Positions 1-64,000 of a DNA stretch of 64,000 bases are shown one piece after another. The notes beneath the pieces were generated by a model. That model was not told where the DNA came from, did no database searches, and saw only the letters and a program-made list of their open reading frames with translations. The position numbers and the translations under genes were made by a program. The DNA is from a virus. Location: the IMG/VR virus record IMGVR_UViG_3300048577_000342. One strand, written 5' to 3'. Each line of letters starts with the position of its first letter. Positions within the stretch are counted from its first letter, which is position 1.

Positions 1-56
1 GAATCTACAGCGCGTGCTGTATTTCACAGCGGAACGGTCGGAGCCGGGCGGAAAAC

Positions 57-161
57 GTGACAGGACCGAGCGAAGCTCAGCGGGCGCAAGCCGGCGAGAT
101 CACGGGGAAAGAGGTCAGTCCCAACCCGTGGCGGTTTTCGGTTGCGCCGATGATGGATTGG
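57..161 (+). pseudogene. dusA: 5' fragment of tRNA-dihydrouridine synthase A; att site of a dusA-targeting element
   Basis: GTG at 57 reads ...PWRFSVAPMMDW (DusA N-terminal motif), then diverges (NGHRKK...) and stops at about 227. Confidence 0.8.
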
Positions 162-355
162 AACGGTCATCGCAAAAAAGCTAAGCTTATCAAGCCGCAG
201 ACTGGCGGGAGCCTGTCCGTGCTGTAAAATGTCGTAGCGGTCGGATCGCCTGCAGGGTCATGGTGTCACTTGTGCGACTTAAATTGGTGCCTTTCAATCG
301 GATTCGATGCTAGTCAATCTAAACAGCCAGATACCTATCTGCGCCTTAACTTTGG

Positions 356-1549
356 ATGGTCGGTGTGGCTAAAAGCCAGTTCGATAGCAATTGGGACGAT
401 CGGGACGATTTCGAGGACGAAGCGACCTCTGAAACGGAAGATGATGTTTCAGTCAGTCCAGATGAGTTCAGCAGATTGTCGATCGCACCGAGTGACTGGA
501 CGGTTGGAACGATATATAATTTGATTGGTAAGCAGATTTCATTGGATCCCGCTTACCAGCGGCGAAGTGTGTGGGCTGAACACGCGAAATCCCAATTCAT
601 TGAGTCGTTGATGTTGGGAATTCCTATTCCGCAAATTCTGCTTGCCGCCCCGACTGGACACAAAAATTCATTCTTAGTTCTGGATGGAAAGCAACGTCTA
701 ACGACCATCCGTGAATTTTTGGATGGAAGTTACAGTGATGGTAAGCCGTTTCGTCTCAAAGGTTTGCACACTCTTCACGAGTTAAACAATCACTCATGGG
801 CCGACCTGTCTGATACGGAGTGGGCTGGACGCCTTGAGAATGAACCCATCCGGACTACAGTGCTCCGAGGGTGGACGAATGAGAACATCCTTTATGAGAT
901 ATTCTATCGGCTAAACTCCGGAAGCGTCCGGCTTTCGCCGATGGAGTTGAGGATGTCGCTTCATCCCGGCGAGTTTTTGCGCTTCATCATGAAATGGACC
1001 GAGCAAATTGGCCCCATTCACCGCCTCCTAAGGAAGCGAATTCCTGATCCTCGGATGGGTGATGTCGAACTCGCGGTGCGGTTCTTGGCTTTTGCCGATC
1101 GGAGGCAGCGCTATCGGGGAGATCTCAAGCGGTATCTTGATGAATATTGTAAACAGGCAAATGCTGACTTCGCTAACAGCGAGGGCGAGCAAGTCGTTAG
1201 TCGCAACTTGATTGAAATGAATGCTGCCATTAATGCTGGTTTCGAAATTTTCGGGGATCATTTTTGTCGCAAATACAATGCCGGCGGGTATTATGAACAT
1301 CGCTTCAACAGAGCCGTCTTTGACGTTCTCGTAGGCTCCTTGTCTCATCCCCAGGTGCGCAAATGGGCTGAGGCCAACCAGCCAAGGTTCAAAGCGCTCT
1401 TTGAGACTGTATGCTCGGTAGATCCTTGGTTTGCACGTTCAATCGAAACAACGACAAAGTCGTTGGATGCGACCGGCTCGCGGTTTGAAATATGGTATCG
1501 TGCGGTTGAGCATGCGTCATCGCTCCGACTCGAAATGCCAAATATATAA
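356..1549 (+). CDS. DUF262 (GmrS/ParB-like NTPase) domain protein
   Basis: LDPAYQRRSVW, FIESLMLGIPIP, DGKQRLTTI and EIFYRLN motifs; low GC. Confidence 0.85.
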   Translation: MVGVAKSQFDSNWDDRDDFEDEATSETEDDVSVSPDEFSRLSIAPSDWTVGTIYNLIGKQISLDPAYQRRSVWAEHAKSQFIESLMLGIPIPQILLAAPTGHKNSFLVLDGKQRLTTIREFLDGSYSDGKPFRLKGLHTLHELNNHSWADLSDTEWAGRLENEPIRTTVLRGWTNENILYEIFYRLNSGSVRLSPMELRMSLHPGEFLRFIMKWTEQIGPIHRLLRKRIPDPRMGDVELAVRFLAFADRRQRYRGDLKRYLDEYCKQANADFANSEGEQVVSRNLIEMNAAINAGFEIFGDHFCRKYNAGGYYEHRFNRAVFDVLVGSLSHPQVRKWAEANQPRFKALFETVCSVDPWFARSIETTTKSLDATGSRFEIWYRAVEHASSLRLEMPNI

Positions 1550-2172
1550 TGCGATCACCGACGCCATATTACCGAAATCTTCGTCGGGCATTGGGCCAAG
1601 CGAAGATTATTGTTCGTGGCGTGGATCCAACTGGATGCAAAAACAATCTTCAGCACCTCAAGTTGCAGGCCTATATTCTGCTCTGTCATGGGGCATTTGA
1701 AGAGTATTTGGAATCGTTAGGCCTGGCTGTAGCAACCGAGGCGCGCCGCAGATTAAAGGTCTCGGGGATTCTAACTAAATCAATTGTTTCTTTGGTTGCT
1801 TCAAAGCTTTTGGACGACGCCGCTCTAGCATCAGCAAAGAAAGTGATGTCAAACTCCGTCTCCGATTTGGAGGCATTTTCCGCGGAGGCGTACAACCGCT
1901 ACCGCGCGCGCGTGACCGGAAACAATGGCATCGTACTTGCCGACCAACAGGCAATCTTGCTGCCAATTGGTGTTGATCCAGCCGCGGTCGATGTAGCTCT
2001 AATGAATTCGCTGCATTCCTTCGGGCAAAAGCGTGGTGCGGTGGCCCACTCGTTCAAAGTGCAAAGACAAGAGACATTGGCTGACGTCTCAACGTTAGTG
2101 GCCCAGCTTAGCGCGTCATTGAGCAGTTACGACGAGGAAGCTTGCAGGGCTCTCAAGATGCGAATGCGGTAG
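1549..2172 (+). CDS. HEPN-domain protein, putative RNase effector
   Basis: RGAVAH (Rx4H) motif and N-terminal LLCHGAFEEYL helix; TAATG coupling to the DUF262 gene. Confidence 0.75.
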   Translation: MRSPTPYYRNLRRALGQAKIIVRGVDPTGCKNNLQHLKLQAYILLCHGAFEEYLESLGLAVATEARRRLKVSGILTKSIVSLVASKLLDDAALASAKKVMSNSVSDLEAFSAEAYNRYRARVTGNNGIVLADQQAILLPIGVDPAAVDVALMNSLHSFGQKRGAVAHSFKVQRQETLADVSTLVAQLSASLSSYDEEACRALKMRMR

Positions 2173-2246
2173 AGAAAATCCCGCAGAGTTGTGCTGCAAC
2201 TGACCGCGGGCGAGAGCACACCTGCTGTAGAGCTTTTGATGGGAGC

Positions 2247-2507
2247 TTAGGTCTTGAACGCAACCAGCTCCCGACAGGCGACTGCTCGCCTAGTGTCCAG
2301 ATAGCCTGCCAGATCCTCCAGATGCACGCCTCTGGCTGCCTTCTGGCTTCGTTCCGCGCGCAGGATGGGTAACGCGATCTGTCCCGCCGCGACCTTCCGC
2401 ATGAATTTCTCGACCGTGAGGTGCGAGAAGTAGTCTCGGCAGACGGTCTCGACCGGGATGACCGCCCGGCCATCGTACTGCGCCATGAGGAGGAACAGCG
2501 TCTTCAT
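2247..2507 (-). CDS. Pyocin activator PrtN family protein (probable excisionase/RDF)
   Basis: MKTLFLLMAQYDGRAVIPVETVCRDYF...GVHLEDLAGYLD; start moved to ATG 2507 after an RBS. Confidence 0.75.
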   Translation of the reverse strand: MKTLFLLMAQYDGRAVIPVETVCRDYFSHLTVEKFMRKVAAGQIALPILRAERSQKAARGVHLEDLAGYLDTRRAVACRELVAFKT

Positions 2508-2565
2508 GCTTCCCTCCTCCTGCTGGCTACTCGTCTGAGGCACTGGGGGTGACGTTCGCCGCCCA

Positions 2566-4650
2566 TCACGCTGCTTCCCGCTCGTCGTCCTCGGCCTCGG
2601 GGTGGTGCCCGCGCAGGCCCGGAGGCAGCCAGCCGGTGGCCCTGGCGCGCTCGGCGACGAGGGTAACGAGGCTCGCCTTCTTCGCCTTGCTGGCGCTGGT
2701 GGCGGCCTCCTCGCCGTCCATCTCCTTCACCGCCGCGACGAGGGCCGCCTTGGGCCAGTCGGCAAAGATGTTGTCGGCCTCGTCGGCGAGGATCAGCCGG
2801 GCATTGGTCTCGAAGGCGGCGGCGGGCAGGAAATGGCGGGTGAAGGCCGCGGCGACGTCCGAGACATGCTTCATCTGCGCGTCGGTGTGACGGCCCTCGA
2901 TCGTCTCGTGCGAGAGATCGAGGCTAGCGGCGGCCAGGGCGGCGATGAGCTCGAAGCGCTTGCCGCGGGGTATGTTGGCGATGGCGCCGGCGAGCGCCGG
3001 AAGGGTGGCTGTGGAGAAGGGCTGCTTCAGCTCCTCCACCAGGCGGGTGGCGGGGCCGTCGCCGAGGCCGCGATCACCGATCGTCAGCGGCGCCTTGTTG
3101 ATGGCGGCGCTGCTGTCGCGGGTGTGGCGGTGCGAACGGGCGATCCAGCTGGCTGCGAGCAGGGTGAAGGCGAGGTCGAGGTCGGAGGCGATCGTTGCTG
3201 CCGCGGCCTTGTTGGCGACGCGGGACAGTGATTGCAGGGCGTGGCGTGGCAGGTCGGCGGTCTCCGGCGGTGGGGGCGGTGGCACGCAGGCATCGGCATC
3301 GCCTGCCGGGTCTCCGTCCTCGGCGCCCCTTGAGGCGTCCTCGCCGGCAAGGCCCGGCGGCACGCGACCGGGATGGGCGACGAGGCCGCCATTGAAGGAG
3401 AGGATGACGGCGAGATCCTCGCGCTCCTCGCGCGGCCAGGCGGCAAGTTCGGCCTCGCGCCTCAGAGCCTCCAGCTGATGCTGCAGCCGCCAGCGCTGTT
3501 CGGCGAGGGTCTCCAGCTCCTGCTTCCAGCCGGGCTCATGCTCGCCGTCCTGAGCCGAGAGCGGGCCGTCATCCGTCTCGCCCAAGATTTCGTCGCCGAT
3601 GTCCTCGTCCTCGTCGACGGGCGCTTCCTCGCGGGCGCGCCGCGAGGCGTCGATGGCGGCGATCTCGTTCCTGAGCCGGTCGCGCTGGGTGGCGGCCTCG
3701 ACGGCCCAGACCGCGTCGCGCGGCTGGTGCGGCCAGGTCCAGTAGCCTTCGGCCTCCGGTGTTCCCGACCAGAAGACATAGCCCCAGCCTTCGGCACGGT
3801 AGTCGGCGGCGATCTGCTGCCGCTTCTCCTCCGTCAGGCGCTGCAGCAGCGCGATATCGTCGATGTAGCGCTCGTCGGTGAAGAGGTCGCCGGTCAGGGT
3901 GCCGCCGGCTTCGCGATAGGCCTCAAGGCCGACAAAGGCGACGGCGGTGCTGCCCGCACGCACACGGTCGCTGGTGAGGGCACTGCGGACGGAGGAAGGG
4001 TAGATCCCGCCATAGCCGCGCGAGAGGTCGGCCAGCACAGTTTCCTGCCGGGCATGGTCAGCGGCCAGAGCAAAGGCTTCCGCCGCCTCGCGGGTGATCT
4101 TGCCCTGGCGCCAGGCTTGCCGCACGGCCGGCGCCAGATTGCCGAGGGCCAGCACCTGCCGCACGCGGCGGTGAGTGAGGCCGAAGCGGTGGGCGATGAA
4201 GTCGATCGTCTCCCCCTCCGGCCGGCTGGCGCGGGCTTCGGCGATGCGCACGAAGGCCTCGAACTGCTCGACAGGGTGGTGCGGGGTGGCGAGCACGGCG
4301 GCCGTGGTGGAGGCCTCGAGGCCTGCTGCCTTGTCCTCGAAGACGACCGGCACCTCCAGGCTCTCGGTGATGATGCCCTGGCCACAGAGGCGGGTCAGGG
4401 CGGCGAGGCGCCGGCCGCCGTTGCAGACGTAGTAGAGGCGCGGGGCGCCGCGGGGCTTCGGCCCCTCAACCACCACCAGAGGCTCGATGAGCGGGCGATC
4501 GCCCGCTGCAATGCGGTCCTTGATGTTGGCTGCAAGCGCCGCGACATCGGCCGCCGCCGGATCGCTGGCGCGGATGTTGACGGCGGGGGATGCCTCATGG
4601 CCGGGGCGCAACTGGGCAAGGGGCAGGGCGGTGACGGCGGGTGCGGCCAT
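2566..4650 (-). CDS. Large ParB/RepB/Spo0J-family protein
   Basis: N-terminal ParB domain (YYVCNGGRRLAAL), HTH, acidic tract, C-terminal GWLP; homolog at 43418-45595. Confidence 0.8.
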   Translation of the reverse strand: MAAPAVTALPLAQLRPGHEASPAVNIRASDPAAADVAALAANIKDRIAAGDRPLIEPLVVVEGPKPRGAPRLYYVCNGGRRLAALTRLCGQGIITESLEVPVVFEDKAAGLEASTTAAVLATPHHPVEQFEAFVRIAEARASRPEGETIDFIAHRFGLTHRRVRQVLALGNLAPAVRQAWRQGKITREAAEAFALAADHARQETVLADLSRGYGGIYPSSVRSALTSDRVRAGSTAVAFVGLEAYREAGGTLTGDLFTDERYIDDIALLQRLTEEKRQQIAADYRAEGWGYVFWSGTPEAEGYWTWPHQPRDAVWAVEAATQRDRLRNEIAAIDASRRAREEAPVDEDEDIGDEILGETDDGPLSAQDGEHEPGWKQELETLAEQRWRLQHQLEALRREAELAAWPREEREDLAVILSFNGGLVAHPGRVPPGLAGEDASRGAEDGDPAGDADACVPPPPPPETADLPRHALQSLSRVANKAAAATIASDLDLAFTLLAASWIARSHRHTRDSSAAINKAPLTIGDRGLGDGPATRLVEELKQPFSTATLPALAGAIANIPRGKRFELIAALAAASLDLSHETIEGRHTDAQMKHVSDVAAAFTRHFLPAAAFETNARLILADEADNIFADWPKAALVAAVKEMDGEEAATSASKAKKASLVTLVAERARATGWLPPGLRGHHPEAEDDEREAA

Positions 4651-4675
4651 GAGGCTGGCTCCGGGTTGAGGTGGG

Positions 4676-5017
4676 TCAGGTCGCGCGGGCGAGGCGCAGA
4701 AGCTCCTCGGCGAGGTTCTCCCTCACCGCCTCGGTGAGGCGGCCGAGGATGCTGGCGGCATCGCCGGCGGCGTTGCGGGTCATGGTGCGGACGATGTCGT
4801 CGAGGCTCGCGCCATGCTGCAGGGCGAAGGAGAGGAGAATGGCGCCATCGCGGAGGATCGCCTCGAGGTCGGTGCCGACCTTCGGCGCGGTGACGAAGAC
4901 CTCGCCGATGCGGCCATCGGGATAGAAGCCGGCGGTGACGGCATAGGTGTCGTTGCCGATGAAGAGGCTGATGGTGGAGGCCGGTCGGCGCTGGGGCATG
5001 GCTTCGCGCGCGGTCAT
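4676..5017 (-). CDS. Stand-alone TSCPD-like domain (resembles the class II RNR C-terminal domain)
   Basis: GFYPDGRIGEVF...AILLSFALQHGASL...AASILG; near-identical homolog at 45629-45970. Confidence 0.65.
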   Translation of the reverse strand: MTAREAMPQRRPASTISLFIGNDTYAVTAGFYPDGRIGEVFVTAPKVGTDLEAILRDGAILLSFALQHGASLDDIVRTMTRNAAGDAASILGRLTEAVRENLAEELLRLARAT

Positions 5018-5313
5018 GGCACCCGGCTCCGGTTCAGCTGCTCCATGGTGAGGCGGGTGGCGCGCAGCAGGGGCGGCCAGGCCGCTTCCATGAGCACCAC
5101 GACATCGGCGACCGGCGCCGCTGCGCCGGTGTTGGCCTGGGACCGCGCCACGGCGGTCTGGACGGCCACGAGCACGAGGGCGAGGTCGTTCAGCAGGTCC
5201 GTGGCCGTGGCGCCGGGATGGGCCGCGGCATAGGCGTTGATCCAGGGTTGAACCTCGGCGAGCAGGGCGGACTCCAGTTCACCCTGCAGGCATGCGACCG
5301 GGGCGGCCGTCAT
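5014..5313 (-). CDS. Phage hypothetical protein
   Basis: Coupled overlaps; near-identical homolog at 45967-46266. Confidence 0.7.
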   Translation of the reverse strand: MTAAPVACLQGELESALLAEVQPWINAYAAAHPGATATDLLNDLALVLVAVQTAVARSQANTGAAAPVADVVVLMEAAWPPLLRATRLTMEQLNRSRVP

Positions 5314-5675
5314 GCCGCCCTCTCGATGCCAAAGGCGATGTCCATGTCGGCGAGGTCAGGCTCACGGATCCCGCGGGCGAGGGGAACGACATCCGCCTCC
5401 GCCGCCCGCACCGGACCGACGGCCTCGGACAACTCGGCGTCCAGCCGAGCCCAGTCGCGAGCAAGGTCCGCCTGGTGAGCCTTCACCTGTTCAAGGCGCC
5501 AGCCGAGGCGGGTGAGGTCGGTCTCTGTGCAGTCACCCTTCTCGGCGGCGATACGACGGCCGTCCTCATTCAATCGGGCAGCGATAGCCTCAGGATCGGC
5601 CATAAAGGCCCGAGGGTTCGGCCACCCCTCGGGCAGCCTGAGGTCGGAGGGTGAGAGATAGGCTTGCACGCACAT
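5310..5675 (-). CDS. Phage hypothetical protein, first gene of the left operon
   Basis: GGAGG RBS; homolog at 46263-46673. Confidence 0.7.
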   Translation of the reverse strand: MCVQAYLSPSDLRLPEGWPNPRAFMADPEAIAARLNEDGRRIAAEKGDCTETDLTRLGWRLEQVKAHQADLARDWARLDAELSEAVGPVRAAEADVVPLARGIREPDLADMDIAFGIERAA

Positions 5676-5716
5676 GGCGGCCTCCTCGGATCAACAATGG
5701 CCGGGAGCCTAGTTTG

Positions 5717-5747
5717 ATGCGCTGTGTATTGTCAATACGTCATGTAT
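5717..5747. promoter_or_regulatory. OL operators of prophage A (two 13-bp sites)
   Basis: ATGCGCTGTGTAT at 5717 and ATACGTCATGTAT at 5735; consensus AT(A/G)C-N5-GTAT, overlapping a minus-strand TTGACA. Confidence 0.7.
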
Positions 5748-5821
5748 CAAAACAGAGATGGCGGCATTGATGCGTGGCGAATCAGAAAGAAAGTAGAGAT
5801 CCGGCCGCGGGGCGCAGGGGG

Positions 5822-6439
5822 TTACATGCGGATCAGCGACAGCTTCACTCGGCCAATGATGGTGGGCTCGGCGCCGGGCCGCAGCTTCAGGTGCGCGTGA
5901 TCATCGTTCGTGGACACCGGTCCCCAGCCCGTATCCGGTCGCCACCGCTTGTAGGTGGCGGCTCCCGTCTCGTCGGCGATGACGTAGCATGCATTCGGGA
6001 CGAGCCGACGGTCCTTCCGGTTGACGAAAATGATGGAGCCGGGAGGCGAGATCTTGTTCATGGAATCGCCCTCGACCTCGAGGGCGATCCAGTCACCTCC
6101 GGCGTCGAGATCCGGACCAACCACGCGCGTGGCGTCAGCATATTGCTCCACGGCGTCGGCGAGGCCGAGCGGGCCCGCACTCACCCAGGAAACGAGGGGA
6201 ACGTCCAGCGAGACGCCGGCATTCGCCGGCTGCATTTCGCCGCGACCGGACAGCAGCCAGTCTACGGAAACGCCGAGGTGCCGGGCGTACTGGACGGCGC
6301 GCTCGCGACCGAAGGGGCGGGTGCCGTTCTCGTTCGACACATAGGTGGAGACAGGCACGCCGATCGCCCGGGCGGCGTCGGATCTCGCGGGGTATTTGAG
6401 TTTGCGCGCCTTCTGCAGGCGCTCGTGCATCGTCGACAT
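5822..6439 (-). CDS. CI-like repressor (XRE HTH + S24 peptidase)
   Basis: RSDAARAIGVPVSTYVSNENG HTH; VEGDSM and ATYKR catalytic motifs; start moved to 6439. Confidence 0.9.
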   Translation of the reverse strand: MSTMHERLQKARKLKYPARSDAARAIGVPVSTYVSNENGTRPFGRERAVQYARHLGVSVDWLLSGRGEMQPANAGVSLDVPLVSWVSAGPLGLADAVEQYADATRVVGPDLDAGGDWIALEVEGDSMNKISPPGSIIFVNRKDRRLVPNACYVIADETGAATYKRWRPDTGWGPVSTNDDHAHLKLRPGAEPTIIGRVKLSLIRM

Positions 6440-6440
6440 A

Positions 6441-6503
6441 ATACGCAGTGTATGTCTGTGAATGATGCAAGGTGTATTGACGTTAAAATAATACATGATG
6501 TAT
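6441..6503. promoter_or_regulatory. OR operators of prophage A (three 13-bp sites) with divergent promoters
   Basis: ATACGCAGTGTAT at 6441, ATGCAAGGTGTAT at 6465, ATACATGATGTAT at 6491; TTGACG at 6477. Confidence 0.75.
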
Positions 6504-6513
6504 CAGTTCTCTC

Positions 6514-6771
6514 ATGACCCGGACCCAGCGCCTGCGGCAGGCCCGAAACTGGCCGCAACATCGGATGGCCGACTACCTCGGCGTCTCGCAGCCGACGGTC
6601 ACGCGGCTCGAGGCCGGGCAGCCTGAGTCTGGCCCGATCTCGCGGCTTCTGGACCTGCTGGAAGTTAAACCCGTTCCCGCCGCCCCCGAGACCGACATGC
6701 AGCCTGCGGCGGGCCCTTCGGCCGGCGCGACCGATGACGCGCCGGCTACTTTTTCGAGGGATGCGGCATGA
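6514..6771 (+). CDS. Cro-like HTH regulator
   Basis: QHRMADYLGVSQPTVTRLEAG; divergent from CI. Confidence 0.8.
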   Translation: MTRTQRLRQARNWPQHRMADYLGVSQPTVTRLEAGQPESGPISRLLDLLEVKPVPAAPETDMQPAAGPSAGATDDAPATFSRDAA

Positions 6772-7346
6772 GCAGGAAGCGCGACATCCAGAAACGCTCG
6801 AAGGCGGAGCAGCCGAAGCGCGGGCGGCTCGCATACCTGAACAGCTTCCGGCTCGGCGATGGCCCGCGGCAGGGCCTCGGAGTGGTCGCGAGCAATGCGG
6901 CGGCCATGGCCCTCCAGGGCGTGGCGAGTTTTGCGGGCACGCTGGCGGCGCTGGAGGCGGGGCGGCGGCGTGATGCGATCATGGTGAAGGCTCCCGTGGG
7001 TGGCGACGCCATTGAGACTGTTCCGGCAGCGCCCGCCGGATCCGCGCCGGCGGCGACCGCAGATGCGGCGCCCGCATCCCGATTCACGGGCCATGTGAGG
7101 CCCGGCGCGGTGCGCGACTTCCTGCGGGCGCGCTTTCCCGGCCAGAAGCCGCATCTGACCGTTGCCGCTCTGACCGGCATCCCCGAGGGGACGATCCGCA
7201 ACGCCATGGCCTGGAACGGGCCTTCAGAGCTTTCCGGCGGGCACATGCTGCGCCTCGTCGCGGTGTTCGGGCCCGCCTTCCTCGCGGCGGTGCTGGACCC
7301 GGTGCCCGGCTGGGCGCGGCAAGGGGACGGGGAGGGTGGCGCATGA
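6768..7346 (+). CDS. Phage protein in the CII position with a C-terminal HTH
   Basis: VAALTGIPEGTIRNAM; homolog at 48651-49244. Confidence 0.6.
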   Translation: MSRKRDIQKRSKAEQPKRGRLAYLNSFRLGDGPRQGLGVVASNAAAMALQGVASFAGTLAALEAGRRRDAIMVKAPVGGDAIETVPAAPAGSAPAATADAAPASRFTGHVRPGAVRDFLRARFPGQKPHLTVAALTGIPEGTIRNAMAWNGPSELSGGHMLRLVAVFGPAFLAAVLDPVPGWARQGDGEGGA

Positions 7347-7468
7347 CCGGCCCCCAGTTCCGCGAGCCGCCCGAGCCGCCCGTGGGCGTGATCGGCCACC
7401 GGGTGGTTCTCGCCATCCTCATCGCCGGCGCGTTTGCCGCTCTGGTCTTCGCGTCACTCGCCGCCTGA
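7343..7468 (+). CDS. 41-aa single-pass membrane peptide (not in ORF track)
   Basis: MTGPQFREPPEPPVGVIGHRVVLAILIAGAFAALVFASLAA; ATGA coupling; same-length homolog at 49241-49366. Confidence 0.65.
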   Translation: MTGPQFREPPEPPVGVIGHRVVLAILIAGAFAALVFASLAA

Positions 7469-7497
7469 CCGGCGGCCCACACCTGCCGGAGCCTGCC

Positions 7498-8127
7498 ATG
7501 AGCCCCACAGGGCTGCCTCATCTTGCCTTCGACGTCGTGATGGCCGACCCGCCCTGGCCCTTCGCCGTGCGCGGGGCAAACGGCCACGGCAAGAGCCCGG
7601 AGGCGCACTATTGCACCATGCCGCTCCAGGCGATCGCGGCCCTTCGGCTCGGCGACCTGCTACGGCCTGGCGGCATCATGCTGCTGTGGGGCACTGGGCC
7701 GCTGCTCGACGAGCAGATGGCGATCCTGAAGGGGTGGGGGCTCCGCTACGTCTCCTTCGCCATCTGGCCGAAGCGCACCCGCACCGGGAAGCTGCGCTGG
7801 GGGCCGGGCTACAGGGCCCGTACGCTGTGCGAGCCCATCCTGCTCGGCGTCGCGCCCGGCGACGAGAGGGGCGGGGCGCGCTGGAACGGGGCACGGTTTC
7901 CGAACTTCCTCGAGGAGGTGGCCGAGCTGGCGGTGGACGGACTGGCGCGCGAGCACAGCCGCAAGCCCGAGAGTTTCTATGCGCTGGTGGAGGCCTGCAC
8001 GCCGGGCGCCCGGCGCGCCGACATCTTCACCCGCGAGACGCGGCCCGGCTGGGTGGGGTGGGGCGAGGAGGCGGGCCGCTTCGACACGGTGTGGCCGTTC
8101 GGCCTGAAGGCCGGGGAGGCAGGGTAA
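7498..8127 (+). CDS. MT-A70 family N6-adenine methyltransferase
   Basis: FDVVMADPPW, LLWGT and EHSRKP motifs. Confidence 0.85.
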   Translation: MSPTGLPHLAFDVVMADPPWPFAVRGANGHGKSPEAHYCTMPLQAIAALRLGDLLRPGGIMLLWGTGPLLDEQMAILKGWGLRYVSFAIWPKRTRTGKLRWGPGYRARTLCEPILLGVAPGDERGGARWNGARFPNFLEEVAELAVDGLAREHSRKPESFYALVEACTPGARRADIFTRETRPGWVGWGEEAGRFDTVWPFGLKAGEAG

Positions 8128-8783
8128 TGCTGGCACGCATGGGACCGCTGTTTCGCAAGCACCTTGCCATGGCCGCCCGTGGCCAGCTGATGGTGAGCGA
8201 GGCCGACGCGCGGAACAGGGCCACGGGGGTGCGGCCCGCCACGGCACGCATCGTCGCCTGGCCGGTGGGGCACTGGCCGGGGCTGACCGAACTGCCGCCC
8301 TGGCGGCGCCTGCTGCTTGCCGGCGTGGCGCGGCGACCGGCGGGGCATCCGGAGCCGCGCGAAAGTGTGGCGCATCTGGTAGCTGTGCCGGACGGGGTGC
8401 GGCTGCCGGTGGAGGCACCCGAGGCGAGCCTTGCCCTGCAGATCAAGGCGACGTGCCGGGCGCTGGGCCTCTCGCACACCGAGCTGCTGGGGCCCGGCCG
8501 GCGCAGGCACCTGACGGTGGTGCGGGCCGAGCTCTACTGGATGGGCGCGGTGCATTATGGCCTCTCCCTGCCGGTGATCGGCCGGCTGATGGGGGACCGC
8601 GACCACACCACCGTTCTCTACGGCAAGCGGCGGGCGGTGGCGGCGCTGCGGGCGGCCGGATACTCGGACAGCGAGGCCATGATGGCGCTGGGCGCCGAGG
8701 CGCGCCGGCGCATCATCTCCGACCATTTCACCGCGACGCTGGGCCATGCACGCGCCGACCGGCAGGACGGAGCCGGGGCATGA
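8127..8783 (+). CDS. Protein with a DnaA C-terminal (domain IV) HTH
   Basis: LSLPVIGRLMGDRDHTTVLYG. Confidence 0.8.
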   Translation: MLARMGPLFRKHLAMAARGQLMVSEADARNRATGVRPATARIVAWPVGHWPGLTELPPWRRLLLAGVARRPAGHPEPRESVAHLVAVPDGVRLPVEAPEASLALQIKATCRALGLSHTELLGPGRRRHLTVVRAELYWMGAVHYGLSLPVIGRLMGDRDHTTVLYGKRRAVAALRAAGYSDSEAMMALGAEARRRIISDHFTATLGHARADRQDGAGA

Positions 8784-9880
8784 GCTGGGAGGTCGCCGGC
8801 TGGACGATGAAGGCGGTGCGGAGCGCCGGCCCCGCCATGCCCGCCATGCTGCGCTGGCTGCTGATCTGCGTCGCCGACCGCACCAACCGCGACACAGGCT
8901 ACACCTATGTGAGCCCGCGCCGGCTGGCGGAGGACCATGGCTCCTCGGTGGGCTTCGTGAAGGACGGGCTCAGGCGGCTGGAGGCGCTGGGCTTCATCGC
9001 CCGGGTGAAGCGGCTGAAGGCCGACGGCAGCCATGACACCAGCCTGATCGTCGTGCTGGACAGCGAGGAGGCGCAGGCCCGCGCCGCGGCGCTCGGCTGG
9101 ACGAAGCCGGGGCCGGATGGCGATGCCGAGACCGATGGCGCCGGGGCTGGCGAGACACAAGATGTGGGGGGGTGGGTCACCACAGACCCCACCCCCGATG
9201 AAGGGGGGGTGGGTCACCACAGACCCCAGGGTGGGTCACCACAGACCCCACCCTCTATAGATGAACCCGGAATTGAACCTACTTCCCCCCAGCCCCCCTC
9301 GCGTGCGAGGCGGCCGGCGGAGCCATCAGCGAACAGGCCCCCAGGGATTGTGCCCCCTGTTCCGCCAGCGGGGCCGCTGCCCGACGGCTTCGACCCCGAC
9401 CCTTCCGGAGCGAATGCCTTTCTCGCCGCTTGGCGATCGACGATCCGCGCCTCCAGCGCCGATGTGCCGGAGGTGGTGCGCCGGATCTGGCGAGGGCTCT
9501 CGGCGGAAGAGCGACGACGGGCGGCGGGCGACCTCGACGCCTGGCAGCGGCAGATGGCCCGCGAGAAGCGACCCTTCGGCTCGGCGACCCGCTATCTCCG
9601 CGACAAGGCCTGGGAGGTGCTGGACCATGTGCGGGCCGGACGACGGGAGGGCACGGCGCCGCCGACCTTCTTCATCCGGGAGGGTTCGCCCGAGTGGGAG
9701 GCCTGGGTCCGACACGAGACGCGCCATGGCCGGCGTCTGGTGGCGATCCCCTCGCAGCACGAGAAGGGCCGGGGCTGGTGGATGCCGACGCTCTGGCCGC
9801 CGCGGCTGGCGGCCGGGGAGGGCGAGCCCGACGATCTCCAGGCGAGCCAGGACGAGTTTGCGCGGGTCAGCGGGCTATGA
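8780..9880 (+). CDS. Phage replication initiator (N-terminal HTH, internal origin)
   Basis: RWLLICVADRTN...RRLAEDHG HTH; internal iterons; lambda O position. Confidence 0.75.
   Translation: MSWEVAGWTMKAVRSAGPAMPAMLRWLLICVADRTNRDTGYTYVSPRRLAEDHGSSVGFVKDGLRRLEALGFIARVKRLKADGSHDTSLIVVLDSEEAQARAAALGWTKPGPDGDAETDGAGAGETQDVGGWVTTDPTPDEGGVGHHRPQGGSPQTPPSIDEPGIEPTSPQPPSRARRPAEPSANRPPGIVPPVPPAGPLPDGFDPDPSGANAFLAAWRSTIRASSADVPEVVRRIWRGLSAEERRRAAGDLDAWQRQMAREKRPFGSATRYLRDKAWEVLDHVRAGRREGTAPPTFFIREGSPEWEAWVRHETRHGRRLVAIPSQHEKGRGWWMPTLWPPRLAAGEGEPDDLQASQDEFARVSGL
9171..9249 (+). repeat. Origin iterons, 3 x GGTGGGTCACCACAGACCCC
   Basis: Exact 20-bp copies at 9171, 9208 and 9230 inside the initiator gene. 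Confidence 0.85.
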
Positions 9881-10434
9881 TCGAGGGTGGGATGGACGGG
9901 ATGATGGATGGCGTGCCGCTGCTCGACTGGTACGTGGTGGCGACCAAGCCGCAGAGCGAGGCGCTGGCGAGCCGCTCGATCGCGCGGCTCGGCTTCCGGT
10001 GCTATGCGCCGACCATGCCGGTGGAGGTGCGTGGCCGGAAGAGCGGCACGACGGTGGTCCAGAAGCCAACTTTTCCGCACTACCTCTTCGTGCCCTTCGA
10101 TGTGGTGCGCGACCCCTGGCCGCGAATCGCTTCGGCCTTCGGCGTGTCGCGGATTCTGACGACGGGCGCGCCGAGCTGGCAGCCGCTGCGCCTGCCGAGG
10201 GGCTTCGTGGAGCGGCTGATGATGGCGATGCCGGAAGGCGTGGCGCGACAGAATGTCGTGATGTTTCAAGCAGGTGACGAGGTGAGCGTGCAGGGTGGGC
10301 CGCTCGACGGCGTGCTTGGCAGCATCGCGTCACTTGACAGACGGGGCCGTTGCGTCTTGCTGTTGCGCATCCTCGGCGGCGAGATCAAGGCGCAGTTTGA
10401 GGTAGCTCAAATCGCCAGGCGGCGGTCTGCATGA
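9877..10434 (+). CDS. NusG-paralogue antiterminator (lambda Q position)
   Basis: WYVVATKP, PTFPHYLFV NGN domain; FQAGDEVSVQGGPLDG KOW motif. Confidence 0.85.
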   Translation: MIEGGMDGMMDGVPLLDWYVVATKPQSEALASRSIARLGFRCYAPTMPVEVRGRKSGTTVVQKPTFPHYLFVPFDVVRDPWPRIASAFGVSRILTTGAPSWQPLRLPRGFVERLMMAMPEGVARQNVVMFQAGDEVSVQGGPLDGVLGSIASLDRRGRCVLLLRILGGEIKAQFEVAQIARRRSA

Positions 10435-10437
10435 CCG

Positions 10438-10545
10438 GATGACATTGGCGAGGGTGGCGGCGGAACGGAGGGTGTGATTCACCCCGCCGTGCGGATGCCA
10501 TAGACGACCTGAAGAGCCCGGCCAGCGTGCCGGGCTTCGTCGTTT
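10438..10545 (+). terminator. Conserved structured late leader ending in an intrinsic terminator
   Basis: GGGTG-TGATT-CACCC hairpin, then AGCCCGGC-cagcgt-GCCGGGCT...GTCGTTT; conserved at 54171-54281. Confidence 0.65.
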
Positions 10546-10664
10546 ATGGGGGGTAGAGGGCAGGGGCGAGGGTTTCCCAATGGAGCTGTCTATCTGCGAC
10601 TTCGTCTCCTGGTTGAATTGCGACGTTTCCTTTGAGTAATCTCCCGTCGTTGGGGAGGAAGGCG

Positions 10665-10820
10665 ATGCGAGAACTGATCGACACGGCCACGGTCGTTGAT
10701 GGAGCTCGCATCGCGACGCTTGCTACCGTGACACCTAGCCTGACTGGCACTGCAGGTGGCGGACTGTTGTTTTGGTTGCTGCACGCACGGCAACGATGCC
10801 AGGGCGAACGGCCAGACTAG
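10665..10820 (+). CDS. Small hypothetical protein (51 aa)
   Basis: GAGGAAGG RBS; short hydrophobic segment GGGLLFWLL. Confidence 0.3.
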   Translation: MRELIDTATVVDGARIATLATVTPSLTGTAGGGLLFWLLHARQRCQGERPD

Positions 10821-10831
10821 GCATAGTGGCG

Positions 10832-12946
10832 ATGGTCAACGGAATTCTGCCGAACAGTAACCCCACGCCGCCCGCAGGGATCAATCCAGTTCGGCGTGTT
10901 ACGGTCAAGCAGGTCGACGAGAGGCTGCGGCGTCTTGAAGATACCGCAGCCGAAGTCATTAAGGATGAAAAGGAAAAGTGCAAGGCGGAACTTGAATCTC
11001 AAATTGAAGCTCTGGCGGAGAAAATAAAGAAATTCCACAAAGTTGCTGTAGTATTTGCTATTTTGCTGTTTTATGTGGCTGCTACAGCAGCAACTACGAC
11101 GCATAGAATGTTATTTCTGTCTTCCCCAATAAAGCTTCCGGTGCTCGGATTCGATTTTCCTCTTCTCGTATTCTATGTGATTGCGCCAATTACTGTACTA
11201 GTGGTCCAGTATACAGTGATGTCGCAGTTGAATGACCTGATGGCGTCCTTTGCACGCTTCCGCGAAGTTCTTACGAGGTTCCTTGGCCAAGCTGGGCGTG
11301 ACCGCGAGGAACTAGTCAGGGAAACTCTGGCGCAGTTGCCGTTCACGATTTTCGCCCGCCTGCATCGTACCAACGGCATGCCGGCGAACGGGCACGTGGT
11401 TGATCGAGTGCTAGGCGTCGCTCTGATCATCGTTGCGCCAACATTGACGATCCTGATCGTGCAAGAGCGCTTCCTGCCCTACCACAGTGAGATCATTTCC
11501 TGGTTCCACCGCATCCTGATCATCTGCGCAGTCATTGTGGCACTAGTCCGTACGGAGTGGCTTCGAAGGCTCTGGCGCCGGCGCTCTGCCTTGGCAATGG
11601 TGGGGCAGGGCTGTGTCGCGACCCTCGTCGCCGCTTCTGTGCTGCTGCCCCTTAGCCTAGGCACTTTTCGCACCGAGGGACTCGGACGGCTTATACATCG
11701 AGGTGATTGGCCGGCCTCTCGATTCTTGCTATATCAGAATGTGCTGGATCTGAACGGCGAGCGGTTCATCGATGAGGCAAATGCGGAACGCAACTACGCT
11801 CAGCGTGTTGCATTCCAATCGGGGGCAAGAATCCCTGTACCTGCGCTGCGCTTTAGTGGGCGCGATTTCAGCGGAGCCGATTTATCCAGCACGGATTTGC
11901 GCTTTGCTAGTTTCATCGATGTAAATTTGGAAGACGCCAAACTGTCCGGCATTCGCCTCGACTACGCACAATTTACAAATGTCTCCATCAAAAGGGCTCA
12001 TCTAACCGCTGCCAATCTCGACGGCGCGATAATGGAGCGTGTCGAATGCCAGGGGGCCGAGTTCTTCCTTGCCAACGCTGTTGGCCTTTTTATTTCGAAA
12101 AGCGAGTGCGCGGCTAGCGAGTGGCTAGGAGTAAACCTCGTAGGAGCCAGGATCTCTGAATCGTCATTTGTCGGTTCCAACTTTTCCGGAGCCGACATGC
12201 GTGCTTCGCGATGGTTTGAAACGGATCTGCGGGGTGTTGCCATGCAGGCAACGCAGCTTCAATTGGCTCATCTGTTCCTGATCAATGCTCAGGCCGCTCT
12301 CTTGGAATCGACCAATCTGACTGGTGCAAGAATGGTTGCTGTCGGCCTCCATCGAACGACTGTCACTGGCCCTCGTCTCACAGCGGCAGCGCTCGCCCGC
12401 CTTCATCTTGAACGGGACCATATATCAGGCGGATCGACTGAAGACGCACTGAATCCGAGGCTTCAACCGATGTCCGACGCGATGCTGTCTGCAGCGATTG
12501 CAAAGGTCCGTGAGAGCAACACAAGAGTGGCTCATCACCACCTGATCGAAGATGCCGTTTCTCGACTAGAGACACTGCGTCCCACCGCGTTGGATCGCGA
12601 TCAAAGGGATAGGGAATTTTGGCAACTGGCCGTTGCCGCAAGCCAAAGCGCTCAACATCACGCTGGACGCTTCGAAGAATGGAAGCGCCTGTTCTGCAGG
12701 ACAGACGGCTGGATACCCGGGTTCATTGCATTGCTTGATCACATGACAGACTTAGTCGGCGCCCCGGCGGGCGATGCCAATGATGCGGCTTCAGTACGAG
12801 GGGCTGCTCGAAGGATGTTCGAAGACCTTCAGAAGGAAAGAGACGGATCGACGTCGGCGTGCTTCGGGGTGCGCAATCTGCCGGAAACCCAGTGGACGGC
12901 TGTCCGCCGCATGATTGAGCGCGATATTTTGGCGCCACAACCCTGA
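10832..12946 (+). CDS. Membrane-anchored pentapeptide-repeat protein (moron)
   Basis: Several N-terminal TM segments; (A/S)(D/N)L/Fxx repeats such as ADLSS, ANLDG, SNFSG; lower GC; start uncertain (10772 or 10832). Confidence 0.8.
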   Translation: MVNGILPNSNPTPPAGINPVRRVTVKQVDERLRRLEDTAAEVIKDEKEKCKAELESQIEALAEKIKKFHKVAVVFAILLFYVAATAATTTHRMLFLSSPIKLPVLGFDFPLLVFYVIAPITVLVVQYTVMSQLNDLMASFARFREVLTRFLGQAGRDREELVRETLAQLPFTIFARLHRTNGMPANGHVVDRVLGVALIIVAPTLTILIVQERFLPYHSEIISWFHRILIICAVIVALVRTEWLRRLWRRRSALAMVGQGCVATLVAASVLLPLSLGTFRTEGLGRLIHRGDWPASRFLLYQNVLDLNGERFIDEANAERNYAQRVAFQSGARIPVPALRFSGRDFSGADLSSTDLRFASFIDVNLEDAKLSGIRLDYAQFTNVSIKRAHLTAANLDGAIMERVECQGAEFFLANAVGLFISKSECAASEWLGVNLVGARISESSFVGSNFSGADMRASRWFETDLRGVAMQATQLQLAHLFLINAQAALLESTNLTGARMVAVGLHRTTVTGPRLTAAALARLHLERDHISGGSTEDALNPRLQPMSDAMLSAAIAKVRESNTRVAHHHLIEDAVSRLETLRPTALDRDQRDREFWQLAVAASQSAQHHAGRFEEWKRLFCRTDGWIPGFIALLDHMTDLVGAPAGDANDAASVRGAARRMFEDLQKERDGSTSACFGVRNLPETQWTAVRRMIERDILAPQP

Positions 12947-12995
12947 GATGACCCGCTTACACCGCTAGCATCTGCAGGGTATGCGACGGACAAAC

Positions 12996-13334
12996 ATGGC
13001 TTATCAACGAACCGGCGATGCCCGGCGACGGGAAGGCTTGCCCTGGCGCACGTGGTATGGGCGGAAGGCGTGGTTGCAGCTTCGCGAGTGGCGGCTCACG
13101 ACCGAGCCGCTTTGCCGATTTTGCAGGAGCATGGGGCGTGTCACCGCGGCAGACACCGTCGATCACATTCGGGCCCACAGGGGTGTCTGGGACCTGTTCA
13201 TAGATCCAGAGAACACCCAAGCCCTGTGCAAGTCCTGTCACGATGGACGCAAGCAGCAGATCGAGCGCATCGGATACGACACTGCAGTTGGCAACGATGG
13301 CTGGCCGATCGATGACCTTCACCCCGGGGGGTAA
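12996..13334 (+). CDS. Packaging HNH endonuclease
   Basis: EPLCRFC, DHIRAH, NTQALCKSCHD; immediately upstream of TerS. Confidence 0.9.
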   Translation: MAYQRTGDARRREGLPWRTWYGRKAWLQLREWRLTTEPLCRFCRSMGRVTAADTVDHIRAHRGVWDLFIDPENTQALCKSCHDGRKQQIERIGYDTAVGNDGWPIDDLHPGG

Positions 13335-13369
13335 GTCAATTGTCTGGCGTCCCCTCGCGTCCAGACCCG
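13326..13369. other. Candidate cos/packaging-initiation region A
   Basis: GGGGGGTaaGTCAAttGTCTGGCG...CCAGACCCG between HNH and terS; conserved at 54752. Confidence 0.5.
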
Positions 13370-13447
13370 TCTTCCTCCTCCGTGTGAAGAAAACCGAAAT
13401 TGGAGACAGAAAGCCACTGGGGCTGAGGCTTGGTGGAGTGAACGATC

Positions 13448-13918
13448 ATGAAGGGACGCGCACCAAACCCCTCGAATGTCGTGCCGCTCACCGGCGGTTC
13501 CGGCTTCGATGACACCCGCTTCGACGAGGCGGCGCGCGCGAAGGCGGCCGTGCTGAAGGCCTGCACGCTGGCGCCCTCGGTCGAAGCCTCCGCCGTATGG
13601 GACGACCTCGCCTGGCTCATCGCGCATCCACGCTGTGCCCGCCTCAGCCAGCACAACGCCCAGTCCTTCATGCTCGGCTGCGACGCCTTCGCCCGCTACC
13701 GCGCGCTCCGCTCCGAATATTCCGGCGCCGAGTTCTACGAGACCGAGACTCGCAACGGCACCCAGTTCAAGGCCCACCCCGCCGTCGCGCAGATGAACGA
13801 GACCTGGCGCCAGTGGCTGACCGTCGCCCGCGACTTCGGCCTGACGCCTGCCGGCGAGCGATCCCTCGCTAAACCGGACTTCAACCCCGGCGATGACACC
13901 GACCAGCTCTTCACCTGA
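13448..13918 (+). CDS. terS: Terminase small subunit (P27-like)
   Basis: MKGRAPNP start; KAHPAVAQ...ARDFGLTPA motif. Confidence 0.85.
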   Translation: MKGRAPNPSNVVPLTGGSGFDDTRFDEAARAKAAVLKACTLAPSVEASAVWDDLAWLIAHPRCARLSQHNAQSFMLGCDAFARYRALRSEYSGAEFYETETRNGTQFKAHPAVAQMNETWRQWLTVARDFGLTPAGERSLAKPDFNPGDDTDQLFT

Positions 13919-15731
13919 CCTGACGGATGACCGCTGCACCGCCTATGCCCGCAACGTCGTCGCGGGCGATGTGGTGGCCGGTCCCTATGTGCGCCTCGCA
14001 TGCCAGCGTCATCTCGCTGACCTGCGGGACGGCACCGCGCGCGGACTCTTCTACGATCCGGCCGCCGCCGCCCGCGTCATCGCCTATTTCGCGAAGGTGC
14101 TGAAAGTGGCGGCGGACGGCCAGTCCGTGCCCTTCATCCCGGCGGAATGGCAGTGCTTCGTGCTGGGTTCTCTGTTCGGCTGGAAGCGCTCGGCAACAGG
14201 CGCGCGCCGCTTCCGCGAGGCCTATATCGAGACCGGCAAGGGCTCGGGCAAGTCGCCTCTCGCGGCCGGCATCGGCATGTACATGCTGACCTCGGACGGC
14301 GAGTACAGGCCGGAGATCTATGCAGCCGCCTCGAAGCGCGACCAGGCCATGATCCTGTTCCAGGACGCAGTCTCGATGCGGCGTTCCTCGCCCGTCCTGA
14401 TCGGCAAGACCTCGGTGCGCGGCGTCGAGCCGGTCTATCACATCGGCTATCCGAAGCAGGAGGGCTTCTTCCGCCCGATCGCTTCCGAGGACGGCCAGTC
14501 CGGTCCGCGCCCGTCCTGCGCTCTTGTCGATGAGCTGCATGAGCATCGCGACGCGGGCGTCATCACCATGCTGGAAAAGGGTTTCAAGGGCCGCGCCCAG
14601 CCGCTGCTCTTCACCATCACCAATTCCGGCTTCGATCTGTCGTCGCCCTGCGGCCTGCGTCACACCGCGGCGATCGAGATGCTGCGCGGCGAGCTGGCCG
14701 AGCAGGCTAATCCCGACGACCTCTTCGCCTATGTCTGCGCGCTCGACCCCGGCGACGACCCGCTTGAGGATGAGAGCTGCTGGGCCAAGACCAACCCCTC
14801 GCTCGGCGTCACTATCAAGCCGGACTATCTGCGGGCCCAGGTCGCCCAGGCCCGCCGCATCCCGGCCGAGCGCAACATCTGCCTCCGGCTCAATTTCTGC
14901 GTCTGGACCGAGTCGGAAACCTCCTGGCTGTCGCGCGAGGTCGTCGCGCCCTGCATCGCGCATTTCGAACCGGTCGAACTGCACCGATCGAAGTCGCTCT
15001 TCCTGGGTGCCGACCTTTCGGCCGTCAACGATATGACGGCGCTCGTCGGTGTCGTGCCCACCGGCTTCGTGCCGGTCGGCCGCCCCGACGGCACCAAGGA
15101 CATGCTGCCGACCTTCGACGCCTGGGCCGAGGCTTGGACGCCGAGGGATACGCTGCGCGAGCGCGAGGAGCGCGACAAGGCGCCCTATGGCCTGTGGGTG
15201 AAACAGGGCCACCTTGTCGCGCTGCCCGGTTCGCGCATCCGGCTCAGCCATGTCGCGCATCGAATCATGGAGCTGGACGAGGCTTTTACGATCGATGCGC
15301 TGGCCTACGACCGCTACGCCTTCGACAAGCTGAAGGACGATCTCGACGATCTCGGCCTCGACCTGCCGCTCTGGGACCACCCGCAGGCCGGCAAGTCGCG
15401 CAAGAGCCCGCCGGCCGATGTGGTCGAGGCGGCGAAATCAGCCGGCGAGGAAGTGCCGAAGGGGCTGTGGATGCCGGGCTCGCGCCGCATGGTCGAGGAA
15501 CTGCTCATCGAGAAGCGGCTTCGCCTCCGCTTCTCGCCGGTCCTCAATGCGGCCATCGCCGGCGCGCGGCTCGAAAACGACGCCCTCGATAACGGCTTCC
15601 TGATCAAGTCGAAGTCGACGAAGCGCATCGATCCCGCCATCGCGCTCTGCATGGCGGTCGGTGTGGCGACGCAGCGTGTCGTTCCGCCGCGCATTTCCGT
15701 CTACCAATCCCGCGGCGTGCTGGTGCTCTGA
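13893..15731 (+). CDS. terL: Terminase large subunit A
   Basis: Walker A GKGSGKS, Walker B LVDELHE, nuclease GADLSAVNDMT and KRIDP. Confidence 0.92.
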   Translation: MTPTSSSPDLTDDRCTAYARNVVAGDVVAGPYVRLACQRHLADLRDGTARGLFYDPAAAARVIAYFAKVLKVAADGQSVPFIPAEWQCFVLGSLFGWKRSATGARRFREAYIETGKGSGKSPLAAGIGMYMLTSDGEYRPEIYAAASKRDQAMILFQDAVSMRRSSPVLIGKTSVRGVEPVYHIGYPKQEGFFRPIASEDGQSGPRPSCALVDELHEHRDAGVITMLEKGFKGRAQPLLFTITNSGFDLSSPCGLRHTAAIEMLRGELAEQANPDDLFAYVCALDPGDDPLEDESCWAKTNPSLGVTIKPDYLRAQVAQARRIPAERNICLRLNFCVWTESETSWLSREVVAPCIAHFEPVELHRSKSLFLGADLSAVNDMTALVGVVPTGFVPVGRPDGTKDMLPTFDAWAEAWTPRDTLREREERDKAPYGLWVKQGHLVALPGSRIRLSHVAHRIMELDEAFTIDALAYDRYAFDKLKDDLDDLGLDLPLWDHPQAGKSRKSPPADVVEAAKSAGEEVPKGLWMPGSRRMVEELLIEKRLRLRFSPVLNAAIAGARLENDALDNGFLIKSKSTKRIDPAIALCMAVGVATQRVVPPRISVYQSRGVLVL

Positions 15732-15733
15732 CC

Positions 15734-17020
15734 ATGGCCGGATCCTCGATCCCCTCGTCCTACCCTGTAGTGCCGCGCACCTCCGTGCCCGTCGTCGCGC
15801 CGCGCGCCGCGACGCAGTCCGCCGGCGGCGGAACGCTGATCACCACGGCGGCCGAGCTCGCGGCCTTCCTGACCGAAGGCAACGCCACCCGGTCCGGCGT
15901 CCCGGTCACGCCCGAGCGCTCGCTCGCCGATCCCACCGTCTTCGGCTGTGTCCGCCTGATCACCTCTGCGGTCGGCACCATGCCGCTCGACATCAAGCGC
16001 CGCATCGACGATCGCCGGCGCGAGGATGCCTCCGACACCCGCCTCTGGCAGCTCATGCGCCGGCGGCCCAACCGCTGGCAGAAGCCGCACCAGTTCCGCC
16101 GCATGCTCCAGGCCCACGTCCTGCTGCGCGGCAACGCCTACTGCCTGATCGTCCGCTCGCGCGGCGAGATCCTCGAGCTCGTGCCGCTGCATCCCGACAG
16201 GGTCGAGCCAAAGCAGGGGGCGGACCTCAGGGTCGAGTATCACTATCGCCGCCCGGATGGCGGCCTCACCATCTTCCAGGCCCGCGAGATCTTCCATCTC
16301 TTCGGCCTGTCGCTGGACGGCATCCGCGGTGTCACTCCGCTGACCTATGCCCGCGAGACCGTTGGCCTGTCGCTGGCCATGGCCGAGCACGGCGCATCCA
16401 TGTTCGCCAACGGCGCCCGCGTTCCGGGCTACCTGAAGCATCCCGGCCGTCTCGGACAGGAAGCAATCGCCGGGATCAAGTCGAGCCTGGAGGAGTATCG
16501 CTCCGGTGGCGAGCGCGAGGGCCGCGAGCTCGTCCTGGAAGAGGGCATGGAATACGTCCAGCTCGGCCTGACCTCCGTCGATGCCCAGTGGATCGAGAGC
16601 CGCCGATTCTCCCGCACCGACCTCGCCATGTTCTACGGCGTGCCCCCGTTCCTGCTGGGCGACACCGAGAAGTCGACCAGCTGGGGCACCGGGCTTGAAC
16701 AGCAGAAGGACGGCTTCGTCGCCTTCGGCCTCGAGGACCACCTGACCATGTGGGAGGAGGGGATCACGATCGACCTCTCCGAGGACCCGGCGATCTACGC
16801 ACGCTTCGTTCGCTCGGCTCTCGTGCGCGGCGACACCAAGGCCCGCTGGGAAGCCTATGCGCGACAGCTCCAGTGGGGCGTCCGCAACCCGAACGAGATT
16901 CGCGCCCTCGAAGACGAAAACCCCCGCGAGGGCGGCGACCGCTACTACGACCCGCCGAACCAGGCGGGCGGCCAGACCGATAGCCCGGAGACCGGCAATG
17001 ACCCTTCGCAAGCTGCCTGA
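15734..17020 (+). CDS. HK97-family portal protein
   Basis: LLRGNAY, LEEGMEY, FYGVPP motifs; follows TerL. Confidence 0.95.
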   Translation: MAGSSIPSSYPVVPRTSVPVVAPRAATQSAGGGTLITTAAELAAFLTEGNATRSGVPVTPERSLADPTVFGCVRLITSAVGTMPLDIKRRIDDRRREDASDTRLWQLMRRRPNRWQKPHQFRRMLQAHVLLRGNAYCLIVRSRGEILELVPLHPDRVEPKQGADLRVEYHYRRPDGGLTIFQAREIFHLFGLSLDGIRGVTPLTYARETVGLSLAMAEHGASMFANGARVPGYLKHPGRLGQEAIAGIKSSLEEYRSGGEREGRELVLEEGMEYVQLGLTSVDAQWIESRRFSRTDLAMFYGVPPFLLGDTEKSTSWGTGLEQQKDGFVAFGLEDHLTMWEEGITIDLSEDPAIYARFVRSALVRGDTKARWEAYARQLQWGVRNPNEIRALEDENPREGGDRYYDPPNQAGGQTDSPETGNDPSQAA

Positions 17021-17852
17021 GGCCCGCGCCTTCGCGCGTCCGCAGAACTTCCAGTGGGACGCGCCGGCCGATGTGCTCGCCCGCTGGGCCGCTTCGCCGC
17101 TCGCGGCCGACAGCGCCGACGAGACGACGATCACCATGTTCGACGTCATCGGCGAGGACTGGTGGACCGGCGCCGGCGTCGCCGCCAAGCGCGTCTCGGC
17201 GGCGTTGCGGGCCATCGGCTCGCGCGACGTGACGGTGAAGATCAACTCGCCGGGTGGCGACCTCTTCGAGGGGATCGCAATCTACAACCTTCTGCGCGCC
17301 CATCCCGCCAAGGTGAAGGTCGAGGTGCTGGGCTATGCCGCCTCGGCCGCCTCCATCATCGCCATGGCCGGTGACGAGATCCGCATGGGGCTCGGCACCT
17401 TCATGATGATCCACAATGCCTGGGGCGTCGTCATCGGCAACAGGCACGACCTCGCCGAAGCCTCGAAGCTTTTCGAGCAGTTCGATGCGGCGATCGCCGA
17501 CGTCTACGAGGCGCGCTCCGGCATGAAGCGCGCCGACATCGAGGCGCTCATGGACGCCGAAGCCTGGATGGCGCCGTCCGAGGCGGTCGCGAACGGCTTT
17601 GCCGATTCCGTCGACGAGGCCCTCGTGGCTCCCGCCGCGGAACCGTCCAACAAGACTGACCGCGGGTTGATGGCCCGCCGCCAGACCGAGGCGGCCCTCG
17701 CCCGCGCCGGCTACAGCCGGCAGGCGCGGACCGACATGCTCTCCCAGATGATGGCCGCTCAGCGCGATGCAGGCGGCCATGCCACGCGTGATGCAGGCGA
17801 CCCTCTCGATCTCGCTGCCGTTCGGCAGCTGATCGCCACCCTGAAAACCTGA
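16998..17852 (+). CDS. ClpP (S14)-type prohead protease
   Basis: INSPGGD, AASAAS, MMIHNAW; start moved to ATG 16998. Confidence 0.9.
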   Translation: MTLRKLPEARAFARPQNFQWDAPADVLARWAASPLAADSADETTITMFDVIGEDWWTGAGVAAKRVSAALRAIGSRDVTVKINSPGGDLFEGIAIYNLLRAHPAKVKVEVLGYAASAASIIAMAGDEIRMGLGTFMMIHNAWGVVIGNRHDLAEASKLFEQFDAAIADVYEARSGMKRADIEALMDAEAWMAPSEAVANGFADSVDEALVAPAAEPSNKTDRGLMARRQTEAALARAGYSRQARTDMLSQMMAAQRDAGGHATRDAGDPLDLAAVRQLIATLKT

Positions 17853-17863
17853 AGGAGCTTCCG

Positions 17864-19249
17864 ATGAAGCGCTCTTACGTCGTGGCCGCGCTGGGCGCGG
17901 CCGCCCTGCTCTGCGTCTGCCTGCTGGCAACGCTTCCCGCCGATCTTCCCGCCGGCGTCGCCGGTCTCGTCCAGGCGGGCGCACTCATGCCCGTCGTCGC
18001 CTCCCGGCCCCGCGGCCTCGTCGCCGTCCGGGCCGACCAGACGCCGGCCCAGATCATCGCCGAGCTGAATCGCGCCTTCGAGGCCTTCAAGTCCGAGCAC
18101 TCGAAAGAGATGGCCGATGTGAAGAAGGCGATGGGCGATGTCGTCCAGACCGAGAAGGTCGATCGCATCAACGCCGAGATCACCAAGCTTCAGGCGGCGA
18201 TGGACGAGATGAACGCCTCGGTGGCCGCAGCCCGGCTCGGTGGCGGTGGCGGCGCCCAGGCGCTGACGGCCGACCAGCGCGCCCATGCGACGGCTTTCGA
18301 CCGCTTCTTCCGCATGGGTGTGGACAACGGCCTGCGCGACCTCGAGGTCAAGGCCTCGCTGCAGACCCAGTCGGATCCGGACGGCGGTTATGTCGTGCCG
18401 GTGCAGCAGGAGCAGACGATCGACCGTGTCCTGGCGACCGTCTCGGCCATGCGCCAGCTCGCGACCATCCGGCAGGTCTCGTCGAAGAGCTACAAGAAGC
18501 TCGTCAATCTCGGCGGTGCCGGCTCCGGCTGGGTCGGCGAGACCGGCCAGCGCCCCCAGACGGGCACCCCCGAGCTTGCGCAGCTGGAGTATCCGGTCAT
18601 GGAACTTTACGCCAACCCGGCGGCGACCCAGACCGTGCTCGACGATGCCGCCATCGATCTCGGCGCCTGGCTCGCCGACGAGGTGGCGATCACCTTCGCC
18701 GAGCAGGAGGCCGGGGCCTTTATCTCCGGCAGCGGCGTCAACCGGCCCCGCGGCCTGCTGGCCTATGACACCGTGGCCAACGCCTCCTACGCCTGGGGCA
18801 AGCTCGGCTTCATCGTCACCGGTGCTGCTGCGGACTTCGCCACGACCGATCCGGCCGACGCCTTCATCGATCTCGTCTACGGGATCAAGCAGGGCTACCG
18901 CCAGAACGCCTCCTTCCTCATGAACCGCACGGTCCAGGGCAAGGTGCGCAAGTTCAAGGACGGCAACGACAACTATCTGTGGCAGCCCTCGGCGGAGCAG
19001 GGCCAGCCCGCGACCTTCATCGGCTACCCGATCGCCGATGACGACAACATGCCGGACGTCGGCGCCAATGCCTTCCCGGTGGCCTTCGGCGACTTCCGCC
19101 GCGGCTACCTGATCGTCGACCGCATCGGCATCCGCGTCCTGCGCGACCCCTACACCAACAAGCCCTACGTCCACTTCTACACGACCAAGCGCGTGGGCGG
19201 CGGCGTCCAGAACTTCGAGGCCATCAAGCTGCTGAAGTGCTCGACCTGA
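17864..19249 (+). CDS. HK97-fold major capsid protein
   Basis: DPDGGYVVP, FGDFRRGYLIVDR, KRVGGGV; strong RBS. Confidence 0.95.
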   Translation: MKRSYVVAALGAAALLCVCLLATLPADLPAGVAGLVQAGALMPVVASRPRGLVAVRADQTPAQIIAELNRAFEAFKSEHSKEMADVKKAMGDVVQTEKVDRINAEITKLQAAMDEMNASVAAARLGGGGGAQALTADQRAHATAFDRFFRMGVDNGLRDLEVKASLQTQSDPDGGYVVPVQQEQTIDRVLATVSAMRQLATIRQVSSKSYKKLVNLGGAGSGWVGETGQRPQTGTPELAQLEYPVMELYANPAATQTVLDDAAIDLGAWLADEVAITFAEQEAGAFISGSGVNRPRGLLAYDTVANASYAWGKLGFIVTGAAADFATTDPADAFIDLVYGIKQGYRQNASFLMNRTVQGKVRKFKDGNDNYLWQPSAEQGQPATFIGYPIADDDNMPDVGANAFPVAFGDFRRGYLIVDRIGIRVLRDPYTNKPYVHFYTTKRVGGGVQNFEAIKLLKCST

Positions 19250-19257
19250 GGATGAGC

Positions 19258-19282
19258 GCGGGCGGGACGATCTCCCGCCCGC
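19258..19282 (+). terminator. GC-rich hairpin after the capsid gene (terminator or stabiliser)
   Basis: GCGGGCGGGA-cgatc-TCCCGCCCGC; weak U-tract. Confidence 0.45.
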
Positions 19283-19348
19283 CTGTTCCATGACTTCGCC
19301 TGGCTGAGCTCCCAGCCGCCCTCCACCGCTTCCACAAGGAACCGTCCC

Positions 19349-19786
19349 ATGAAGGACCTTCACTCCGGAGTGTCGCTCGCCGTCCTGATCGGCGCCGCCA
19401 CCCTCTCCGCCGACAACACGCCGGCGGCCGTCGATCTCAAGGGCGCCGATGCGGCCGAGATTATCCTGCAGGTCGGTGCCGGCGGCATCACCTTCTCCGG
19501 CACCAACAAGATCGAGTTCAAGCTCACGCACTCGGACGACGACTCGACCTACGAGGACGTCGAGACCGCCGACATGCTCGGCGTCACTGTCGCCTCCGGC
19601 GGTATCATCAAGTCGCTCGTCGCGGCCCATGCCGCCGCGGCGGCCTATCGCTACGGCTACATCGGCGGCAAGCGCTACCTGAAGCTCCTCGCGGACTTTT
19701 CCGGCACCCACGGCAGCGGCACGCCCATCGCCGCGACCGTGGTGAAGGGCGCGCTCTCCATCCAGCCCGCCGCCGACCAGGCCTGA
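19349..19786 (+). CDS. Virion protein, possibly head decoration
   Basis: Beta-rich 145 aa directly after the capsid gene. Confidence 0.55.
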   Translation: MKDLHSGVSLAVLIGAATLSADNTPAAVDLKGADAAEIILQVGAGGITFSGTNKIEFKLTHSDDDSTYEDVETADMLGVTVASGGIIKSLVAAHAAAAAYRYGYIGGKRYLKLLADFSGTHGSGTPIAATVVKGALSIQPAADQA

Positions 19787-19857
19787 TCCCTCATCACCCA
19801 TGAAACCGCAAGGTCGGGACGGTCCATCCGTCCCGCGCCATGCCAGAGGAGAGACCC

Positions 19858-20067
19858 ATGACCATCAAGGTCATCAAGCCGTTCAAGGGCGTGCCCGACG
19901 GCGAAGTGCATCCGCGCCAGTTCAATCCCGGCGACATCGTCAGCGGCTCCCTCGCCGCCGTCGCGCTCGCCGAGAAGTGGGCGAAGGATATGTCGAAGGC
20001 CAAGGCGGAAGAGACGCCGCCGCCTGCCACGGCGAACCCCGTCACGACGCCGCCCTCGGCGACCTGA
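19858..20067 (+). CDS. Small head-associated protein
   Basis: RBS GAGGAG; MTIKVIKPFKG. Confidence 0.55.
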   Translation: MTIKVIKPFKGVPDGEVHPRQFNPGDIVSGSLAAVALAEKWAKDMSKAKAEETPPPATANPVTTPPSAT

Positions 20068-20070
20068 TCC

Positions 20071-20622
20071 ATGTATGCCCCGGAAAGAGTGGCTGGGCCC
20101 GAAGCCCAGCCGGTCACGCGCGGCGAGGCCAAGGCCCACCTGCGCATCGAGACCGACGAGGATGATGCACTGATCGACGGCCTCATCGAGACCGCGACGG
20201 CGCATTTCGACGGCTGGACCGGCGTGCTCGGCCGTTGCCTCGTCACCCAGACCTGGCGGCTGAAGCTGGACCGGTTCTGCGATCCGATCCGCCTGCCCAT
20301 GCCGGCATCGGCGATCTCCGCGATCATCTCTGGCGGGGACGCCGTCTCGGCCAGCGTCTACGAGCTGCTGCACGATGCCGCCGGATCCTACGTCACCCGC
20401 AAGGACGGGCAGTCCTGGCCGACGGTGCCTTCCGGCAACGCCAAGGTGGCGGTGGATTTCGTCGCGGGCTACGGCGCCGCCGCTGCGGTGCCGCTGCCGA
20501 TCCGCACGGCCATCCTCATCCTTGTCGGTCACCTCTATGACAACCGCGGCGGCTCCAACCAGGGCGGCCCTCCTGCCGTCCTGGACGTGCTGATCCGTCC
20601 CTATCGCCGCGTGACCGTCTGA
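20071..20622 (+). CDS. Head-tail connector (gp6-like)
   Basis: EAKAHLRI..DDALI, PIRTAILILVGHLYDNR. Confidence 0.9.
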   Translation: MYAPERVAGPEAQPVTRGEAKAHLRIETDEDDALIDGLIETATAHFDGWTGVLGRCLVTQTWRLKLDRFCDPIRLPMPASAISAIISGGDAVSASVYELLHDAAGSYVTRKDGQSWPTVPSGNAKVAVDFVAGYGAAAAVPLPIRTAILILVGHLYDNRGGSNQGGPPAVLDVLIRPYRRVTV

Positions 20623-20987
20623 TGCCCGACATCATCGGCCTGCTCTCCTCCCGCGTCTCGTTCCACCGGGCCTATGAGGCCGAGGGGGCGATGGGCCGCA
20701 AGGTCGGGGTGAGGATCTGCATCGACGAGCGCTGGGCCTCGGTCCGGCCGGATCGCGGCACCACGGCGCTGGAAGGCCAGGTGCCGGTGGACCGCTGCGA
20801 CCTCATCGTCACCCTGCGCACCGGCGGCATCGTCGATCAGCTGACGATCGAGGACCGCCTCGTCTACCCGGCCCGCTCCGGCGACTGGTACCGCATCACG
20901 TCGATCGAGCCTGCCAACCGGCAGATCGGCCGCCGCACGCTCTACTGCGTCCGCGAGGCGCGGCCCTCGCCCGCCGACGACGCCTGA
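20622..20987 (+). CDS. Head closure/adaptor protein
   Basis: Position; YRITSIEP motif. Confidence 0.65.
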   Translation: MPDIIGLLSSRVSFHRAYEAEGAMGRKVGVRICIDERWASVRPDRGTTALEGQVPVDRCDLIVTLRTGGIVDQLTIEDRLVYPARSGDWYRITSIEPANRQIGRRTLYCVREARPSPADDA

Positions 20988-21030
20988 CACCCGCCATCCG
21001 TTCCCGCTTCTCAACCACCAGGAGGCCGCC

Positions 21031-21537
21031 ATGGGCGCGCAGCTCGACATCGCCGTGCAGATTCTCGGCAGCTACACCGGGTCCAACGACATCGCCGCCG
21101 TCGCCGCGTCCTTCTCCAAGCGCAAGGCGCTGGGCTTCACCTCCGGCACCGGCGCCGGCCAGGCCGACAAGGTCTTCTCCGACACCCGGTCGATCCCCGC
21201 CTCGTCCAACGACGACATCGACCTCGCCGGCTCGCTCGTCGATCCGCTCGGCGCCGCGGTGACCTTCGCCGGCATCAAGGCGATCTACATCGAGGCCGAC
21301 GCCGCCAACGTCAACGACGTCGTCGTCGGTGGCCACGACACCGCCTCCTTCCTTGGTCCCTTCGCCGATGCCTCCGACAAGGTGAAGCTGAAGGCCGGCG
21401 AGGTGCTGCTGGTCACCAACCGCAGCGCAGCCGGCTGGCCCGTCACCGCCACCACGGCCGACATCCTGCGCATCGCCAATGGCGGCTCGGGCTCGGCCGT
21501 CGGCTATTCCATCATCCTGATCGGCGACAGCGCGTAA
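21031..21537 (+). CDS. Virion structural protein of unknown function
   Basis: RBS GGAGG; located in the neck region. Confidence 0.6.
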   Translation: MGAQLDIAVQILGSYTGSNDIAAVAASFSKRKALGFTSGTGAGQADKVFSDTRSIPASSNDDIDLAGSLVDPLGAAVTFAGIKAIYIEADAANVNDVVVGGHDTASFLGPFADASDKVKLKAGEVLLVTNRSAAGWPVTATTADILRIANGGSGSAVGYSIILIGDSA

Positions 21538-21992
21538 TGGCGATCTACGGCCTCGCGGCCCGGGCGCTGCTCTTCGCGGCCCCCAGCATTCCGGCAGCCA
21601 CGGCAGCCGCCGGGGTGCTGGGCGTCATCGAAACGCTCACCGGCCTGAAAAAGGTCTGGTCGAGCATCGTCACCCTCGCCAGTGGCGGTGACGAGCGGCT
21701 GGCGAAGGAAATCGTCGCCCTGCAGCGCGAGCGCGGGCCAGACGACACCTTCACCCTCGAGCGCGGCACCGACTGGCGGCGCGAGGGCGACGAGATCGTC
21801 ATCACCGCCTCGGCCGTCCGCCGGCTCACCTCGGGCGACAGTGACGATTACGCATGGTTCGTCGAGCGCGGCACCGACGACACCGAGGCGCAGCCCTACT
21901 TCTGGGATTCGGCGGCGGAGAGGTTCGCCGCCTGGGGTCGCGACATGGACCAGATCCTCGATACGGCCGCCGCCGAGTTCAACGCAGGGTGA
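21537..21992 (+). CDS. HK97 gp10-like neck protein
   Basis: AWFVERGT..EAQPYF. Confidence 0.7.
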   Translation: MAIYGLAARALLFAAPSIPAATAAAGVLGVIETLTGLKKVWSSIVTLASGGDERLAKEIVALQRERGPDDTFTLERGTDWRREGDEIVITASAVRRLTSGDSDDYAWFVERGTDDTEAQPYFWDSAAERFAAWGRDMDQILDTAAAEFNAG

Positions 21993-21995
21993 TCC

Positions 21996-22199
21996 ATGCG
22001 CTACCGCGTCACCGAAAACCGCGTCATGAGCGGCTACGAGCTGAAGGCCTCCTTCCTCTATGAGGCCGGGCAGATCGTCGACGACACGGTGGATCCGCCC
22101 GATCATGTCGAGCGGCTTCTCGCCGCCGGCGTGCTCGAGCCGATCACCGAGGATCCGCCGCCGCCTGCGCCCGCCCGCCGCGGGAGGGCCGCATCATGA
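21996..22199 (+). CDS. Small phage protein
   Basis: Coupled ORF in the neck region. Confidence 0.55.
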   Translation: MRYRVTENRVMSGYELKASFLYEAGQIVDDTVDPPDHVERLLAAGVLEPITEDPPPPAPARRGRAAS

Positions 22200-22609
22200 G
22201 CCTGTCGCCGGAAGAGGCGGTGGGCGCCGCCGTCGCCGCCCTCGCGAAGTCGGCGCTCGCCCCGCTCGCCTTCTATGACTACGTTCCGGCGGATGGCGAG
22301 CTGCGCACGCCTCTCGCCGCCCTCGGCGTCGTCGGCTCGCAGCGCCAGCACGGCAACCGCTGCGGCAAGGTCTGGCAGGTGTCCTTCCGCCTGCACCTCA
22401 TGTCCAAGGCCTCCGGCCGCGAGGATGCCTGGCGCTGGCTCCAGAAGCTGCGCGATGCCCTCGATGGCCAGACCCTCGCGCTGGCCGATCCCTATGCCGC
22501 CGAGACGCGCCTCAGGGAGCAGCGCGCCGGCGATGCCGCCGACCGGCTCCAGGCCTTCAACCACGCCTTCATCCAGTTCGAGCTGACGGTCTCCCGCCCG
22601 CTCGCGTGA
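22196..22609 (+). CDS. Tail completion/terminator protein (DUF3168-like)
   Basis: FYDYVP, position before the tail tube. Confidence 0.7.
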   Translation: MSLSPEEAVGAAVAALAKSALAPLAFYDYVPADGELRTPLAALGVVGSQRQHGNRCGKVWQVSFRLHLMSKASGREDAWRWLQKLRDALDGQTLALADPYAAETRLREQRAGDAADRLQAFNHAFIQFELTVSRPLA

Positions 22610-22635
22610 TCTCGCCAAACCCAACGGAGGGCCGC

Positions 22636-23091
22636 ATGACCGCCAACACTCTCATTGAGACCGAACTGCACCAGCTCTTCCTGTCGGATGGCACCGAAGG
22701 CGCCGGGCGCTTCAAGTTCATGTGCTATGTCGAGACCTTCGAGTTCAACGAAACTCGGAACTTCTCGGAGCGTATGGTTCGCAACTGCGCCGATCCTGCC
22801 GCCAAGCCGGTGCGCAAGTCGACGCCGGGCGCCTATGTTTTCAACGTGCCCATGACCGGTCACGCCGCCCAGTCCAACGCCATGTACCGTGCGTTCAAGG
22901 CGGCGATCCGCACGGGGGCCAAGATCGAATTGCAGCGCAAGATCGATCTCTCGGCCGCCAACGGTGGCGGCGCAGACGTCTTCTTCGCCTATGTCGAGAA
23001 CTTCAACGAATCGATGCCCAACGAGGGTGTCGTCACCTGGACGGCCACCGTCCGCGGTGAGGATGAGCCGGTCTGGACGGCCGCCGCCTGA
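22636..23091 (+). CDS. Tail tube protein
   Basis: RBS GGAGG; position; beta-rich, NEGVVTWTATVRG. Confidence 0.75.
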   Translation: MTANTLIETELHQLFLSDGTEGAGRFKFMCYVETFEFNETRNFSERMVRNCADPAAKPVRKSTPGAYVFNVPMTGHAAQSNAMYRAFKAAIRTGAKIELQRKIDLSAANGGGADVFFAYVENFNESMPNEGVVTWTATVRGEDEPVWTAAA

Positions 23092-23519
23092 TGACCTCGA
23101 CACGCATCGTCAGGCCATTCGCCGGCCGGGAGCGCGCCTTCGACGTCGCGCCGCTCGGCATCATCGAGCGGCTCGAACGGGCCTGCGGCGCCGGTATGGG
23201 CGCGATCCTCGGCCGACTCCAGGGCCGGGGCTTCAACCCCATCACCGGCATGCCGGACCCCGTCTTCCGCCATGCCGACATCCGGGAGACGGTTCGGCTG
23301 GGCCTCATCGGCGGCGGCGCCACCGATGCCGAGGCCACCGAGTGGGTGATGGAGGCGATCGACGGCCGGCCCATCCTCGAGCACCTCGGCCTCGCCGTGG
23401 CGATCATGAGCGCCTACGCCTTCGGGGTGGATGACGCCCTAAAAAAATCCGAAGGCCCGGCGGCAAGGCGCCCTCGCGCTCGCAAGCCGTCGGGCCCGGC
23501 GACATCACCTGGGCCCTGA
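23091..23519 (+). CDS. Tail assembly chaperone (gpG-like)
   Basis: IRETVRLGLIGGG motif; between tube and tape measure. Confidence 0.8.
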   Translation: MTSTRIVRPFAGRERAFDVAPLGIIERLERACGAGMGAILGRLQGRGFNPITGMPDPVFRHADIRETVRLGLIGGGATDAEATEWVMEAIDGRPILEHLGLAVAIMSAYAFGVDDALKKSEGPAARRPRARKPSGPATSPGP

Positions 23520-23701
23520 CCTCCGGCATGTTCATGGGCCTCGCGCCCTCCGAGGTGCGAAGCCTCACCCTGCCGCAGTTCCTCATGATGCAGGACGCCT
23601 ACGCCCGCGCCCATGCCGCACCCGGCAAGGGCGGCGCGCCGCCTGCACCCCCGCCGCCCCCTGCCGACATCGCCCGCCTCCTGAAGGCGAGGGAGTCCTG
23701 A
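23441..23701 (+). other. Programmed -1 frameshift site and gpGT-like extension
   Basis: In-phase A AAA AAA at 23441-23447; the -1 frame is open to TGA at 23699 and encodes GLAPSEVRSLTLPQF. Confidence 0.8.
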
Positions 23702-23707
23702 GCGACC

Positions 23708-25987
23708 ATGGCCCAGCCCATCGTCCTGCGCTTCAAGTCCGACACCGAGTCCGCCCGCAGGGCGGTGGTGGCGCTCGGCACCACGGTCGCCACCTCCATG
23801 GCCTCCGTCTCGGCCTCGGCGATCGCAGCCCATCAGTCCAGCAATCTGTCGCTGGGTGGCATGGCCGTCACCGCGCTGAAAGCCGCCGCCTCGCTCACCG
23901 CCATGCAATATGCGGCGGTGGCGGCCTTCGCCGCCTTCACGGCCGCGGCGGCTGCCGGGGCGGTCGAGCTGGAGAAATTCCAGAAGCTCGCCGAGAAGGC
24001 GGCGGCCTCCAACCTCGGCACCACCTTCTTCCAGGCCTTCGTCGACGGCTCCCGGCAGCTGCGCCTCGAGACGAAGCAGCTGGAGAGCGATCTCGCCGCG
24101 CTGGAGAAGGCGACGCGCGACAAGTTCGATGCCGACCGCGCCAGCGGTGTTTCCAACCGCACCGGCGACCTCCTGCAGGCGCGCTTCCGCGGCACCAACG
24201 ACTTCGGCCTGTCGGAGTCGCCCACCCTCTTCGCCAATGCCCAGAACGCCGAGGAGCGGATCCGTGCCGTCCTCGTCGCGCTGCGCGACATGGAAGGCGC
24301 CGGGCAGCGCCTCGCGGCCATCGATCTCGCGCGTCAGCTCGGCCTCGACAATCTCGCCGAGCGGGTGGAGCAGGGCCGGGCCTCTTTCTCCGGCTTCCTC
24401 GCGGAGGTCGAGAAGACGGCCGCCTCCGGCCTGCGCGACGGCTCGCTCGTCTCGCCTGAGCTCATCGCCCGCGCCGACGAACTCAAGCGCCGCTGGGAGG
24501 CCAACACCGAAGAGCTGTCGAAGAACCTCCGGCCGATCCTCGACGAGTGCGCCCGCCTGGCGCTGGCCATCGGCAACGGCGCGGCATGGACCGCCGAGCA
24601 GTTCACCAAGGTCGTCGGCGTCGTTGGTGAGGCCGTGCGCCTCATGCGCCAGCTCGCCAGCCTGGTGCCCGGCACGACGGCAGGCGCCATCGCCGCCACC
24701 GACGCCCAGTCGATCACCGCGCTCGAAACCCGCCTGCGCGATGCCGGCCTGTCGCCGCTGCAGCGCCGTGGCCTCGAACAGCAGCTGCGCGATGCGCAGG
24801 GGCGCGTCGCCCGCCGCGAGGCCTCCGACGTGCCGGAGGCTCCGGTCGACTTCGGCTATGGCGGCACGCCGCCGCCCGCCACCTCATTCAATGCGCCGGT
24901 GCCCAATGCGCGGCCGGCTTCGGCCGGAGCGGGCTCGACGCCGCGCGCCTCTGGTACTTCGGCGGAGAAGACCGATGAATGGGCCACGGCCTATGAGCGG
25001 CTCATCAACGCCATGGAGAAATCCAACGAGGTGCTGAAGGCCGAGCTGGCGACGATCGGCAAGTCGACGGTCGAGAAGGAGAAGGCCCTGGCCATCGCCA
25101 AGGCTGAGGCCGAGGCCCGCCGCACCGGCGGCACGCTCACCGAAGAGCAGCGCCAGAAGATCCTCGCACTCGCCGAGGCGCAGGGTCGGCTGAAGGATGC
25201 CATCAAGGCGGCCGAGGCAGCACAGAAGGCCTACAACGACGCGGTCCAGTTCTCCGGCACACTCACCTCCGGCTTCCTCTCCGACATCATCTCCGGCGGC
25301 AAGAATGCCCAGGAAGCGGTGATGAACCTGGTCAAGAAGCTCGCCGATGCGCTGCTCATGGCGGCGCTGCTCGGGCAGGGCCCTCTCGCCGGCATCCTCG
25401 GCCTCGCCCCGGCGGCCGGCGGCGGCTCCACCGTCGGCGGCCTCTTCGGCATGCTGGGCGGCGGCATGGGCGCTGCCGGCATGGCGGGTGGCGGCATGGC
25501 CGGCGGCGGGCTCTTCGGCATGCTCGGCGGCCTCTTCGGCATGGGCGCCGCAGCGGCTCCGGCGACGCTCTCGCCCTTCATGTTCTTTCATGCCGGCGGC
25601 GTTCTCGGCACCCACGGCACGCCGGGCTCCGCCTCCCCCGGCGTCTTCGCCGGCGCCCCCCGCTTCCACGGCGGCGGCGGGCTGCGACCGGACGAGCTGC
25701 CGATCATCGGTCAGATCGGCGAAGAGATGCTCACCCGCAACCAGCGCAGCGCCGTGGCCCAGTCGCTCGCCATGGGCGATGCCGCCATGCAGGCCCTGCA
25801 GGCCCGCTCCGGCGGCGTCACCATGGCCAACACCTATCACTTCAACAATGTCACGGCCGCCGACCGCGCCACGATCATCGCCGAGGTCGAGCGCCGCGAC
25901 GCGGAGGTGGCTGGCCGCATTGTCCCGACCGTCCAGGATGCCGATCGCCACGGCATCGAGGTCATGCCCTATTCGAAGGGAATGTGA
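23708..25987 (+). CDS. Tape measure protein
   Basis: 759 aa, Ala-rich and helical; C-terminal FHAGG...PRFHGGG...GEEML. Confidence 0.9.
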   Translation: MAQPIVLRFKSDTESARRAVVALGTTVATSMASVSASAIAAHQSSNLSLGGMAVTALKAAASLTAMQYAAVAAFAAFTAAAAAGAVELEKFQKLAEKAAASNLGTTFFQAFVDGSRQLRLETKQLESDLAALEKATRDKFDADRASGVSNRTGDLLQARFRGTNDFGLSESPTLFANAQNAEERIRAVLVALRDMEGAGQRLAAIDLARQLGLDNLAERVEQGRASFSGFLAEVEKTAASGLRDGSLVSPELIARADELKRRWEANTEELSKNLRPILDECARLALAIGNGAAWTAEQFTKVVGVVGEAVRLMRQLASLVPGTTAGAIAATDAQSITALETRLRDAGLSPLQRRGLEQQLRDAQGRVARREASDVPEAPVDFGYGGTPPPATSFNAPVPNARPASAGAGSTPRASGTSAEKTDEWATAYERLINAMEKSNEVLKAELATIGKSTVEKEKALAIAKAEAEARRTGGTLTEEQRQKILALAEAQGRLKDAIKAAEAAQKAYNDAVQFSGTLTSGFLSDIISGGKNAQEAVMNLVKKLADALLMAALLGQGPLAGILGLAPAAGGGSTVGGLFGMLGGGMGAAGMAGGGMAGGGLFGMLGGLFGMGAAAAPATLSPFMFFHAGGVLGTHGTPGSASPGVFAGAPRFHGGGGLRPDELPIIGQIGEEMLTRNQRSAVAQSLAMGDAAMQALQARSGGVTMANTYHFNNVTAADRATIIAEVERRDAEVAGRIVPTVQDADRHGIEVMPYSKGM

Positions 25988-26655
25988 TGGCCCACGTCAC
26001 GCTCCAGGCTGATGTCGACGGCCTGCCGGTCCTGCCGCTCGCCCTCTATGACGAGGCCCTGATGGAGGTGCCGAATGTCGGTGAGTTCTCGGCCAGCGAC
26101 GACGGCGCCGGAGTCGAGGCCGAGCTGGTCGACCCGCGCTGGACGCTCTCCGTCCGTGTCTCCGGCCTCGACTATGACGACTACATGGTGCTGAAGGGCT
26201 GGGTGCAGCGGGTGCGCACCCTTCACGCCGGCCGCTTCCTCGGCTTCGATCCGCGCACCCGGCGCCCGCGCGCCTATGACCAGGCAACCGTCACGCCGCC
26301 CACCCCGACGCTCTCTGCCGCCCTGCCGCAGGATCCGCCGCGGCTGGTGCCGCTAGCCGGCCTCGGCGCTGGCTACCAGCTCTCGGCGGGCGACCGCCTC
26401 GGCATCGTCACAACCTCCGGCGTGCGCACCGTCCACGAAATCGTCGCCGACGTGACGGCCAGTGGCGGCGGCGCTGCCACCGTCTCGGTCATCCCGCGCA
26501 TCCTGCTCGCCACCGCCTCCGGCGTCTCCGTCTCGCTCGACCGACCGCTGCAGCTCTTCCACCTGCGGCCCGGATCCTTCGAGCACGTCCTCTCCATTCA
26601 CGGCGAGATCGCCTTCAAGGCGGTCTCCATCAACAGGGTCCTCGCGGAGCTGTGA
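25987..26655 (+). CDS. Distal tail protein-like
   Basis: Follows the tape measure gene; FLGFDPR motif. Confidence 0.6.
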   Translation: MAHVTLQADVDGLPVLPLALYDEALMEVPNVGEFSASDDGAGVEAELVDPRWTLSVRVSGLDYDDYMVLKGWVQRVRTLHAGRFLGFDPRTRRPRAYDQATVTPPTPTLSAALPQDPPRLVPLAGLGAGYQLSAGDRLGIVTTSGVRTVHEIVADVTASGGGAATVSVIPRILLATASGVSVSLDRPLQLFHLRPGSFEHVLSIHGEIAFKAVSINRVLAEL

Positions 26656-26733
26656 GGTCGCGCCGTCCCGCCCGCGCAAGCCGATGGCGTGACGGCGTCG
26701 CAGCTCCCCCCTGACAACTTCTCCGGAAACCCC

Positions 26734-27318
26734 ATGGCCCGCGGCCTCTCCACCGACGTCCTCAATGCCCTGCGCGCCGAACGGGTCGGCGAGCGCTGGA
26801 TGCTGCGCTTCGACTTCGACGTGGCCGATGGCGGCCCCGTCGGTTTCTGGTCGGGCTCTGTCGACACCACCTTCGAGGGATTGACCTATCGTCCCGGCGG
26901 CGTGCTCGAGCTTGACGTCGTCAGCTACTCGCAGGGCCTCGCCCAGCAGCTCTCGGTCGGCATCCGCACCCTGGCCGACCGCGCCATTCCCGACGCGGCC
27001 GACACCTTCGCTCGCATTGAAACGATCGCCTATATCGGCCGGCCCGTGACTCTCTACTTCGCCCTGCTCGATGCCGAGGGGCGGGTGGTGGACGTGACCC
27101 CGGAATGGTCCGGCAAGTGCGGCCCGGTCGAGCACGAACGCGACACCGCCAAGGGCGAAGTCTCCGCCGTGATGACCCTGGAGAGCGATTCCTTCGACCA
27201 CGGCCGCAAGGAAACCGCCACCTTCTCGCCGGCCCTGTTCCGCTCCGCCAATCCCGGTGACGCCTTCTTCGACAGCGTCGCGGTCACCAAGTCGATCAAG
27301 ATCAAGGTTGGAAGATGA
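26734..27318 (+). CDS. Minor tail/baseplate hub protein
   Basis: GFWSG, PGDAFFD; position. Confidence 0.6.
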   Translation: MARGLSTDVLNALRAERVGERWMLRFDFDVADGGPVGFWSGSVDTTFEGLTYRPGGVLELDVVSYSQGLAQQLSVGIRTLADRAIPDAADTFARIETIAYIGRPVTLYFALLDAEGRVVDVTPEWSGKCGPVEHERDTAKGEVSAVMTLESDSFDHGRKETATFSPALFRSANPGDAFFDSVAVTKSIKIKVGR

Positions 27319-27815
27319 GTTCCCTCGTGGACGCATCGCGCCCGCGCAAGCCGAGGGCGCGATCGCGTCGGAAGCCCGACGGTGTCGCCAAGGCCTCCCT
27401 GTTGCGAGCCCCGCCGCGCAAGCGCGTCTGGCTGCCGGCCTTCCGGGAGGAGATGGCGCGGCTCCGGTCACTCCAGCCGGGCTGGGGACGGCTAGACTGC
27501 GTCACCCTCTGCCGCGACATGGTGGTGGCTCTCACCGCCGCCGACGCCAGCGCCTGGCCCTCCGGCTGGACCGATGAGGCCTCCGCCCGCCGCGTCATGG
27601 CGCGTCACGGCTTCGCCGATGTCGGCGCGGTGCTCGCCGCCGTGCTCGAGGAGATTCCGCCGGCCTTCGCCCGCCAGGGCGATGTCGGCACGGTCGCGGG
27701 TCCGGACGGGCCGGCCGGCTGCATCGTCATCGGCGAGACCCTCGCCATCGTCCGCGCCGATGGCCTGTCGGTCACCGCGCCGCGGCACCTGCTGACCCGG
27801 GCCTTCCGCGTCTGA
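27315..27815 (+). CDS. NlpC/P60-like tail protein
   Basis: WGRLDCVTL, ARQGDVG; start uncertain. Confidence 0.65.
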   Translation: MSSLVDASRPRKPRARSRRKPDGVAKASLLRAPPRKRVWLPAFREEMARLRSLQPGWGRLDCVTLCRDMVVALTAADASAWPSGWTDEASARRVMARHGFADVGAVLAAVLEEIPPAFARQGDVGTVAGPDGPAGCIVIGETLAIVRADGLSVTAPRHLLTRAFRV

Positions 27816-27818
27816 TCC

Positions 27819-30800
27819 ATGATCCTTGCACCCATCGTCGCGGCTCTCTCGTCTGTCCTCGTCGCTGCCGGCATTCCGCTGGTCGCGGCGCAGGCGATCG
27901 TCGGCATCGGCCTTGCCGCCGGCATGTATGCGCTGCAGCGGCTGCTCACGCCGCGCCAGCGCCCGCCGGGGCAGGAGTTCGAGGCCAAGGCCGGTGCCAA
28001 CGTGCCGATGTTTTGCGTCTATGGCCGGCAGAAGCTGCAAGGGGGCATTATGCCGCCGGTGCAGACCGGCCGCCGGGTGCTGCATGTCCGCCTCATCGGC
28101 ATCGACTGGCACGATGCCATGGAGGCCATCGTCATCGACGGCGAGCGCTGTCGCTTCAACGGCATCGACGGGCAGTGGTCCAATGCCGGCAAGCAGTTCC
28201 AGGGCGGTATCCTTGGCGATACCGACCCCGGCGGCGACGGCACCCATCTCGGCGACCCGCCCTGGACCCCCGGCCTCCAGTCAGCCGGCGCCGACGGCTC
28301 GGGCTGGGTGACCACCAAGGAATACGGCAACAACGTCAAGGTGAAGTTCTATGACGGGCGCCCGGTGCAGAACGCCGATGCGACGCTCGTCGCCCAGTCC
28401 GGCTCCGATGCCCAGGGCAACAAGTTCTGGACTGCCGACCACAAGGGCGGCGGCGTCTGCTACGCCATCGTCGACATCGAGCCGGATTCCAACAAGAACC
28501 TCTCGGCCAATCCGCAGATCGAGTTCATCGTCCGCGGCCGGCGCCTCTGGGATCCGCGCAAGGACACGACCTATGGCGGCACTGGCAGCCATTCCCGCGC
28601 CGACAAGGCGACCTGGGAGTGGAGCGACAATGTCGCTCTCGCCGCGACCGACTACCGCCTCGGCGTCTACATCGGCGGCGTGAAGATGATGGGCATCGGC
28701 ACGCCCATCGCCCGGATCCGCATGGACAGCCGCATCGCCGCGGCGAACCTCTGCGACACGCCGCGCCCGCTCCTCGACGACGAGGAAGAGCCGATGTGGC
28801 GCATCGCGGCGGTCATCACCAACGAGCGCACCCACCGCGACAACCTGCAGATCTTCTATGATGCCATGGCCGGCTGGGAGACCGAGCGTGGCGGCACCTA
28901 TCGTCTCACCGCCGGCGGGCCGCAGACGCCGGTGGTGGCCATCACCGACGCCGACCTGGTGAAGGGCCCGCGCCGCTACAAGGCAAAGAAGCCGCGCTCC
29001 GACCGCTACAATGCCGTGGCCGGCAAGTTCGCCGATCCCTGGAATGCTTTCGAGCTGCAGGATCTGCCCCTGCGCACCTCCTCGGAGGACGAGGCGATCG
29101 ACGGCGGCGAGCGGCTGACCATGACACTCACCCTCTCGCAGGTGCCGAGCCAGACGCAGGCGCAGCACCTGATGGAGATCGCCCGCCGGCGCATGCGCCT
29201 GCAGGCGACCGCCACCGTCGCCGTGCCGCCGCGGCTGCGCGACGCCGAGACCATGGACACCGTCACCTGGGCCTCCACCTATCACGGTGGCGAGCCCAGA
29301 GAGTTCCACATCCAGCAGTGGAAGAAGCAGCGCGACCTGACGCTGTCCTGGGGTCTCGTCGAGACCTCGCCCGACATCTGGGACTGGGATCCGGAGGCGG
29401 ACCAGCTCGACCCGCTGGTGGCGGCCGACCTGCCCTCGGCGGCGGAGCGGCTGGCGACCGTCGCCGGCTTCGCCGTAGCGGCCAGCTACGATGTCGGCGA
29501 GGGCGGCCAGAAGCTCCCCGTTTTCCTCTGCTCCTGGACGCCGATCGCCGACCTGGCGGTGGATGCCGTCATCGTCCGCTACCGGCCGGTGGGTGCCACC
29601 GACTGGTCGCAGCAGCGCTTCGACACGACGGACACGCTGGCCGCCGGCGGTCCCGGCAAAGTCGATTCCGGCATCCAGGCCGAGACGGACTACGAGTTCG
29701 AGGCGGACCTCGTCACCACGCCGCCGCGCTACACGACCGTGCAGACGCCGGCGCCGGTGACCTCCGACCCGAACCACGTGGTGAAGAAGGCGATCATCAC
29801 CGACACGGTGGAGCCGGGCGGGGTGGACTGGGCGACCTTCGATCCTGCGGTCTCCGCCGGCCTCACCGCCATGGCGGCGCAGCTGAAGGCGGCGCGGGAC
29901 CTCGTGGAGCAGGTGACGGCCTCGCAGCAGGCGCTCGAGCAGGCGGTGCTCGATGGCGCTGCGGTGCAGGTCAAGAAGCTGGAGTCTGTGCGGGGCTCGG
30001 CGCGAGCCGAACTGTCGGACGTGCAGATCGCGCTCGCCGGCGCCGATGCCGCGCTGACGGTGCGGATGGAGAGCGCCGAGAGCGCCATCGGTGCCAATAC
30101 TGCATCGATCGGCACGCTGGAGACCACGAAGATCACGGAGGCGCAGTCGCTCGCCCTCGCCGAGCAGGTGATGGAGGCCGTCTTCGGAGCCGGCAGCGCG
30201 GGCGTGAAGATGCGGCTCGGCGCGGTGGCGGGGCCGCATTCCTACCTCGCCTATTTCGAGGTCGAGGCCTCGATCACCGGCGATGACGGAACCTACAAGG
30301 CGACGGGCCAGCGCATCGCCATCTATGACGACGGCGGAACGGTCCGCAGCAAGATCCTGTTCACGGCCGACCGCAGCGAATGGCTCGATGCGACGGGCGT
30401 GCCCTTCGCGGTCTTCGATGCGACGACGCGCACGGTGCTCTTCGATCGCTTCAAGTCCGGCGACTTCTCGGAGTTCTTCGAGTTCGCGCGGGCCGAACCC
30501 GGCTCGCACGAGAACGTCGGCACCGGCAACGCCGCGGGCGGCATCGGCAACACCTATCTGCGCTTCTCCTCGCTCGGCACGCTCACGGTCCCGGAGAACC
30601 CCGGCTCGATCGGCGACGGCGCTACCGACGACGACTACTGCCCGGTGGCGGTGCTCATGGACATCACCGCGCGAAACACCAGCAACGGCTGGAACGGCGG
30701 CTCCTACAATCCCATGGTCGTCGCCTACCGGCTGGAGCTCGACGACGGCGCCGGCAACGTCTCCGTCAGCCGCGAGGGCCTCTGCCCCAACTACTCCGGC

Positions 30801-31019
30801 TATTCGCCGACAGGCGGTATCGTCATCTACGGCTTCGGCATGCAGCAGTCGGTGCTCGTCGACATCTTCCAGGCCAAGGCCGGCACCTACAACGTCTACC
30901 TCACGCGCCGCTGGGGCCCGACGACGGCCAATGGCATGCAGCCGGGCGGCGACGGCGCCGGCAACGGCATGCCGCTGAAGATCTCCTCGAACATCACCAT
31001 CCTGCTGCCGAAGAGGTGA
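27819..31019 (+). CDS. Tail tip/central fibre protein (gpJ-like)
   Basis: VYGRQ, IVRGRRLWDPR, WEWSDNVAL, coiled-coil C-terminal part. Confidence 0.85.
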   Translation: MILAPIVAALSSVLVAAGIPLVAAQAIVGIGLAAGMYALQRLLTPRQRPPGQEFEAKAGANVPMFCVYGRQKLQGGIMPPVQTGRRVLHVRLIGIDWHDAMEAIVIDGERCRFNGIDGQWSNAGKQFQGGILGDTDPGGDGTHLGDPPWTPGLQSAGADGSGWVTTKEYGNNVKVKFYDGRPVQNADATLVAQSGSDAQGNKFWTADHKGGGVCYAIVDIEPDSNKNLSANPQIEFIVRGRRLWDPRKDTTYGGTGSHSRADKATWEWSDNVALAATDYRLGVYIGGVKMMGIGTPIARIRMDSRIAAANLCDTPRPLLDDEEEPMWRIAAVITNERTHRDNLQIFYDAMAGWETERGGTYRLTAGGPQTPVVAITDADLVKGPRRYKAKKPRSDRYNAVAGKFADPWNAFELQDLPLRTSSEDEAIDGGERLTMTLTLSQVPSQTQAQHLMEIARRRMRLQATATVAVPPRLRDAETMDTVTWASTYHGGEPREFHIQQWKKQRDLTLSWGLVETSPDIWDWDPEADQLDPLVAADLPSAAERLATVAGFAVAASYDVGEGGQKLPVFLCSWTPIADLAVDAVIVRYRPVGATDWSQQRFDTTDTLAAGGPGKVDSGIQAETDYEFEADLVTTPPRYTTVQTPAPVTSDPNHVVKKAIITDTVEPGGVDWATFDPAVSAGLTAMAAQLKAARDLVEQVTASQQALEQAVLDGAAVQVKKLESVRGSARAELSDVQIALAGADAALTVRMESAESAIGANTASIGTLETTKITEAQSLALAEQVMEAVFGAGSAGVKMRLGAVAGPHSYLAYFEVEASITGDDGTYKATGQRIAIYDDGGTVRSKILFTADRSEWLDATGVPFAVFDATTRTVLFDRFKSGDFSEFFEFARAEPGSHENVGTGNAAGGIGNTYLRFSSLGTLTVPENPGSIGDGATDDDYCPVAVLMDITARNTSNGWNGGSYNPMVVAYRLELDDGAGNVSVSREGLCPNYSGYSPTGGIVIYGFGMQQSVLVDIFQAKAGTYNVYLTRRWGPTTANGMQPGGDGAGNGMPLKISSNITILLPKR

Positions 31020-31022
31020 GGC

Positions 31023-31298
31023 GTGGACATCGAGAAGCTGCTCATCCGCCGCGATGCTTCGAGCCTCTTGCGCGGCGGCATCGGCGAGGAAGACGACCTC
31101 GTTTTCATGTCGACGGACCCCGGTCGCCACGCGGCGCTTATCGCGCGCCTCCGGGACGCGGAGGAGACGGGGAAGCCGGTCGCGCTGCCGTGGTCGAGCG
31201 CGCTCTGGCGCATCTCGGCCACCCACACGCTCGGCGATCCCGAGACCTTCTACGCCTTCGGCCGCATGGCCGACCCGGCCGAGATCGTGACCGCCTGA
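31023..31298 (+). CDS. Small tail-associated protein
   Basis: GTG start with GAGG RBS. Confidence 0.5.
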   Translation: MDIEKLLIRRDASSLLRGGIGEEDDLVFMSTDPGRHAALIARLRDAEETGKPVALPWSSALWRISATHTLGDPETFYAFGRMADPAEIVTA

Positions 31299-31347
31299 CC
31301 CTCGACCTCTTCTTCCCCTTCCGCCACCCGGCGAGGAACCCTGACCC

Positions 31348-32982
31348 ATGTCCGACGTCGCCTACATCACCAATGCGGCTGCGACCCTGACCTTCACGGG
31401 GGGGTCGAAGACCGTCACCGTGACCGGCACCAACCCGATCCTCGAGGGCGTGGAGCGCGGAGACCGTGCGGTTGATCCGAACGGAATGGAGCTGGCGATC
31501 GATGTCGTTGCCGCGGGCTCACTGACCCTGCTGCGGAACGCCCCGACCTCCGGCACGGTGCAGTTCGACGTTGCGCCGGTCTCGCGGCTGCGCACCTCGC
31601 TCGCTGCGAATGCCGAGGTGACGCGCGAGGTCTATGCGAAGCTCCTGGCCGCTTCCGAGGACAACCGCTCGATTCCGGTGATCAGCCAGGCAACCGCCCC
31701 GCCGGGGTCGCCGGCGGACGGGGACCGCCACCTCGTCATCGCGACCGCCACCGGCGCCTTCGCCGGCAAGGAGGGCTATATCGCGCAGTACGACGCGGCG
31801 AACACGCGCTATATCTTCACCGCGCCGATCGCGGGCATGACGGTGACAGTGGATGGCGCCGCAACCAGGCTGCAATATACCGGCTCGGCCTGGGTTGCGG
31901 CTGGCGCCGATGCCTTCGCTGCCCTTGCCGGTGCGACCTTCACCGGCGACGTGAGCCTGACCTCGCTCAATGGCGGCCCGCTCGGCGGCTTCCGCAATCT
32001 GCTGATTAATCCCATGGGGCGGATCAACCAGCGACTGGCATCATCCAACGCCGACGACACCTACGGGCACGACCGATGGAACGTGCTGACACAGACCGGG
32101 GCCGTCGCCGTGTCGGCGCTTTCCGACGTCGAGAACGGCCTGCCGTCGATGATGCGCATGACGCAGAGCCAGGCGACCGCCCAGCGCATGGGCATCTCGC
32201 AGATTGTCGAGAGCGTCAACTGCAAGCACCTGCGCGGCGAGCCGGTGACCCTCTCCGGCCGGGTGCGCTGCTCGGCCGCAGCGACCCTGCGGTATGCCAT
32301 CCTCGAATGGACTAGCACTGCCGACAGCGTGACCTCCGACGTCGTCAACGACTGGACGAGCAGCACCTACACCGCCGGCAACTTCTTCCTCGCATCGAAC
32401 CTTACAGTGACGGCGGTCGGATCGCTGGCCCTTTCCGCGAACACCCTGACCGACCTGACGGCACTGACCGGCACGCTCGGCTCGTCCATGAACAACCTGA
32501 TCGTGCTGATCTGGACCGAAGGCACTGTCGCCCAGAACGTCACCATGGACTATGCCTTGCAGCTCGAACAAGGATCGGTTGCAGCCCCGCGCGAGGTCCG
32601 GCCCATCACGACCGAATTGCACCTCTGTCAGCGGTACTATTGCAAGAGCTTCACGCTTTCGCAGGCCCCCGCCGAAGGCATAGGGTCGAACTGGTACGCG
32701 GGATTTGCCTGGACGACAGTTGGCGTCGGCGTCGCCAGCATCCTTTTCCCCGTGCAGATGCGGGCGAACCCGAGCGTCACCTTTTTCAAGTCGAACCAGG
32801 CTGGCGGCACGGACACGCATTGGCAGTGGTACGACGGCGCCGCATACCAGGACAGCAGCGTCACGGCCCTGTCAGGGACGCTGACGGTCAACGGCATGTC
32901 GGTGAACCTCACAGTCACGGGCGCCACCCAAGGCCGCGCCTACATCGTCCAGGGTAACTGGGTCGCGAGTGTGGAGCTTTGA
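31348..32982 (+). CDS. Tail fibre/receptor-binding protein (DUF2793-like domain)
   Basis: PPGSPADGDRHLV...GAFAG, RNLLINP, ELHLCQRYY. Confidence 0.8.
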   Translation: MSDVAYITNAAATLTFTGGSKTVTVTGTNPILEGVERGDRAVDPNGMELAIDVVAAGSLTLLRNAPTSGTVQFDVAPVSRLRTSLAANAEVTREVYAKLLAASEDNRSIPVISQATAPPGSPADGDRHLVIATATGAFAGKEGYIAQYDAANTRYIFTAPIAGMTVTVDGAATRLQYTGSAWVAAGADAFAALAGATFTGDVSLTSLNGGPLGGFRNLLINPMGRINQRLASSNADDTYGHDRWNVLTQTGAVAVSALSDVENGLPSMMRMTQSQATAQRMGISQIVESVNCKHLRGEPVTLSGRVRCSAAATLRYAILEWTSTADSVTSDVVNDWTSSTYTAGNFFLASNLTVTAVGSLALSANTLTDLTALTGTLGSSMNNLIVLIWTEGTVAQNVTMDYALQLEQGSVAAPREVRPITTELHLCQRYYCKSFTLSQAPAEGIGSNWYAGFAWTTVGVGVASILFPVQMRANPSVTFFKSNQAGGTDTHWQWYDGAAYQDSSVTALSGTLTVNGMSVNLTVTGATQGRAYIVQGNWVASVEL

Positions 32983-32984
32983 CC

Positions 32985-33521
32985 ATGACGACCACCGCAC
33001 GTTTTTCTTCTCCCGACATCATCGAAGTGACGCGGGATGGCCGGGTCTTCTATGTGCCCGACGACATGGCGAATGCCGACAGAGCGGAACTGGATGCCGG
33101 CGGTGTTGAGATTGCCCCGTTCTCAGCGCCGCCACCGACGCGAGAGAGCGTCAAGGAAGAGATCGACACGATCTGGCTGACCAAGCACACCGCAGGCTAC
33201 CCGCACGATTTTGGAGGGGCCTACGGCGTCAAGCTTCTCCAGACACGCGAGAGCGATCAACCATTCTGGCTTGCCCTTGCGCAGGTCGCGTCAATCATGG
33301 TGGCGCAGGGCGGCGGCGCATCCTCTTGCGGGGCAATTCGCACAGCAGACAACACCAACGTGCCCGTAACGGCTTCAGAGGCGCTTGCCGCCATGCTCGG
33401 GATGCAAGCCCACCTCGGCGAGATCCTCGCCCACAGTTGGTCCTTGAAGGATCAGGTGACCGAGGCAGATGACATGGACGCAGTGCTGGCGATCGACATC
33501 AACGCAGGCTGGCCGGCGTGA
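32985..33521 (+). CDS. Tail fibre assembly-type protein (DUF4376-like)
   Basis: RTADNTNVPVT, C-terminal IDINAGWP. Confidence 0.65.
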   Translation: MTTTARFSSPDIIEVTRDGRVFYVPDDMANADRAELDAGGVEIAPFSAPPPTRESVKEEIDTIWLTKHTAGYPHDFGGAYGVKLLQTRESDQPFWLALAQVASIMVAQGGGASSCGAIRTADNTNVPVTASEALAAMLGMQAHLGEILAHSWSLKDQVTEADDMDAVLAIDINAGWPA

Positions 33522-33614
33522 TGCCGCCCTGGCGCTGGCACTCATCGCCGCCGCGCCCCTCTACATCCTGATCCTCACCGGCCGCTTCGACGGCTGATCG
33601 GATAGCCCCCCCCC

Positions 33615-33818
33615 ATGACCGCCCCGAACATCTCCGAAGCCCTGGTCACCGAGACCGGGCCGATGGCGCTCGTCGTCTTCGCCGGCCTCGCCTTCGCCGC
33701 GCTGGCGGCGGCGGCCGTCATCCACGCCAACACCGATTCCGACCAGCCCCAGGGAGGCCGCCATGAACGCATGGCCGAAGCAGTCCGACGTGCTTGCCTA
33801 TCGCTCCGTCTATGGTGA
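33615..33818 (+). CDS. Small single-TM protein upstream of the endolysin
   Basis: Hydrophobic ALVVFAGLAFAALAAAAVI; overlaps the endolysin start. Confidence 0.4.
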   Translation: MTAPNISEALVTETGPMALVVFAGLAFAALAAAAVIHANTDSDQPQGGRHERMAEAVRRACLSLRLW

Positions 33819-34296
33819 CCCGCGCGGGCCCGGCGGCGGGGTGGTCTCCGACGCCTGGCGGCGCGCCAATCTGGTGACGGTGCCGCCGCCCTTCGCCATG
33901 GCCATGGGCGAGATCCGCATCACCAGGATCACCATCCACCGTCACTGTGCCGAGAGCCTCGCCCGGGTGCTCGCCGACATCTGGGAGCGCTCCGGCCGCG
34001 ACCAGGCGGTGATCGACGACTGGGGCATGTCGGTCTTCTCCGGCTCGTTCAACTACCGCGTCATGCGCGGGCTCTCGACCCTGTCGATGCACGCCTTCGG
34101 CTGCGCTGTGGACTTCGACGCGCCGCGCAACGGCCTCGGCGACCCGACGCCGCACTTTGCCACCTGTCCGGAGGTGCTGGCCGCCTTCGCCGCCGAGGGC
34201 TGGACCTGGGGCGGCGACTGGAACGGCAACGGCTCCATGGCCGACCAGCGCCGCCACGACGGCATGCACTGGCAGGCCACCCAGCCGATCCGGTGA
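33763..34296 (+). CDS. Endolysin, M15 family peptidase
   Basis: FNYR, SMHAFGCAVDFD, WGGDW, DGMHWQ. Confidence 0.88.
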   Translation: MNAWPKQSDVLAYRSVYGDPRGPGGGVVSDAWRRANLVTVPPPFAMAMGEIRITRITIHRHCAESLARVLADIWERSGRDQAVIDDWGMSVFSGSFNYRVMRGLSTLSMHAFGCAVDFDAPRNGLGDPTPHFATCPEVLAAFAAEGWTWGGDWNGNGSMADQRRHDGMHWQATQPIR

Positions 34297-34300
34297 CGCC

Positions 34301-34576
34301 ATGGCCCGCACCCTGAAACGTCCCACCTACGGCTTCACCCGCCGCGCCCTGAAAATGGGCTTCGCCGGCTCCGGCGCCGCCTTCTTCCTGCTGCTCGGCG
34401 GCGGCCTGTTCGGCGACGAGCAGCTCGCCGCCCGCTCTGCGACGCTGGCGCCGCTGTTCCTGCCGACGATCGCCGCCGTGCTGCTCGGCACGCTCGGCAT
34501 CCACCGCTTCGCCGGCGCCATGGACTATCGCAGCCAGGCCATGGCCCCGGTGGATCCCGAGACGGAGGGCGGCTGA
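34301..34576 (+). CDS. Putative holin (2 TM)
   Basis: Basic N-terminus and two hydrophobic helices, between endolysin and spanin. Confidence 0.6.
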   Translation: MARTLKRPTYGFTRRALKMGFAGSGAAFFLLLGGGLFGDEQLAARSATLAPLFLPTIAAVLLGTLGIHRFAGAMDYRSQAMAPVDPETEGG

Positions 34577-35010
34577 TGTTCGGCATCTCGAAGCCGATCG
34601 TCATCGGCGTCGCCGCCCTGGCGCTGGCGGCGGCCCTCACCGGGGCTGTGGCAACCGCGCTGGTGGCGTATCGCGGCGCGATCGACGATGCCCGCACCGC
34701 CGGCGCCAAGGCCGCCACCGAGGCGCGCGACGCGCACTGGAAGAGCGAGATCGCCCGCTCCAACCAGGCGGTGGCCGAAGCCCGCCTGAAGGCCGCCGAG
34801 GCCGCCATGGAAGCCGACCGCGTCGCCCGCGCCGCGGAGGCCCGCGAATCCACCCTGCAAGCCGAACTGGAGAGAGCCAATGCGGCGCTTCCTGATACTG
34901 GGGCCGGTGGCCTGTCTCGTGAGCGCGTGTGCCTCCTCTCCCCCGCCAGTTGTGCGGACGCAGCTGCTGCGCCCGGCCGTGCCGGCCGAGGCGCAGCGCC
35001 GCTGCGATGA
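34576..35010 (+). CDS. i-spanin (Rz-like)
   Basis: N-terminal TM followed by a coiled coil. Confidence 0.75.
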   Translation: MFGISKPIVIGVAALALAAALTGAVATALVAYRGAIDDARTAGAKAATEARDAHWKSEIARSNQAVAEARLKAAEAAMEADRVARAAEARESTLQAELERANAALPDTGAGGLSRERVCLLSPASCADAAAAPGRAGRGAAPLR

Positions 35011-35191
35011 TCCTGTGGCGCTGCCCGGTCGGCGCCTGACGGAGCGCGAGGTGACGAGCCTCTGGGGCCGCGACCGCTCGGCGCTGAGGACATGCGAGGA
35101 ACGCCGGGCGGCGGCGGTGGGCGCGGCCGTCTCGCTCGGCGACGTAGAGACCGGCGGCGGCCCCGCGGCTGCGGCAGCGCAGGGGAGGTAG
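34880..35191 (+). CDS. o-spanin lipoprotein (Rz1-like), overlapping the i-spanin
   Basis: Lipobox VSAC, Pro-rich; +1 frame overlap. Confidence 0.75.
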   Translation: MRRFLILGPVACLVSACASSPPPVVRTQLLRPAVPAEAQRRCDDPVALPGRRLTEREVTSLWGRDRSALRTCEERRAAAVGAAVSLGDVETGGGPAAAAAQGR

Positions 35192-35197
35192 TGCATC

Positions 35198-35794
35198 ATG
35201 TCGGAGCCCCTCACGGACGCCCATCGGATCGCCAAGCTCGAAACGGACTTCACGGTCCTGTCGAACGAGGTGAAGGGCATCGCCAGCGACCTGTCTGCCT
35301 TCGTTGGCGAGCAGCGGGACTTCCGGCAGGAGTGGCGCCGGCAGAAGGAGGCGGAGGCCGCCCAGCAGATCGATGCCGCCCGCGCCTCCGCCGAGAACGC
35401 CAAGGCCGGCCGGGTGACCCTGCCGCAGTTCATCACCATGGGCTCGTCGATCGCCGGCGTGACGGTGATCATCATCGGCGGCCTCATGTGGATGATCCAG
35501 AACGAGACAAAGGCCGCGCGCAACGACGCCATCGCCCAGGTGACGCAGCTCGGCCTTCAGGTTCGTGCGCAGGCCGACACGATCACCTCGACGCAGACGG
35601 CCTTGCAGGTGTTCCAGCGCGACACGGCAATCGACCGGGTGAAGCTCGGCCTGGTCGAGCAATCGGCCGCCAACAGCGCTCGCCTCGTCCAGTCAATGGA
35701 GGGATATGACGCCGTGCACGCGCGGCAGGACGAGCAGATCAAGGCCCTGCAGCAGGCGATCCGCGACATCGCCGCGCGGATGCAGCGGCCATGA
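35198..35794 (+). CDS. Coiled-coil single-TM protein in the lysis region
   Basis: RBS GGGAGG; TM IAGVTVIIIGGLMWMI. Confidence 0.65.
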   Translation: MSEPLTDAHRIAKLETDFTVLSNEVKGIASDLSAFVGEQRDFRQEWRRQKEAEAAQQIDAARASAENAKAGRVTLPQFITMGSSIAGVTVIIIGGLMWMIQNETKAARNDAIAQVTQLGLQVRAQADTITSTQTALQVFQRDTAIDRVKLGLVEQSAANSARLVQSMEGYDAVHARQDEQIKALQQAIRDIAARMQRP

Positions 35795-35985
35795 CGGCGG
35801 GGCCGCTGACCGTCCAGCTCGCCACGGCCCGGGCCTGCGACGGTGTCGTCAGCGTCTCCATCATCGCCGAGACGGCGGAGGTCTCCCTCGTCTTTCCGCC
35901 CATGGCAGCCGCCCGGTTCGCGGCCTTCCTCGTCGAGGCGCTGGGACAGCTGGCGTTGCCGCCGCCGGCGAAGGACCAGGACTAG
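35791..35985 (+). CDS. Small hypothetical protein
   Basis: ATGA coupling. Confidence 0.45.
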   Translation: MTAGPLTVQLATARACDGVVSVSIIAETAEVSLVFPPMAAARFAAFLVEALGQLALPPPAKDQD

Positions 35986-36144
35986 AGATATCCGCGCCGG
36001 CGGTTTCCGGCATCGACAAGATCACCTGCAACGCCGTGGCCCGGTCGAGCCGGGCATGACGTTCTACCTCGACTTCCAGCCGGCCGACTGGCCAGCACTC
36101 CAGCTTCGGCCGCGAATGGCCGGAGGCGCGGTATCGCCCTGCGA

Positions 36145-36215
36145 TGCCCGCAGCCCTCCTTGGGCGTTTCCTCCCGAGACTTGGCCCGCTGCCTCTCGGG
36201 GTGGTGGGCCTTTTT
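36145..36215 (+). ncRNA. MmgR/suhB (alpha-r8)-like small RNA
   Basis: CCCTCCTTGGGCGTTTCCTCCCGAGACTT followed by a GC hairpin and TTTTT, matching my recollection of the family core; 5' end approximate. Confidence 0.65.
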
Positions 36216-36260
36216 CGTCCCGGCGTTGATCCATTGCGGCCGGCCGTGCGTTGATGCTCC

Positions 36261-36497
36261 ATGACCATCCCGCGCCCGAAAACCACCCCGGCCGACCCCG
36301 ACCACGTGCTCGATGCCGAGTTCGCGCTCGAACCCTGGTTTCAGGAGCTCGCGGAGAAGGCAAAGGCGGCCGGCTGGGACGAGGATGTCGTGGCCATGGC
36401 GCTGGCCGGCCTCGCCGAGGCTCACCTCCACATGCGGAAGGCGAACGGCACCACGGATCTCGCCATCAGCCTCGCCCGCGCGAAGCGGCAGCACTAG
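36261..36497 (+). CDS. Hypothetical protein
   Basis: 78-aa helical ORF with phage-like codon usage. Confidence 0.55.
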   Translation: MTIPRPKTTPADPDHVLDAEFALEPWFQELAEKAKAAGWDEDVVAMALAGLAEAHLHMRKANGTTDLAISLARAKRQH

Positions 36498-36575
36498 GCT
36501 TCTGCTTCGGCAGCCTGATCACCGGCACCTTCGACGGCACGACCCCGATGAGCGGGATGATGATGGCGCGGCTCT

Positions 36576-36992
36576 TCATCTCGGCTTTTCCTTGTGTCCT
36601 GGCCAGTCCGGCATGCGCGTCACCTCCCGGCTGCCGCAGGCGGAGCAGGCCGGCTGTCGGCCGGCCGTCGGGAAGGGCTCATCGTCGCCCGCCTTCAGCT
36701 GCGCCCAGCTCAGCACCGCGTGACGGCCGCAGCCGACGCACCAGAGCCTGACGCCAGCGACGCCCTGGGCCTTGAGCATGGCCACGGTCGGTGGGCCGAC
36801 ATGCGCCGCCGCCGACGAGCGGACGATGCGGGCACCATGGCGAAGCGTCACGGAACGGCCGGGCCGCTCGTTCACGGCGGCCTCGTAGGCGGCGATGCCG
36901 ACGACGGCATTGCCGGCCACTGCCAGCGTCTCGGTGACCTTGTCGCCCTCCCAGACCTCCACCCTGAAGGGGTGTTCCACCTTTCCGCCCAT
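36576..36992 (-). CDS. Hypothetical protein with a C-terminal Zn ribbon
   Basis: CVGC...CSAC; start moved to 36992. Confidence 0.6.
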   Translation of the reverse strand: MGGKVEHPFRVEVWEGDKVTETLAVAGNAVVGIAAYEAAVNERPGRSVTLRHGARIVRSSAAAHVGPPTVAMLKAQGVAGVRLWCVGCGRHAVLSWAQLKAGDDEPFPTAGRQPACSACGSREVTRMPDWPGHKEKPR

Positions 36993-37148
36993 ATCGCTGC
37001 CCGTTCCCTCGTGACCGGGCAGGCGGGGCGGCGGCGCGCAAGCGCCACCCACTGCGGGACAAGCCGGCAAGCCACCCCCGCATCGCCTGACCACGTTCCG
37101 TGAAAGCGACCCGCCGCACGCACCGGTGCGCAGCGGGGACGCTACTCT

Positions 37149-37163
37149 GTTCGCGGAATGTTC
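37149..37163. promoter_or_regulatory. Alphaproteobacterial LexA box
   Basis: GTTC-GCGGAAT-GTTC (GTTC-N7-GTTC) just upstream of the methylase start. Confidence 0.7.
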
Positions 37164-37166
37164 TCA

Positions 37167-38021
37167 ATGGTCCCTGTGAATGACGGTTCCCGCCGGGTGC
37201 GGCCGGTCCATCCCGCCGCGGCCTATATCGGCGGCAAGAAGCAGCTGGCGCGGCGCCTCGTCGCCATGATCGCGGCGGTGCCGCACGAGACCTATGCCGA
37301 GCCCTTCATCGGCATGGGTGGCGTGTTCCTGCGCCGCGAGCGCGCGCCGAAATGCGAGGTCATCAACGACATCTCGGGCGATGTCGCGACCTTCTACCGG
37401 ATCCTGCAGCGGCACTATGAGCCGTTCATGGACATGCTGCGCTGGCGCGTCACCGGCCGGGGGGAGTTCGAGCGGCTGATGGCCACCGACCCGGCGACGC
37501 TGACCGACCTCGAGCGCGCCGCCCGCTTCCTCTATCTCCAGCGCACCGCCTATGGCGGCAAGGTCGCCGGCCGGAACTTCGGCGTCTCGCCCGGCACGCC
37601 CGGCCGCTTCGACGTCGGCCGCCTGGCGCCGATCCTCGACGAACTGCACGACCGCCTCGCCGGCGTCGTCATCGAGCGGCTGCCCTATGCCGAGCTGATC
37701 CAGCGCTACGATTCCCCCGGTACGCTCTTCTACCTGGACCCGCCCTACTGGGGCAGCGAGACGGACTATGGCGCCGGCGTCTTCGGCCGCGAGGACTTCG
37801 CGCGCCTCGCCGCCCAACTCTCCGGAATCTCCGGACGGTTCATCCTCTCGGTCAACGACGTGCCCGGCACCCGCGACGCCTTCGCCGCCTTCGACATCGA
37901 GGGCGTGGACCTGACCTACACGATCGCCGGCGGAGAGGGGACCTCGGCGAAAGAGATCATCGTCACGTCGAAGGGGCTTCCGCGAGAGGCGACGACGATG
38001 GGGCTGTTCGATGCGCGCTAG
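37167..38021 (+). CDS. Dam/D12-class N6-adenine DNA methyltransferase
   Basis: YIGGK, EPFIGMG, INDI, LFYLDPPY. Confidence 0.92.
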   Translation: MVPVNDGSRRVRPVHPAAAYIGGKKQLARRLVAMIAAVPHETYAEPFIGMGGVFLRRERAPKCEVINDISGDVATFYRILQRHYEPFMDMLRWRVTGRGEFERLMATDPATLTDLERAARFLYLQRTAYGGKVAGRNFGVSPGTPGRFDVGRLAPILDELHDRLAGVVIERLPYAELIQRYDSPGTLFYLDPPYWGSETDYGAGVFGREDFARLAAQLSGISGRFILSVNDVPGTRDAFAAFDIEGVDLTYTIAGGEGTSAKEIIVTSKGLPREATTMGLFDAR

Positions 38022-39085
38022 ACGCTGAGGGGCGGGATGGGTCGAACCGAAAACTGGAACTCGGGTCTCATCAGGCGAAACTCTGCGCTCGCTTCGGTTC
38101 GTCCAATAAAGAGCTGTCTGCCGCGAAATCTGATGAAGAGGCTTGCTGGGGCGTCGGCGTGTCGCCCCCACCCTGAGATCGTCGAAAAATTGAGCGGCGA
38201 TACTGCTGTAGTCCAAGTCTGGAGGAGTTCTGTCAGCTCGACGGCCCGAGAGCGGGCTCGGGTGATCGCTCTTACCGCGGCGTTGCGCTCGGTCGGAGCC
38301 ATGCTTTCGATGTCATTGCAACGGAGAAGGGCGCGTCCAAGGGCCCTTGAAGCGGCTTCCATCCGATCGTGGAGGGGTGGGAGGGAGGCGTCGAAAAACG
38401 GTAAGCCGGAAAGTGGTCCATATGACGAGCGGATCGACTGCTGTCGGACGGTCACGTTTCCCTGGCGATCCTGCACTGCGACATCTTCGATGCGCTCCAA
38501 CGGCAGCGACCCATCTCGAGCGAGTTGATGCAGCGGGACATTGAGCTTCTGCAGGCTATCGAGGATCCAACTCCTCGCTTCATCGTAGGCCTGCGAGATC
38601 GGGACGTTGTTGATGATGGCGGAATGCGCCTCGCGAACGCGGGTCAAGTTGTCAAGCAGGAACTCTCTGTCAGCCTCGATCCGACGAACCAGATCATATG
38701 CGGCCTTTGCAGCGTTGTGGCCATCAGGGTTCAATGTTCGGTAACACTGCGGACCGACGGCCCGAAGGACCTTCTCATCGGGAAACCATGCCAGCAGTCC
38801 CGTGGCGAACTTCGCCGTGGTCGGGGTGCAGCAGGGGCAAGGGGTGCACCGCGTCTCGCCGTTCGCTGCTCGAGGCAATTGGAAATCGGTGATGTAGGCA
38901 ATGGGCGCACCTAGCGGCGGCTTGGTGTGGGTATGTAAGCGCCAGAGGTAGGGCTCTTTCCCATCCCTTACCCATTCTCTGAACTCTAGCACCTCCGGAG
39001 ACTGTCGCTCCGGCTTGTCGGGGAAGTGTGGTTTGACCGTGAAAGAAGAGGGCGGAACAAATACAGTCTCACCTTTGAACGCCAT
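38018..39085 (-). CDS. Hypothetical protein with a CPCC...GPQC Zn-like module
   Basis: 355-aa ORF, lower GC. Confidence 0.7.
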   Translation of the reverse strand: MAFKGETVFVPPSSFTVKPHFPDKPERQSPEVLEFREWVRDGKEPYLWRLHTHTKPPLGAPIAYITDFQLPRAANGETRCTPCPCCTPTTAKFATGLLAWFPDEKVLRAVGPQCYRTLNPDGHNAAKAAYDLVRRIEADREFLLDNLTRVREAHSAIINNVPISQAYDEARSWILDSLQKLNVPLHQLARDGSLPLERIEDVAVQDRQGNVTVRQQSIRSSYGPLSGLPFFDASLPPLHDRMEAASRALGRALLRCNDIESMAPTERNAAVRAITRARSRAVELTELLQTWTTAVSPLNFSTISGWGRHADAPASLFIRFRGRQLFIGRTEASAEFRLMRPEFQFSVRPIPPLSV

Positions 39086-39210
39086 CGAGTCATCCGGTTG
39101 TGGTTGCGCGACAGCCTACTATACCACACGTTATGGATGCCGAACTCCGCAGGTGCACGCTGGATGGGGATAATGGGCCTAGCACAGGCTCGGAATTTCG
39201 GAGGACGTGA

Positions 39211-39723
39211 TTGATGCATGGCCCTGCTGGTGGAAGAGGCAAGTGGTCCAGAGCAGGGGTCCCTCGTACCGGCTGGACCTGCGTCGGCATCCAGGACCTC
39301 GAGAGCGATCGCGAGATCTGCGAAATGTGCGAGGCGCAGGAGATCCGCTTCGTCCACACCATGACGCACCCGGACTATCCTGGCGCGCTCGATTGCGGTT
39401 GCGACTGTGCCGGTCACATGGAAGGCGACCTCGAGGGAGCCAAGGACCGTGACCGCGCGATGAAAAACGCTGCGGGTCGGCGCCAGCGCTGGCCCGGCCG
39501 AACGGGCTGGCGCTTCTCCCGAAGGGGAAACCTGTACATCAGGCACGCCGGATACTTGATTACTGTCTTCGAAAAAAGCGGGCAGTGGTCGGCCTCGCTG
39601 TCGAGGGGAGACGATCCCCCTATTTTTGCACAGAGGCTCTATCCCTCGCAGTATGCAGCGCAACTTGCGACCTTTGATGCGCTTATCTTTTTCCAAACTC
39701 GTGAAGCGAAGGTGAGACCCTAG
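39211..39723 (+). CDS. Hypothetical protein with a CEMC...GCDC Zn-like module
   Basis: 170-aa ORF, divergent from 38018-39085. Confidence 0.7.
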   Translation: MMHGPAGGRGKWSRAGVPRTGWTCVGIQDLESDREICEMCEAQEIRFVHTMTHPDYPGALDCGCDCAGHMEGDLEGAKDRDRAMKNAAGRRQRWPGRTGWRFSRRGNLYIRHAGYLITVFEKSGQWSASLSRGDDPPIFAQRLYPSQYAAQLATFDALIFFQTREAKVRP

Positions 39724-39780
39724 CTGCGAACATGAAGACGGTTCGGTTCCCGTTCCGGAATTGAGCCTGGTCGATCCTAC

Positions 39781-39964
39781 GGTGCGGCGGCTTTTCAAAA
39801 AGCCCCAACGATCTCAATGAGGGTCAGTCCGCCCCACCTTCGCGATAAGTGCTTGGAAATGCGTGTTTCTAGCCTCCCGTCCCCGGGCACCATCACTTTT
39901 TCAAGGGATTGAACATCAAGGCTTATTCGCCTTCGGCGCCGCACCTTTCGGTGAGGTGCGGCGG
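39781..39964. other. attP-like site: tRNA 3'-end core (39875-39892) with four arm-type repeats
   Basis: TCCCGTCCCCGGGCACCA core with no tRNA 5' part; CGCC(G/C)CACC at 39781 (rev), 39830, 39937 and 39955 (rev). Confidence 0.75.
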
Positions 39965-41013
39965 GTTTTGTTCTTTTTCTGGTCCGGCAGGAGCAGCTGG
40001 GCGGCGTCCATGGCGAGAATGTTGCGGCGGGCCTTGCGAACATAGGTGGCGCTCTCGCGGCTGCCCTCCTTCCACCCGAACAGGGCGTTGAGCTGGGCCT
40101 CCGTGGCGCCGTTCTCGGCCGCCCTCGATGCGCCGGCCTTGCGCAGGCCATGGGCCGATCCCGGCACGCCGGCATCCTTGCAGCACTTGCGGAACCAGTT
40201 GGTGAAGCTCTCCTTCGACCAGGGCTCGCCGCGCGACGTGACCAGGTAGTGCAGGTCGCCGGTCTTCGCCGCCTCGATCGACAGGGCGAGCGGCTCGAGA
40301 ATCGGCGCCGTCACCCACTCGCCGGTCTTCTCCGTCTTGATCGAGAAGATGCCGTTGCGGACATGCTGGCGACCGAGCTGGACGGCATCGCCGCGGCGGA
40401 GGCCGGTGTAGAGCAGCACGTCCAGGGCGAGGCGTTCACGCGTGCCGCGGGGCCACTTGGCCTCGTACTTCGCCACCTCCTCGTCGGTCCAGGTGTGGAA
40501 GCCCTCGCTGCGGCTGGCGATCATGGAGACGCTGGCGGCCGGGTTCGCCTTGACATATGCGCGGGTGGTCTCGTCCTGCATTCCCCAGGCGAAGAGCACC
40601 CGCAGGGTCTTCACCAGGCCGTTGGCCGCCTCTGGCCGGTCACGGCGTGCGTCGCGGCTCGCCTCGATCGACGCCCTGTTGAAGGCCGAGATCGGCTCGT
40701 CGCCGACCTTGTCGACGATGCCCTTCAGAAGGTTGTCACGGGCGCCGCGCGTCGATCGCTTAAGGCCGGCGTAGGCGCCGGAGACCTTGTAGCGCTCTAC
40801 CAGCCAGCGGAACGATCCTGCGCGGGCCTTGCCGGCCGGCCGCGCCGTGCCGTCGATCGCCTCGCGGTATTCCTGCCAGAAGGCCTCGGTGCCATAGGCG
40901 GCCCGCAGGCGGGTGCGCGGCCCGTCGCCGATGCGCACGTACCAGACGCGGGTGCCGTGGCGGTTCGTCTCGTGGCGCAGGTGGGGGAAGCGCGGCTTCG
41001 GCATGGCCGTCAT
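39916..41013 (-). CDS. int: Tyrosine integrase
   Basis: TGLRRGDA, HGLRKAGA, ATYVR; ends next to the att core. Confidence 0.95.
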   Translation of the reverse strand: MTAMPKPRFPHLRHETNRHGTRVWYVRIGDGPRTRLRAAYGTEAFWQEYREAIDGTARPAGKARAGSFRWLVERYKVSGAYAGLKRSTRGARDNLLKGIVDKVGDEPISAFNRASIEASRDARRDRPEAANGLVKTLRVLFAWGMQDETTRAYVKANPAASVSMIASRSEGFHTWTDEEVAKYEAKWPRGTRERLALDVLLYTGLRRGDAVQLGRQHVRNGIFSIKTEKTGEWVTAPILEPLALSIEAAKTGDLHYLVTSRGEPWSKESFTNWFRKCCKDAGVPGSAHGLRKAGASRAAENGATEAQLNALFGWKEGSRESATYVRKARRNILAMDAAQLLLPDQKKNKTRRTSPKGAAPKANKP

Positions 41014-41222
41014 CAGAACACGATGACCTTTTCTTCCGCAACGGGCTCCGGAGCGGGTGTCGGGTCGCCGGTCTCCGGCTCGGCCGGCGCCGCGGCAGGG
41101 GCGATCTGGATGCGGATCGTGCCGTCGGGCAGCACCTCGACCGCGTCCGCGCCGGTCTGCTTCGCCGCGCGGATGGCGCGGGCGACATCGGCCTGGGTAA
41201 CGCGGGCGGGTGTGCGGCTCAT
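41013..41222 (-). CDS. Probable excisionase/RDF
   Basis: Small protein (TQADVARAIRAA) coupled upstream of int. Confidence 0.55.
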   Translation of the reverse strand: MSRTPARVTQADVARAIRAAKQTGADAVEVLPDGTIRIQIAPAAAPAEPETGDPTPAPEPVAEEKVIVF

Positions 41223-42379
41223 GGCGCCTCCGGAAAGGCGTCGTGGATCCTACCGTCGAGAGTGCGGCCGGCGCGGGCCTTGCCGAGCTTGAAAAGCGTC
41301 ATGCCGCCCTTACCCTCGACGTCGAAGAATGCATCGAGGCCCTTCGCCCCTCCATAGCCAAGGTGCTCCACCGGAACCTTGCATGTGCGACCGTAGATCT
41401 CATCGAGCGCAAGCTGGTCTTCGCCTTCCTCGGCAACGCGATTCGAGCGATAGAGGGTGTCCGCCTCGCCGTCCGCGAGATTGCAGATCGGTGCCCATTC
41501 GCCCCACTGCTTGAAGTGGAACGCGACGCCGGGTGCAGCGCACTGGTCGCGGATAGACCGAATCCAGTCTGGATGTGTCGGCCGGGCGGCGGGGCCGCTC
41601 TCACCTCCGACGATGACCCAGTCGAGAGGACGTAAGTTCTCGAGGCCGGGCGAAAACCGACCCCGCTTCAGGAAGCCAATCCCGATAAGTATGGGATTCT
41701 GGAACAGCGCCCATCGCAAATCGATCGGCCCCAGCAGCGGCTCGGCCGAGACGAAGCGCACCGCCGCCGGTGTCGACAGCAGGGGCGGGATGCGCTCGTC
41801 GGCGCGGGCCTGATCCTCTGCCGTGACGCCGAGCCAGACGTTCTCCAGAGGGTGCGGGAGGCCGGGCAAGGTGTAGCGGCGAAGGCGCTCCTGCGCATTG
41901 CCGGCGTTCTTCGAGATGGTCGGCAACGTCAGGCTCTCGACGTGGAAGCGCGCGGCCGAGGCCCAATCTCTGGTGAGGTAGGCGCGCATGCGCTCCGGCC
42001 GCTTCGTCAGGATCTGGAAGGTGTGCTGCGGCGAGAGCGCCATGACCGCGAAGACCTCGTCGATCCACTCCTCCGGCATGTCGCCGTGGAAGAGGTCGGA
42101 CATGGAGTTGACGAAGATGCGGCGGGGCCGTTTCCAGCGCAGCGGCGCGGTGACGATGTGGTCCGGCGCCCTGACCAGATTGCCGGTCCAGACCGGCTTG
42201 CCGTTCACGACTTTCGTCGTGCCGAGATAGTGGGTCTTGCCGCCGCTCATTCGCTCGATGCGGGCCGCCATGGCCATGGCGTAGCAGTTGGTGCATGCCG
42301 GTGAGACGATGGAACAGCCGACGACCGGGTTCCAGGTCTCGTCGGTCCATGAAATGCCGGTGTCGCGCTGGTCAGCCAT
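41219..42379 (-). CDS. Gp37/Gp68 (DUF5131) family protein
   Basis: ISWTDETWNPVVGC...CTNCYA, FVNSMSDLFH, SAEPLLG, FHFKQWG; start moved to 42379. Confidence 0.88.
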   Translation of the reverse strand: MADQRDTGISWTDETWNPVVGCSIVSPACTNCYAMAMAARIERMSGGKTHYLGTTKVVNGKPVWTGNLVRAPDHIVTAPLRWKRPRRIFVNSMSDLFHGDMPEEWIDEVFAVMALSPQHTFQILTKRPERMRAYLTRDWASAARFHVESLTLPTISKNAGNAQERLRRYTLPGLPHPLENVWLGVTAEDQARADERIPPLLSTPAAVRFVSAEPLLGPIDLRWALFQNPILIGIGFLKRGRFSPGLENLRPLDWVIVGGESGPAARPTHPDWIRSIRDQCAAPGVAFHFKQWGEWAPICNLADGEADTLYRSNRVAEEGEDQLALDEIYGRTCKVPVEHLGYGGAKGLDAFFDVEGKGGMTLFKLGKARAGRTLDGRIHDAFPEAP

Positions 42380-42674
42380 GGGCGGCCTCCTCGTCGATGG
42401 CAACCATCCCGGCGTCGGTGATCGCATAGCCGGACCCGGCGAACTCGCCGTCTTCGGTGCAGAGGCCGCGGCCGAAGGTGGCGAGACCCTTCCGTGCGAG
42501 GTGGCGCACCGTGCGGCGGACGTCTTCCCGCGGCAGGGTGTGGCCGGCGGCCTTCGCGCGGCGGGTGATGCCGGCGAAGTTGAGAAACGCAAAGTCGGCG
42601 GCCTCGCTGTGTGCCGAGGCGAGAGCTGCCAGCGCGGCCCGGTGCTTGTCGGTCAGCTTGAGTTTGCCGGTCAT
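42372..42674 (-). CDS. Winged-helix-like phage protein
   Basis: VRRTVRHLARKGL...YAITDAG; start moved to 42674. Confidence 0.55.
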   Translation of the reverse strand: MTGKLKLTDKHRAALAALASAHSEAADFAFLNFAGITRRAKAAGHTLPREDVRRTVRHLARKGLATFGRGLCTEDGEFAGSGYAITDAGMVAIDEEAAHG

Positions 42675-43276
42675 CACGCGCTCCCGGCGACGGGCGCCAC
42701 GTCGAGCGCCGCGCCGTGCCATTCCACCGGCGGCAGCGGCCCCAGCTCGGTGAAGGCGACGGGCTCCAGCGACCACTCGACCTTCTTGTCCGGATGGGTG
42801 ACCGTCGTGACTGTGCCGCCGCCCGGCCCCGCCTCGCGCGTGACAACCGCCTCGCCCAGGAACAGGGTCTCGCATCGAACGCGGTAGATCGGCGAGTGCC
42901 GCTCGCTCCACAGGGCCTCGATGTCGATGACGATCTCGTCCCCCTCGAGCATGTCGTTGCCGACGATCCCGTCTGCGATCTCGGCCGGCCGGTCGCCCCA
43001 GGTCTCGCTGTGGGTGAAGTCGAAGAGAGTGCAGCCGTCCGGCGGGGCGGCGCCCTGCCAGGCAAAGGTCTTGTCGCGGCGGACGAGAAGCCGGAAGTCG
43101 CCGACCTTCCTCATCACGTCGAATTCGACAAGGTCGAAGTCCCCATAGGGCTTCACGTGGTGCATGGCGTCGGCATCGCCACTGATCTCGGGCAGCCACT
43201 CCTCCGGGCTGTTCCGGTACATCACGCCTTCGTCGGCGTAGGCGATGGGGCAGTAATGCGGCTCTCCGATTTTCAT
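42674..43276 (-). CDS. Phage hypothetical protein
   Basis: RBS GGAGAG; coupled overlap. Confidence 0.6.
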   Translation of the reverse strand: MKIGEPHYCPIAYADEGVMYRNSPEEWLPEISGDADAMHHVKPYGDFDLVEFDVMRKVGDFRLLVRRDKTFAWQGAAPPDGCTLFDFTHSETWGDRPAEIADGIVGNDMLEGDEIVIDIEALWSERHSPIYRVRCETLFLGEAVVTREAGPGGGTVTTVTHPDKKVEWSLEPVAFTELGPLPPVEWHGAALDVAPVAGSA

Positions 43277-43289
43277 GGGGCTCTCCTGT

Positions 43290-43418
43290 TCAGATCCAGC
43301 CGAGGAAGAGCGCGGCGAAGGCCGAGCCCCAGTAGATGAGGAAGGCGGCGAGGCCGGCCGCGAACCAAAGCCGGCCCCTGGGCGTCAGGCCGTGCCCCGG
43401 CGGCGGCCGGCCGGGCAT
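43290..43418 (-). CDS. 42-aa membrane peptide (not in ORF track)
   Basis: MPGRPPPGHGLTPRGRLWFAAGLAAFLIYWGSAFAALFLGWI; start overlaps the ParB stop. Confidence 0.55.
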   Translation of the reverse strand: MPGRPPPGHGLTPRGRLWFAAGLAAFLIYWGSAFAALFLGWI

Positions 43419-45595
43419 CACGCGGCTTCCTGTTCGTCGTCGGCATCGCCGTCATCCATGGCGTCACCGTCCGGCTGCGACGAAGCGGCGCCCTCGGCTT
43501 GCGCGGGCGACGCAAGCCTCAGGCCCTTCGGCAGCCATCCGGTGCCGCGGGCGCGGTCGGCGACCATGGTGACGAGGGCGGCCTTCTTCGCCCTGGCCGC
43601 CTGTTTCCCGGCCTCGTCGCCATCCATGGCGCGGACGGCCTCGACCAGAGCCTCCTTCGGCCAGTCGCCGAAGATCGCCTCGGCCTCGCCGGGGGCGGAG
43701 AGGATGAGTCGGGCATTGGTCTCGAAGGCCTGGGCCGGCAGAGTGGCGAGGAAGGCGGCGACGCCACCGGCGTCGACGTTCTTGGCGTTGCCGCCGCGGT
43801 TTTCGATCGTGTCGTGGCTGAGGTCGATGGCCGCCGCGGCGAGGGCCGCGACCAGCTCCAGCCGCCTCGGCCGCGACATGTCGGCGATCACGGAAGCGAG
43901 GCCGGCGAAGTCGGCGATGCGGCGGGTCTTGTCCCAGCGGTCCGCCTTGCCGCCCGGGCCGGCCACCAGCTCCGTCAGCATGTCGCTGGCCGGCCCGTCG
44001 TGAAGGCCGCGGGAGGCGACGATGAGCGGCACGCTGTTGCCGGAGGTGTGGAGGGCGTTGGCGCGCGCCACCCAGCTGGCGGCGAGCAGGGAGAGCGCGA
44101 GATCCGCGTCGGCCGCGATCGTCGCGGCGGCGGCCCGGTTGGCGACGAGGGAGAGCGACTGCAGCGCGGCGCGGGGCAGGCCGGGGGCTTCCGGTTCGGC
44201 TGGCGGCTGCGGCGTGTCGTCGCCCTCCCTGTCGTCCTCGGGCACACCCTCCGCGGTGTCGGCCTCGTGCGTCGCCAGCGCCGGCGGCACATAGCCGGCG
44301 TCGACCGTCAGGCTGCCCTGGCGCCAGTCGAGGATGACGGCGAGGCCGGCGCGCTCCTCCCGCGTCCAGCCGGCGCACTCGGCTGCCTGCCGGAGGCTTA
44401 CCAGTTCCGCATGCAGCGCGGCGCGCTGGTCGGCGAGGGAATCGGCGGCGGGCGCGGCCGGCTCTTCGTCGCCCTCGCACCAGTCGGCGACGTCATCCTC
44501 GGGCCCGTCCTCATAGATCTCGGCGTCGTCGTCGTCCGCGTCGTCATCTTCCGCGTCGTCATTCTGGGCGTCGGCCTCGCGGGCCTGCCGCGCCGCGTCG
44601 ATGGCAGCGATCTCATTGCGGATGATGTCGACCCGCTCCTCGGCCTCGGGCGACCAGACGGCCTCGCGCGGCTGTTGCTGCCATAACCAGAAGTTCTGCG
44701 CCTCCGGCGTGTTGCGCCAGAAGATGAAGCCCCAGCCGGCATCCCGGAAATCCCGCTCGACGGCCTCGCGCCGCTCCAGGGCGAGGCGCTGCAGAAGGGC
44801 CGGGTGCTCGATGTAGCGCTCGTCGGTGAAGAGGTCGCCGGTGAGCGTGCCGCCGGCGGCGAGATAGGTGTCGAGGCCGACGAAGCCGACCTTGTCGCTG
44901 CTCGCGGGAATGCGGTCCGCCAGCAGGGCGCGACGCACCTCATAGGGCGAGATCGCATAGACCCGGTTCGTGAGGCTCGCCAGAAGGGTGGACTGGACCT
45001 CGGCGTCCGGCTCGATGGCGAAGGCCTCCGCCGTCTCGCGGCTGATGCGGCCCTCCTTCCAGGCCTTGCGCACGGCAGGGCTGAGGTTGCCGAGCGCCAG
45101 CACCTGGCGCACCCGGCGAAGGCCGAGGCCGAAGCGCCGGGCGATGAACTCCACATTGCCCTCGGCGCCGCCGGGACGCGTCGCGGCGATGCGGGCGAAG
45201 GCCTCGAACTGGTCGACGGGGTGGTGAGGTGCTGCGAGGACGGCCGCCGTGGTGGAGGCCTCGAGGCCGGCGGCCTTCTCCTCCACCACCACGGGCAGAT
45301 GCTGCGCCTCGGTGATGATGCCCTGGCCGACGAGGCGGGTGAGGGCGGCGAGGCGCCGGCCGCCGTTGCAGACGAAGTAAAGCCGGGCACCGCCGCGGGG
45401 CTTCGGCCCCTCGACCACCACCAGCGGCTCGATGAGCGGGCTCTGGCCGGCCGCTATGCGGTCGGCAATGTTGGCGGCGAGCGCCGCGACATCGGCGGAG
45501 GCCGGATCGGTGGCGCGGATGTTCACCGGCGGTGAGACCTCATGGCCGGGGCGCAACTGGGCGAAGGGGAGAGTGGTCGGCGATGCGGCGGCCAT
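43418..45595 (-). CDS. Large ParB/RepB/Spo0J-family protein
   Basis: Homolog of 2566-4650. Confidence 0.8.
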   Translation of the reverse strand: MAAASPTTLPFAQLRPGHEVSPPVNIRATDPASADVAALAANIADRIAAGQSPLIEPLVVVEGPKPRGGARLYFVCNGGRRLAALTRLVGQGIITEAQHLPVVVEEKAAGLEASTTAAVLAAPHHPVDQFEAFARIAATRPGGAEGNVEFIARRFGLGLRRVRQVLALGNLSPAVRKAWKEGRISRETAEAFAIEPDAEVQSTLLASLTNRVYAISPYEVRRALLADRIPASSDKVGFVGLDTYLAAGGTLTGDLFTDERYIEHPALLQRLALERREAVERDFRDAGWGFIFWRNTPEAQNFWLWQQQPREAVWSPEAEERVDIIRNEIAAIDAARQAREADAQNDDAEDDDADDDDAEIYEDGPEDDVADWCEGDEEPAAPAADSLADQRAALHAELVSLRQAAECAGWTREERAGLAVILDWRQGSLTVDAGYVPPALATHEADTAEGVPEDDREGDDTPQPPAEPEAPGLPRAALQSLSLVANRAAAATIAADADLALSLLAASWVARANALHTSGNSVPLIVASRGLHDGPASDMLTELVAGPGGKADRWDKTRRIADFAGLASVIADMSRPRRLELVAALAAAAIDLSHDTIENRGGNAKNVDAGGVAAFLATLPAQAFETNARLILSAPGEAEAIFGDWPKEALVEAVRAMDGDEAGKQAARAKKAALVTMVADRARGTGWLPKGLRLASPAQAEGAASSQPDGDAMDDGDADDEQEAA

Positions 45596-45628
45596 GGCGA
45601 GGCTCCGGGGCAGCGAGGGGTTGAGGGA

Positions 45629-45970
45629 TCAGGTGGCGCGGGCGAGGCGCAGGAACTCTTCGGCGAGGTTCTCCTTCACCGCCTCGGCAAGCCGGCCGAG
45701 GATGCTGGCGACGTCGCCGGCGCCGTTGCGGGTCATGGCGTGGACGAGCTCGTCCAGGCTCGCGCCGTGCTGCAGGGCGAAGGAGAGCAGGATGGCGCCG
45801 TCGCGGAGGATCGCCTCCAGATCGGTGCCGACCTTCGGCGCGGTGACGAAGACCTCTCCGACACGGCCGTCGGGATAGAAGCCGGCGGTGACGGCATAGG
45901 TGTCGTTGCCGATGAAGAGGCTGATGGTGGAGGCCGGCCGGCGCTGGGGCAGGGGTTCGCGGGTCGTCAT
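45629..45970 (-). CDS. Stand-alone TSCPD-like domain
   Basis: Homolog of 4676-5017. Confidence 0.65.
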   Translation of the reverse strand: MTTREPLPQRRPASTISLFIGNDTYAVTAGFYPDGRVGEVFVTAPKVGTDLEAILRDGAILLSFALQHGASLDELVHAMTRNGAGDVASILGRLAEAVKENLAEEFLRLARAT

Positions 45971-46266
45971 CCGGCGGCGCTCCGGTTCAGCTGTTCCATG
46001 GTGAGGCGGGTGGCGCGCAGGAGGGGCGGCCAGGCCACCTCCATGAGCACCACGACATCGGCGACGGGCGCGGCCTTGCCGGTGCTGGCCTGGGCCTTCG
46101 CCACGGCGGTCTGGACGGCCACGAGAACGAGGGCGAGGTCGTTCAGCAGGTCGGTGGCCGTGGCGCCGGGGCGGGCCGCGGCATAGGCGTTGATCCAGGG
46201 CTGCACCTCGGCGAGCAGGGCCGATTCCAGCTCACCCTGCAGGCAGGCGACGGGGGCGGCGGTCAC
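45967..46266 (-). CDS. Phage hypothetical protein
   Basis: Homolog of 5014-5313. Confidence 0.7.
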   Translation of the reverse strand: MTAAPVACLQGELESALLAEVQPWINAYAAARPGATATDLLNDLALVLVAVQTAVAKAQASTGKAAPVADVVVLMEVAWPPLLRATRLTMEQLNRSAAG

Positions 46267-46673
46267 GCGGCCCTCTCGACGCCGAAGGCGATGTCCATGT
46301 CGGTGAGGTCCGGCTCGCGGACGTCGGGGGCGAGGCGGGCGAGGGCGCAGTCGACGAGGTCGATGTCACCGGCGTCGGACTCGGCGTGGTCGGCGCGGAT
46401 GGCGCCGGCGGTGCGGGCGACCTCGGCCAGCTCGGCGTCCAGCCTATCCCAGTCGCGGGCGAGGTCGGCCTGGTGGGCCTTCACCTGCTCCAGCCGCCAG
46501 CCGAGGCGGGTGAGGTCGGTTTCGGTGCAGTCGCCCTTCTCGGCGGCGATGCGGCGGCCGTCCTCGTCCATGCGGGCGGCGACGGCGGTCGGGTCGGCCA
46601 TGAAGGCGCGGGGGTTCGGCCAGCCCTCGGGCAGCCTGTGGTCAGAGGGGGAGAGATAGGCTTGCAGGCACAT
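46263..46673 (-). CDS. Phage hypothetical protein
   Basis: Homolog of 5310-5675. Confidence 0.7.
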   Translation of the reverse strand: MCLQAYLSPSDHRLPEGWPNPRAFMADPTAVAARMDEDGRRIAAEKGDCTETDLTRLGWRLEQVKAHQADLARDWDRLDAELAEVARTAGAIRADHAESDAGDIDLVDCALARLAPDVREPDLTDMDIAFGVERAA

Positions 46674-46720
46674 GACGGCCTCCTGGGGCGAAACGGGAAA
46701 TGTCGGGAAAGGGATGGGGG

Positions 46721-46975
46721 TCAGCCGATGCGCCAGACGCGCACGCCGTCCTCGACCTGGCGGGTCGTGAACTTGCGGCCGGTGGCGGCGCGGTAGCGCC
46801 TCGCGCGCTCGGCCACGAAGGCCTGCTTGTGCTTCCGGCGGGCGTGGAAGGTCTCGCTGGGCGAGGCGGGAACGGGGACGAGGAAGGAGTCGCCCTCCTT
46901 CATCTCGGCGAAGGGATAGACCCGCTTGCTCGCGTTCAGGTCAGGGACGGGAATGCCGGTTTCGATGGGGAGCAC
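46721..46975 (-). CDS. Small phage protein, possibly DNA-binding
   Basis: YPFAEMKEGDSF...GVRVWR; first gene after OL. Confidence 0.65.
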   Translation of the reverse strand: MLPIETGIPVPDLNASKRVYPFAEMKEGDSFLVPVPASPSETFHARRKHKQAFVAERARRYRAATGRKFTTRQVEDGVRVWRIG

Positions 46976-47012
46976 GGGTGCCTCCTCGGTGACGATGACC
47001 GGGAGGCTAATG

Positions 47013-47047
47013 CAATCAGATTTTGATTGTCAATCAGATTATGATTG
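47013..47047. promoter_or_regulatory. OL operators of phage B (two 17-bp palindromes)
   Basis: CAATCAGATTTTGATTG at 47013 and CAATCAGATTATGATTG at 47031. Confidence 0.85.
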
Positions 47048-47070
47048 ATAACGACAGTGGCGTTGATTGG

Positions 47071-47643
47071 TTACCATCTGCACGCGGTGCGCACATGGCG
47101 GATCCTGTGGCCGATGTGGGAAAGATCAATCGTGGCCTCGGTTGTGCCGAAAACGGTGTCGTGAACACGAATGGCGAGTTGCTTTGCGCCGATGAGGGAC
47201 TTGGCAAAAGGCGCAGCGCGGCGGGTGTCCCACAGTCCGATGGCGGAGTAGTCCGTCGATGCTGTCCAGTTTCTTGCGGTCACCGGTTGACGATCGTCGA
47301 TCCGATACACGATTGACGCCGAGCTGCCGGCCATCAACTCGCCGGGCATCCAAAGAGTCACTGACGTGCTGCGGTCATTGCAGCGGAAATCGAGGAATCC
47401 GGCTCTCCCGGGCTGAGGCTGCCCGCGCTGCGGGATGCGCAGGAAGGTCGAGGCCCGGAAGATTGCCCTCACCGTTCGCTTGCCGGTGATGTGGTCGGTG
47501 TTCTCCTGAAACTCCCAGCGGGGGTCTGTCTCGGGTTCAGTGGCGACGGCAGGATCAGCGGGTCGAGGTGAGGGAACTGGTGCTGCCAGGGCCGGCCCGG
47601 CCAGCGCCATCGCTACTGCGCACGACTGCATCAGCCTTCGCAT
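47071..47643 (-). CDS. Secreted/periplasmic protein co-oriented downstream of CI
   Basis: Signal peptide MRRLMQSCAVAMALAGPALA; FRCND, YRIDD; start moved to 47643. Confidence 0.65.
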   Translation of the reverse strand: MRRLMQSCAVAMALAGPALAAPVPSPRPADPAVATEPETDPRWEFQENTDHITGKRTVRAIFRASTFLRIPQRGQPQPGRAGFLDFRCNDRSTSVTLWMPGELMAGSSASIVYRIDDRQPVTARNWTASTDYSAIGLWDTRRAAPFAKSLIGAKQLAIRVHDTVFGTTEATIDLSHIGHRIRHVRTACRW

Positions 47644-47656
47644 CCGTACCTCCATC

Positions 47657-48295
47657 TCACATCGAGATGATGCTCTTGCGAACCCGACCGATGATGACGG
47701 GCTCTGCCCCCGCTCGCAACTTGAACGGCTTATGCTCCGGGTTGGTCGAAACCGGAGCCCACTCGTTCGGTGGCCTATAACGTTTGTAAGTCGCACTGCC
47801 GTCGTGATCGGCGATGACATAGCAGGCGTTCGGTACCAGTCGGCGGTCGCGACGATTCACCAGGATGATCGAGTCGGGCGGGGATATTCGATCCATCGAA
47901 TCGCCTTGCACTCGCAGCGCAATCCAGTCGCCACCTTCATCTAGGTCTGGACCGGAGACGCGGGGTGCATCGGCGTACTGCTCGATGGCTTCGGTCTGCC
48001 CAAGTGGGCCGGCACTGACCCACGAGATGAGGGGCACGTCCAGTGCGACGCCCCTACTGTGGTTGTCCGGCGTCGTCATGTCGCCTCGGCCGAAGCGCAG
48101 CCAGGCTGGCTCGACCCTTAGCACGCGGGCGAGTTTCTCGACGTGCTGGTCGAATGAGATGTCCTCATTCGGGTTTTCGTAGTGCCGGTAGGTCGGCACG
48201 GCGATGCCAGCGAGGCGCGCCAGCTCGGCCATTGAGAGGCCGCGCTCGGTGCGGGCCTGTCGCAGCCTGTCGCGGGGGGTCTGCTGATTGCTCAT
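47657..48295 (-). CDS. CI-like repressor (HTH + S24)
   Basis: SMAELARLAGIAVPTYRHYEN; VQGDSM, ATYKR. Confidence 0.9.
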   Translation of the reverse strand: MSNQQTPRDRLRQARTERGLSMAELARLAGIAVPTYRHYENPNEDISFDQHVEKLARVLRVEPAWLRFGRGDMTTPDNHSRGVALDVPLISWVSAGPLGQTEAIEQYADAPRVSGPDLDEGGDWIALRVQGDSMDRISPPDSIILVNRRDRRLVPNACYVIADHDGSATYKRYRPPNEWAPVSTNPEHKPFKLRAGAEPVIIGRVRKSIISM

Positions 48296-48317
48296 GATTG
48301 GAAACTATTGACAAAGG

Positions 48318-48359
48318 CAATCAGAGTCTGATTGTAATGCATCAATCATTTTCTGATTG
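48318..48359. promoter_or_regulatory. OR operators of phage B (two 17-bp palindromes)
   Basis: CAATCAGAGTCTGATTG at 48318 and CAATCATTTTCTGATTG at 48343; TTGACA at 48308. Confidence 0.85.
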
Positions 48360-48366
48360 GTCCTGA

Positions 48367-48654
48367 ATGAACGCTTCACCCGCCACGCCCAAGCCGAAGT
48401 CGCGCATGCAGCGGGTGCGTGAGGCTATGGGCCTTTCGCAGGCCGCCATGGCACGGGAGCTTCGCATTTCGCAGCCGCTGGTCTGCGCCATCGAGAACGG
48501 AGCCGCGGAGTCGGGCCCGCTGTCCAAGCTCCTGGACATTCTCGAGTCCTCTGCCCTTCCCGTCGCCCCCGAGACCGACTTGCAGCCTGCGGCGGGCCCT
48601 TCGGCCGGCGCGACCGATGACGCACCGGCCGCTTTTTCAGGGAGGGCCGCATGA
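48367..48654 (+). CDS. Cro-like HTH regulator
   Basis: GLSQAAMARELRISQPLVCAIENG. Confidence 0.8.
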   Translation: MNASPATPKPKSRMQRVREAMGLSQAAMARELRISQPLVCAIENGAAESGPLSKLLDILESSALPVAPETDLQPAAGPSAGATDDAPAAFSGRAA

Positions 48655-49244
48655 GCGGGAAGCGCGACATCCAGAAGCGCTCGAAGGCCGTGCAGCCGAA
48701 GCGCGCGCGGCTCGAATACTTCAACAGCTTCCGACTGGGCGACGGCCCGCGGCAGGGCCTCGGCGTGGTCGCGAGCAATGCGGCGGCCATGGCCCTCCAG
48801 GGCGTGGCGAGCTTTGCGGGCACCTTCGCGGCGATGGAGGCCGGGCGGCGGCGTGACGCGATCATGATGAAGGCTCCGGTGGGGGGCGATGGACCTGAGA
48901 CTGCCCCGGCCGTTGCTGCCGGATCCGCGTTGCCGGCGACGGCCCATGCGCCGCCCGGCTCCCGATTCGATGCCGCGCGGTTTGCGGGCCGGGTGAAGCC
49001 GGGTGCCGTGCGCAACTTCCTGCGCAAGGAATTCGAGGGGCAGAAGCCGCACCTGCGGGTGGCGGCGCTGACCGGGATTCCGGAGGGCACGATCCGCAAC
49101 GCCATGGCCTGGAACGGGCCATCCGAGCTTTCCGGCGGGCACATGCTGCGCCTCGTCGCGGTGTTCGGGCCGGCCTTCCTCGCGGCAGTGCTGGATCCCG
49201 CGCCCGGCTGGGTGGCGGAGGCGGAAGGGGAGGGCGGCGCATGA
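48651..49244 (+). CDS. Phage protein in the CII position
   Basis: Homolog of 6768-7346. Confidence 0.6.
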   Translation: MSGKRDIQKRSKAVQPKRARLEYFNSFRLGDGPRQGLGVVASNAAAMALQGVASFAGTFAAMEAGRRRDAIMMKAPVGGDGPETAPAVAAGSALPATAHAPPGSRFDAARFAGRVKPGAVRNFLRKEFEGQKPHLRVAALTGIPEGTIRNAMAWNGPSELSGGHMLRLVAVFGPAFLAAVLDPAPGWVAEAEGEGGA

Positions 49245-49366
49245 CCGGTCCCCAGTACCGCGAGCCGGGCGACCCGCCCGACGGGGTTCTGAGCCCCGGC
49301 TTCATCATCTCCGTCTTCGTCGTCGGCGCGCTCGCCGCGCTGCTCTTCGCGTTCCTCGCCGCCTGA
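49241..49366 (+). CDS. 41-aa membrane peptide
   Basis: MTGPQYREPGDPPDGVLSPGFIISVFVVGALAALLFAFLAA; homolog of 7343-7468. Confidence 0.65.
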   Translation: MTGPQYREPGDPPDGVLSPGFIISVFVVGALAALLFAFLAA

Positions 49367-49395
49367 GGGCAGCGGGGCGTCCCAACCCCTCGGCC

Positions 49396-50250
49396 ATGGA
49401 GGCCCGCATGCAGACGCTCGACCTTTCCGCGGTCGCGATCCGGCCCGGTGACGCCTCGGCCGATCTCGGCGCCGCTCCGCAGCTGCAGTGGATCAAGATC
49501 GCGGATCTCGTCGTCGACGAGACCTACCAGCGGCCGGTGACCGATCAGGGCCGCCGCAGCATCCGCGCCATCGCCCTCCACTTCTCCTGGTCGCGCTTCG
49601 CGCCCGTCGTCGTCTCGCCGGTGGAGGGGGGGCGCTATGCCATCGTCGATGGCCAGCACCGCACCACGGCCGCGGCGCTGCGCGGCATCGAGAGCGTGCC
49701 CTGCGCCGTCATCATCGCCGACCGCAAGGGGCAGGCCGCGGCCTTCGCCGCGATCAACGGCAACGTCACGAAGATGTCGAGCCTGTCGCTCTACCGGGCG
49801 GGCCTGGCCGCCGGAGAGTCGCGAGCGGTGGCGATCAACCGGGTGTGCAAGCAGGCCGGCGTGATCGTGCTGCCCTATCCCAAAGCGGCCAAGACCATGG
49901 AGCGTGGCGAGACGCTGGCGCCGGCGATGATCTGGAAGGCCATGCAGATGTTCGGCGAGGCGGCGGTCATCGCCGGCCTCGAGGCGATCGTGAAGGCGGG
50001 TGACGGCAACCCGGGCTTCGTGCGGACGGAGCCGATCCTCGCCTATTCCGACGTGATGAAGCGCCATCCGGGCTGGGCCAACCACGACAGCCTTCTGGAC
50101 GTGCTCGACGACTTCGACCTGTCGGAGGCCTGGCGCCGCTGCCAGTTCATGGATCCCGGCGAGGGCAGGGCCCGCTGGAATACGCTGGGCGACCAGCTGG
50201 AGGCCTATCTCACCCGCACGCTCGGCGCTTCGGAGGCCAAGGCCGCATGA
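49396..50250 (+). CDS. ParB N-terminal-domain protein
   Basis: VDETYQR, YAIVDGQHR, AAAFAAIN. Confidence 0.75.
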   Translation: MEARMQTLDLSAVAIRPGDASADLGAAPQLQWIKIADLVVDETYQRPVTDQGRRSIRAIALHFSWSRFAPVVVSPVEGGRYAIVDGQHRTTAAALRGIESVPCAVIIADRKGQAAAFAAINGNVTKMSSLSLYRAGLAAGESRAVAINRVCKQAGVIVLPYPKAAKTMERGETLAPAMIWKAMQMFGEAAVIAGLEAIVKAGDGNPGFVRTEPILAYSDVMKRHPGWANHDSLLDVLDDFDLSEAWRRCQFMDPGEGRARWNTLGDQLEAYLTRTLGASEAKAA

Positions 50251-51449
50251 GCGACGCCGCACAAGCGATGCTCCCGATCCACCCGCTGGCGGAGCTGTTC
50301 CCGGCGATCGAAGGCGAGGCCTTCGACGCGCTGGTGGAGGACATTCGCCGGCATGGGCTGCATGAGGAAATCGTGCTGCTCGACGGCGCCATTCTCGACG
50401 GGCGCAACCGCTACCGGGCCTGCCTGATGGCCGGGGTGGAGCCGCACTTCGTCTCCTTCACCGGGCCCGCGGCGCCGCAGATCTTCGCCGGGCGCGACCC
50501 GCTGGACTTCGTGCTCTCGCGCAATCTCCACCGCCGGCACCTGAGCGAGAGCCAGAGGGCCATGGTGGCGGCGAAGCTGGCGACGCTCGGCGAGGGGCGG
50601 CCGGGCAAAACTCCGCAAATTTGCGGAGTTTCAACGACCCGCGCCTCCGAGCTGCTGAACGTGTCGAGCCGTTCTATCGAGACCGCCCGGCAGGTGCGCG
50701 AGCGCGGGGTTGGCGAGCTTTCCGCGGCTGTCGAGGCCGGCGACGTCTCGGTCTCGGCCGCTGCCGCCCTGGCGTCGCTGCCGCTGTCCGAGCAGGCCAT
50801 CATCGTGGCGCGGGGCAAGGCGGAGATCCTCGCCGCGGCCAAGCGCTTCCGCGACGAGAACACGGCCCGCAAGAAGGCGCTGAGGGCGGAGAAGGAAGCC
50901 CGCCTCGGCGCGAAGCAGCGGGCGCTGCCGGAGCGGCGCTATGGCGTGATCTATGCCGACCCGGAATGGCGCTTCGAAAACTGGAGCGACGAGACCGGCA
51001 TGGATCGCGCGCCGGAGAACCACTACCCGACCAGCGACCTCGAGACGATCTGCCAGCGCCACGTGGCGAGCATCGCGGCCGAGGACAGCGTGCTCTTCCT
51101 CTGGGCGACCGTGCCCATGCTGCCCGAGGCGCTCCAGGTGATGGCGCGCTGGGGCTTCACCTATCGCTCGCAGTTCTGCTGGGCGAAGGACCGGGCCGGG
51201 CTCGGCCGCTGGAACCGGAACCGGCACGAGCTGCTGCTGCTCGGCACGCGCGGCAGCCCGCCATGCCCGGCGCCCGGCACCCAGTGGGACAGCCTGATCA
51301 CCGCGCCGCTGGGGCGCCATTCCGAGAAGCCGGAGAACTTCCACCGGCTGATCGAGGACTACTTCCCGACCCTGCCGAAGATCGAGCTGAACGCCCGCAA
51401 GGCGCGGCCCGGCTGGGACGCGTGGGGCTTCGAGGCGGAGGCACCATGA
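50247..51449 (+). CDS. ParB-like/MT-A70 methyltransferase fusion
   Basis: IHPLAELFP, LDGRNRYRAC, NLHRRHL; YADPEW, LFLWAT, HSEKP. Confidence 0.85.
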   Translation: MSDAAQAMLPIHPLAELFPAIEGEAFDALVEDIRRHGLHEEIVLLDGAILDGRNRYRACLMAGVEPHFVSFTGPAAPQIFAGRDPLDFVLSRNLHRRHLSESQRAMVAAKLATLGEGRPGKTPQICGVSTTRASELLNVSSRSIETARQVRERGVGELSAAVEAGDVSVSAAAALASLPLSEQAIIVARGKAEILAAAKRFRDENTARKKALRAEKEARLGAKQRALPERRYGVIYADPEWRFENWSDETGMDRAPENHYPTSDLETICQRHVASIAAEDSVLFLWATVPMLPEALQVMARWGFTYRSQFCWAKDRAGLGRWNRNRHELLLLGTRGSPPCPAPGTQWDSLITAPLGRHSEKPENFHRLIEDYFPTLPKIELNARKARPGWDAWGFEAEAP

Positions 51450-51985
51450 CCGCCTTCGCCGAGCATGGTCATTTCGACGCCGCACGCTGGCTGGCGGCCT
51501 GCCTCGCCGACCCCGACGGCTTCGTCGAGGCCTCGGCGGAGATGGCGCAGCTCGCGGCCGAGCATGCCTATGGCCGGCGCTTCACCATTCACCCGTTCCG
51601 CCCGCCGGAGCACTTCACCGCCGGCCTCCTGACCGTCGACCGGCAAAGGGTCACCGGCGGGCAGATCTACGCCTCCTGGGCGATCGTGCCGACGCCGGAG
51701 GCCGGCGCGCCGGGCCTCGTGCCGGTGCTGCGGAAGTGGATGGGGCCGGCGATCGGCTCGCCCGGCTGGGTGCGGGTGGCGGGCTTCCTCGACACGGCGG
51801 CGGCCAAGGCGGGCCTGCGCGCCCTGCACATGGCCGGGCGGCGGGAGGGCGGCGGCCCGCCCGACTGGATGCGACCCGACGGAACGGCCGATGTCGGGGC
51901 CGTGGAGCGCGTGCTGATGGCGGAGGGGATGATGCCCGGCCGCCTCGGCGCCTCTGCAACCCGTGTCTATGCGTGGAGGCGATGA
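51446..51985 (+). CDS. Phage hypothetical protein
   Basis: ATGA-coupled; start moved to 51446. Confidence 0.55.
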   Translation: MTAFAEHGHFDAARWLAACLADPDGFVEASAEMAQLAAEHAYGRRFTIHPFRPPEHFTAGLLTVDRQRVTGGQIYASWAIVPTPEAGAPGLVPVLRKWMGPAIGSPGWVRVAGFLDTAAAKAGLRALHMAGRREGGGPPDWMRPDGTADVGAVERVLMAEGMMPGRLGASATRVYAWRR

Positions 51986-52518
51986 TGACGCGACCTGGTG
52001 GGAGTCCCTTTCGGCGTGACGCGGCGGCTGAGATGCGCGCCCGGGCGCTGGCGATCCGCCGCCAGCTGGACGCGCTGCGGGGAGAACTGGACACACTCGA
52101 GGAGCGGGCCGTGGCGGCCGAGGTGCACGCCGGGGCCAAGCCTGCCGAGTTGGCAGCCCCCCGCTTCACTCTGCAGCTGCGCCAGACGGCGCGGGAGGTC
52201 GGCATCAGCGTTGCGCAGCTCTGCGGGCCTTTCCGGGCCCGGGCCATGGTGGTGGCGCGCGACGAGCTCTACTGGCTCGGCGCGGTGCATTACGGTCTTT
52301 CGCTACCGCTGATCGGCCGGCTGATGGGCAACCGCGACCACACGACGGTTCTGCACGGCAAGCGGCGGGCCATGGCGGCCCTGAAGGCGGCAGGGCTCGC
52401 AGATGTCGAGGCCATGCTGGCCCTGACGCCTGCGGAGCGCCGGGCGATCATGATGGCGCATTTCGAGGCGACGAACGGCCGCTCGCAGGATGACCAGCGG
52501 GAAGGCGCCGGGGCATGA
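51982..52518 (+). CDS. Protein with a DnaA domain IV HTH
   Basis: LSLPLIGRLMGNRDHTTVLHG. Confidence 0.8.
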   Translation: MMTRPGGSPFRRDAAAEMRARALAIRRQLDALRGELDTLEERAVAAEVHAGAKPAELAAPRFTLQLRQTAREVGISVAQLCGPFRARAMVVARDELYWLGAVHYGLSLPLIGRLMGNRDHTTVLHGKRRAMAALKAAGLADVEAMLALTPAERRAIMMAHFEATNGRSQDDQREGAGA

Positions 52519-53612
52519 GCTTCAAGGCGGTCGGCTGGGCGATGGAGACCGGGCGGCGCATGGGCCGGGAGCTTCCCGCGCCGCTGCGCTGGCTGCTGGT
52601 CTGCGTCGCCGACCGGCAGAACGAGGACACAGGCTATACTTTCATCCGCCCGCGAAAACTTGCGGAAGACCATGGCAATTCGCTGGACTGGGTGAAGGGG
52701 GCGCTGCGCCAGCTGGAGCAGCTCGGCCTCATCGCCAGGGTGCGCCGGCTGAAGCCGGACGGCAGCCACGACACCTCCCTGCTCATCGTGCTGCACGACG
52801 ACGCGGCCCGCGCAAGGGCTGAGGAACTGGGCTGGACGCCGCCCCTGCCGGGCGCCCCGGACGAGGCGGAGGACGCCGAGGCCGAGACACAAGATGTGGG
52901 GGGGTGGGGTCCAAATCACCCCCACCCTACGAAAGTAGGGGGTAGGGGTGTGGCGGACCCCCAGGGTGGGGGTGAATCCACCCCCACCTCTATAGATGAA
53001 CCTGGAAGTGAACCTCTATCCCCCTTGCCCCCCTCGCGTGCGACGCGGGAGGCGGTGCCATCAGCGGGACAGCCCCTAGCGGTGGTGCCTTCGGGCAAGG
53101 GGCCAGCGAGCTGGCAGCCGGACGGCTGGAGCCCCGACACGGCCGGAGCGGATGCCTTCCTCGCCGGCTGGGAGCCGAAGACGGCGGGCGACCTGCCGGA
53201 GGTCGTGCGGCGGACATGGGCGAAACTTTCGGCCGAGGACCGGCGGCAGGCCGTGGCGCGGCTCGCCGACTGGCGGGCGCAGATGCGGCGGGAGGGCAAG
53301 CGCTTCGGCACGGCCAAGGCCTATCTGCGCGACAAGGCCTGGCAGGCGCTGGACCATGTGCGGGCTGGCCGCCGGGACGGCAGCGCCATGGCGGTGTTCT
53401 GGGTGCGGGAGGGCTCTGCCGAATGGGAGGCCTGGGCCCGGCACGAGGCCCGCGAGGGCCGGCGGATGGTCGGCTTTCCGTCGAAACACGAGGCCGGCGT
53501 CGGCCGCCACATGCCCTCGCTATGGCCGCCGCGGATGGCGGCTGCGGCGGGGAGCGGGCGCGATGTGCTGGCCGAGAGCCATGACGAGTTTGCGCGGGTC
53601 AGCGGGCTATGA
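52515..53612 (+). CDS. Phage replication initiator
   Basis: Homolog of 8780-9880. Confidence 0.75.
   Translation: MSFKAVGWAMETGRRMGRELPAPLRWLLVCVADRQNEDTGYTFIRPRKLAEDHGNSLDWVKGALRQLEQLGLIARVRRLKPDGSHDTSLLIVLHDDAARARAEELGWTPPLPGAPDEAEDAEAETQDVGGWGPNHPHPTKVGGRGVADPQGGGESTPTSIDEPGSEPLSPLPPSRATREAVPSAGQPLAVVPSGKGPASWQPDGWSPDTAGADAFLAGWEPKTAGDLPEVVRRTWAKLSAEDRRQAVARLADWRAQMRREGKRFGTAKAYLRDKAWQALDHVRAGRRDGSAMAVFWVREGSAEWEAWARHEAREGRRMVGFPSKHEAGVGRHMPSLWPPRMAAAAGSGRDVLAESHDEFARVSGL
52883..52998. repeat. Origin region of phage B (GGGGT-N6/7-ACCCC palindromes)
   Basis: ggggtccaaatcacccc, ggggtgtggcggacccc, ggggtgaatccacccc; same position in the gene as the A iterons. Confidence 0.6.
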
Positions 53613-54175
53613 GCGAGGGCGGGATGGACGAGAGTTGGGCGCCGGCGCGGTGGGTGAAGGGCTGCGACTGGAACTGGTATGTGGTCGCGACCATGCCGGG
53701 TTCGGAGGATCTCGCCTGCCGGACGATCGGCCGGCTCGGCATCGAAACCTATGTGCCGAAGGTGCTGGTGCAGGCGAAACACGGGCGGGTGATCCGCAAG
53801 GTGGAGCGGCCGGCGTTCCGCAGCTACGTCTTCGCGACCTTCTCGCTGGACGATCCTCGGTGGCCCGACATCGCCCGCTGCTTCGGCGTCTCGCGGATCC
53901 TGACGCTGGCCGATTCGGGGCGATTCGGTATTCCCGCGCCGCTGCCTGCCGGCTTGGTCGAGGCGATGAAAGCCGCCGGGACGATCGTCGTGCAGAAGCC
54001 GAAAGGCCCGCGATTCCAGAAGGGTGAGGAGGTTCGCGTGGTGGACGGCCCCTTCGCCGGCTTCCTGGCCAAGATCGCCAAACTTGACAGCCGCGGCCGT
54101 TGTGTCTTGCTTCTGCGCATCTTCGGCCGGGAGACGAGCGCCCGGCTGGAGCTAGCCCAAATCGCCAAGCGATGA
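53609..54175 (+). CDS. NusG-paralogue antiterminator
   Basis: WYVVATMP, PAFRSYVF, FQKGEEVRVVDGPFAG. Confidence 0.85.
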   Translation: MSEGGMDESWAPARWVKGCDWNWYVVATMPGSEDLACRTIGRLGIETYVPKVLVQAKHGRVIRKVERPAFRSYVFATFSLDDPRWPDIARCFGVSRILTLADSGRFGIPAPLPAGLVEAMKAAGTIVVQKPKGPRFQKGEEVRVVDGPFAGFLAKIAKLDSRGRCVLLLRIFGRETSARLELAQIAKR

Positions 54176-54281
54176 CTATGGCGAGGGTGGTGGACGAGCG
54201 GCAGGTGAGCGATTCACCCGACCGTGCGGGAGCATGAGATGGATACGACAAGCCCGGCCAGCGCGCCGGGCTTCGTCGTTT
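54171..54281 (+). terminator. Conserved structured late leader/terminator
   Basis: Homolog of 10438-10545. Confidence 0.65.
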
Positions 54282-54404
54282 CAGAGGCATAGGGCAGCGC
54301 CCTGCCTCGCCCGAACGGCACGGTGACGCCGCGCCCGGGATCGTTCGGGGGAGCGAGACAGGGCGGGGCGGGGCGCCCCTGCCGTCCCCCTGACCCCGGG
54401 TGCC

Positions 54405-54791
54405 ATGGCCCGCCTTCCGCGTCTCTCGCCGGCGATCGGTACATTGAAGCCAGCCGTGCCTGTGTCGGCCCATGACGGGCCGGAGCGGGACAGGTGGCGC
54501 TCCCAGCATCAGCCGTGGCGCGCCTGGTACAAGACGGCCCGTTGGCAGCGCATCAGGTGGGAGGTGCTGACCCGCGATCTGTTCACCTGCCAGTGCGGGT
54601 GCGGGACGATCGTCGCCGACACCTCGCAGCTCGTCTGCGATCACATCGACAGGCACAACGGCGATCCAGTGAAGTTCTGGAACGGTCCGTTCCAGACCCT
54701 GTGGAAGCCCTGCCACGACCGCAAGAAGCAGCGCGAAGAGCAGCAGACCCAGGGGGGTGGGTCAAAAGTCTGGCGGGGTGATCGCCTCTAG
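54405..54791 (+). CDS. Packaging HNH endonuclease
   Basis: WYKTARW, CDHIDRH, FQTLWKPCHD. Confidence 0.85.
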   Translation: MARLPRLSPAIGTLKPAVPVSAHDGPERDRWRSQHQPWRAWYKTARWQRIRWEVLTRDLFTCQCGCGTIVADTSQLVCDHIDRHNGDPVKFWNGPFQTLWKPCHDRKKQREEQQTQGGGSKVWRGDRL

Positions 54792-54796
54792 ACCCG
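54752..54796. other. Candidate cos region B
   Basis: GGGGGGTggGTCAAaaGTCTGGCG...CTAGACCCG. Confidence 0.5.
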
Positions 54797-54826
54797 CATT
54801 CCCCCCATCCGGAGATTTTTTCTTCC

Positions 54827-55303
54827 GTGAGCGACGATTTTTCCGCGCCAGATGCCGACAACAAGCCGCAGGAGGTCGATCGCGACCTCTTCGGAGCGCC
54901 TGTCGGCCAGATTCGCGAGCGCTGGGGTCGGCCTTCGTTCAAAAAAACGAAGGAAAATCAAGAACTTGTTGCGCTTCTGCGGGCGGACGGCTGGACGCAG
55001 GATCGCATCGCCGCCCATCTCGGCTGCGATACCAAGACGCTCGCAAAGTATTTTTCCCGGGAGCTCCAGTACGGCTCCGATCTCATCCGGGCGATGGCCC
55101 TCCAGGTCACGCTCCAGCGCATGCGCCAGGGCAACTCGGTCGCCACCGGCCGCCTCCTCGATCTCACTCTCGAGGCCGGCGGCGCCGCCGTCCCGCTCGC
55201 GCCGAAAGCCGACAAGCCCGCGCCCCTCGGCAAGAAGGAGGCAGCCAACGCCGACGCGCAGACCGCCCACAAGGGCACCGGATGGGGTGACCTTCTCCAG
55301 TGA
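54827..55303 (+). CDS. Probable terminase small subunit (HTH type)
   Basis: IAAHLGCDTKTLAKYF; between HNH and TerL; unlike the A TerS. Confidence 0.65.
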   Translation: MSDDFSAPDADNKPQEVDRDLFGAPVGQIRERWGRPSFKKTKENQELVALLRADGWTQDRIAAHLGCDTKTLAKYFSRELQYGSDLIRAMALQVTLQRMRQGNSVATGRLLDLTLEAGGAAVPLAPKADKPAPLGKKEAANADAQTAHKGTGWGDLLQ

Positions 55304-57000
55304 CCGCCTGGTCCTTCGCCTGTCCCGACTGGGTCGACCGCCTCAAGGCTGGCCGCTCGCTCATCCCGGATCTCCCCCTCGACGAGGCGGAGGCGGCCCG
55401 GGCGGTCGGCATCTTCGACAAGCTCTGCCTGCCGGATGTGCCGGGCACGCCGACCCTCAGGGAGGCCGCCGGAGACTGGGCCCGCGACATCGTCCGCGCC
55501 GCGTTCGGTTCCCTCGACCGGGAGACCATGCACCGCCACGTCGCCGAGATATTCGCCCTGGTGCCGAAGAAGAACTCGAAGACGACCTACATCGGCGGCG
55601 CCGTCGGCGTCGTCGCCATGCTCGCCAACAAGCGCCCGCGCGCCGAGATGCTCTTCATCGGGCCGACGCAGGAGATTGCCGACCTCGCCTTCCAGCAGGC
55701 ATCCGGCATGATCGCCTCGGATCCTGAAGGCTACTTGCAGAAGCGCTTCCACGTCGTCGAGCACCAGAAGACGATCGTCGACCGGCTCACCAAGGCCAAG
55801 CTGAAGATCAAGACCTTCGACCTGAAGGTCCTCACCGGCGCCAAGCCTGTCGTCGTCATCGTCGACGAGCTGCACATCATGTCCCAGCTCTCCTACGCCT
55901 CCCGCGTCCTCGGCCAGCTGCGCGGCGGCCTCATCCCGAACCCCGAGAGCCTCCTCATCATGATCACCACCCAGTCGGACGATGTCCCGGCCGGCGTTTT
56001 CAAGACCGAACTCGACTATGCCCGCGGCGTCCGCGACGGCCGCATTACCGAGGACGTCCGCATGCTGCCGATCCTCTACGAGTTCCCCGAGGACATGCAG
56101 GCCTCCGGCGCCTGGCGTGATCCCTCCGTCTGGCCCATGGTCCTGCCCAATCTCGGCCGCTCCATCACGATCGAGCGCCTCCTCCCCGAATATCGCGGTG
56201 CTCGCGACAAGGGGCTGGAAGAGGAGCGCCGGTGGGCCTCGCAGCATCTCAACGTCGAGATCGGCATGGGTCTGCACTCCGCCCGGTGGCGCGGCGCCGA
56301 CCACTGGCTCGACGCCGCCGACGAGCAACTCGCGGATCTCGACGCCTTCCTCGCGCGCTGCGACGTCGTCACCGCCGGCGTCGACGGTGGCGGCCTCGAC
56401 GACATGCTCGCCCTCGGCCTCATCGGCCGATGCCGTAGCACGCGCGACTGGCTCTCGTGGAACCGCGCCTGGCTGCAGCGCTCGGTGCTGGCCCTGCGCA
56501 AGGACATCGCCGAGCGTCTCGAAGGCTTCGGCCGCGATGGAGATCTCGTCCTTTGCGACGACGCCACCGAGGACATCATGGGCCTCGTCGACATCGTCGA
56601 GCGCGTCCGCGACGCGGGCCTGCTGCCGAACGAGAACGGCGTCGGCCTCGACCCCTACGGCGTCGCCGCCCTGGTCGACGAGTTCGCCGCGCGCGGCATC
56701 ACCGTACCGACCCTTGTCTCGGTTGGGCAGGGCACGCGGCTGTCGCCGGCGGTCTGGGGTCTCGAGCGCAAGCTCAACGACGGCACTTTCTGGCATGGCG
56801 GCCGTCCGCTCATGACCTGGTGCGTCGGCAACGCGAAGGCGGAACAGCGGGGCAATGCGGTGCTGATCACAAAGCAGACGGCCGGCAAGGCGAAGATCGA
56901 CCCGCTGGTGGCAACGTTCAACGCCGCCATGCTGATGGCCAAGAACCCCGAAGCCATCGGCCGCAGCGTCTATGAGACGCGCGGCGTGCTGGTGCTCTGA
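55300..57000 (+). CDS. terL: Terminase large subunit B
   Basis: PKKNSKT Walker A variant, VIVDELH, GVDGGGLDD, KIDPLVA. Confidence 0.9.
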   Translation: MTAWSFACPDWVDRLKAGRSLIPDLPLDEAEAARAVGIFDKLCLPDVPGTPTLREAAGDWARDIVRAAFGSLDRETMHRHVAEIFALVPKKNSKTTYIGGAVGVVAMLANKRPRAEMLFIGPTQEIADLAFQQASGMIASDPEGYLQKRFHVVEHQKTIVDRLTKAKLKIKTFDLKVLTGAKPVVVIVDELHIMSQLSYASRVLGQLRGGLIPNPESLLIMITTQSDDVPAGVFKTELDYARGVRDGRITEDVRMLPILYEFPEDMQASGAWRDPSVWPMVLPNLGRSITIERLLPEYRGARDKGLEEERRWASQHLNVEIGMGLHSARWRGADHWLDAADEQLADLDAFLARCDVVTAGVDGGGLDDMLALGLIGRCRSTRDWLSWNRAWLQRSVLALRKDIAERLEGFGRDGDLVLCDDATEDIMGLVDIVERVRDAGLLPNENGVGLDPYGVAALVDEFAARGITVPTLVSVGQGTRLSPAVWGLERKLNDGTFWHGGRPLMTWCVGNAKAEQRGNAVLITKQTAGKAKIDPLVATFNAAMLMAKNPEAIGRSVYETRGVLVL

Positions 57001-57002
57001 CC

Positions 57003-58289
57003 ATGGCCGGATCCTCGATCCCCTCGTCCTATCCGGTGGCGCCGCGCACCTCCGTGCCCATCGTCTCGCCGCGCGCCGCGACGCAGTCCGCCGGCGGCGG
57101 AACCCTGATCACCACCGCGGCCGAGCTGGCGGCCTTCCTGACCGAAGGCAATGCCACCCGCTCCGGCGTCCCGGTCACGCCAGAGCGATCGCTTGCAGAT
57201 CCCACCGTCTTCGGCTGCGTCCGCCTCATCACCTCTGCAGTCGGCACCATGCCGCTCGACATCAAGCGGCGCATCGATGATCGCCGGCGCGAGGATGCCT
57301 CCGACACCCGCCTCTGGCAGCTCATGCGCCGGCGGCCGAACCGCTGGCAGAAGCCGCACCAGTTCCGCCGCATGCTCCAGGCCCATGTCCTGCTGCGCGG
57401 CAACGCCTACTGCCTGATCGTCCGCTCCCGCGGCGAGATCCTGGAGCTGGTGCCGCTGCATCCCGACAGGGTCGAGCCGAAGCAGGGTGCGGACCTCAGG
57501 GTCGAGTATCACTATCGCCGCCCGGATGGCGGCCTCACCATCTTCCAGGCCCGCGAGATCTTCCACCTCTTCGGCCTGTCGCTGGACGGCATTCGGGGCG
57601 TCACCCCGCTCACCTATGCCCGCGAGACCGTCGGCCTGTCGCTGGCCATGGCCGAGCACGGCGCGTCCATGTTCGCCAACGGCGCCCGCGTTCCCGGCTA
57701 CCTGAAGCATCCGGGCCGCCTCGGACCCGAAGCCGTCGCCGGTATCAAGTCGAGCCTCGAGGAATATCGCTCGGGCGGCGAGCGCGAAGGCCGCGAACTC
57801 GTCCTCGAAGAGGGCATGGAATACGTCCAGCTCGGCCTGACATCCGTCGATGCCCAGTGGATCGAGAGCCGCCGCTTCTCCCGCACCGACCTCGCCATGT
57901 TCTACGGCGTGCCGCCCTTCCTCCTGGGCGACACCGAGAAGTCGACCAGCTGGGGCACCGGCCTCGAACAGCAGAAGGACGGCTTCGTCGCCTTCGGCCT
58001 CGAGGACCACCTGACCATGTGGGAGGAGGGGATCACGATCGACCTCTCCGAGGATCCGGCCATCTACGCTCGCTTCGTCCGGTCGGCCCTCGTTCGCGGC
58101 GACACCAAGGCTCGCTGGGAAGCCTATGCGCGGCAGCTCCAGTGGGGTGTCCGCAACCCGAACGAGATCCGCGCCCTCGAGGACGAGAACCCCCGCGAGG
58201 GCGGCGACCGCTACTACGACCCGCCGAACCAGGCGGGTGGCCAGACCGATAGCCCGGAGACCGGCAATGACCCTTCGCAAGCTGCCTGA
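57003..58289 (+). CDS. HK97-family portal protein
   Basis: 5 aa differences from 15734-17020. Confidence 0.95.
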   Translation: MAGSSIPSSYPVAPRTSVPIVSPRAATQSAGGGTLITTAAELAAFLTEGNATRSGVPVTPERSLADPTVFGCVRLITSAVGTMPLDIKRRIDDRRREDASDTRLWQLMRRRPNRWQKPHQFRRMLQAHVLLRGNAYCLIVRSRGEILELVPLHPDRVEPKQGADLRVEYHYRRPDGGLTIFQAREIFHLFGLSLDGIRGVTPLTYARETVGLSLAMAEHGASMFANGARVPGYLKHPGRLGPEAVAGIKSSLEEYRSGGEREGRELVLEEGMEYVQLGLTSVDAQWIESRRFSRTDLAMFYGVPPFLLGDTEKSTSWGTGLEQQKDGFVAFGLEDHLTMWEEGITIDLSEDPAIYARFVRSALVRGDTKARWEAYARQLQWGVRNPNEIRALEDENPREGGDRYYDPPNQAGGQTDSPETGNDPSQAA

Positions 58290-59121
58290 GGCCCGCGCCT
58301 TCGCGCGTCCGCAGAACTTTCAGTGGGACGCTCCGGCCGACGTGCTCGCCCGCTGGGCCGCCTCGCCGCTCGCTGCCGACAGTGCCGACGAGACGACGAT
58401 CACCATGTTCGACGTCATCGGCGAGGACTGGTGGACCGGCGCCGGCGTCACCGCCAAGCGCGTCTCGGCGGCGTTGCGGGCCATCGGCTCGCGCGACGTG
58501 ACGGTGAAGATCAACTCGCCGGGAGGCGACCTCTTCGAGGGGATCGCGATCTACAACCTTCTGCGCGCCCATCCCGCCAGGGTGAAAGTCGAGGTGCTGG
58601 GCTATGCCGCCTCGGCCGCCTCCATCATCGCCATGGCAGGTGACGAGATCCGCATGGGGCTCGGCACCTTCATGATGATCCACAATGCCTGGGGCGTCGT
58701 CATCGGCAACAGACACGACCTCGCCGAAGCCTCGAAGCTCTTCGAGCAGTTCGATGCGGCGATCGCCGACGTCTACGAGGCGCGCTCCGGCATGAAGCGC
58801 GCCGACATCGAGGCGCTCATGGACGCCGAAGCCTGGATGGCGCCGTCCGAGGCGGTCGCGAACGGCTTTGCCGATTCCGTCGACGAGGCCCTCGTGGCTC
58901 CCGCCGCGGAACCGTCCAACAAGACTGACCGCGGGTTGATGGCCCGCCGCCAGACCGAGGCGGCCCTCGCCCGCGCCGGCTACAGCCGGCAGGCGCGGAC
59001 CGACATGCTCTCCCAGATGATGGCCGCTCAGCGCGATGCAGGCGGCCATGCCACGCGTGATGCAGGCGACCCTCTCGATCTCGCTGCCGTTCGGCAGCTG
59101 ATCGCCACCCTGAAAACCTGA
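58267..59121 (+). CDS. ClpP-type prohead protease
   Basis: 2 aa differences from the copy at 16998. Confidence 0.9.
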   Translation: MTLRKLPEARAFARPQNFQWDAPADVLARWAASPLAADSADETTITMFDVIGEDWWTGAGVTAKRVSAALRAIGSRDVTVKINSPGGDLFEGIAIYNLLRAHPARVKVEVLGYAASAASIIAMAGDEIRMGLGTFMMIHNAWGVVIGNRHDLAEASKLFEQFDAAIADVYEARSGMKRADIEALMDAEAWMAPSEAVANGFADSVDEALVAPAAEPSNKTDRGLMARRQTEAALARAGYSRQARTDMLSQMMAAQRDAGGHATRDAGDPLDLAAVRQLIATLKT

Positions 59122-59132
59122 AGGAGCTTCCG

Positions 59133-60518
59133 ATGAAGCGCTCTTACGTCGTGGCCGCGCTGGGCGCGGCCGCCCTGCTCTGCGTCTGCCTGCTGGCAAC
59201 GCTTCCCGCCGATCTTCCCGCCGGCGTCGCCGGTCTCGTCCAGGCGGGCGCACTCATGCCCGTCGTCGCCTCCCGGCCCCGCGGCCTCGTCGCCGTCCGG
59301 GCCGACCAGACGCCGGCCCAGATCATCGCCGAGCTGAATCGCGCCTTCGAGGCCTTCAAGTCCGAGCACTCGAAAGAGATGGCCGATGTGAAGAAGGCGA
59401 TGGGCGATGTCGTCCAGACCGAGAAGGTCGATCGCATCAACGCCGAGATCACCAAGCTTCAGGCGGCGATGGACGAGATGAACGCCTCGGTGGCCGCAGC
59501 CCGGCTCGGTGGCGGTGGCGGCGCCCAGGCGCTGACGGCCGACCAGCGCGCCCATGCGACGGCTTTCGACCGCTTCTTCCGCATGGGTGTGGACAACGGC
59601 CTGCGCGACCTCGAGGTCAAGGCCTCGCTGCAGACCCAGTCGGATCCGGACGGCGGTTATGTCGTGCCGGTGCAGCAGGAGCAGACGATCGACCGTGTCC
59701 TGGCGACCGTCTCGGCCATGCGCCAGCTCGCGACCATCCGGCAGGTCTCGTCGAAGAGCTACAAGAAGCTCGTCAATCTCGGCGGTGCCGGCTCCGGCTG
59801 GGTCGGCGAGACCGGCCAGCGCCCCCAGACGGGCACCCCCGAGCTTGCGCAGCTGGAGTATCCGGTCATGGAACTTTACGCCAACCCGGCGGCGACCCAG
59901 ACCGTGCTCGACGATGCCGCCATCGATCTCGGCGCCTGGCTCGCCGACGAGGTGGCGATCACCTTCGCCGAGCAGGAGGCCGGGGCCTTTATCTCCGGCA
60001 GCGGCGTCAACCGGCCCCGCGGCCTGCTGGCCTATGACACCGTGGCCAACGCCTCCTACGCCTGGGGCAAGCTCGGCTTCATCGTCACCGGTGCTGCTGC
60101 GGACTTCGCCACGACCGATCCGGCCGACGCCTTCATCGATCTCGTCTACGGGATCAAGCAGGGCTACCGCCAGAACGCCTCCTTCCTCATGAACCGCACG
60201 GTCCAGGGCAAGGTGCGCAAGTTCAAGGACGGCAACGACAACTATCTGTGGCAGCCCTCGGCGGAGCAGGGCCAGCCCGCGACCTTCATCGGCTACCCGA
60301 TCGCCGATGACGACAACATGCCGGACGTCGGCGCCAATGCCTTCCCGGTGGCCTTCGGCGACTTCCGCCGCGGCTACCTGATCGTCGACCGCATCGGCAT
60401 CCGCGTCCTGCGCGACCCCTACACCAACAAGCCCTACGTCCACTTCTACACGACCAAGCGCGTGGGCGGCGGCGTCCAGAACTTCGAGGCCATCAAGCTG
60501 CTGAAGTGCTCGACCTGA
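59133..60518 (+). CDS. HK97-fold major capsid protein
   Basis: Identical to 17864-19249. Confidence 0.95.
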   Translation: MKRSYVVAALGAAALLCVCLLATLPADLPAGVAGLVQAGALMPVVASRPRGLVAVRADQTPAQIIAELNRAFEAFKSEHSKEMADVKKAMGDVVQTEKVDRINAEITKLQAAMDEMNASVAAARLGGGGGAQALTADQRAHATAFDRFFRMGVDNGLRDLEVKASLQTQSDPDGGYVVPVQQEQTIDRVLATVSAMRQLATIRQVSSKSYKKLVNLGGAGSGWVGETGQRPQTGTPELAQLEYPVMELYANPAATQTVLDDAAIDLGAWLADEVAITFAEQEAGAFISGSGVNRPRGLLAYDTVANASYAWGKLGFIVTGAAADFATTDPADAFIDLVYGIKQGYRQNASFLMNRTVQGKVRKFKDGNDNYLWQPSAEQGQPATFIGYPIADDDNMPDVGANAFPVAFGDFRRGYLIVDRIGIRVLRDPYTNKPYVHFYTTKRVGGGVQNFEAIKLLKCST

Positions 60519-60617
60519 GGATGAGCGCGGGCGGGACGATCTCCCGCCCGCCTGTTCCATGACTTCGCCTGGCTGAGCTCCCAGCCGCCCTCCACCGCTT
60601 CCACAAGGAACCGTCCC

Positions 60618-61055
60618 ATGAAGGACCTTCACTCCGGAGTGTCGCTCGCCGTCCTGATCGGCGCCGCCACCCTCTCCGCCGACAACACGCCGGCGGCCGT
60701 CGATCTCAAGGGCGCCGATGCGGCCGAGATTATCCTGCAGGTCGGTGCCGGCGGCATCACCTTCTCCGGCACCAACAAGATCGAGTTCAAGCTCACGCAC
60801 TCGGACGACGACTCGACCTACGAGGACGTCGAGACCGCCGACATGCTCGGCGTCACTGTCGCCTCCGGCGGTATCATCAAGTCGCTCGTCGCGGCCCATG
60901 CCGCCGCGGCGGCCTATCGCTACGGCTACATCGGCGGCAAGCGCTACCTGAAGCTCCTCGCGGACTTTTCCGGCACCCACGGCAGCGGCACGCCCATCGC
61001 CGCGACCGTGGTGAAGGGCGCGCTCTCCATCCAGCCCGCCGCCGACCAGGCCTGA
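60618..61055 (+). CDS. Virion protein, possibly head decoration
   Basis: Identical to 19349-19786. Confidence 0.55.
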   Translation: MKDLHSGVSLAVLIGAATLSADNTPAAVDLKGADAAEIILQVGAGGITFSGTNKIEFKLTHSDDDSTYEDVETADMLGVTVASGGIIKSLVAAHAAAAAYRYGYIGGKRYLKLLADFSGTHGSGTPIAATVVKGALSIQPAADQA

Positions 61056-61126
61056 TCCCTCATCACCCATGAAACCGCAAGGTCGGGACGGTCCATCCGT
61101 CCCGCGCCATGCCAGAGGAGAGACCC

Positions 61127-61336
61127 ATGACCATCAAGGTCATCAAGCCGTTCAAGGGCGTGCCCGACGGCGAAGTGCATCCGCGCCAGTTCAATCCCGG
61201 CGACATCGTCAGCGGCTCCCTCGCCGCCGTCGCGCTCGCCGAGAAGTGGGCGAAGGATATGTCGAAGGCCAAGGCGGAAGAGACGCCGCCGCCTGCCACG
61301 GCGAACCCCGTCACGACGCCGCCCTCGGCGACCTGA
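61127..61336 (+). CDS. Small head-associated protein
   Basis: Identical to 19858-20067. Confidence 0.55.
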   Translation: MTIKVIKPFKGVPDGEVHPRQFNPGDIVSGSLAAVALAEKWAKDMSKAKAEETPPPATANPVTTPPSAT

Positions 61337-61339
61337 TCC

Positions 61340-61891
61340 ATGTATGCCCCGGAAAGAGTGGCTGGGCCCGAAGCCCAGCCGGTCACGCGCGGCGAGGCCA
61401 AGGCCCACCTGCGCATCGAGACCGACGAGGATGATGCACTGATCGACGGCCTCATCGAGACCGCGACGGCGCATTTCGACGGCTGGACCGGCGTGCTCGG
61501 CCGTTGCCTCGTCACCCAGACCTGGCGGCTGAAGCTGGACCGGTTCTGCGATCCGATCCGCCTGCCCATGCCGGCATCGGCGATCTCCGCGATCATCTCT
61601 GGCGGGGACGCCGTCTCGGCCAGCGTCTACGAGCTGCTGCACGATGCCGCCGGATCCTACGTCACCCGCAAGGACGGGCAGTCCTGGCCGACGGTGCCTT
61701 CCGGCAACGCCAAGGTGGCGGTGGATTTCGTCGCGGGCTACGGCGCCGCCGCTGCGGTGCCGCTGCCGATCCGCACGGCCATCCTCATCCTTGTCGGTCA
61801 CCTCTATGACAACCGCGGCGGCTCCAACCAGGGCGGCCCTCCTGCCGTCCTGGACGTGCTGATCCGTCCCTATCGCCGCGTGACCGTCTGA
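61340..61891 (+). CDS. Head-tail connector
   Basis: Identical to 20071-20622. Confidence 0.9.
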   Translation: MYAPERVAGPEAQPVTRGEAKAHLRIETDEDDALIDGLIETATAHFDGWTGVLGRCLVTQTWRLKLDRFCDPIRLPMPASAISAIISGGDAVSASVYELLHDAAGSYVTRKDGQSWPTVPSGNAKVAVDFVAGYGAAAAVPLPIRTAILILVGHLYDNRGGSNQGGPPAVLDVLIRPYRRVTV

Positions 61892-62256
61892 TGCCCGACA
61901 TCATCGGCCTGCTCTCCTCCCGCGTCTCGTTCCACCGGGCCTATGAGGCCGAGGGGGCGATGGGCCGCAAGGTCGGGGTGAGGATCTGCATCGACGAGCG
62001 CTGGGCCTCGGTCCGGCCGGATCGCGGCACCACGGCGCTGGAAGGCCAGGTGCCGGTGGACCGCTGCGACCTCATCGTCACCCTGCGCACCGGCGGCATC
62101 GTCGATCAGCTGACGATCGAGGACCGCCTCGTCTACCCGGCCCGCTCCGGCGACTGGTACCGCATCACGTCGATCGAGCCTGCCAACCGGCAGATCGGCC
62201 GCCGCACGCTCTACTGCGTCCGCGAGGCGCGGCCCTCGCCCGCCGACGACGCCTGA
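61891..62256 (+). CDS. Head closure protein
   Basis: Identical to 20622-20987. Confidence 0.65.
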   Translation: MPDIIGLLSSRVSFHRAYEAEGAMGRKVGVRICIDERWASVRPDRGTTALEGQVPVDRCDLIVTLRTGGIVDQLTIEDRLVYPARSGDWYRITSIEPANRQIGRRTLYCVREARPSPADDA

Positions 62257-62299
62257 CACCCGCCATCCGTTCCCGCTTCTCAACCACCAGGAGGCCGCC

Positions 62300-62806
62300 A
62301 TGGGCGCGCAGCTCGACATCGCCGTGCAGATTCTCGGCAGCTACACCGGGTCCAACGACATCGCCGCCGTCGCCGCGTCCTTCTCCAAGCGCAAGGCGCT
62401 GGGCTTCACCTCCGGCACCGGCGCCGGCCAGGCCGACAAGGTCTTCTCCGACACCCGGTCGATCCCCGCCTCGTCCAACGACGACATCGACCTCGCCGGC
62501 TCGCTCGTCGATCCGCTCGGCGCCGCGGTGACCTTCGCCGGCATCAAGGCGATCTACATCGAGGCCGACGCCGCCAACGTCAACGACGTCGTCGTCGGTG
62601 GCCACGACACCGCCTCCTTCCTTGGTCCCTTCGCCGATGCCTCCGACAAGGTGAAGCTGAAGGCCGGCGAGGTGCTGCTGGTCACCAACCGCAGCGCAGC
62701 CGGCTGGCCCGTCACCGCCACCACGGCCGACATCCTGCGCATCGCCAATGGCGGCTCGGGCTCGGCCGTCGGCTATTCCATCATCCTGATCGGCGACAGC
62801 GCGTAA
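62300..62806 (+). CDS. Virion structural protein
   Basis: Identical to 21031-21537. Confidence 0.6.
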   Translation: MGAQLDIAVQILGSYTGSNDIAAVAASFSKRKALGFTSGTGAGQADKVFSDTRSIPASSNDDIDLAGSLVDPLGAAVTFAGIKAIYIEADAANVNDVVVGGHDTASFLGPFADASDKVKLKAGEVLLVTNRSAAGWPVTATTADILRIANGGSGSAVGYSIILIGDSA

Positions 62807-63261
62807 TGGCGATCTACGGCCTCGCGGCCCGGGCGCTGCTCTTCGCGGCCCCCAGCATTCCGGCAGCCACGGCAGCCGCCGGGGTGCTGGGCGTCATCGA
62901 AACGCTCACCGGCCTGAAAAAGGTCTGGTCGAGCATCGTCACCCTCGCCAGTGGCGGTGACGAGCGGCTGGCGAAGGAAATCGTCGCCCTGCAGCGCGAG
63001 CGCGGGCCAGACGACACCTTCACCCTCGAGCGCGGCACCGACTGGCGGCGCGAGGGCGACGAGATCGTCATCACCGCCTCGGCCGTCCGCCGGCTCACCT
63101 CGGGCGACAGTGACGATTACGCATGGTTCGTCGAGCGCGGCACCGACGACACCGAGGCGCAGCCCTACTTCTGGGATTCGGCGGCGGAGAGGTTCGCCGC
63201 CTGGGGTCGCGACATGGACCAGATCCTCGATACGGCCGCCGCCGAGTTCAACGCAGGGTGA
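62806..63261 (+). CDS. HK97 gp10-like neck protein
   Basis: Identical to 21537-21992. Confidence 0.7.
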   Translation: MAIYGLAARALLFAAPSIPAATAAAGVLGVIETLTGLKKVWSSIVTLASGGDERLAKEIVALQRERGPDDTFTLERGTDWRREGDEIVITASAVRRLTSGDSDDYAWFVERGTDDTEAQPYFWDSAAERFAAWGRDMDQILDTAAAEFNAG

Positions 63262-63264
63262 TCC

Positions 63265-63468
63265 ATGCGCTACCGCGTCACCGAAAACCGCGTCATGAGC
63301 GGCTACGAGCTGAAGGCCTCCTTCCTCTATGAGGCCGGGCAGATCGTCGACGACACGGTGGATCCGCCCGATCATGTCGAGCGGCTTCTCGCCGCCGGCG
63401 TGCTCGAGCCGATCACCGAGGATCCGCCGCCGCCTGCGCCCGCCCGCCGCGGGAGGGCCGCATCATGA
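63265..63468 (+). CDS. Small phage protein
   Basis: Identical to 21996-22199. Confidence 0.55.
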   Translation: MRYRVTENRVMSGYELKASFLYEAGQIVDDTVDPPDHVERLLAAGVLEPITEDPPPPAPARRGRAAS

Positions 63469-63878
63469 GCCTGTCGCCGGAAGAGGCGGTGGGCGCCGCC
63501 GTCGCCGCCCTCGCGAAGTCGGCGCTCGCCCCGCTCGCCTTCTATGACTACGTTCCGGCGGATGGCGAGCTGCGCACGCCTCTCGCCGCCCTCGGCGTCG
63601 TCGGCTCGCAGCGCCAGCACGGCAACCGCTGCGGCAAGGTCTGGCAGGTGTCCTTCCGCCTGCACCTCATGTCCAAGGCCTCCGGCCGCGAGGATGCCTG
63701 GCGCTGGCTCCAGAAGCTGCGCGATGCCCTCGATGGCCAGACCCTCGCGCTGGCCGATCCCTATGCCGCCGAGACGCGCCTCAGGGAGCAGCGCGCCGGC
63801 GATGCCGCCGACCGGCTCCAGGCCTTCAACCACGCCTTCATCCAGTTCGAGCTGACGGTCTCCCGCCCGCTCGCGTGA
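63465..63878 (+). CDS. Tail completion protein
   Basis: Identical to 22196-22609. Confidence 0.7.
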   Translation: MSLSPEEAVGAAVAALAKSALAPLAFYDYVPADGELRTPLAALGVVGSQRQHGNRCGKVWQVSFRLHLMSKASGREDAWRWLQKLRDALDGQTLALADPYAAETRLREQRAGDAADRLQAFNHAFIQFELTVSRPLA

Positions 63879-63904
63879 TCTCGCCAAACCCAACGGAGGG
63901 CCGC

Positions 63905-64000
63905 ATGACCGCCAACACTCTCATTGAGACCGAACTGCACCAGCTCTTCCTGTCGGATGGCACCGAAGGCGCCGGGCGCTTCAAGTTCATGTGCTATGTC
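63905..64000 (+). CDS. Tail tube protein, 5' part (cut by the window edge)
   Basis: MTANTLIETELHQLFLSDG, identical to the start at 22636. Confidence 0.75.
   Translation, partial: MTANTLIETELHQLFLSDGTEGAGRFKFMCYV

Follow-up and report, generated by a model that had tools for sequence, protein, structure and literature searches.

To our knowledge, the timing of late-gene expression in temperate phages of Alphaproteobacteria has been little described. In phage lambda the switch is Q (pR′-qut-tR′), whose gene closes the early-right operon and borders the late genes; Q loads near the late transcript start on a polymerase at a sigma-dependent promoter-proximal pause beside a DNA binding site, and carries this polymerase through a terminator. 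LoaP of Bacillus velezensis/amyloliquefaciens is a specialised NusG paralogue that acts on antibiotic operons, and RfaH of E. coli and Salmonella is recruited at ops (GGCGGTAGCGTG) in JUMPStart leaders. In the E. coli ops element, positions 6-7 lie in a loop that is read by RfaH, C3 and G8 form a stem pair, and the RfaH pocket for T6 consists of H20, R23, Q24 and R73; no recruitment remains with A7T, and T6A reduces it about 3-fold (PMC5995543). As to phages, rfaH-like genes on prophages have been mentioned (PMC7593976), a NusG-like late regulator has been suggested for prophages (PMC11321410), and PHROG 6386 is already labelled 'transcription antiterminator', but none of the three gives a cis element, a specificity or a mechanism. 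A sequence-only reading of the DNA considered here called its NusG-based system a candidate undescribed one, a label to be qualified in view of these precedents.

The window, that is, the whole stretch of 64,000 nt that was analysed, holds two prophages, each with its own gene for an RfaH-like NusG paralogue, a leader and a terminator (Table 1). As the sequence-only reading had stated, the paralogues stand ahead of the late genes in both phages: HNH, TerS and TerL lie 3′ of the paralogue ORF, and a replication-initiator-like gene (PHROG matches) precedes it, in prophage 1 with overlapping stop and start codons (ATGA, 9877-9880). The leader of ~110 nt follows each paralogue gene and ends in a very stable hairpin terminator. 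The order replication gene, paralogue, leader, HNH, TerS, TerL is constant in all phage-type loci that are long enough, even in those with a TerL only ~25% identical. Since HNH stands between the leader and TerS, the leader is unlikely to be a cos site. In prophage 1, a pentapeptide-repeat gene of lower GC (10772-12946) is located between the leader and HNH.

Table 1. Features of the two prophage loci in the window
Feature	Position	Strand	Basis or remark
RfaH-like NusG paralogue, prophage 1, 185 aa, NGN+KOW	9877..10434	+	Pfam NusG E 9e-15
CTTGACAG	10333-10340 (prophage 1), 54083-54090 (prophage 2)	+	motif search
CTTGAC in Leu-Asp codons of the prophage 1 paralogue, candidate -35	10333..10338	+	rare CTT kept
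TAGC(T/C)CAAATCGCCA block in the last codons (TAGCTCAAATCGCCA in prophage 1)	10403-10417, 54153-54167	+	kept via rare codons
GATGAC..TGGCGAGGGTGG block	10438-10457	+	most class A and B leaders, any reading frame
Leader hairpin, prophage 1: CGG-A-GGGTG, loop TGATT, CACCC-CG-CCG	10466..10489	+	fold, covariation
CCGTGCGG	10487-10494, 54222-54229	+	motif search
Ops-like 12-mer TGCGGATGCCAT, class A, positions 6-7 AT	10490..10501	+	invariant core in 18 leaders
Intrinsic terminator, prophage 1: outer stem GACGA/TCGTC, inner stem AGCCCGGC/GCCGGGCT, then GTTT	10503..10545	+	-26.5 kcal/mol, z -5.3
HNH, prophage 1	12981-13334	+	Pfam HNH
TerS, prophage 1	13448-13918	+	Pfam Terminase_4; first late genes span 12981..15731
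TerL, prophage 1	13893-15731	+	Pfam TerL_ATPase, TerL_nuclease
RfaH-like NusG paralogue, prophage 2, 188 aa	53609..54175	+	Pfam NusG E 5e-13, plus KOW
CTTGAC in the prophage 2 paralogue	54083..54088	+	motif search, phage-type gene alignment
Leader hairpin, prophage 2: CGG-CA-GGTGA, loop GCGAT, TCACC-CGA-CCG	54199..54224	+	fold, covariation
Ops-like 12-mer TGCGGGAGCATG, class B	54225..54236	+	match to chromosomal-site covariance model
Intrinsic terminator, prophage 2	54245..54281	+	-25.3 kcal/mol, z -5.5
HNH, prophage 2	54405-54791	+	PHROG HNH matches for 54405-54788
Small terminase ORF, prophage 2	~54827-55303	+	position and ORF list only, by analogy with prophage 1
Large terminase ORF, prophage 2	~55300-57000	+	position and ORF list only, by analogy with prophage 1

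Both proteins belong to the NusG/Spt5 family, with an NGN domain followed by KOW (Pfam KOW passes the cut-off in the prophage 2 protein), and are 48% identical to each other when aligned. RfaH is their closest family and has the closest solved structure. The best NCBIfam match of both is RfaH TIGR01955, with 89.1 bits for prophage 1 and 81.1 bits for prophage 2, each under the equivalog cut-off of 144.5 bits, as are the chromosomal relatives (101-114 bits). Scores against LoaP NF033641 (36.2 and 46.4 bits) fall under its cut-off of 125 bits, which places neither protein in that family. The best PDB match of the prophage 1 protein is E. coli RfaH (E 6.5e-12). In its AF2 model (127 sequences, pLDDT 87.6), the NGN superposes on RfaH at 1.9-2.5 Å, NusG and RfaH are the top Foldseek matches, and the CTD is predicted as a β-barrel with strands at 135-181 (pLDDT ~90); this is one predicted state, compatible with fold switching. 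Because the predicted KOW is a β-barrel and not the autoinhibited α-hairpin of RfaH, this protein may, unlike RfaH, not depend on ops for its opening. No match to a Q family was found in Pfam, NCBIfam or PHROGs, and the fold is NusG-like, so that the resemblance to lambda Q is one of function and position only, with no relation in sequence or fold.

Both window proteins match phrog_6386 (E 2e-16 and 1e-23). None of 50,697 cultured-phage records yielded a close homologue, the best matches being bacterial RfaH at 30% identity. In the phylogenetic tree, the phage-type proteins form one clade (support 100/99) among the chromosomal RfaH-like paralogues of Hyphomicrobiales. In two loci, L079 and L084, the NGN is clearly of class B, and the CTD is about equally close to both classes; the idea that these recombinants represent a natural domain swap was dropped, as the CTD signal is too weak.

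The chromosomal relatives turned out to carry a site of the same kind. We collected 27 distinct chromosomal or metagenomic loci with a hairpin and the word TGCGGTAGC located 57-313 nt 3′ of the gene on the same strand, and found no paper describing this alphaproteobacterial hairpin-ops cassette. Its hairpin, GGGTG(A)/(T)CACCC, is 92% paired, with covariation exceeding that of shuffles. The phage leaders have the same layout: a GGGTG/CACCC hairpin directly 5′ of TGCGG-NN-GC, on the same strand and within a few hundred nt after the gene, whose product branches among the proteins of the cassette. G2, C3, G4, G5, G8 and C9 are invariant in the 18 phage leaders, and this core, GTGCGG-NN-GC, matches the chromosomal TGCGGTAGC word. 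The phage words thus retain positions 2-5 and 8-9 of ops, and with them the C3:G8 pair, and depart from it only at loop positions 6-7, which are AT in prophage 1, GA in prophage 2 and AG in a third phage type, as opposed to TA at the chromosomal sites. Compared with ops GGCGGTAGnnTG, T6 and A7 are kept together in neither TGCGGATGCCAT nor TGCGGGAGCATG; the latter differs from chromosomal TGCGGTAGCATG at a single position, 6.

A covariance model built only from the chromosomal hairpin-ops sites (R2) matched prophage 2 end to end (54198-54242; 8.0 bits, E 0.007 in a 501-nt search). In prophage 1 it matched the hairpin only (E 0.065), and in the third phage type (L017) nothing significant was obtained, so that the link of these two to chromosomal ops runs through their alignment to class B. 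A search with R2 of the two genomes that host related prophages (G001, G288) returned no canonical hairpin-ops, an empty answer that is uninformative there. The earlier suggestion of an RNA- or ops-like cis element is supported by the chromosomal relatives, which have a hairpin and a near-canonical ops downstream, and of which the phage leader is a variant. The two versions also differ. Chromosomal sites combine TGCGGTAGC with Gln at the T6 pocket, whereas phage words altered at 6-7 go with Leu; several chromosomal sites are followed by sugar-nucleotide-enzyme-like genes (read by eye), whereas the phage sites precede HNH and terminase; and the phage version adds a strong terminator right after the word. 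As far as sequence comparison can tell, what is new here is the placement of a phage clade among chromosomal RfaH-like paralogues and the likely identity of the phage leader as a retuned hairpin-ops site.

Every leader element listed in the sequence-only reading (GATGAC block, hairpin, CCGTGCGG and terminator) is present in the window, and its claim that these blocks persist despite differing neighbours extends to 18 distinct leaders from phage contigs, metagenomes and genomes with differing late modules. The hairpin lies 32 nt (prophage 1) and 24 nt (prophage 2) after the stop codon and adjoins the ops-like word. Across the 18 leaders, 92% of cells pair and five of the eight pairs are changed on both sides; the two window hairpins, taken alone, are not more stable than shuffles (z -0.6 and -1.0). 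Folds of L017 and L075 have the stem reaching into the first bases of the ops-like word. The GATGAC..TGGCGAGGGTGG block is missing from L075 and L081, whose leaders keep only hairpin, ops-like word and terminator, and is reduced to GAGGGT in L017. The pattern CACC-N3-7-GTGCGGNNGC, which was written after the sequences had been seen, occurs three times in the window against 0.25 expected, and two of the three occurrences are the leaders.

Comparison with Rfam (4227 covariance models, including JUMPstart), one of the checks suggested at the outset, retrieved nothing relevant for the window leader at E up to 10; for eight related loci there was nothing at E up to 1, and nothing relevant at gathering thresholds either. 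Two further candidates in the leader were rejected. In both prophages a small ORF with an ATG start runs across the GGCGAGGGTGG block, but since this block is read in the other two frames in L079/L084 and in L082, there is no conserved leader peptide. Pairing between TCGCCA in the gene and TGGCGA in the leader was dismissed as well, the variants in L001, L082, L083, L079 and L084 being not compensatory.

The hairpin at the leader end is a generic intrinsic terminator of host type. In both prophages none of 200 shuffles was as stable (0/200), the inner stem is identical in 18/18 leaders, and other genomes of Hyphomicrobiales have the same stem and loop after the stop codons of unrelated genes. 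Only three T follow the stem, and a terminator scan listed the hairpin of prophage 1 and not that of prophage 2 (short T tract). A covariance model of the whole leader (R3), run on 151 genomes in line with the search proposed at the outset, gave as its true match only the known prophage in G001; every match inspected outside this prophage was an occurrence of the generic terminator hairpin, located at the end of a gene and without a neighbouring paralogue.

The changes at the site have counterparts in the protein. Residue 24 of the T6 pocket is Gln in 21/21 chromosomal relatives and Leu in 19/19 phage proteins. Complete separation of phage from chromosomal proteins is seen at only five NGN positions, of which three (20, 24, 70) belong to the 11 that contact ops (hypergeometric p ~0.01, calculated by hand from the counts). 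At the RfaH contacts K10, H20, R23, Q24, T72 and R73, class A has K, S/T, R (Ala in L075 and L081), L, A and F/W, and class B has M/L, T, R, L, C and F/H/Y; position 72 is Thr in class C and in chromosomal proteins. The contact set of RfaH is thus not retained, with H20, Q24, T72 and R73 replaced and only K10 and R23 left in prophage 1. Because positions 6-7 and the pocket residues both differ, the phage factors probably recognise their own sites rather than the ops sites of the host. However, ops contacts are not over-represented among the residues that tell class A from class B (p 0.26), so the joint variation of protein and site could be plain shared ancestry.

Taken together, the locus is most likely a phage late-gene switch based on antitermination of the RfaH/ops type with retuned specificity, a function that we infer with moderate confidence. 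The paralogue would be the last gene of the early (replication) operon, with its own loading site and terminator directly after it. Polymerase leaving the gene, or starting at a promoter embedded in its 3′ end, would transcribe the conserved hairpin and then the 12-nt ops-like word and, by analogy with RfaH/ops, pause ~9-11 nt into that word, a pause that the RNA hairpin in the exit channel would stabilise. The non-template strand would form a small C3:G8 hairpin exposing loop bases 4-7; the phage NGN would bind this loop and the polymerase and then remain on the elongation complex. Polymerase modified in this way would pass the strong intrinsic terminator 10-25 nt on, as well as later Rho-dependent or pause sites, and would proceed through the HNH, terminase, structural and lysis genes. 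With too little paralogue, transcription would end at the terminator, so that late expression would wait for the factor to build up.

Such a switch would share with RfaH/ops a word located in the leader ahead of a long operon and, presumably, the outcome of processive antitermination. Unlike RfaH, the phage factor would act next to its own gene, which lies directly upstream of the site, and on a late operon behind an intrinsic terminator. In contrast to lambda Q, loading would take place on an elongating polymerase at an ops-like pause. If this holds, a whole group of rhizobial-type temperate phages would use a captured RfaH/ops module where lambda uses Q, and an ops hairpin that can be retuned at two loop bases would give a handle on how NGN domains read non-template DNA. 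The two co-resident prophages would show how such switches avoid cross-talk, and the compact parts (factor, 40-nt site, terminator) might serve for orthogonal long-operon control in high-GC bacteria. It is possible, if doubtful, that the phage factors and sites are natural orthogonal pairs, in which the loop bases changed from TA to AT, GA or AG together with Q24L, position 72 (Ala, Cys or Thr) and position 10 (Lys or Met), such that host, prophage 1 and prophage 2 factors in one cell would each switch only their own operon. RfaH-type recruitment would then have its first example of a specificity code, and the pairs would supply processive antiterminators that do not cross-react, ready for use.

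Alternatively, the paralogue might be recruited as LoaP is, in that it would bind RNA (the transcribed hairpin with its 3′ flank) instead of the non-template DNA before promoting read-through of the intrinsic terminator. Both systems have a specialised NusG paralogue next to its target and a hairpin in the leader, and the hairpin is conserved and covarying in the phage and chromosomal sets alike, with its stem extending into the ops-like word in L017 and L075; the lack of an autoinhibited CTD in the AF2 model also agrees with this. In addition, the obstacle is an intrinsic terminator, which LoaP reads through and against which RfaH is reported to be poor (PMC7819879), a point that counts against an RfaH-type reading. 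We nevertheless consider RNA recruitment unlikely. The proteins score far higher against RfaH than against LoaP (89 and 81 versus 36 and 46 bits), the T6-pocket residue changes along with position 6, and the phage site keeps the DNA ops core, its invariant C3, G4, G5 and G8 being the bases that define the ops DNA hairpin of E. coli (PMC5995543). Readout of non-template DNA assisted by an RNA pause hairpin is more likely than a purely RNA leader.

It is still less likely that the paralogue is a general anti-Rho factor with no loading site, which would replace host NusG on phage DNA, the leader being an operon boundary with structures for RNA stability or processing. Sequence-independent binding as in NusG would be possible given the ordinary β-barrel KOW predicted for the CTD, the terminator is of the generic host type, and two conserved blocks (10403-10417 and 10438-10457) have no assigned role. 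Yet in 18 leaders the hairpin and GTGCGG-NN-GC remain beside the gene although the spacers, the flanking blocks and the late modules vary; hairpin, word and terminator are all that is left of the leader in L075 and L081, and the same composite site is found 3′ of the chromosomal relatives.

Two conserved words in the 3′ end of the gene were pointed out in the sequence-only reading, and the first of them bears on the promoter that the retuned RfaH/ops-type switch might have inside the gene. Within CTTGACAG, the Leu-Asp codons CTT-GAC are used in 20/20 phage-type genes, whereas CTT is used by 0/11 chromosomal relatives having Leu-Asp at the same place. CTTGAC is thus conserved at the nucleotide level, via a rare Leu codon, and is a candidate −35 of a late promoter. 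A sigma-70 scan of both leader regions gave no promoter, and hexamers 16-18 nt after CTTGAC show no conservation beyond codon constraint and no recognisable −10. That the leader gives rise to a short, terminated RNA acting in its own right (a lambda 6S-like sRNA or a cis put-like RNA), on which the paralogue does not act, is very improbable: CTTGAC ~100 nt upstream and the strong terminator could bound a transcript of ~170 nt, which would be uncatalogued as no Rfam family matches, but a −10 element is missing, there is little conserved structure besides hairpin and terminator, and the tight link to the paralogue gene and the ops-like core would be left unexplained.

The second word, TAGC(T/C)CAAATCGCCA, is absent from L075, L081 and L017. 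Elsewhere it is kept through codons (GTA or CTA, GCT, CAA) that had been called rare, as codon usage confirms: in 13 large window ORFs taken as phage genes, CTT and CTA make up 6.4% and 1.4% of Leu codons, GTA 1.1% of Val, CAA 6% of Gln and AGA 0.6% of Arg. The block survives even a change from Gln to Arg (CAA to CGA) in L006, L052, L053 and L082.

On sequence comparison, the NusG paralogues of the two prophages and the leaders that follow them are best described as an RfaH/ops-type antitermination system that occupies the place of the late switch in temperate phages of Hyphomicrobiales, in which the loading word would have been retuned and the terminator would act as the gate. The sequence-only reading had proposed that an RNA- or ops-like cis element recruits the paralogue for read-through into the late genes, and this proposal is supported by the RfaH-like family of the protein, the gene order and the relationship of the leader to a hairpin-ops site; the motifs it named were all recovered in both prophages, in place or displaced by at most one base. 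We infer all functional steps of the phage module, which would work as RfaH does at ops and resembles lambda Q in logic. A NusG-like protein of Helicobacter prophages has been guessed to control late and lysis genes (PMC11321410). A literature search covering few subscription journals found no paper that describes, for any phage NusG paralogue, a cis-acting element.

The window (68% GC) contains two related prophages, whose paralogues are 48% identical in alignment. PHROG matches place a replication-initiator-like gene 5' of each paralogue gene, with an ATGA overlap between the two in prophage 1, and downstream of both lie genes for an HNH endonuclease and for the two terminase subunits, small (TerS) and large (TerL). 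Protein searches of viral contigs, metagenomes and genomes yielded about 20 phage-type relatives (42-100% identity). Among loci with a long enough contig the order is constant, namely, replication gene, paralogue, leader (50-390 nt), HNH-like gene, TerS and TerL, even where TerL is only ~25% identical to that of the window. In prophage 1 the pentapeptide-repeat gene was probably inserted at the junction of the late switch as an accessory (moron) gene; its product has hydrophobic N-terminal stretches and may cross the membrane. The far end of the prophage 1 late region carries a suhB/mmgR sRNA, the sole Rfam match of the window at the gathering threshold.

Features of the late-switch regions of the two prophages and associated elements
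Feature	Coordinates	Strand	Remarks
Paralogue ORF, prophage 1	9877-10434	+	185 aa; Pfam NusG NGN match
Paralogue ORF, prophage 2	53609-54175	+	188 aa; Pfam NusG NGN match and KOW above cut-off
GGCCGTTG and TTGCGCATC	10340-10400 and 54090-54150	+	nearly invariant near gene ends
TAGC(T/C)C(A/G)AATCGC	10403-10417		kept through rare codons, across a Gln/Arg change
GGCGAGGGTGG	10447-10457		kept in the majority of class A and B loci
Terminator hairpins	10503-10545 and 54245-54281	+	stability well beyond that of shuffles, z -5.3 and -5.5
CATAGGGCAGCGCCCTGCC...CCGAACGGCACGG block	54288-54320	+	just 3' of terminator; small GGCAG/CTGCC hairpin
Pentapeptide-repeat gene	10772-12946	+	724 aa; 53-59% GC versus 68% in window; between leader terminator and HNH gene, prophage 1 only
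CACC-N-GTGCGGNNGC match (CACCTGCCAGTGCGGGTGC)	54584-54602	+	third match, within HNH gene; encodes Cys-rich motif
suhB/mmgR sRNA	36146-36224	+	RF00519, 47.5 bits

The best curated family for both paralogues is TIGR01955 (RfaH), with 89 and 81 bits against an equivalog cut-off of 144.5 bits, followed by UpxY, NusG and LoaP. PHROG 6386 ('transcription antiterminator') matches both as well, and the best relative of solved structure is E. coli RfaH (E-value = 6.5e-12). In an AlphaFold2 model based on 127 sequences (pLDDT 87.6), the NGN domain superposes onto that of RfaH at 1.9-2.5 Å, and the CTD is modelled as a β-barrel KOW, unlike the α-hairpin of autoinhibited RfaH. Thus, with scores under the cut-off, contact residues replaced and no autoinhibited fold predicted, the paralogues are not RfaH in the strict sense. 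Among 1.8 billion representatives (50% identity), only three had E-values <1e-30 and 755 had E-values <1e-10, so that the paralogues constitute a narrow clade within a large RfaH-like family; no close homologue was found in 50,697 records of cultured phages. The phage proteins form one clade in the tree (support 100/99). Of 401 genomes sampled from the same order, 74 encode more distant relatives (26-43% identity). Alphaproteobacteria hold 18% of rfaH genes, and detailed knowledge of recruitment is restricted to E. coli RfaH (PMC7593976).

Distant non-phage relatives have, on the same strand and 57-313 nt past the stop codon, a hairpin and then TGCGGTAGC(A/G)TGG, a word corresponding to E. coli ops (GGCGGTAGCGTG) with small changes. 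This hairpin-ops site was found at 27 distinct loci. The hairpin is mostly GGGTGA...TCACCC (GGGCA...TGCCC in one group), and its stem is 92% paired, with covariation exceeding that in any of 500 shuffles. A covariance model of the chromosomal sites recovers them at E-values of 1e-5 to 1e-17; Rfam, its JUMPstart family included, matches none of them. In chromosomal loci L021, L039 and L068-L073, promoter-like hexamers TTGAC(G)/TTGCGT ... TATAG precede the hairpin-ops site and enclose an inverted repeat, GTTCAG-N3-4-CTGAAC, a candidate operator for the RfaH-dependent operon.

The hairpin of the 18 distinct phage leaders (92% paired, both sides changed in five of eight pairs) shares the GGGTG/CACCC core of the chromosomal one; after it come GTGCGG, which never varies, two bases that do, and GC. 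In ops numbering, G2, C3, G4, G5, G8 and C9 are invariant among them and only positions 6-7 vary, being AT in class A (prophage 1 and 11 others), GA in class B (prophage 2 and six others) and AG in the third phage type, L017; chromosomal sites have TA. Non-template ops DNA of E. coli folds into a hairpin in which C3 pairs with G8 and G4-A7 form the loop; T6 flips into an RfaH pocket of H20, R23, Q24 and R73, and polymerase pauses at C9 and U11 (PMC5995543). Since G2-G5 and G8-C9 are constant, phage sites keep the ops architecture and vary in the loop read by RfaH. The prophage 2 word, TGCGGGAGCATG, is one base different from the common chromosomal TGCGGTAGCATG, and a model built solely from chromosomal sites aligned end to end with the prophage 2 leader (8.0 bits, E-value = 0.007 within 501 nt). 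The same model matched only the hairpin of prophage 1 (E-value = 0.065) and gave nothing significant for L017; these two classes are linked to the chromosomal site via their clear alignment with class B. Judged by these alignments, the phage leaders represent a variant form of the chromosomal hairpin-ops site. The match within the HNH gene recurs in the homologous HNH gene of L017 (2366-2384); the coding sequence probably produces it by coincidence, although a second loading site is possible.

Aligned to Salmonella RfaH, the phage and chromosomal proteins vary together with their sites. At residue 24, RfaH and the 21 chromosomal relatives all have Gln, and the 19 phage proteins all have Leu. 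The two sets are fully told apart by just five NGN positions, and three of these (20, 24 and 70) belong to the 11 ops-contact positions (hypergeometric p ~0.01, calculated by hand). Residue 72 distinguishes class A (Ala) and class B (Cys) from L017 and the chromosomal proteins (Thr), and at residue 10 Lys of classes A and C is replaced by Met or Leu in class B. Differences between classes A and B show no enrichment of contacts (4/11 versus 24/98, p = 0.26), and this part of the co-variation may be plain ancestry. In the protein tree class B forms a nested clade (100/100), leaving class A paraphyletic; AT is therefore probably the older state in phages.

The inner 8-bp stem of the terminator is identical in 18/18 leaders, and its loop varies. 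The sequence-only reading had counted this hairpin among the conserved blocks of the leader, to be sought with a covariance model; in 151 genomes a model of the entire leader matched the terminator stem and loop just past stop codons of unrelated genes. The hairpin is thus conserved, but as a terminator of a generic kind in these bacteria rather than a phage-specific structure, which accounts for its invariant sequence and argues that it does terminate. At intrinsic terminators RfaH is weak, and LoaP reads through (PMC7819879). A hairpin, GCCCGGCC-ATCG(T/C)-GCCGGGC, recurs almost unchanged past stop codons of unrelated genes in many other Hyphomicrobiales genomes (L087-L097) and resembles a stereotyped terminator, or else a repeat that has spread, in this order. 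The block 3' of the prophage 2 terminator is a second conserved element common to many phages, found at the same place in L001, L006, L007, L054, L055, L077 and L083, and is missing from prophage 1.

How transcripts reach the leader may be explained in two equally possible ways: a promoter embedded in the paralogue gene, or transcription entering from the early operon through this gene. A conserved Leu-Asp is spelled CTT-GAC in 20/20 phage-type genes; CTT makes up only 6.4% of Leu codons here, and the 11 chromosomal relatives that also have Leu-Asp there never use it. CTTGAC, identical to the -35 consensus reported in Sinorhizobium, is possibly part of a promoter; promoter scans and the alignment of phage-type genes gave no convincing -10. 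The TAGC(T/C)C(A/G)AATCGC and GGCGAGGGTGG blocks are both absent from related loci L075 and L081, where the leader consists of hairpin, word and terminator alone, and are thus accessory. Two explanations, a leader peptide and base pairing of one block with the other, were tested and rejected. Rare codons (TTG twice, CGT, AGA, GTA or CTA, GCT, CAA) crowd the final 100 nt of each paralogue gene, where the sequence pattern indicates that constraint at the nucleotide level extends further than the CTTGAC word.

Follow-up and report, generated by a model that had tools for sequence, protein, structure and literature searches.

Does this locus hold one complete phage inside another? The window analysed here is 64,000 nt of the virus record IMGVR_UViG_3300048577_000342, and the earlier note had offered two accounts of it: either a circular phage (phage B) entered a resident prophage (prophage A) by homologous recombination without using its own integrase, or the assembler joined two elements through a shared repeat using attP-form B DNA. 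The evidence supports the second account. With a probability of roughly 85%, the window is an assembly path that leads from the left arm of A (A-left) through a shared head segment (R), once around circular B and into R again, and not a nested phage. The interpretation given in the note is, overall, partly supported.

Comparison of the window with itself at an offset of 41,269 shows identity rising from about 30%, the chance level at 68% GC, to more than 92% from 15711 onward. Between 15711 and 17471 the two copies are about 95% identical, with 85 mismatches within 15763–17471 and the final one at 17471/58740, exactly where it had been placed. From there, 17472–22731 equals 58741–64000 over 5,260 identical bases that reach the end of the window; that at least 5.2 kb are identical is a figure bounded by the end of the 64,867-bp contig, not by biology. 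This metagenome contig, the longest with the window's proteins, extends at most 867 bp past the window and ends about 6 kb into the second copy. Assembled from short reads and only 64,867 bp long, it stops there, short of any second tail module, right att site or host DNA. The 41,269-bp unit, claimed as one gene set, indeed holds a single complete temperate-phage set: integrase, cI/cro, replication genes, NusG-like gene, terS/terL, portal, protease, capsid, tail, lysis genes and methylase.

Table 1. Features along the window, listed by position (B-left and B-right, left and right parts of phage B)
Feature	Coordinates	Strand	Basis
Displaced original host dusA 5′ end, attL of prophage A	57–227	+	translation against intact dusA of related strain L087
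Prophage A cargo, low GC (51%)	356–2172	+	Pfam, GC content
GmrSD_N (DUF262) protein, A cargo	356–1549	+	PF03235, 5e-26
HEPN-like protein, A cargo	1549–2172	+	HEPN_RiboL-PSP, weak (2.6e-4, under family cut-off)
A-left, A-specific portion	2247–17471	.	gene content, independent A-left contigs
cI, A-left	5822–6496	-	
NusG-like, A-left	9877–10434		
Pentapeptide protein, A-left	10772–12946		
terS, A-left	13448–13918		
terL-A, A-left	13893–15731		
Portal-A, then protease start	portal 15734–17020		
Repeat node R, 3,167 bp, first pass	17472–20638	+	stand-alone contig in samples 574, 575
B-right, tail genes onward	20639–39876	+	B contigs of 38,344 bp, samples 574 and 599
Tape measure, B-right	23708–25987		
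Phage-tail_3 protein, 1066 aa, B-right	27819–31019		
DUF2793 fibre, B-right	31348–32982		
Endolysin, B-right	about 33841–34296		
D12 methylase, B-right	37158–38021		
Low-GC pair, B-right: 355 aa	38018–39085	-	
Low-GC pair, B-right: 132 aa	39325–39723	+	
Phage B attP core, tRNA-Phe(GAA) 3′ end	39877–39893	+	relatives' contigs, composite tRNA match
Integrase B (int_B), tyrosine recombinase, 365 aa	39916–41013	-	PF00589, 6e-13
B-left	41013–58740	.	gene content; sample 578 contig end at 58867
725-aa protein, B-left	43418–45595	-	
cI, B-left	47657–48295	-	
MT-A70, B-left	50247–51449		
NusG-like, then terS, B-left	NusG-like 53609–54175		
terL-B, B-left	55300–57000		
Portal-B, then protease start	portal 57003–58289		
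Second pass: R again (58741–61907), start of B-right (61908–64000)	58741–64000	+	identical to 17472–22731

The integration module of phage B lies in the middle of the window. Lambda-like temperate phages integrate at the 3′ end of a tRNA gene, carry the integrase gene beside attP and restore the tRNA upon integration. The attP-like tRNA core proposed for this position is real: 39877–39892 (CCGTCCCCGGGCACCA) are the last 16 nt of tRNA-Phe(GAA), comprising the 3′ strand of the T-stem, the acceptor strand, the discriminator base and CCA, and lie 23 nt from the int_B stop codon. Contigs of int_B relatives from unrelated runs match rightwards from 39877 and carry the tRNA body ...TGAAAATCGCAGTGTCGGTGGTTCGATT directly to the left, and a composite of the TGAAAATCGCAGTGTCGGTGGTTCGATT side and the core matches a real tRNA-Phe gene. 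Neither ARAGORN nor Rfam detected a tRNA at attP, a misleading result for a core of only 16 nt. The attL-type junctions with a full tRNA come only from 95–97% identical relatives, in other runs. A sample 578 contig ends at 39893, 1 nt past the tRNA CCA, and this graph branch fits an attR, as expected if integrated B also exists. A scan of genome contigs with int_B returned no relative, and a methylase scan of metagenome contigs, in a set excluding the source samples, returned relatives at 57–68% only. Beyond the integrase, B-left opens with genes for DUF5131, the 725-aa protein, TSCPD, cI, cro, ParB_N, MT-A70 and DnaA_C.

The outer element begins at a dusA att site, as had been proposed. The ORF at its left end translates to ...PWRFSVAPMMDW and then departs from the dusA of L087, a related strain and the only one in which the gene was seen intact at this locus. 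The 14-nt core GCGCCGATGATGGA lies at 144–157 and recurs at the junction of the A integrase gene (int_A) with dusA on the right arm of A (A-right), so that the A model places the two cores at a distance of 43,815 bp. The gene series of A-left starts with PrtN-like, a 694-aa protein, TSCPD, cI, cro, MT-A70 and DnaA_C. A-right forms a separate contig of 24,393 bp (about 24.4 kb) in sister-sample assemblies, with tail genes 92–94% identical to those of B and different tail tips (886 versus 1066 aa; 599 versus 544 aa). It terminates in int_A, a tyrosine integrase (PF00589 match), head-to-head with a restored dusA, where a mimic of the dusA upstream region and a new N-terminus stand in frame with Dus (Pfam 1e-83). 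All four int_A relatives in species genomes (56–59% identical) are likewise head-to-head with a dusA starting ...VAPM(M/I)DWTDR. Since its own tail genes, int_A and the restored dusA are all present on A-right, prophage A is a complete 43.8-kb dusA prophage without B inside, and the finding of this arm on separate contigs speaks against the nesting that the earlier note had put in its title.

The two phages meet in R, which holds the end of the protease gene, an HK97-type capsid gene (17864–19249) and head–tail genes. Samples 574 and 575 each assemble it as a contig of its own, exactly 3,167 bp long; the copy from sample 575 is identical to the window, and that from sample 574 is a consensus with 12 SNP differences. 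In sample 599, A retains nine A-specific SNPs at 17636–18607, where both window copies carry the B alleles. The 164 nt at 17472–17635 are identical in A and B, and the first difference between A-right and B falls at 20639, after their common 127-nt node. Around R, divergence between A and B follows a gradient of 5%, then 1%, then 0%, then 6–8%, which shows that the two phages have exchanged the segment in the past.

In independent assemblies of the sister samples the locus falls into four pieces, A-left, R (17472–20638), B (20512–58855) and A-right, and these overlap from piece to piece by exactly 127 nt. The A-left contigs end at 17598 (17471+127, sample 575) and 18734 (18607+127, sample 599), the B contig of sample 578 ends at 58867 (58740+127), and the B and A-right contigs both start at the equivalent of 20512 (20639−127). 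At attP, two contigs again overlap by exactly 127 nt (39767–39893), and the B attP junction is assembled in sister samples. In samples 574 and 599 the B contigs, 38,344 bp long, match 20512–58855 at 100% identity and stop 12 nt before the expected 58867; in sample 574, R, B and A-right are three separate contigs. The joint seen in the window is absent from all four sister samples with contigs of the locus displayed (574, 575, 578 and 599), each of which breaks at the repeat. Two details count against the assembly path: the B contigs that stop 12 nt early, and the end of the window's contig (equivalent 22,731–23,598), where a search for a node common to A and B, 127 nt or longer, found none.

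These breakpoints suggest how the window was assembled. Two related temperate phages co-occur in the sample series, with B in attP form (circular, concatemeric or virion) and, as a 41,269-bp unit, targeting the tRNA-Phe 3′ end. Because a near-identical 3,167-bp head segment is common to both, R acts as a repeat node in a k=127 graph, with A-left and B-left as entrances and A-right and B-right as exits, and it is too long to be spanned by read pairs. This topology is shown by the assemblies, as are a prophage A that is complete without B, the two att systems and the B alleles of the second copy. A probably metaSPAdes-like assembler then most likely wrote a rho-shaped walk: A-left, R, B-right, attP, int_B, B-left, R, B-right again, stop. 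The identical copies are very probably the same graph edges written twice, and we infer that the source sample contained no molecule leading from A-left to B-right.

The best-surviving alternative is a real recombinant junction without nesting, in which the source sample held an A-early/B-late hybrid and the second lap of B is an assembly loop. The switch from A to B falls within the 164 nt identical in both phages, and the SNP gradient around R shows that they have exchanged DNA in the past. However, the right end of a dusA-integrated hybrid would still have to carry int_A and dusA, and the path instead enters the B attP and int_B. The same junction also arises trivially when minor A alleles in R collapse onto the more abundant B path, a collapse shown by the mosaic R consensus of sample 574. 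We regard a true hybrid as very unlikely.

A real cointegrate, in which circular B recombined into prophage A through the head genes, would have the order dusA′–A-left–R–B–R–A-right–int_A–dusA and might resolve to A, B or mosaics. The phages are collinear, occur together in the same samples and have 3.2 kb in near-identical form; the order of the contig as written agrees with the left half of this arrangement; and temperate phages are well documented to exchange DNA with prophages by homologous recombination (De Paepe et al. 2014, PMC3945230). A single crossover, however, requires the second copy to change from B to A sequence at the corresponding point, and the return to A that the nesting account predicts is not what the window holds. 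Its second copy (58741–64000) matches B at 100% and differs from A by 113 mismatches and 10 gaps; after the second R it is still 100% B, with 104 mismatches to A-right in 2.2 kb. The window thus stays B for 5.2 kb, across the nine A-specific SNPs and the 104 A-right differences, and the contig ends before any A-right sequence is resumed; nor is the joint assembled in the four sister samples with contigs of the locus displayed. Rescue would take an earlier replacement of the A head and tail start by B, plus a second event. A sub-population in which B had recombined into a dusA prophage with an already B-converted head, forming a reversible two-integrase cointegrate that releases A-early/B-late mosaics, is very unlikely, and the cointegrate with A itself is highly improbable. 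Were nesting true, it would be a natural case of a whole phage parked in another by homologous recombination, and a direct way for mosaic phages to arise.

A tandem double lysogen of the ordinary kind, with one site, one integrase and one att for both phages, would explain the repeated int–early–late order of two related phages, yet it is refuted by two unrelated integrases (BLASTP E = 0.12) and two different cores. The left end is a dusA junction without integrase, int_A lies far to the right beside dusA, and int_B lies beside the tRNA-Phe core. There is no dusA-like core or motif near int_B and no tRNA core at the left end, where BLAST-short gave only 10–12-nt chance matches to the B att region. 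The earlier note was right that attP is intact, that two different att systems are involved and that this is no simple same-site tandem.

We return to the assembly path as the preferred account. The biology beneath the window is ordinary, and is best read as a pair of related HK97-type temperate phages, both undescribed, that differ in their integration modules and have recently exchanged a head segment. Both are of alphaproteobacterial type, and the swap of integration modules between them (dusA versus tRNA-Phe) fits established phage mosaicism. The chief value of the locus is cautionary: contigs of co-occurring related phages can fuse and over-extend through a shared module and so mimic nested or tandem prophages, and breakpoints at exactly k in sister assemblies are a simple sign by which to recognise such fusions.

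Among known systems, phage B resembles the lambda-like tRNA integrators in having int by an attP whose core is a tRNA 3′ end and in its order of int, early-left, cI/cro, replication and late genes; it differs in its short core (16–17 nt) and in that no integrated copy of exactly this phage was recovered, only relatives' attL junctions from other metagenomes. Prophage A resembles the prophages and islands of the dusA-associated integrase (DAI) type (Farrugia et al. 2015, PMC4482086): it sits in the dusA 5′ end at the conserved ...VAPMMDW... coding motif between terminal imperfect direct repeats, provides dusA with a substitute 5′ end and upstream sequence while the original is displaced to the far junction, and carries beside dusA a tyrosine integrase homologous to other dusA-linked integrases, with the species-genome relatives as comparison. 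Unlike known DAI elements, it is a new phage, with a capsid protein at most 50% identical to that of any GenBank phage and nearest int_A relatives at 56–59%. Helper-embedded satellites (HE-PICI, PMC10111431) are genuinely nested in a prophage late region, as nesting would have it here. The parallel fails, since those elements are satellites that a site-specific integrase inserts into a late gene, whereas in this window the inner element is an entire phage with an unused attP. The near-identical patch R within otherwise 70–95% identical collinear genomes is a footprint of recent exchange like that of the mosaics in PMC3945230, a study that concerns exchanged segments; lasting insertion of one entire phage into another is not what it describes. 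Metagenome assembly has been documented to produce, as an artefact, viral contigs longer than one genome (PMC8116208), and the window shares the features of those that CheckV flags by k-mer frequency: more than one lap read from a circular or concatemeric phage, a perfectly identical repeated part and an arbitrary end inside the repeat. In contrast to plain concatemers, the path here comes to its lap from another, related element, arriving along the left arm of prophage A by way of the common segment, and for that reason the contig resembles a phage within a phage.

Compared with itself at an offset of 41,269, the window rises from chance-level identity to >92% at 15711 and accumulates 85 mismatches before exact identity begins (the final one at 17471/58740), bearing out the direct repeat described in an earlier note; 17472-22731 and 58741-64000 then show no differences. 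The exactly matching part of its first copy follows A-left, the left part of a prophage at dusA (A), while the 41,269-bp unit belongs to a related phage, B, and the head-gene repeat common to both, R, occupies 17472-20638 and again 58741-61907. Window GC is 68%, with low-GC islands at 1-2000, 11000-13000 and 38000-40000. The window is nearly an entire contig, since the longest contig carrying its proteins is 64,867 bp, and this contig ends at most 867 bp past the window. It breaks off inside the second head-tail region and reaches no further tail module, att site or host flank.

The earlier note had proposed chiefly that phage B is nested in prophage A. If circular B entered A by a Campbell-type crossover at a point x, the order would be A to x, the whole of B, and A from x. 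The switch from A to B falls between 17471 and 17636, so a single crossover predicts a return to A at 58740-58905. The second copy stays B there: it carries B alleles at 9/9 SNPs, the sequence beyond 61908 matches B at 100% and shows 104 mismatches to A-right (the separate contig holding the right part of A), and over its whole 5.26 kb it differs from A by 113 mismatches and 10 gaps. The contig thus consists of A-left followed by 1.15 laps of B, and its sole unusual joint, from A-left to B alleles, lies inside a 164-nt stretch identical in A and B. The phage-in-prophage nesting is most likely not real.

Exact-protein matches trace the sequence to the JGI metagenome series 33000485xx and led to sister assemblies of this locus; A-right (24,393 bp) was reached through its variant tape-measure and head-tail proteins. 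From its start at window 20512, A-right matches the window base for base over 127 nt, the first difference falling at 20639; its tail genes are 92-94% identical to those of B and its tail tip differs (886 versus 1066 aa and 599 versus 544 aa, A-right versus B). The exact 127-nt offsets at the contig ends (see table) are the signature of de Bruijn assembly at k = 127, the largest k in the metaSPAdes runs that JGI normally uses. The sample-599 A-left contig reveals nine more A-specific SNPs (17636-18607), at which both window copies carry the B allele. In sample 574, R, B and A-right are each on a contig of their own; its R is a consensus with 12 SNPs relative to the window. R of sample 575 is identical to the window. 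These separate contigs and the B identity of the second copy support the note's alternative, that the assembler joined two phages through the shared repeat.

Sister contigs and gene map (window positions)
Feature	Position	Strand or sample	Content
A-left contig	host DNA to 17598	575	17471 + 127
A-left contig	to 18734	599	18607 + 127
B contigs, 38,344 bp	20512-58855	574, 599	across attP, 100% identical; start 20639 - 127
B contig	39767-58867	578	end 58740 + 127
Neighbouring contig	ends 39893	578	1 nt past tRNA CCA; 127-nt overlap with B contig
Stand-alone R, 3,167 bp	17472-20638	574, 575	capsid region; bounded by both A/B differences
A-right, further genes			own methylase, SLT protein, int_A, restored dusA
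Left end of A	57-227		short ORF
A cargo	356-2172		GmrSD_N/HEPN-like pair, after left-end ORF
A early-left operon		minus	after cargo pair
A-left remainder			cI/cro, MT-A70, DnaA_C, NusG-like gene, pentapeptide protein, terS, terL-A
Common head module			portal, protease, HK97-type capsid
Late region			tail genes, tape measure, 1066-aa Phage-tail_3 protein, DUF2793 fibre, lysis genes, D12 methylase
Beside att			two low-GC genes without family, then int_B
int_B	39916-41013	minus	tyrosine integrase
B-left			second early region (70-80% diverged), terL-B, running back into head module

In samples 574 and 599 the B contigs stop 12 nt before the predicted node at 58867, on which the sample-578 contig ends; these two samples may contain a third related variant. 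Many near-identical proteins make up the 121-aa head-tail protein cluster, and one of them lies on the 1.32-Mb host contig. In sample 3300048579, a 15,199-bp A-right contig (L102) stops at A-right position 15710. This is the first 127-mer of an exact 193-nt A/B match (B lysis region, window 34768-34960), so the contig end marks another place where A and B cross in the graph.

In a model joined from sister-sample contigs, A-left, R and A-right form a complete 43,815-bp dusA prophage bounded by a 14-nt dusA core, and B is not part of it. The translation of the left ORF ends ...PWRFSVAPMMDW and breaks off at the conserved 5′ motif of dusA, as seen against the intact locus of a related strain (L087, 1.32-Mb contig; ABC ATPase then Dus), confirming the dusA att suggested for the left end. 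In A-right, the integrase int_A (361 aa) lies head-to-head with a phage-borne dusA upstream copy and the restored dusA (Dus, 1e-83), and its relatives in species genomes are head-to-head with dusA in 4/4 cases; such features define dusA-associated integrases (PMC4482086). The stretch 78-125 (L001:1653-1700), shortly before the dusA core, is far more divergent from the empty-site strain L087 than the preceding 110 nt, as expected if an earlier dusA element had already replaced the dusA 5′ end. A mimic of the host upstream repeat TACAGC...CTACAGCGCGTGCTGTA is likewise present in A-right. In further metagenomes, what comes after the ABC ATPase of this locus, at the dusA position, is either other genes (360 aa, 301 aa) or a contig break (L091:5727-8514, ENA ERZ27280359; L089, GCA_963852715.1, contig end), which suggests that other elements occupy the site in related strains.

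For B, tRNA calling across the whole window found no tRNA, and no dusA-like motif was found near its integrase, int_B. We aligned contigs from unrelated public runs to 38100-41100. Relatives of int_B (95-97% identity) match the window from 39877 rightwards, and left of this point their contigs read ...TGAAAATCGCAGTGTCGGTGGTTCGATT. Joined to window CCGTCCCCGGGCACCA, TGAAAATCGCAGTGTCGGTGGTTCGATT yields the anticodon loop, variable region, T-arm and acceptor end of tRNA-Phe(GAA), and the composite matches a real tRNA-Phe gene among the compared loci. The attP core of B, 23 nt from the int_B stop, is thus the final 16 nt of tRNA-Phe and intact, in keeping with the attP-like tRNA core noted earlier.

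The A cargo (51% GC) adjoins the dusA junction. Its first protein has GmrSD_N (DUF262) as sole domain and overlaps the start of a weakly matched HEPN (RiboL-PSP-like) protein, forming a candidate defence pair; the matching zone of B, beside att, holds int and DUF5131 instead. Since ~377 residues of the DUF5131 protein (41219-42592) match a 243-position profile, its domain seems to carry a large insertion. Between the methylase and the B attP, 38018-39723 encodes a divergent pair (355 aa, minus; 132 aa, plus; ~60% GC) with no Pfam match, and this slot of A-right holds an SDH-type protease/NfeD-like protein and a 485-aa SLT protein. In A, the NusG-like gene and terS flank a large pentapeptide-repeat protein (10772-12946, ~704-724 aa) that lies in a 53-57% GC island; B has two small genes in its place. 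A NusG/KOW paralogue in A (9877-10434) and B (53609-54175) lies directly upstream of the late operon, the location of a late-gene antiterminator.

A and B are collinear, with identities of 70-81% in early genes, 95.5% in head, 92-93% in tail and 86% in methylase, and a divergent tail tip. Both are undescribed; their capsid protein has <=50% identity to that of any GenBank phage. Hosts are probably Alphaproteobacteria, because cluster members are named Xanthobacteraceae MAGs and the MAG with the best int_A relative bears the title Alphaproteobacteria (the remaining 3 relatives are in Pseudomonadota MAGs). Divergence around R runs 5%, 1%, 0%, 6-8%, a gradient that is the footprint of recent homologous exchange, which is expected for temperate phages (PMC3945230).

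From the assembled contigs, we consider the window contig an assembly walk through R, with a probability of about 0.85. R is a two-in/two-out repeat exceeding the short-read insert size, and the contig would be a rho-shaped walk through A-left, R, B-right, attP, B-left, R and B-right again. Writing the same graph edges twice would account for the two copies being perfectly identical. That the assembler collapses small A/B differences within R is shown by the mosaic consensus of R in sample 574. A real recombinant A/B junction at the A-left joint is very improbable, and so is a cointegrate, which would need extra events as the window stays B after the second R. A same-site tandem is excluded; as the note had argued, it does not fit two different att systems. 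The order in A is int then att, targeting dusA, and in B att then int, targeting tRNA-Phe; the two integrases are unrelated (E = 0.12, protein comparison). As an assembly walk, the contig resembles the over-length viral contigs known as assembly artefacts (PMC8116208).
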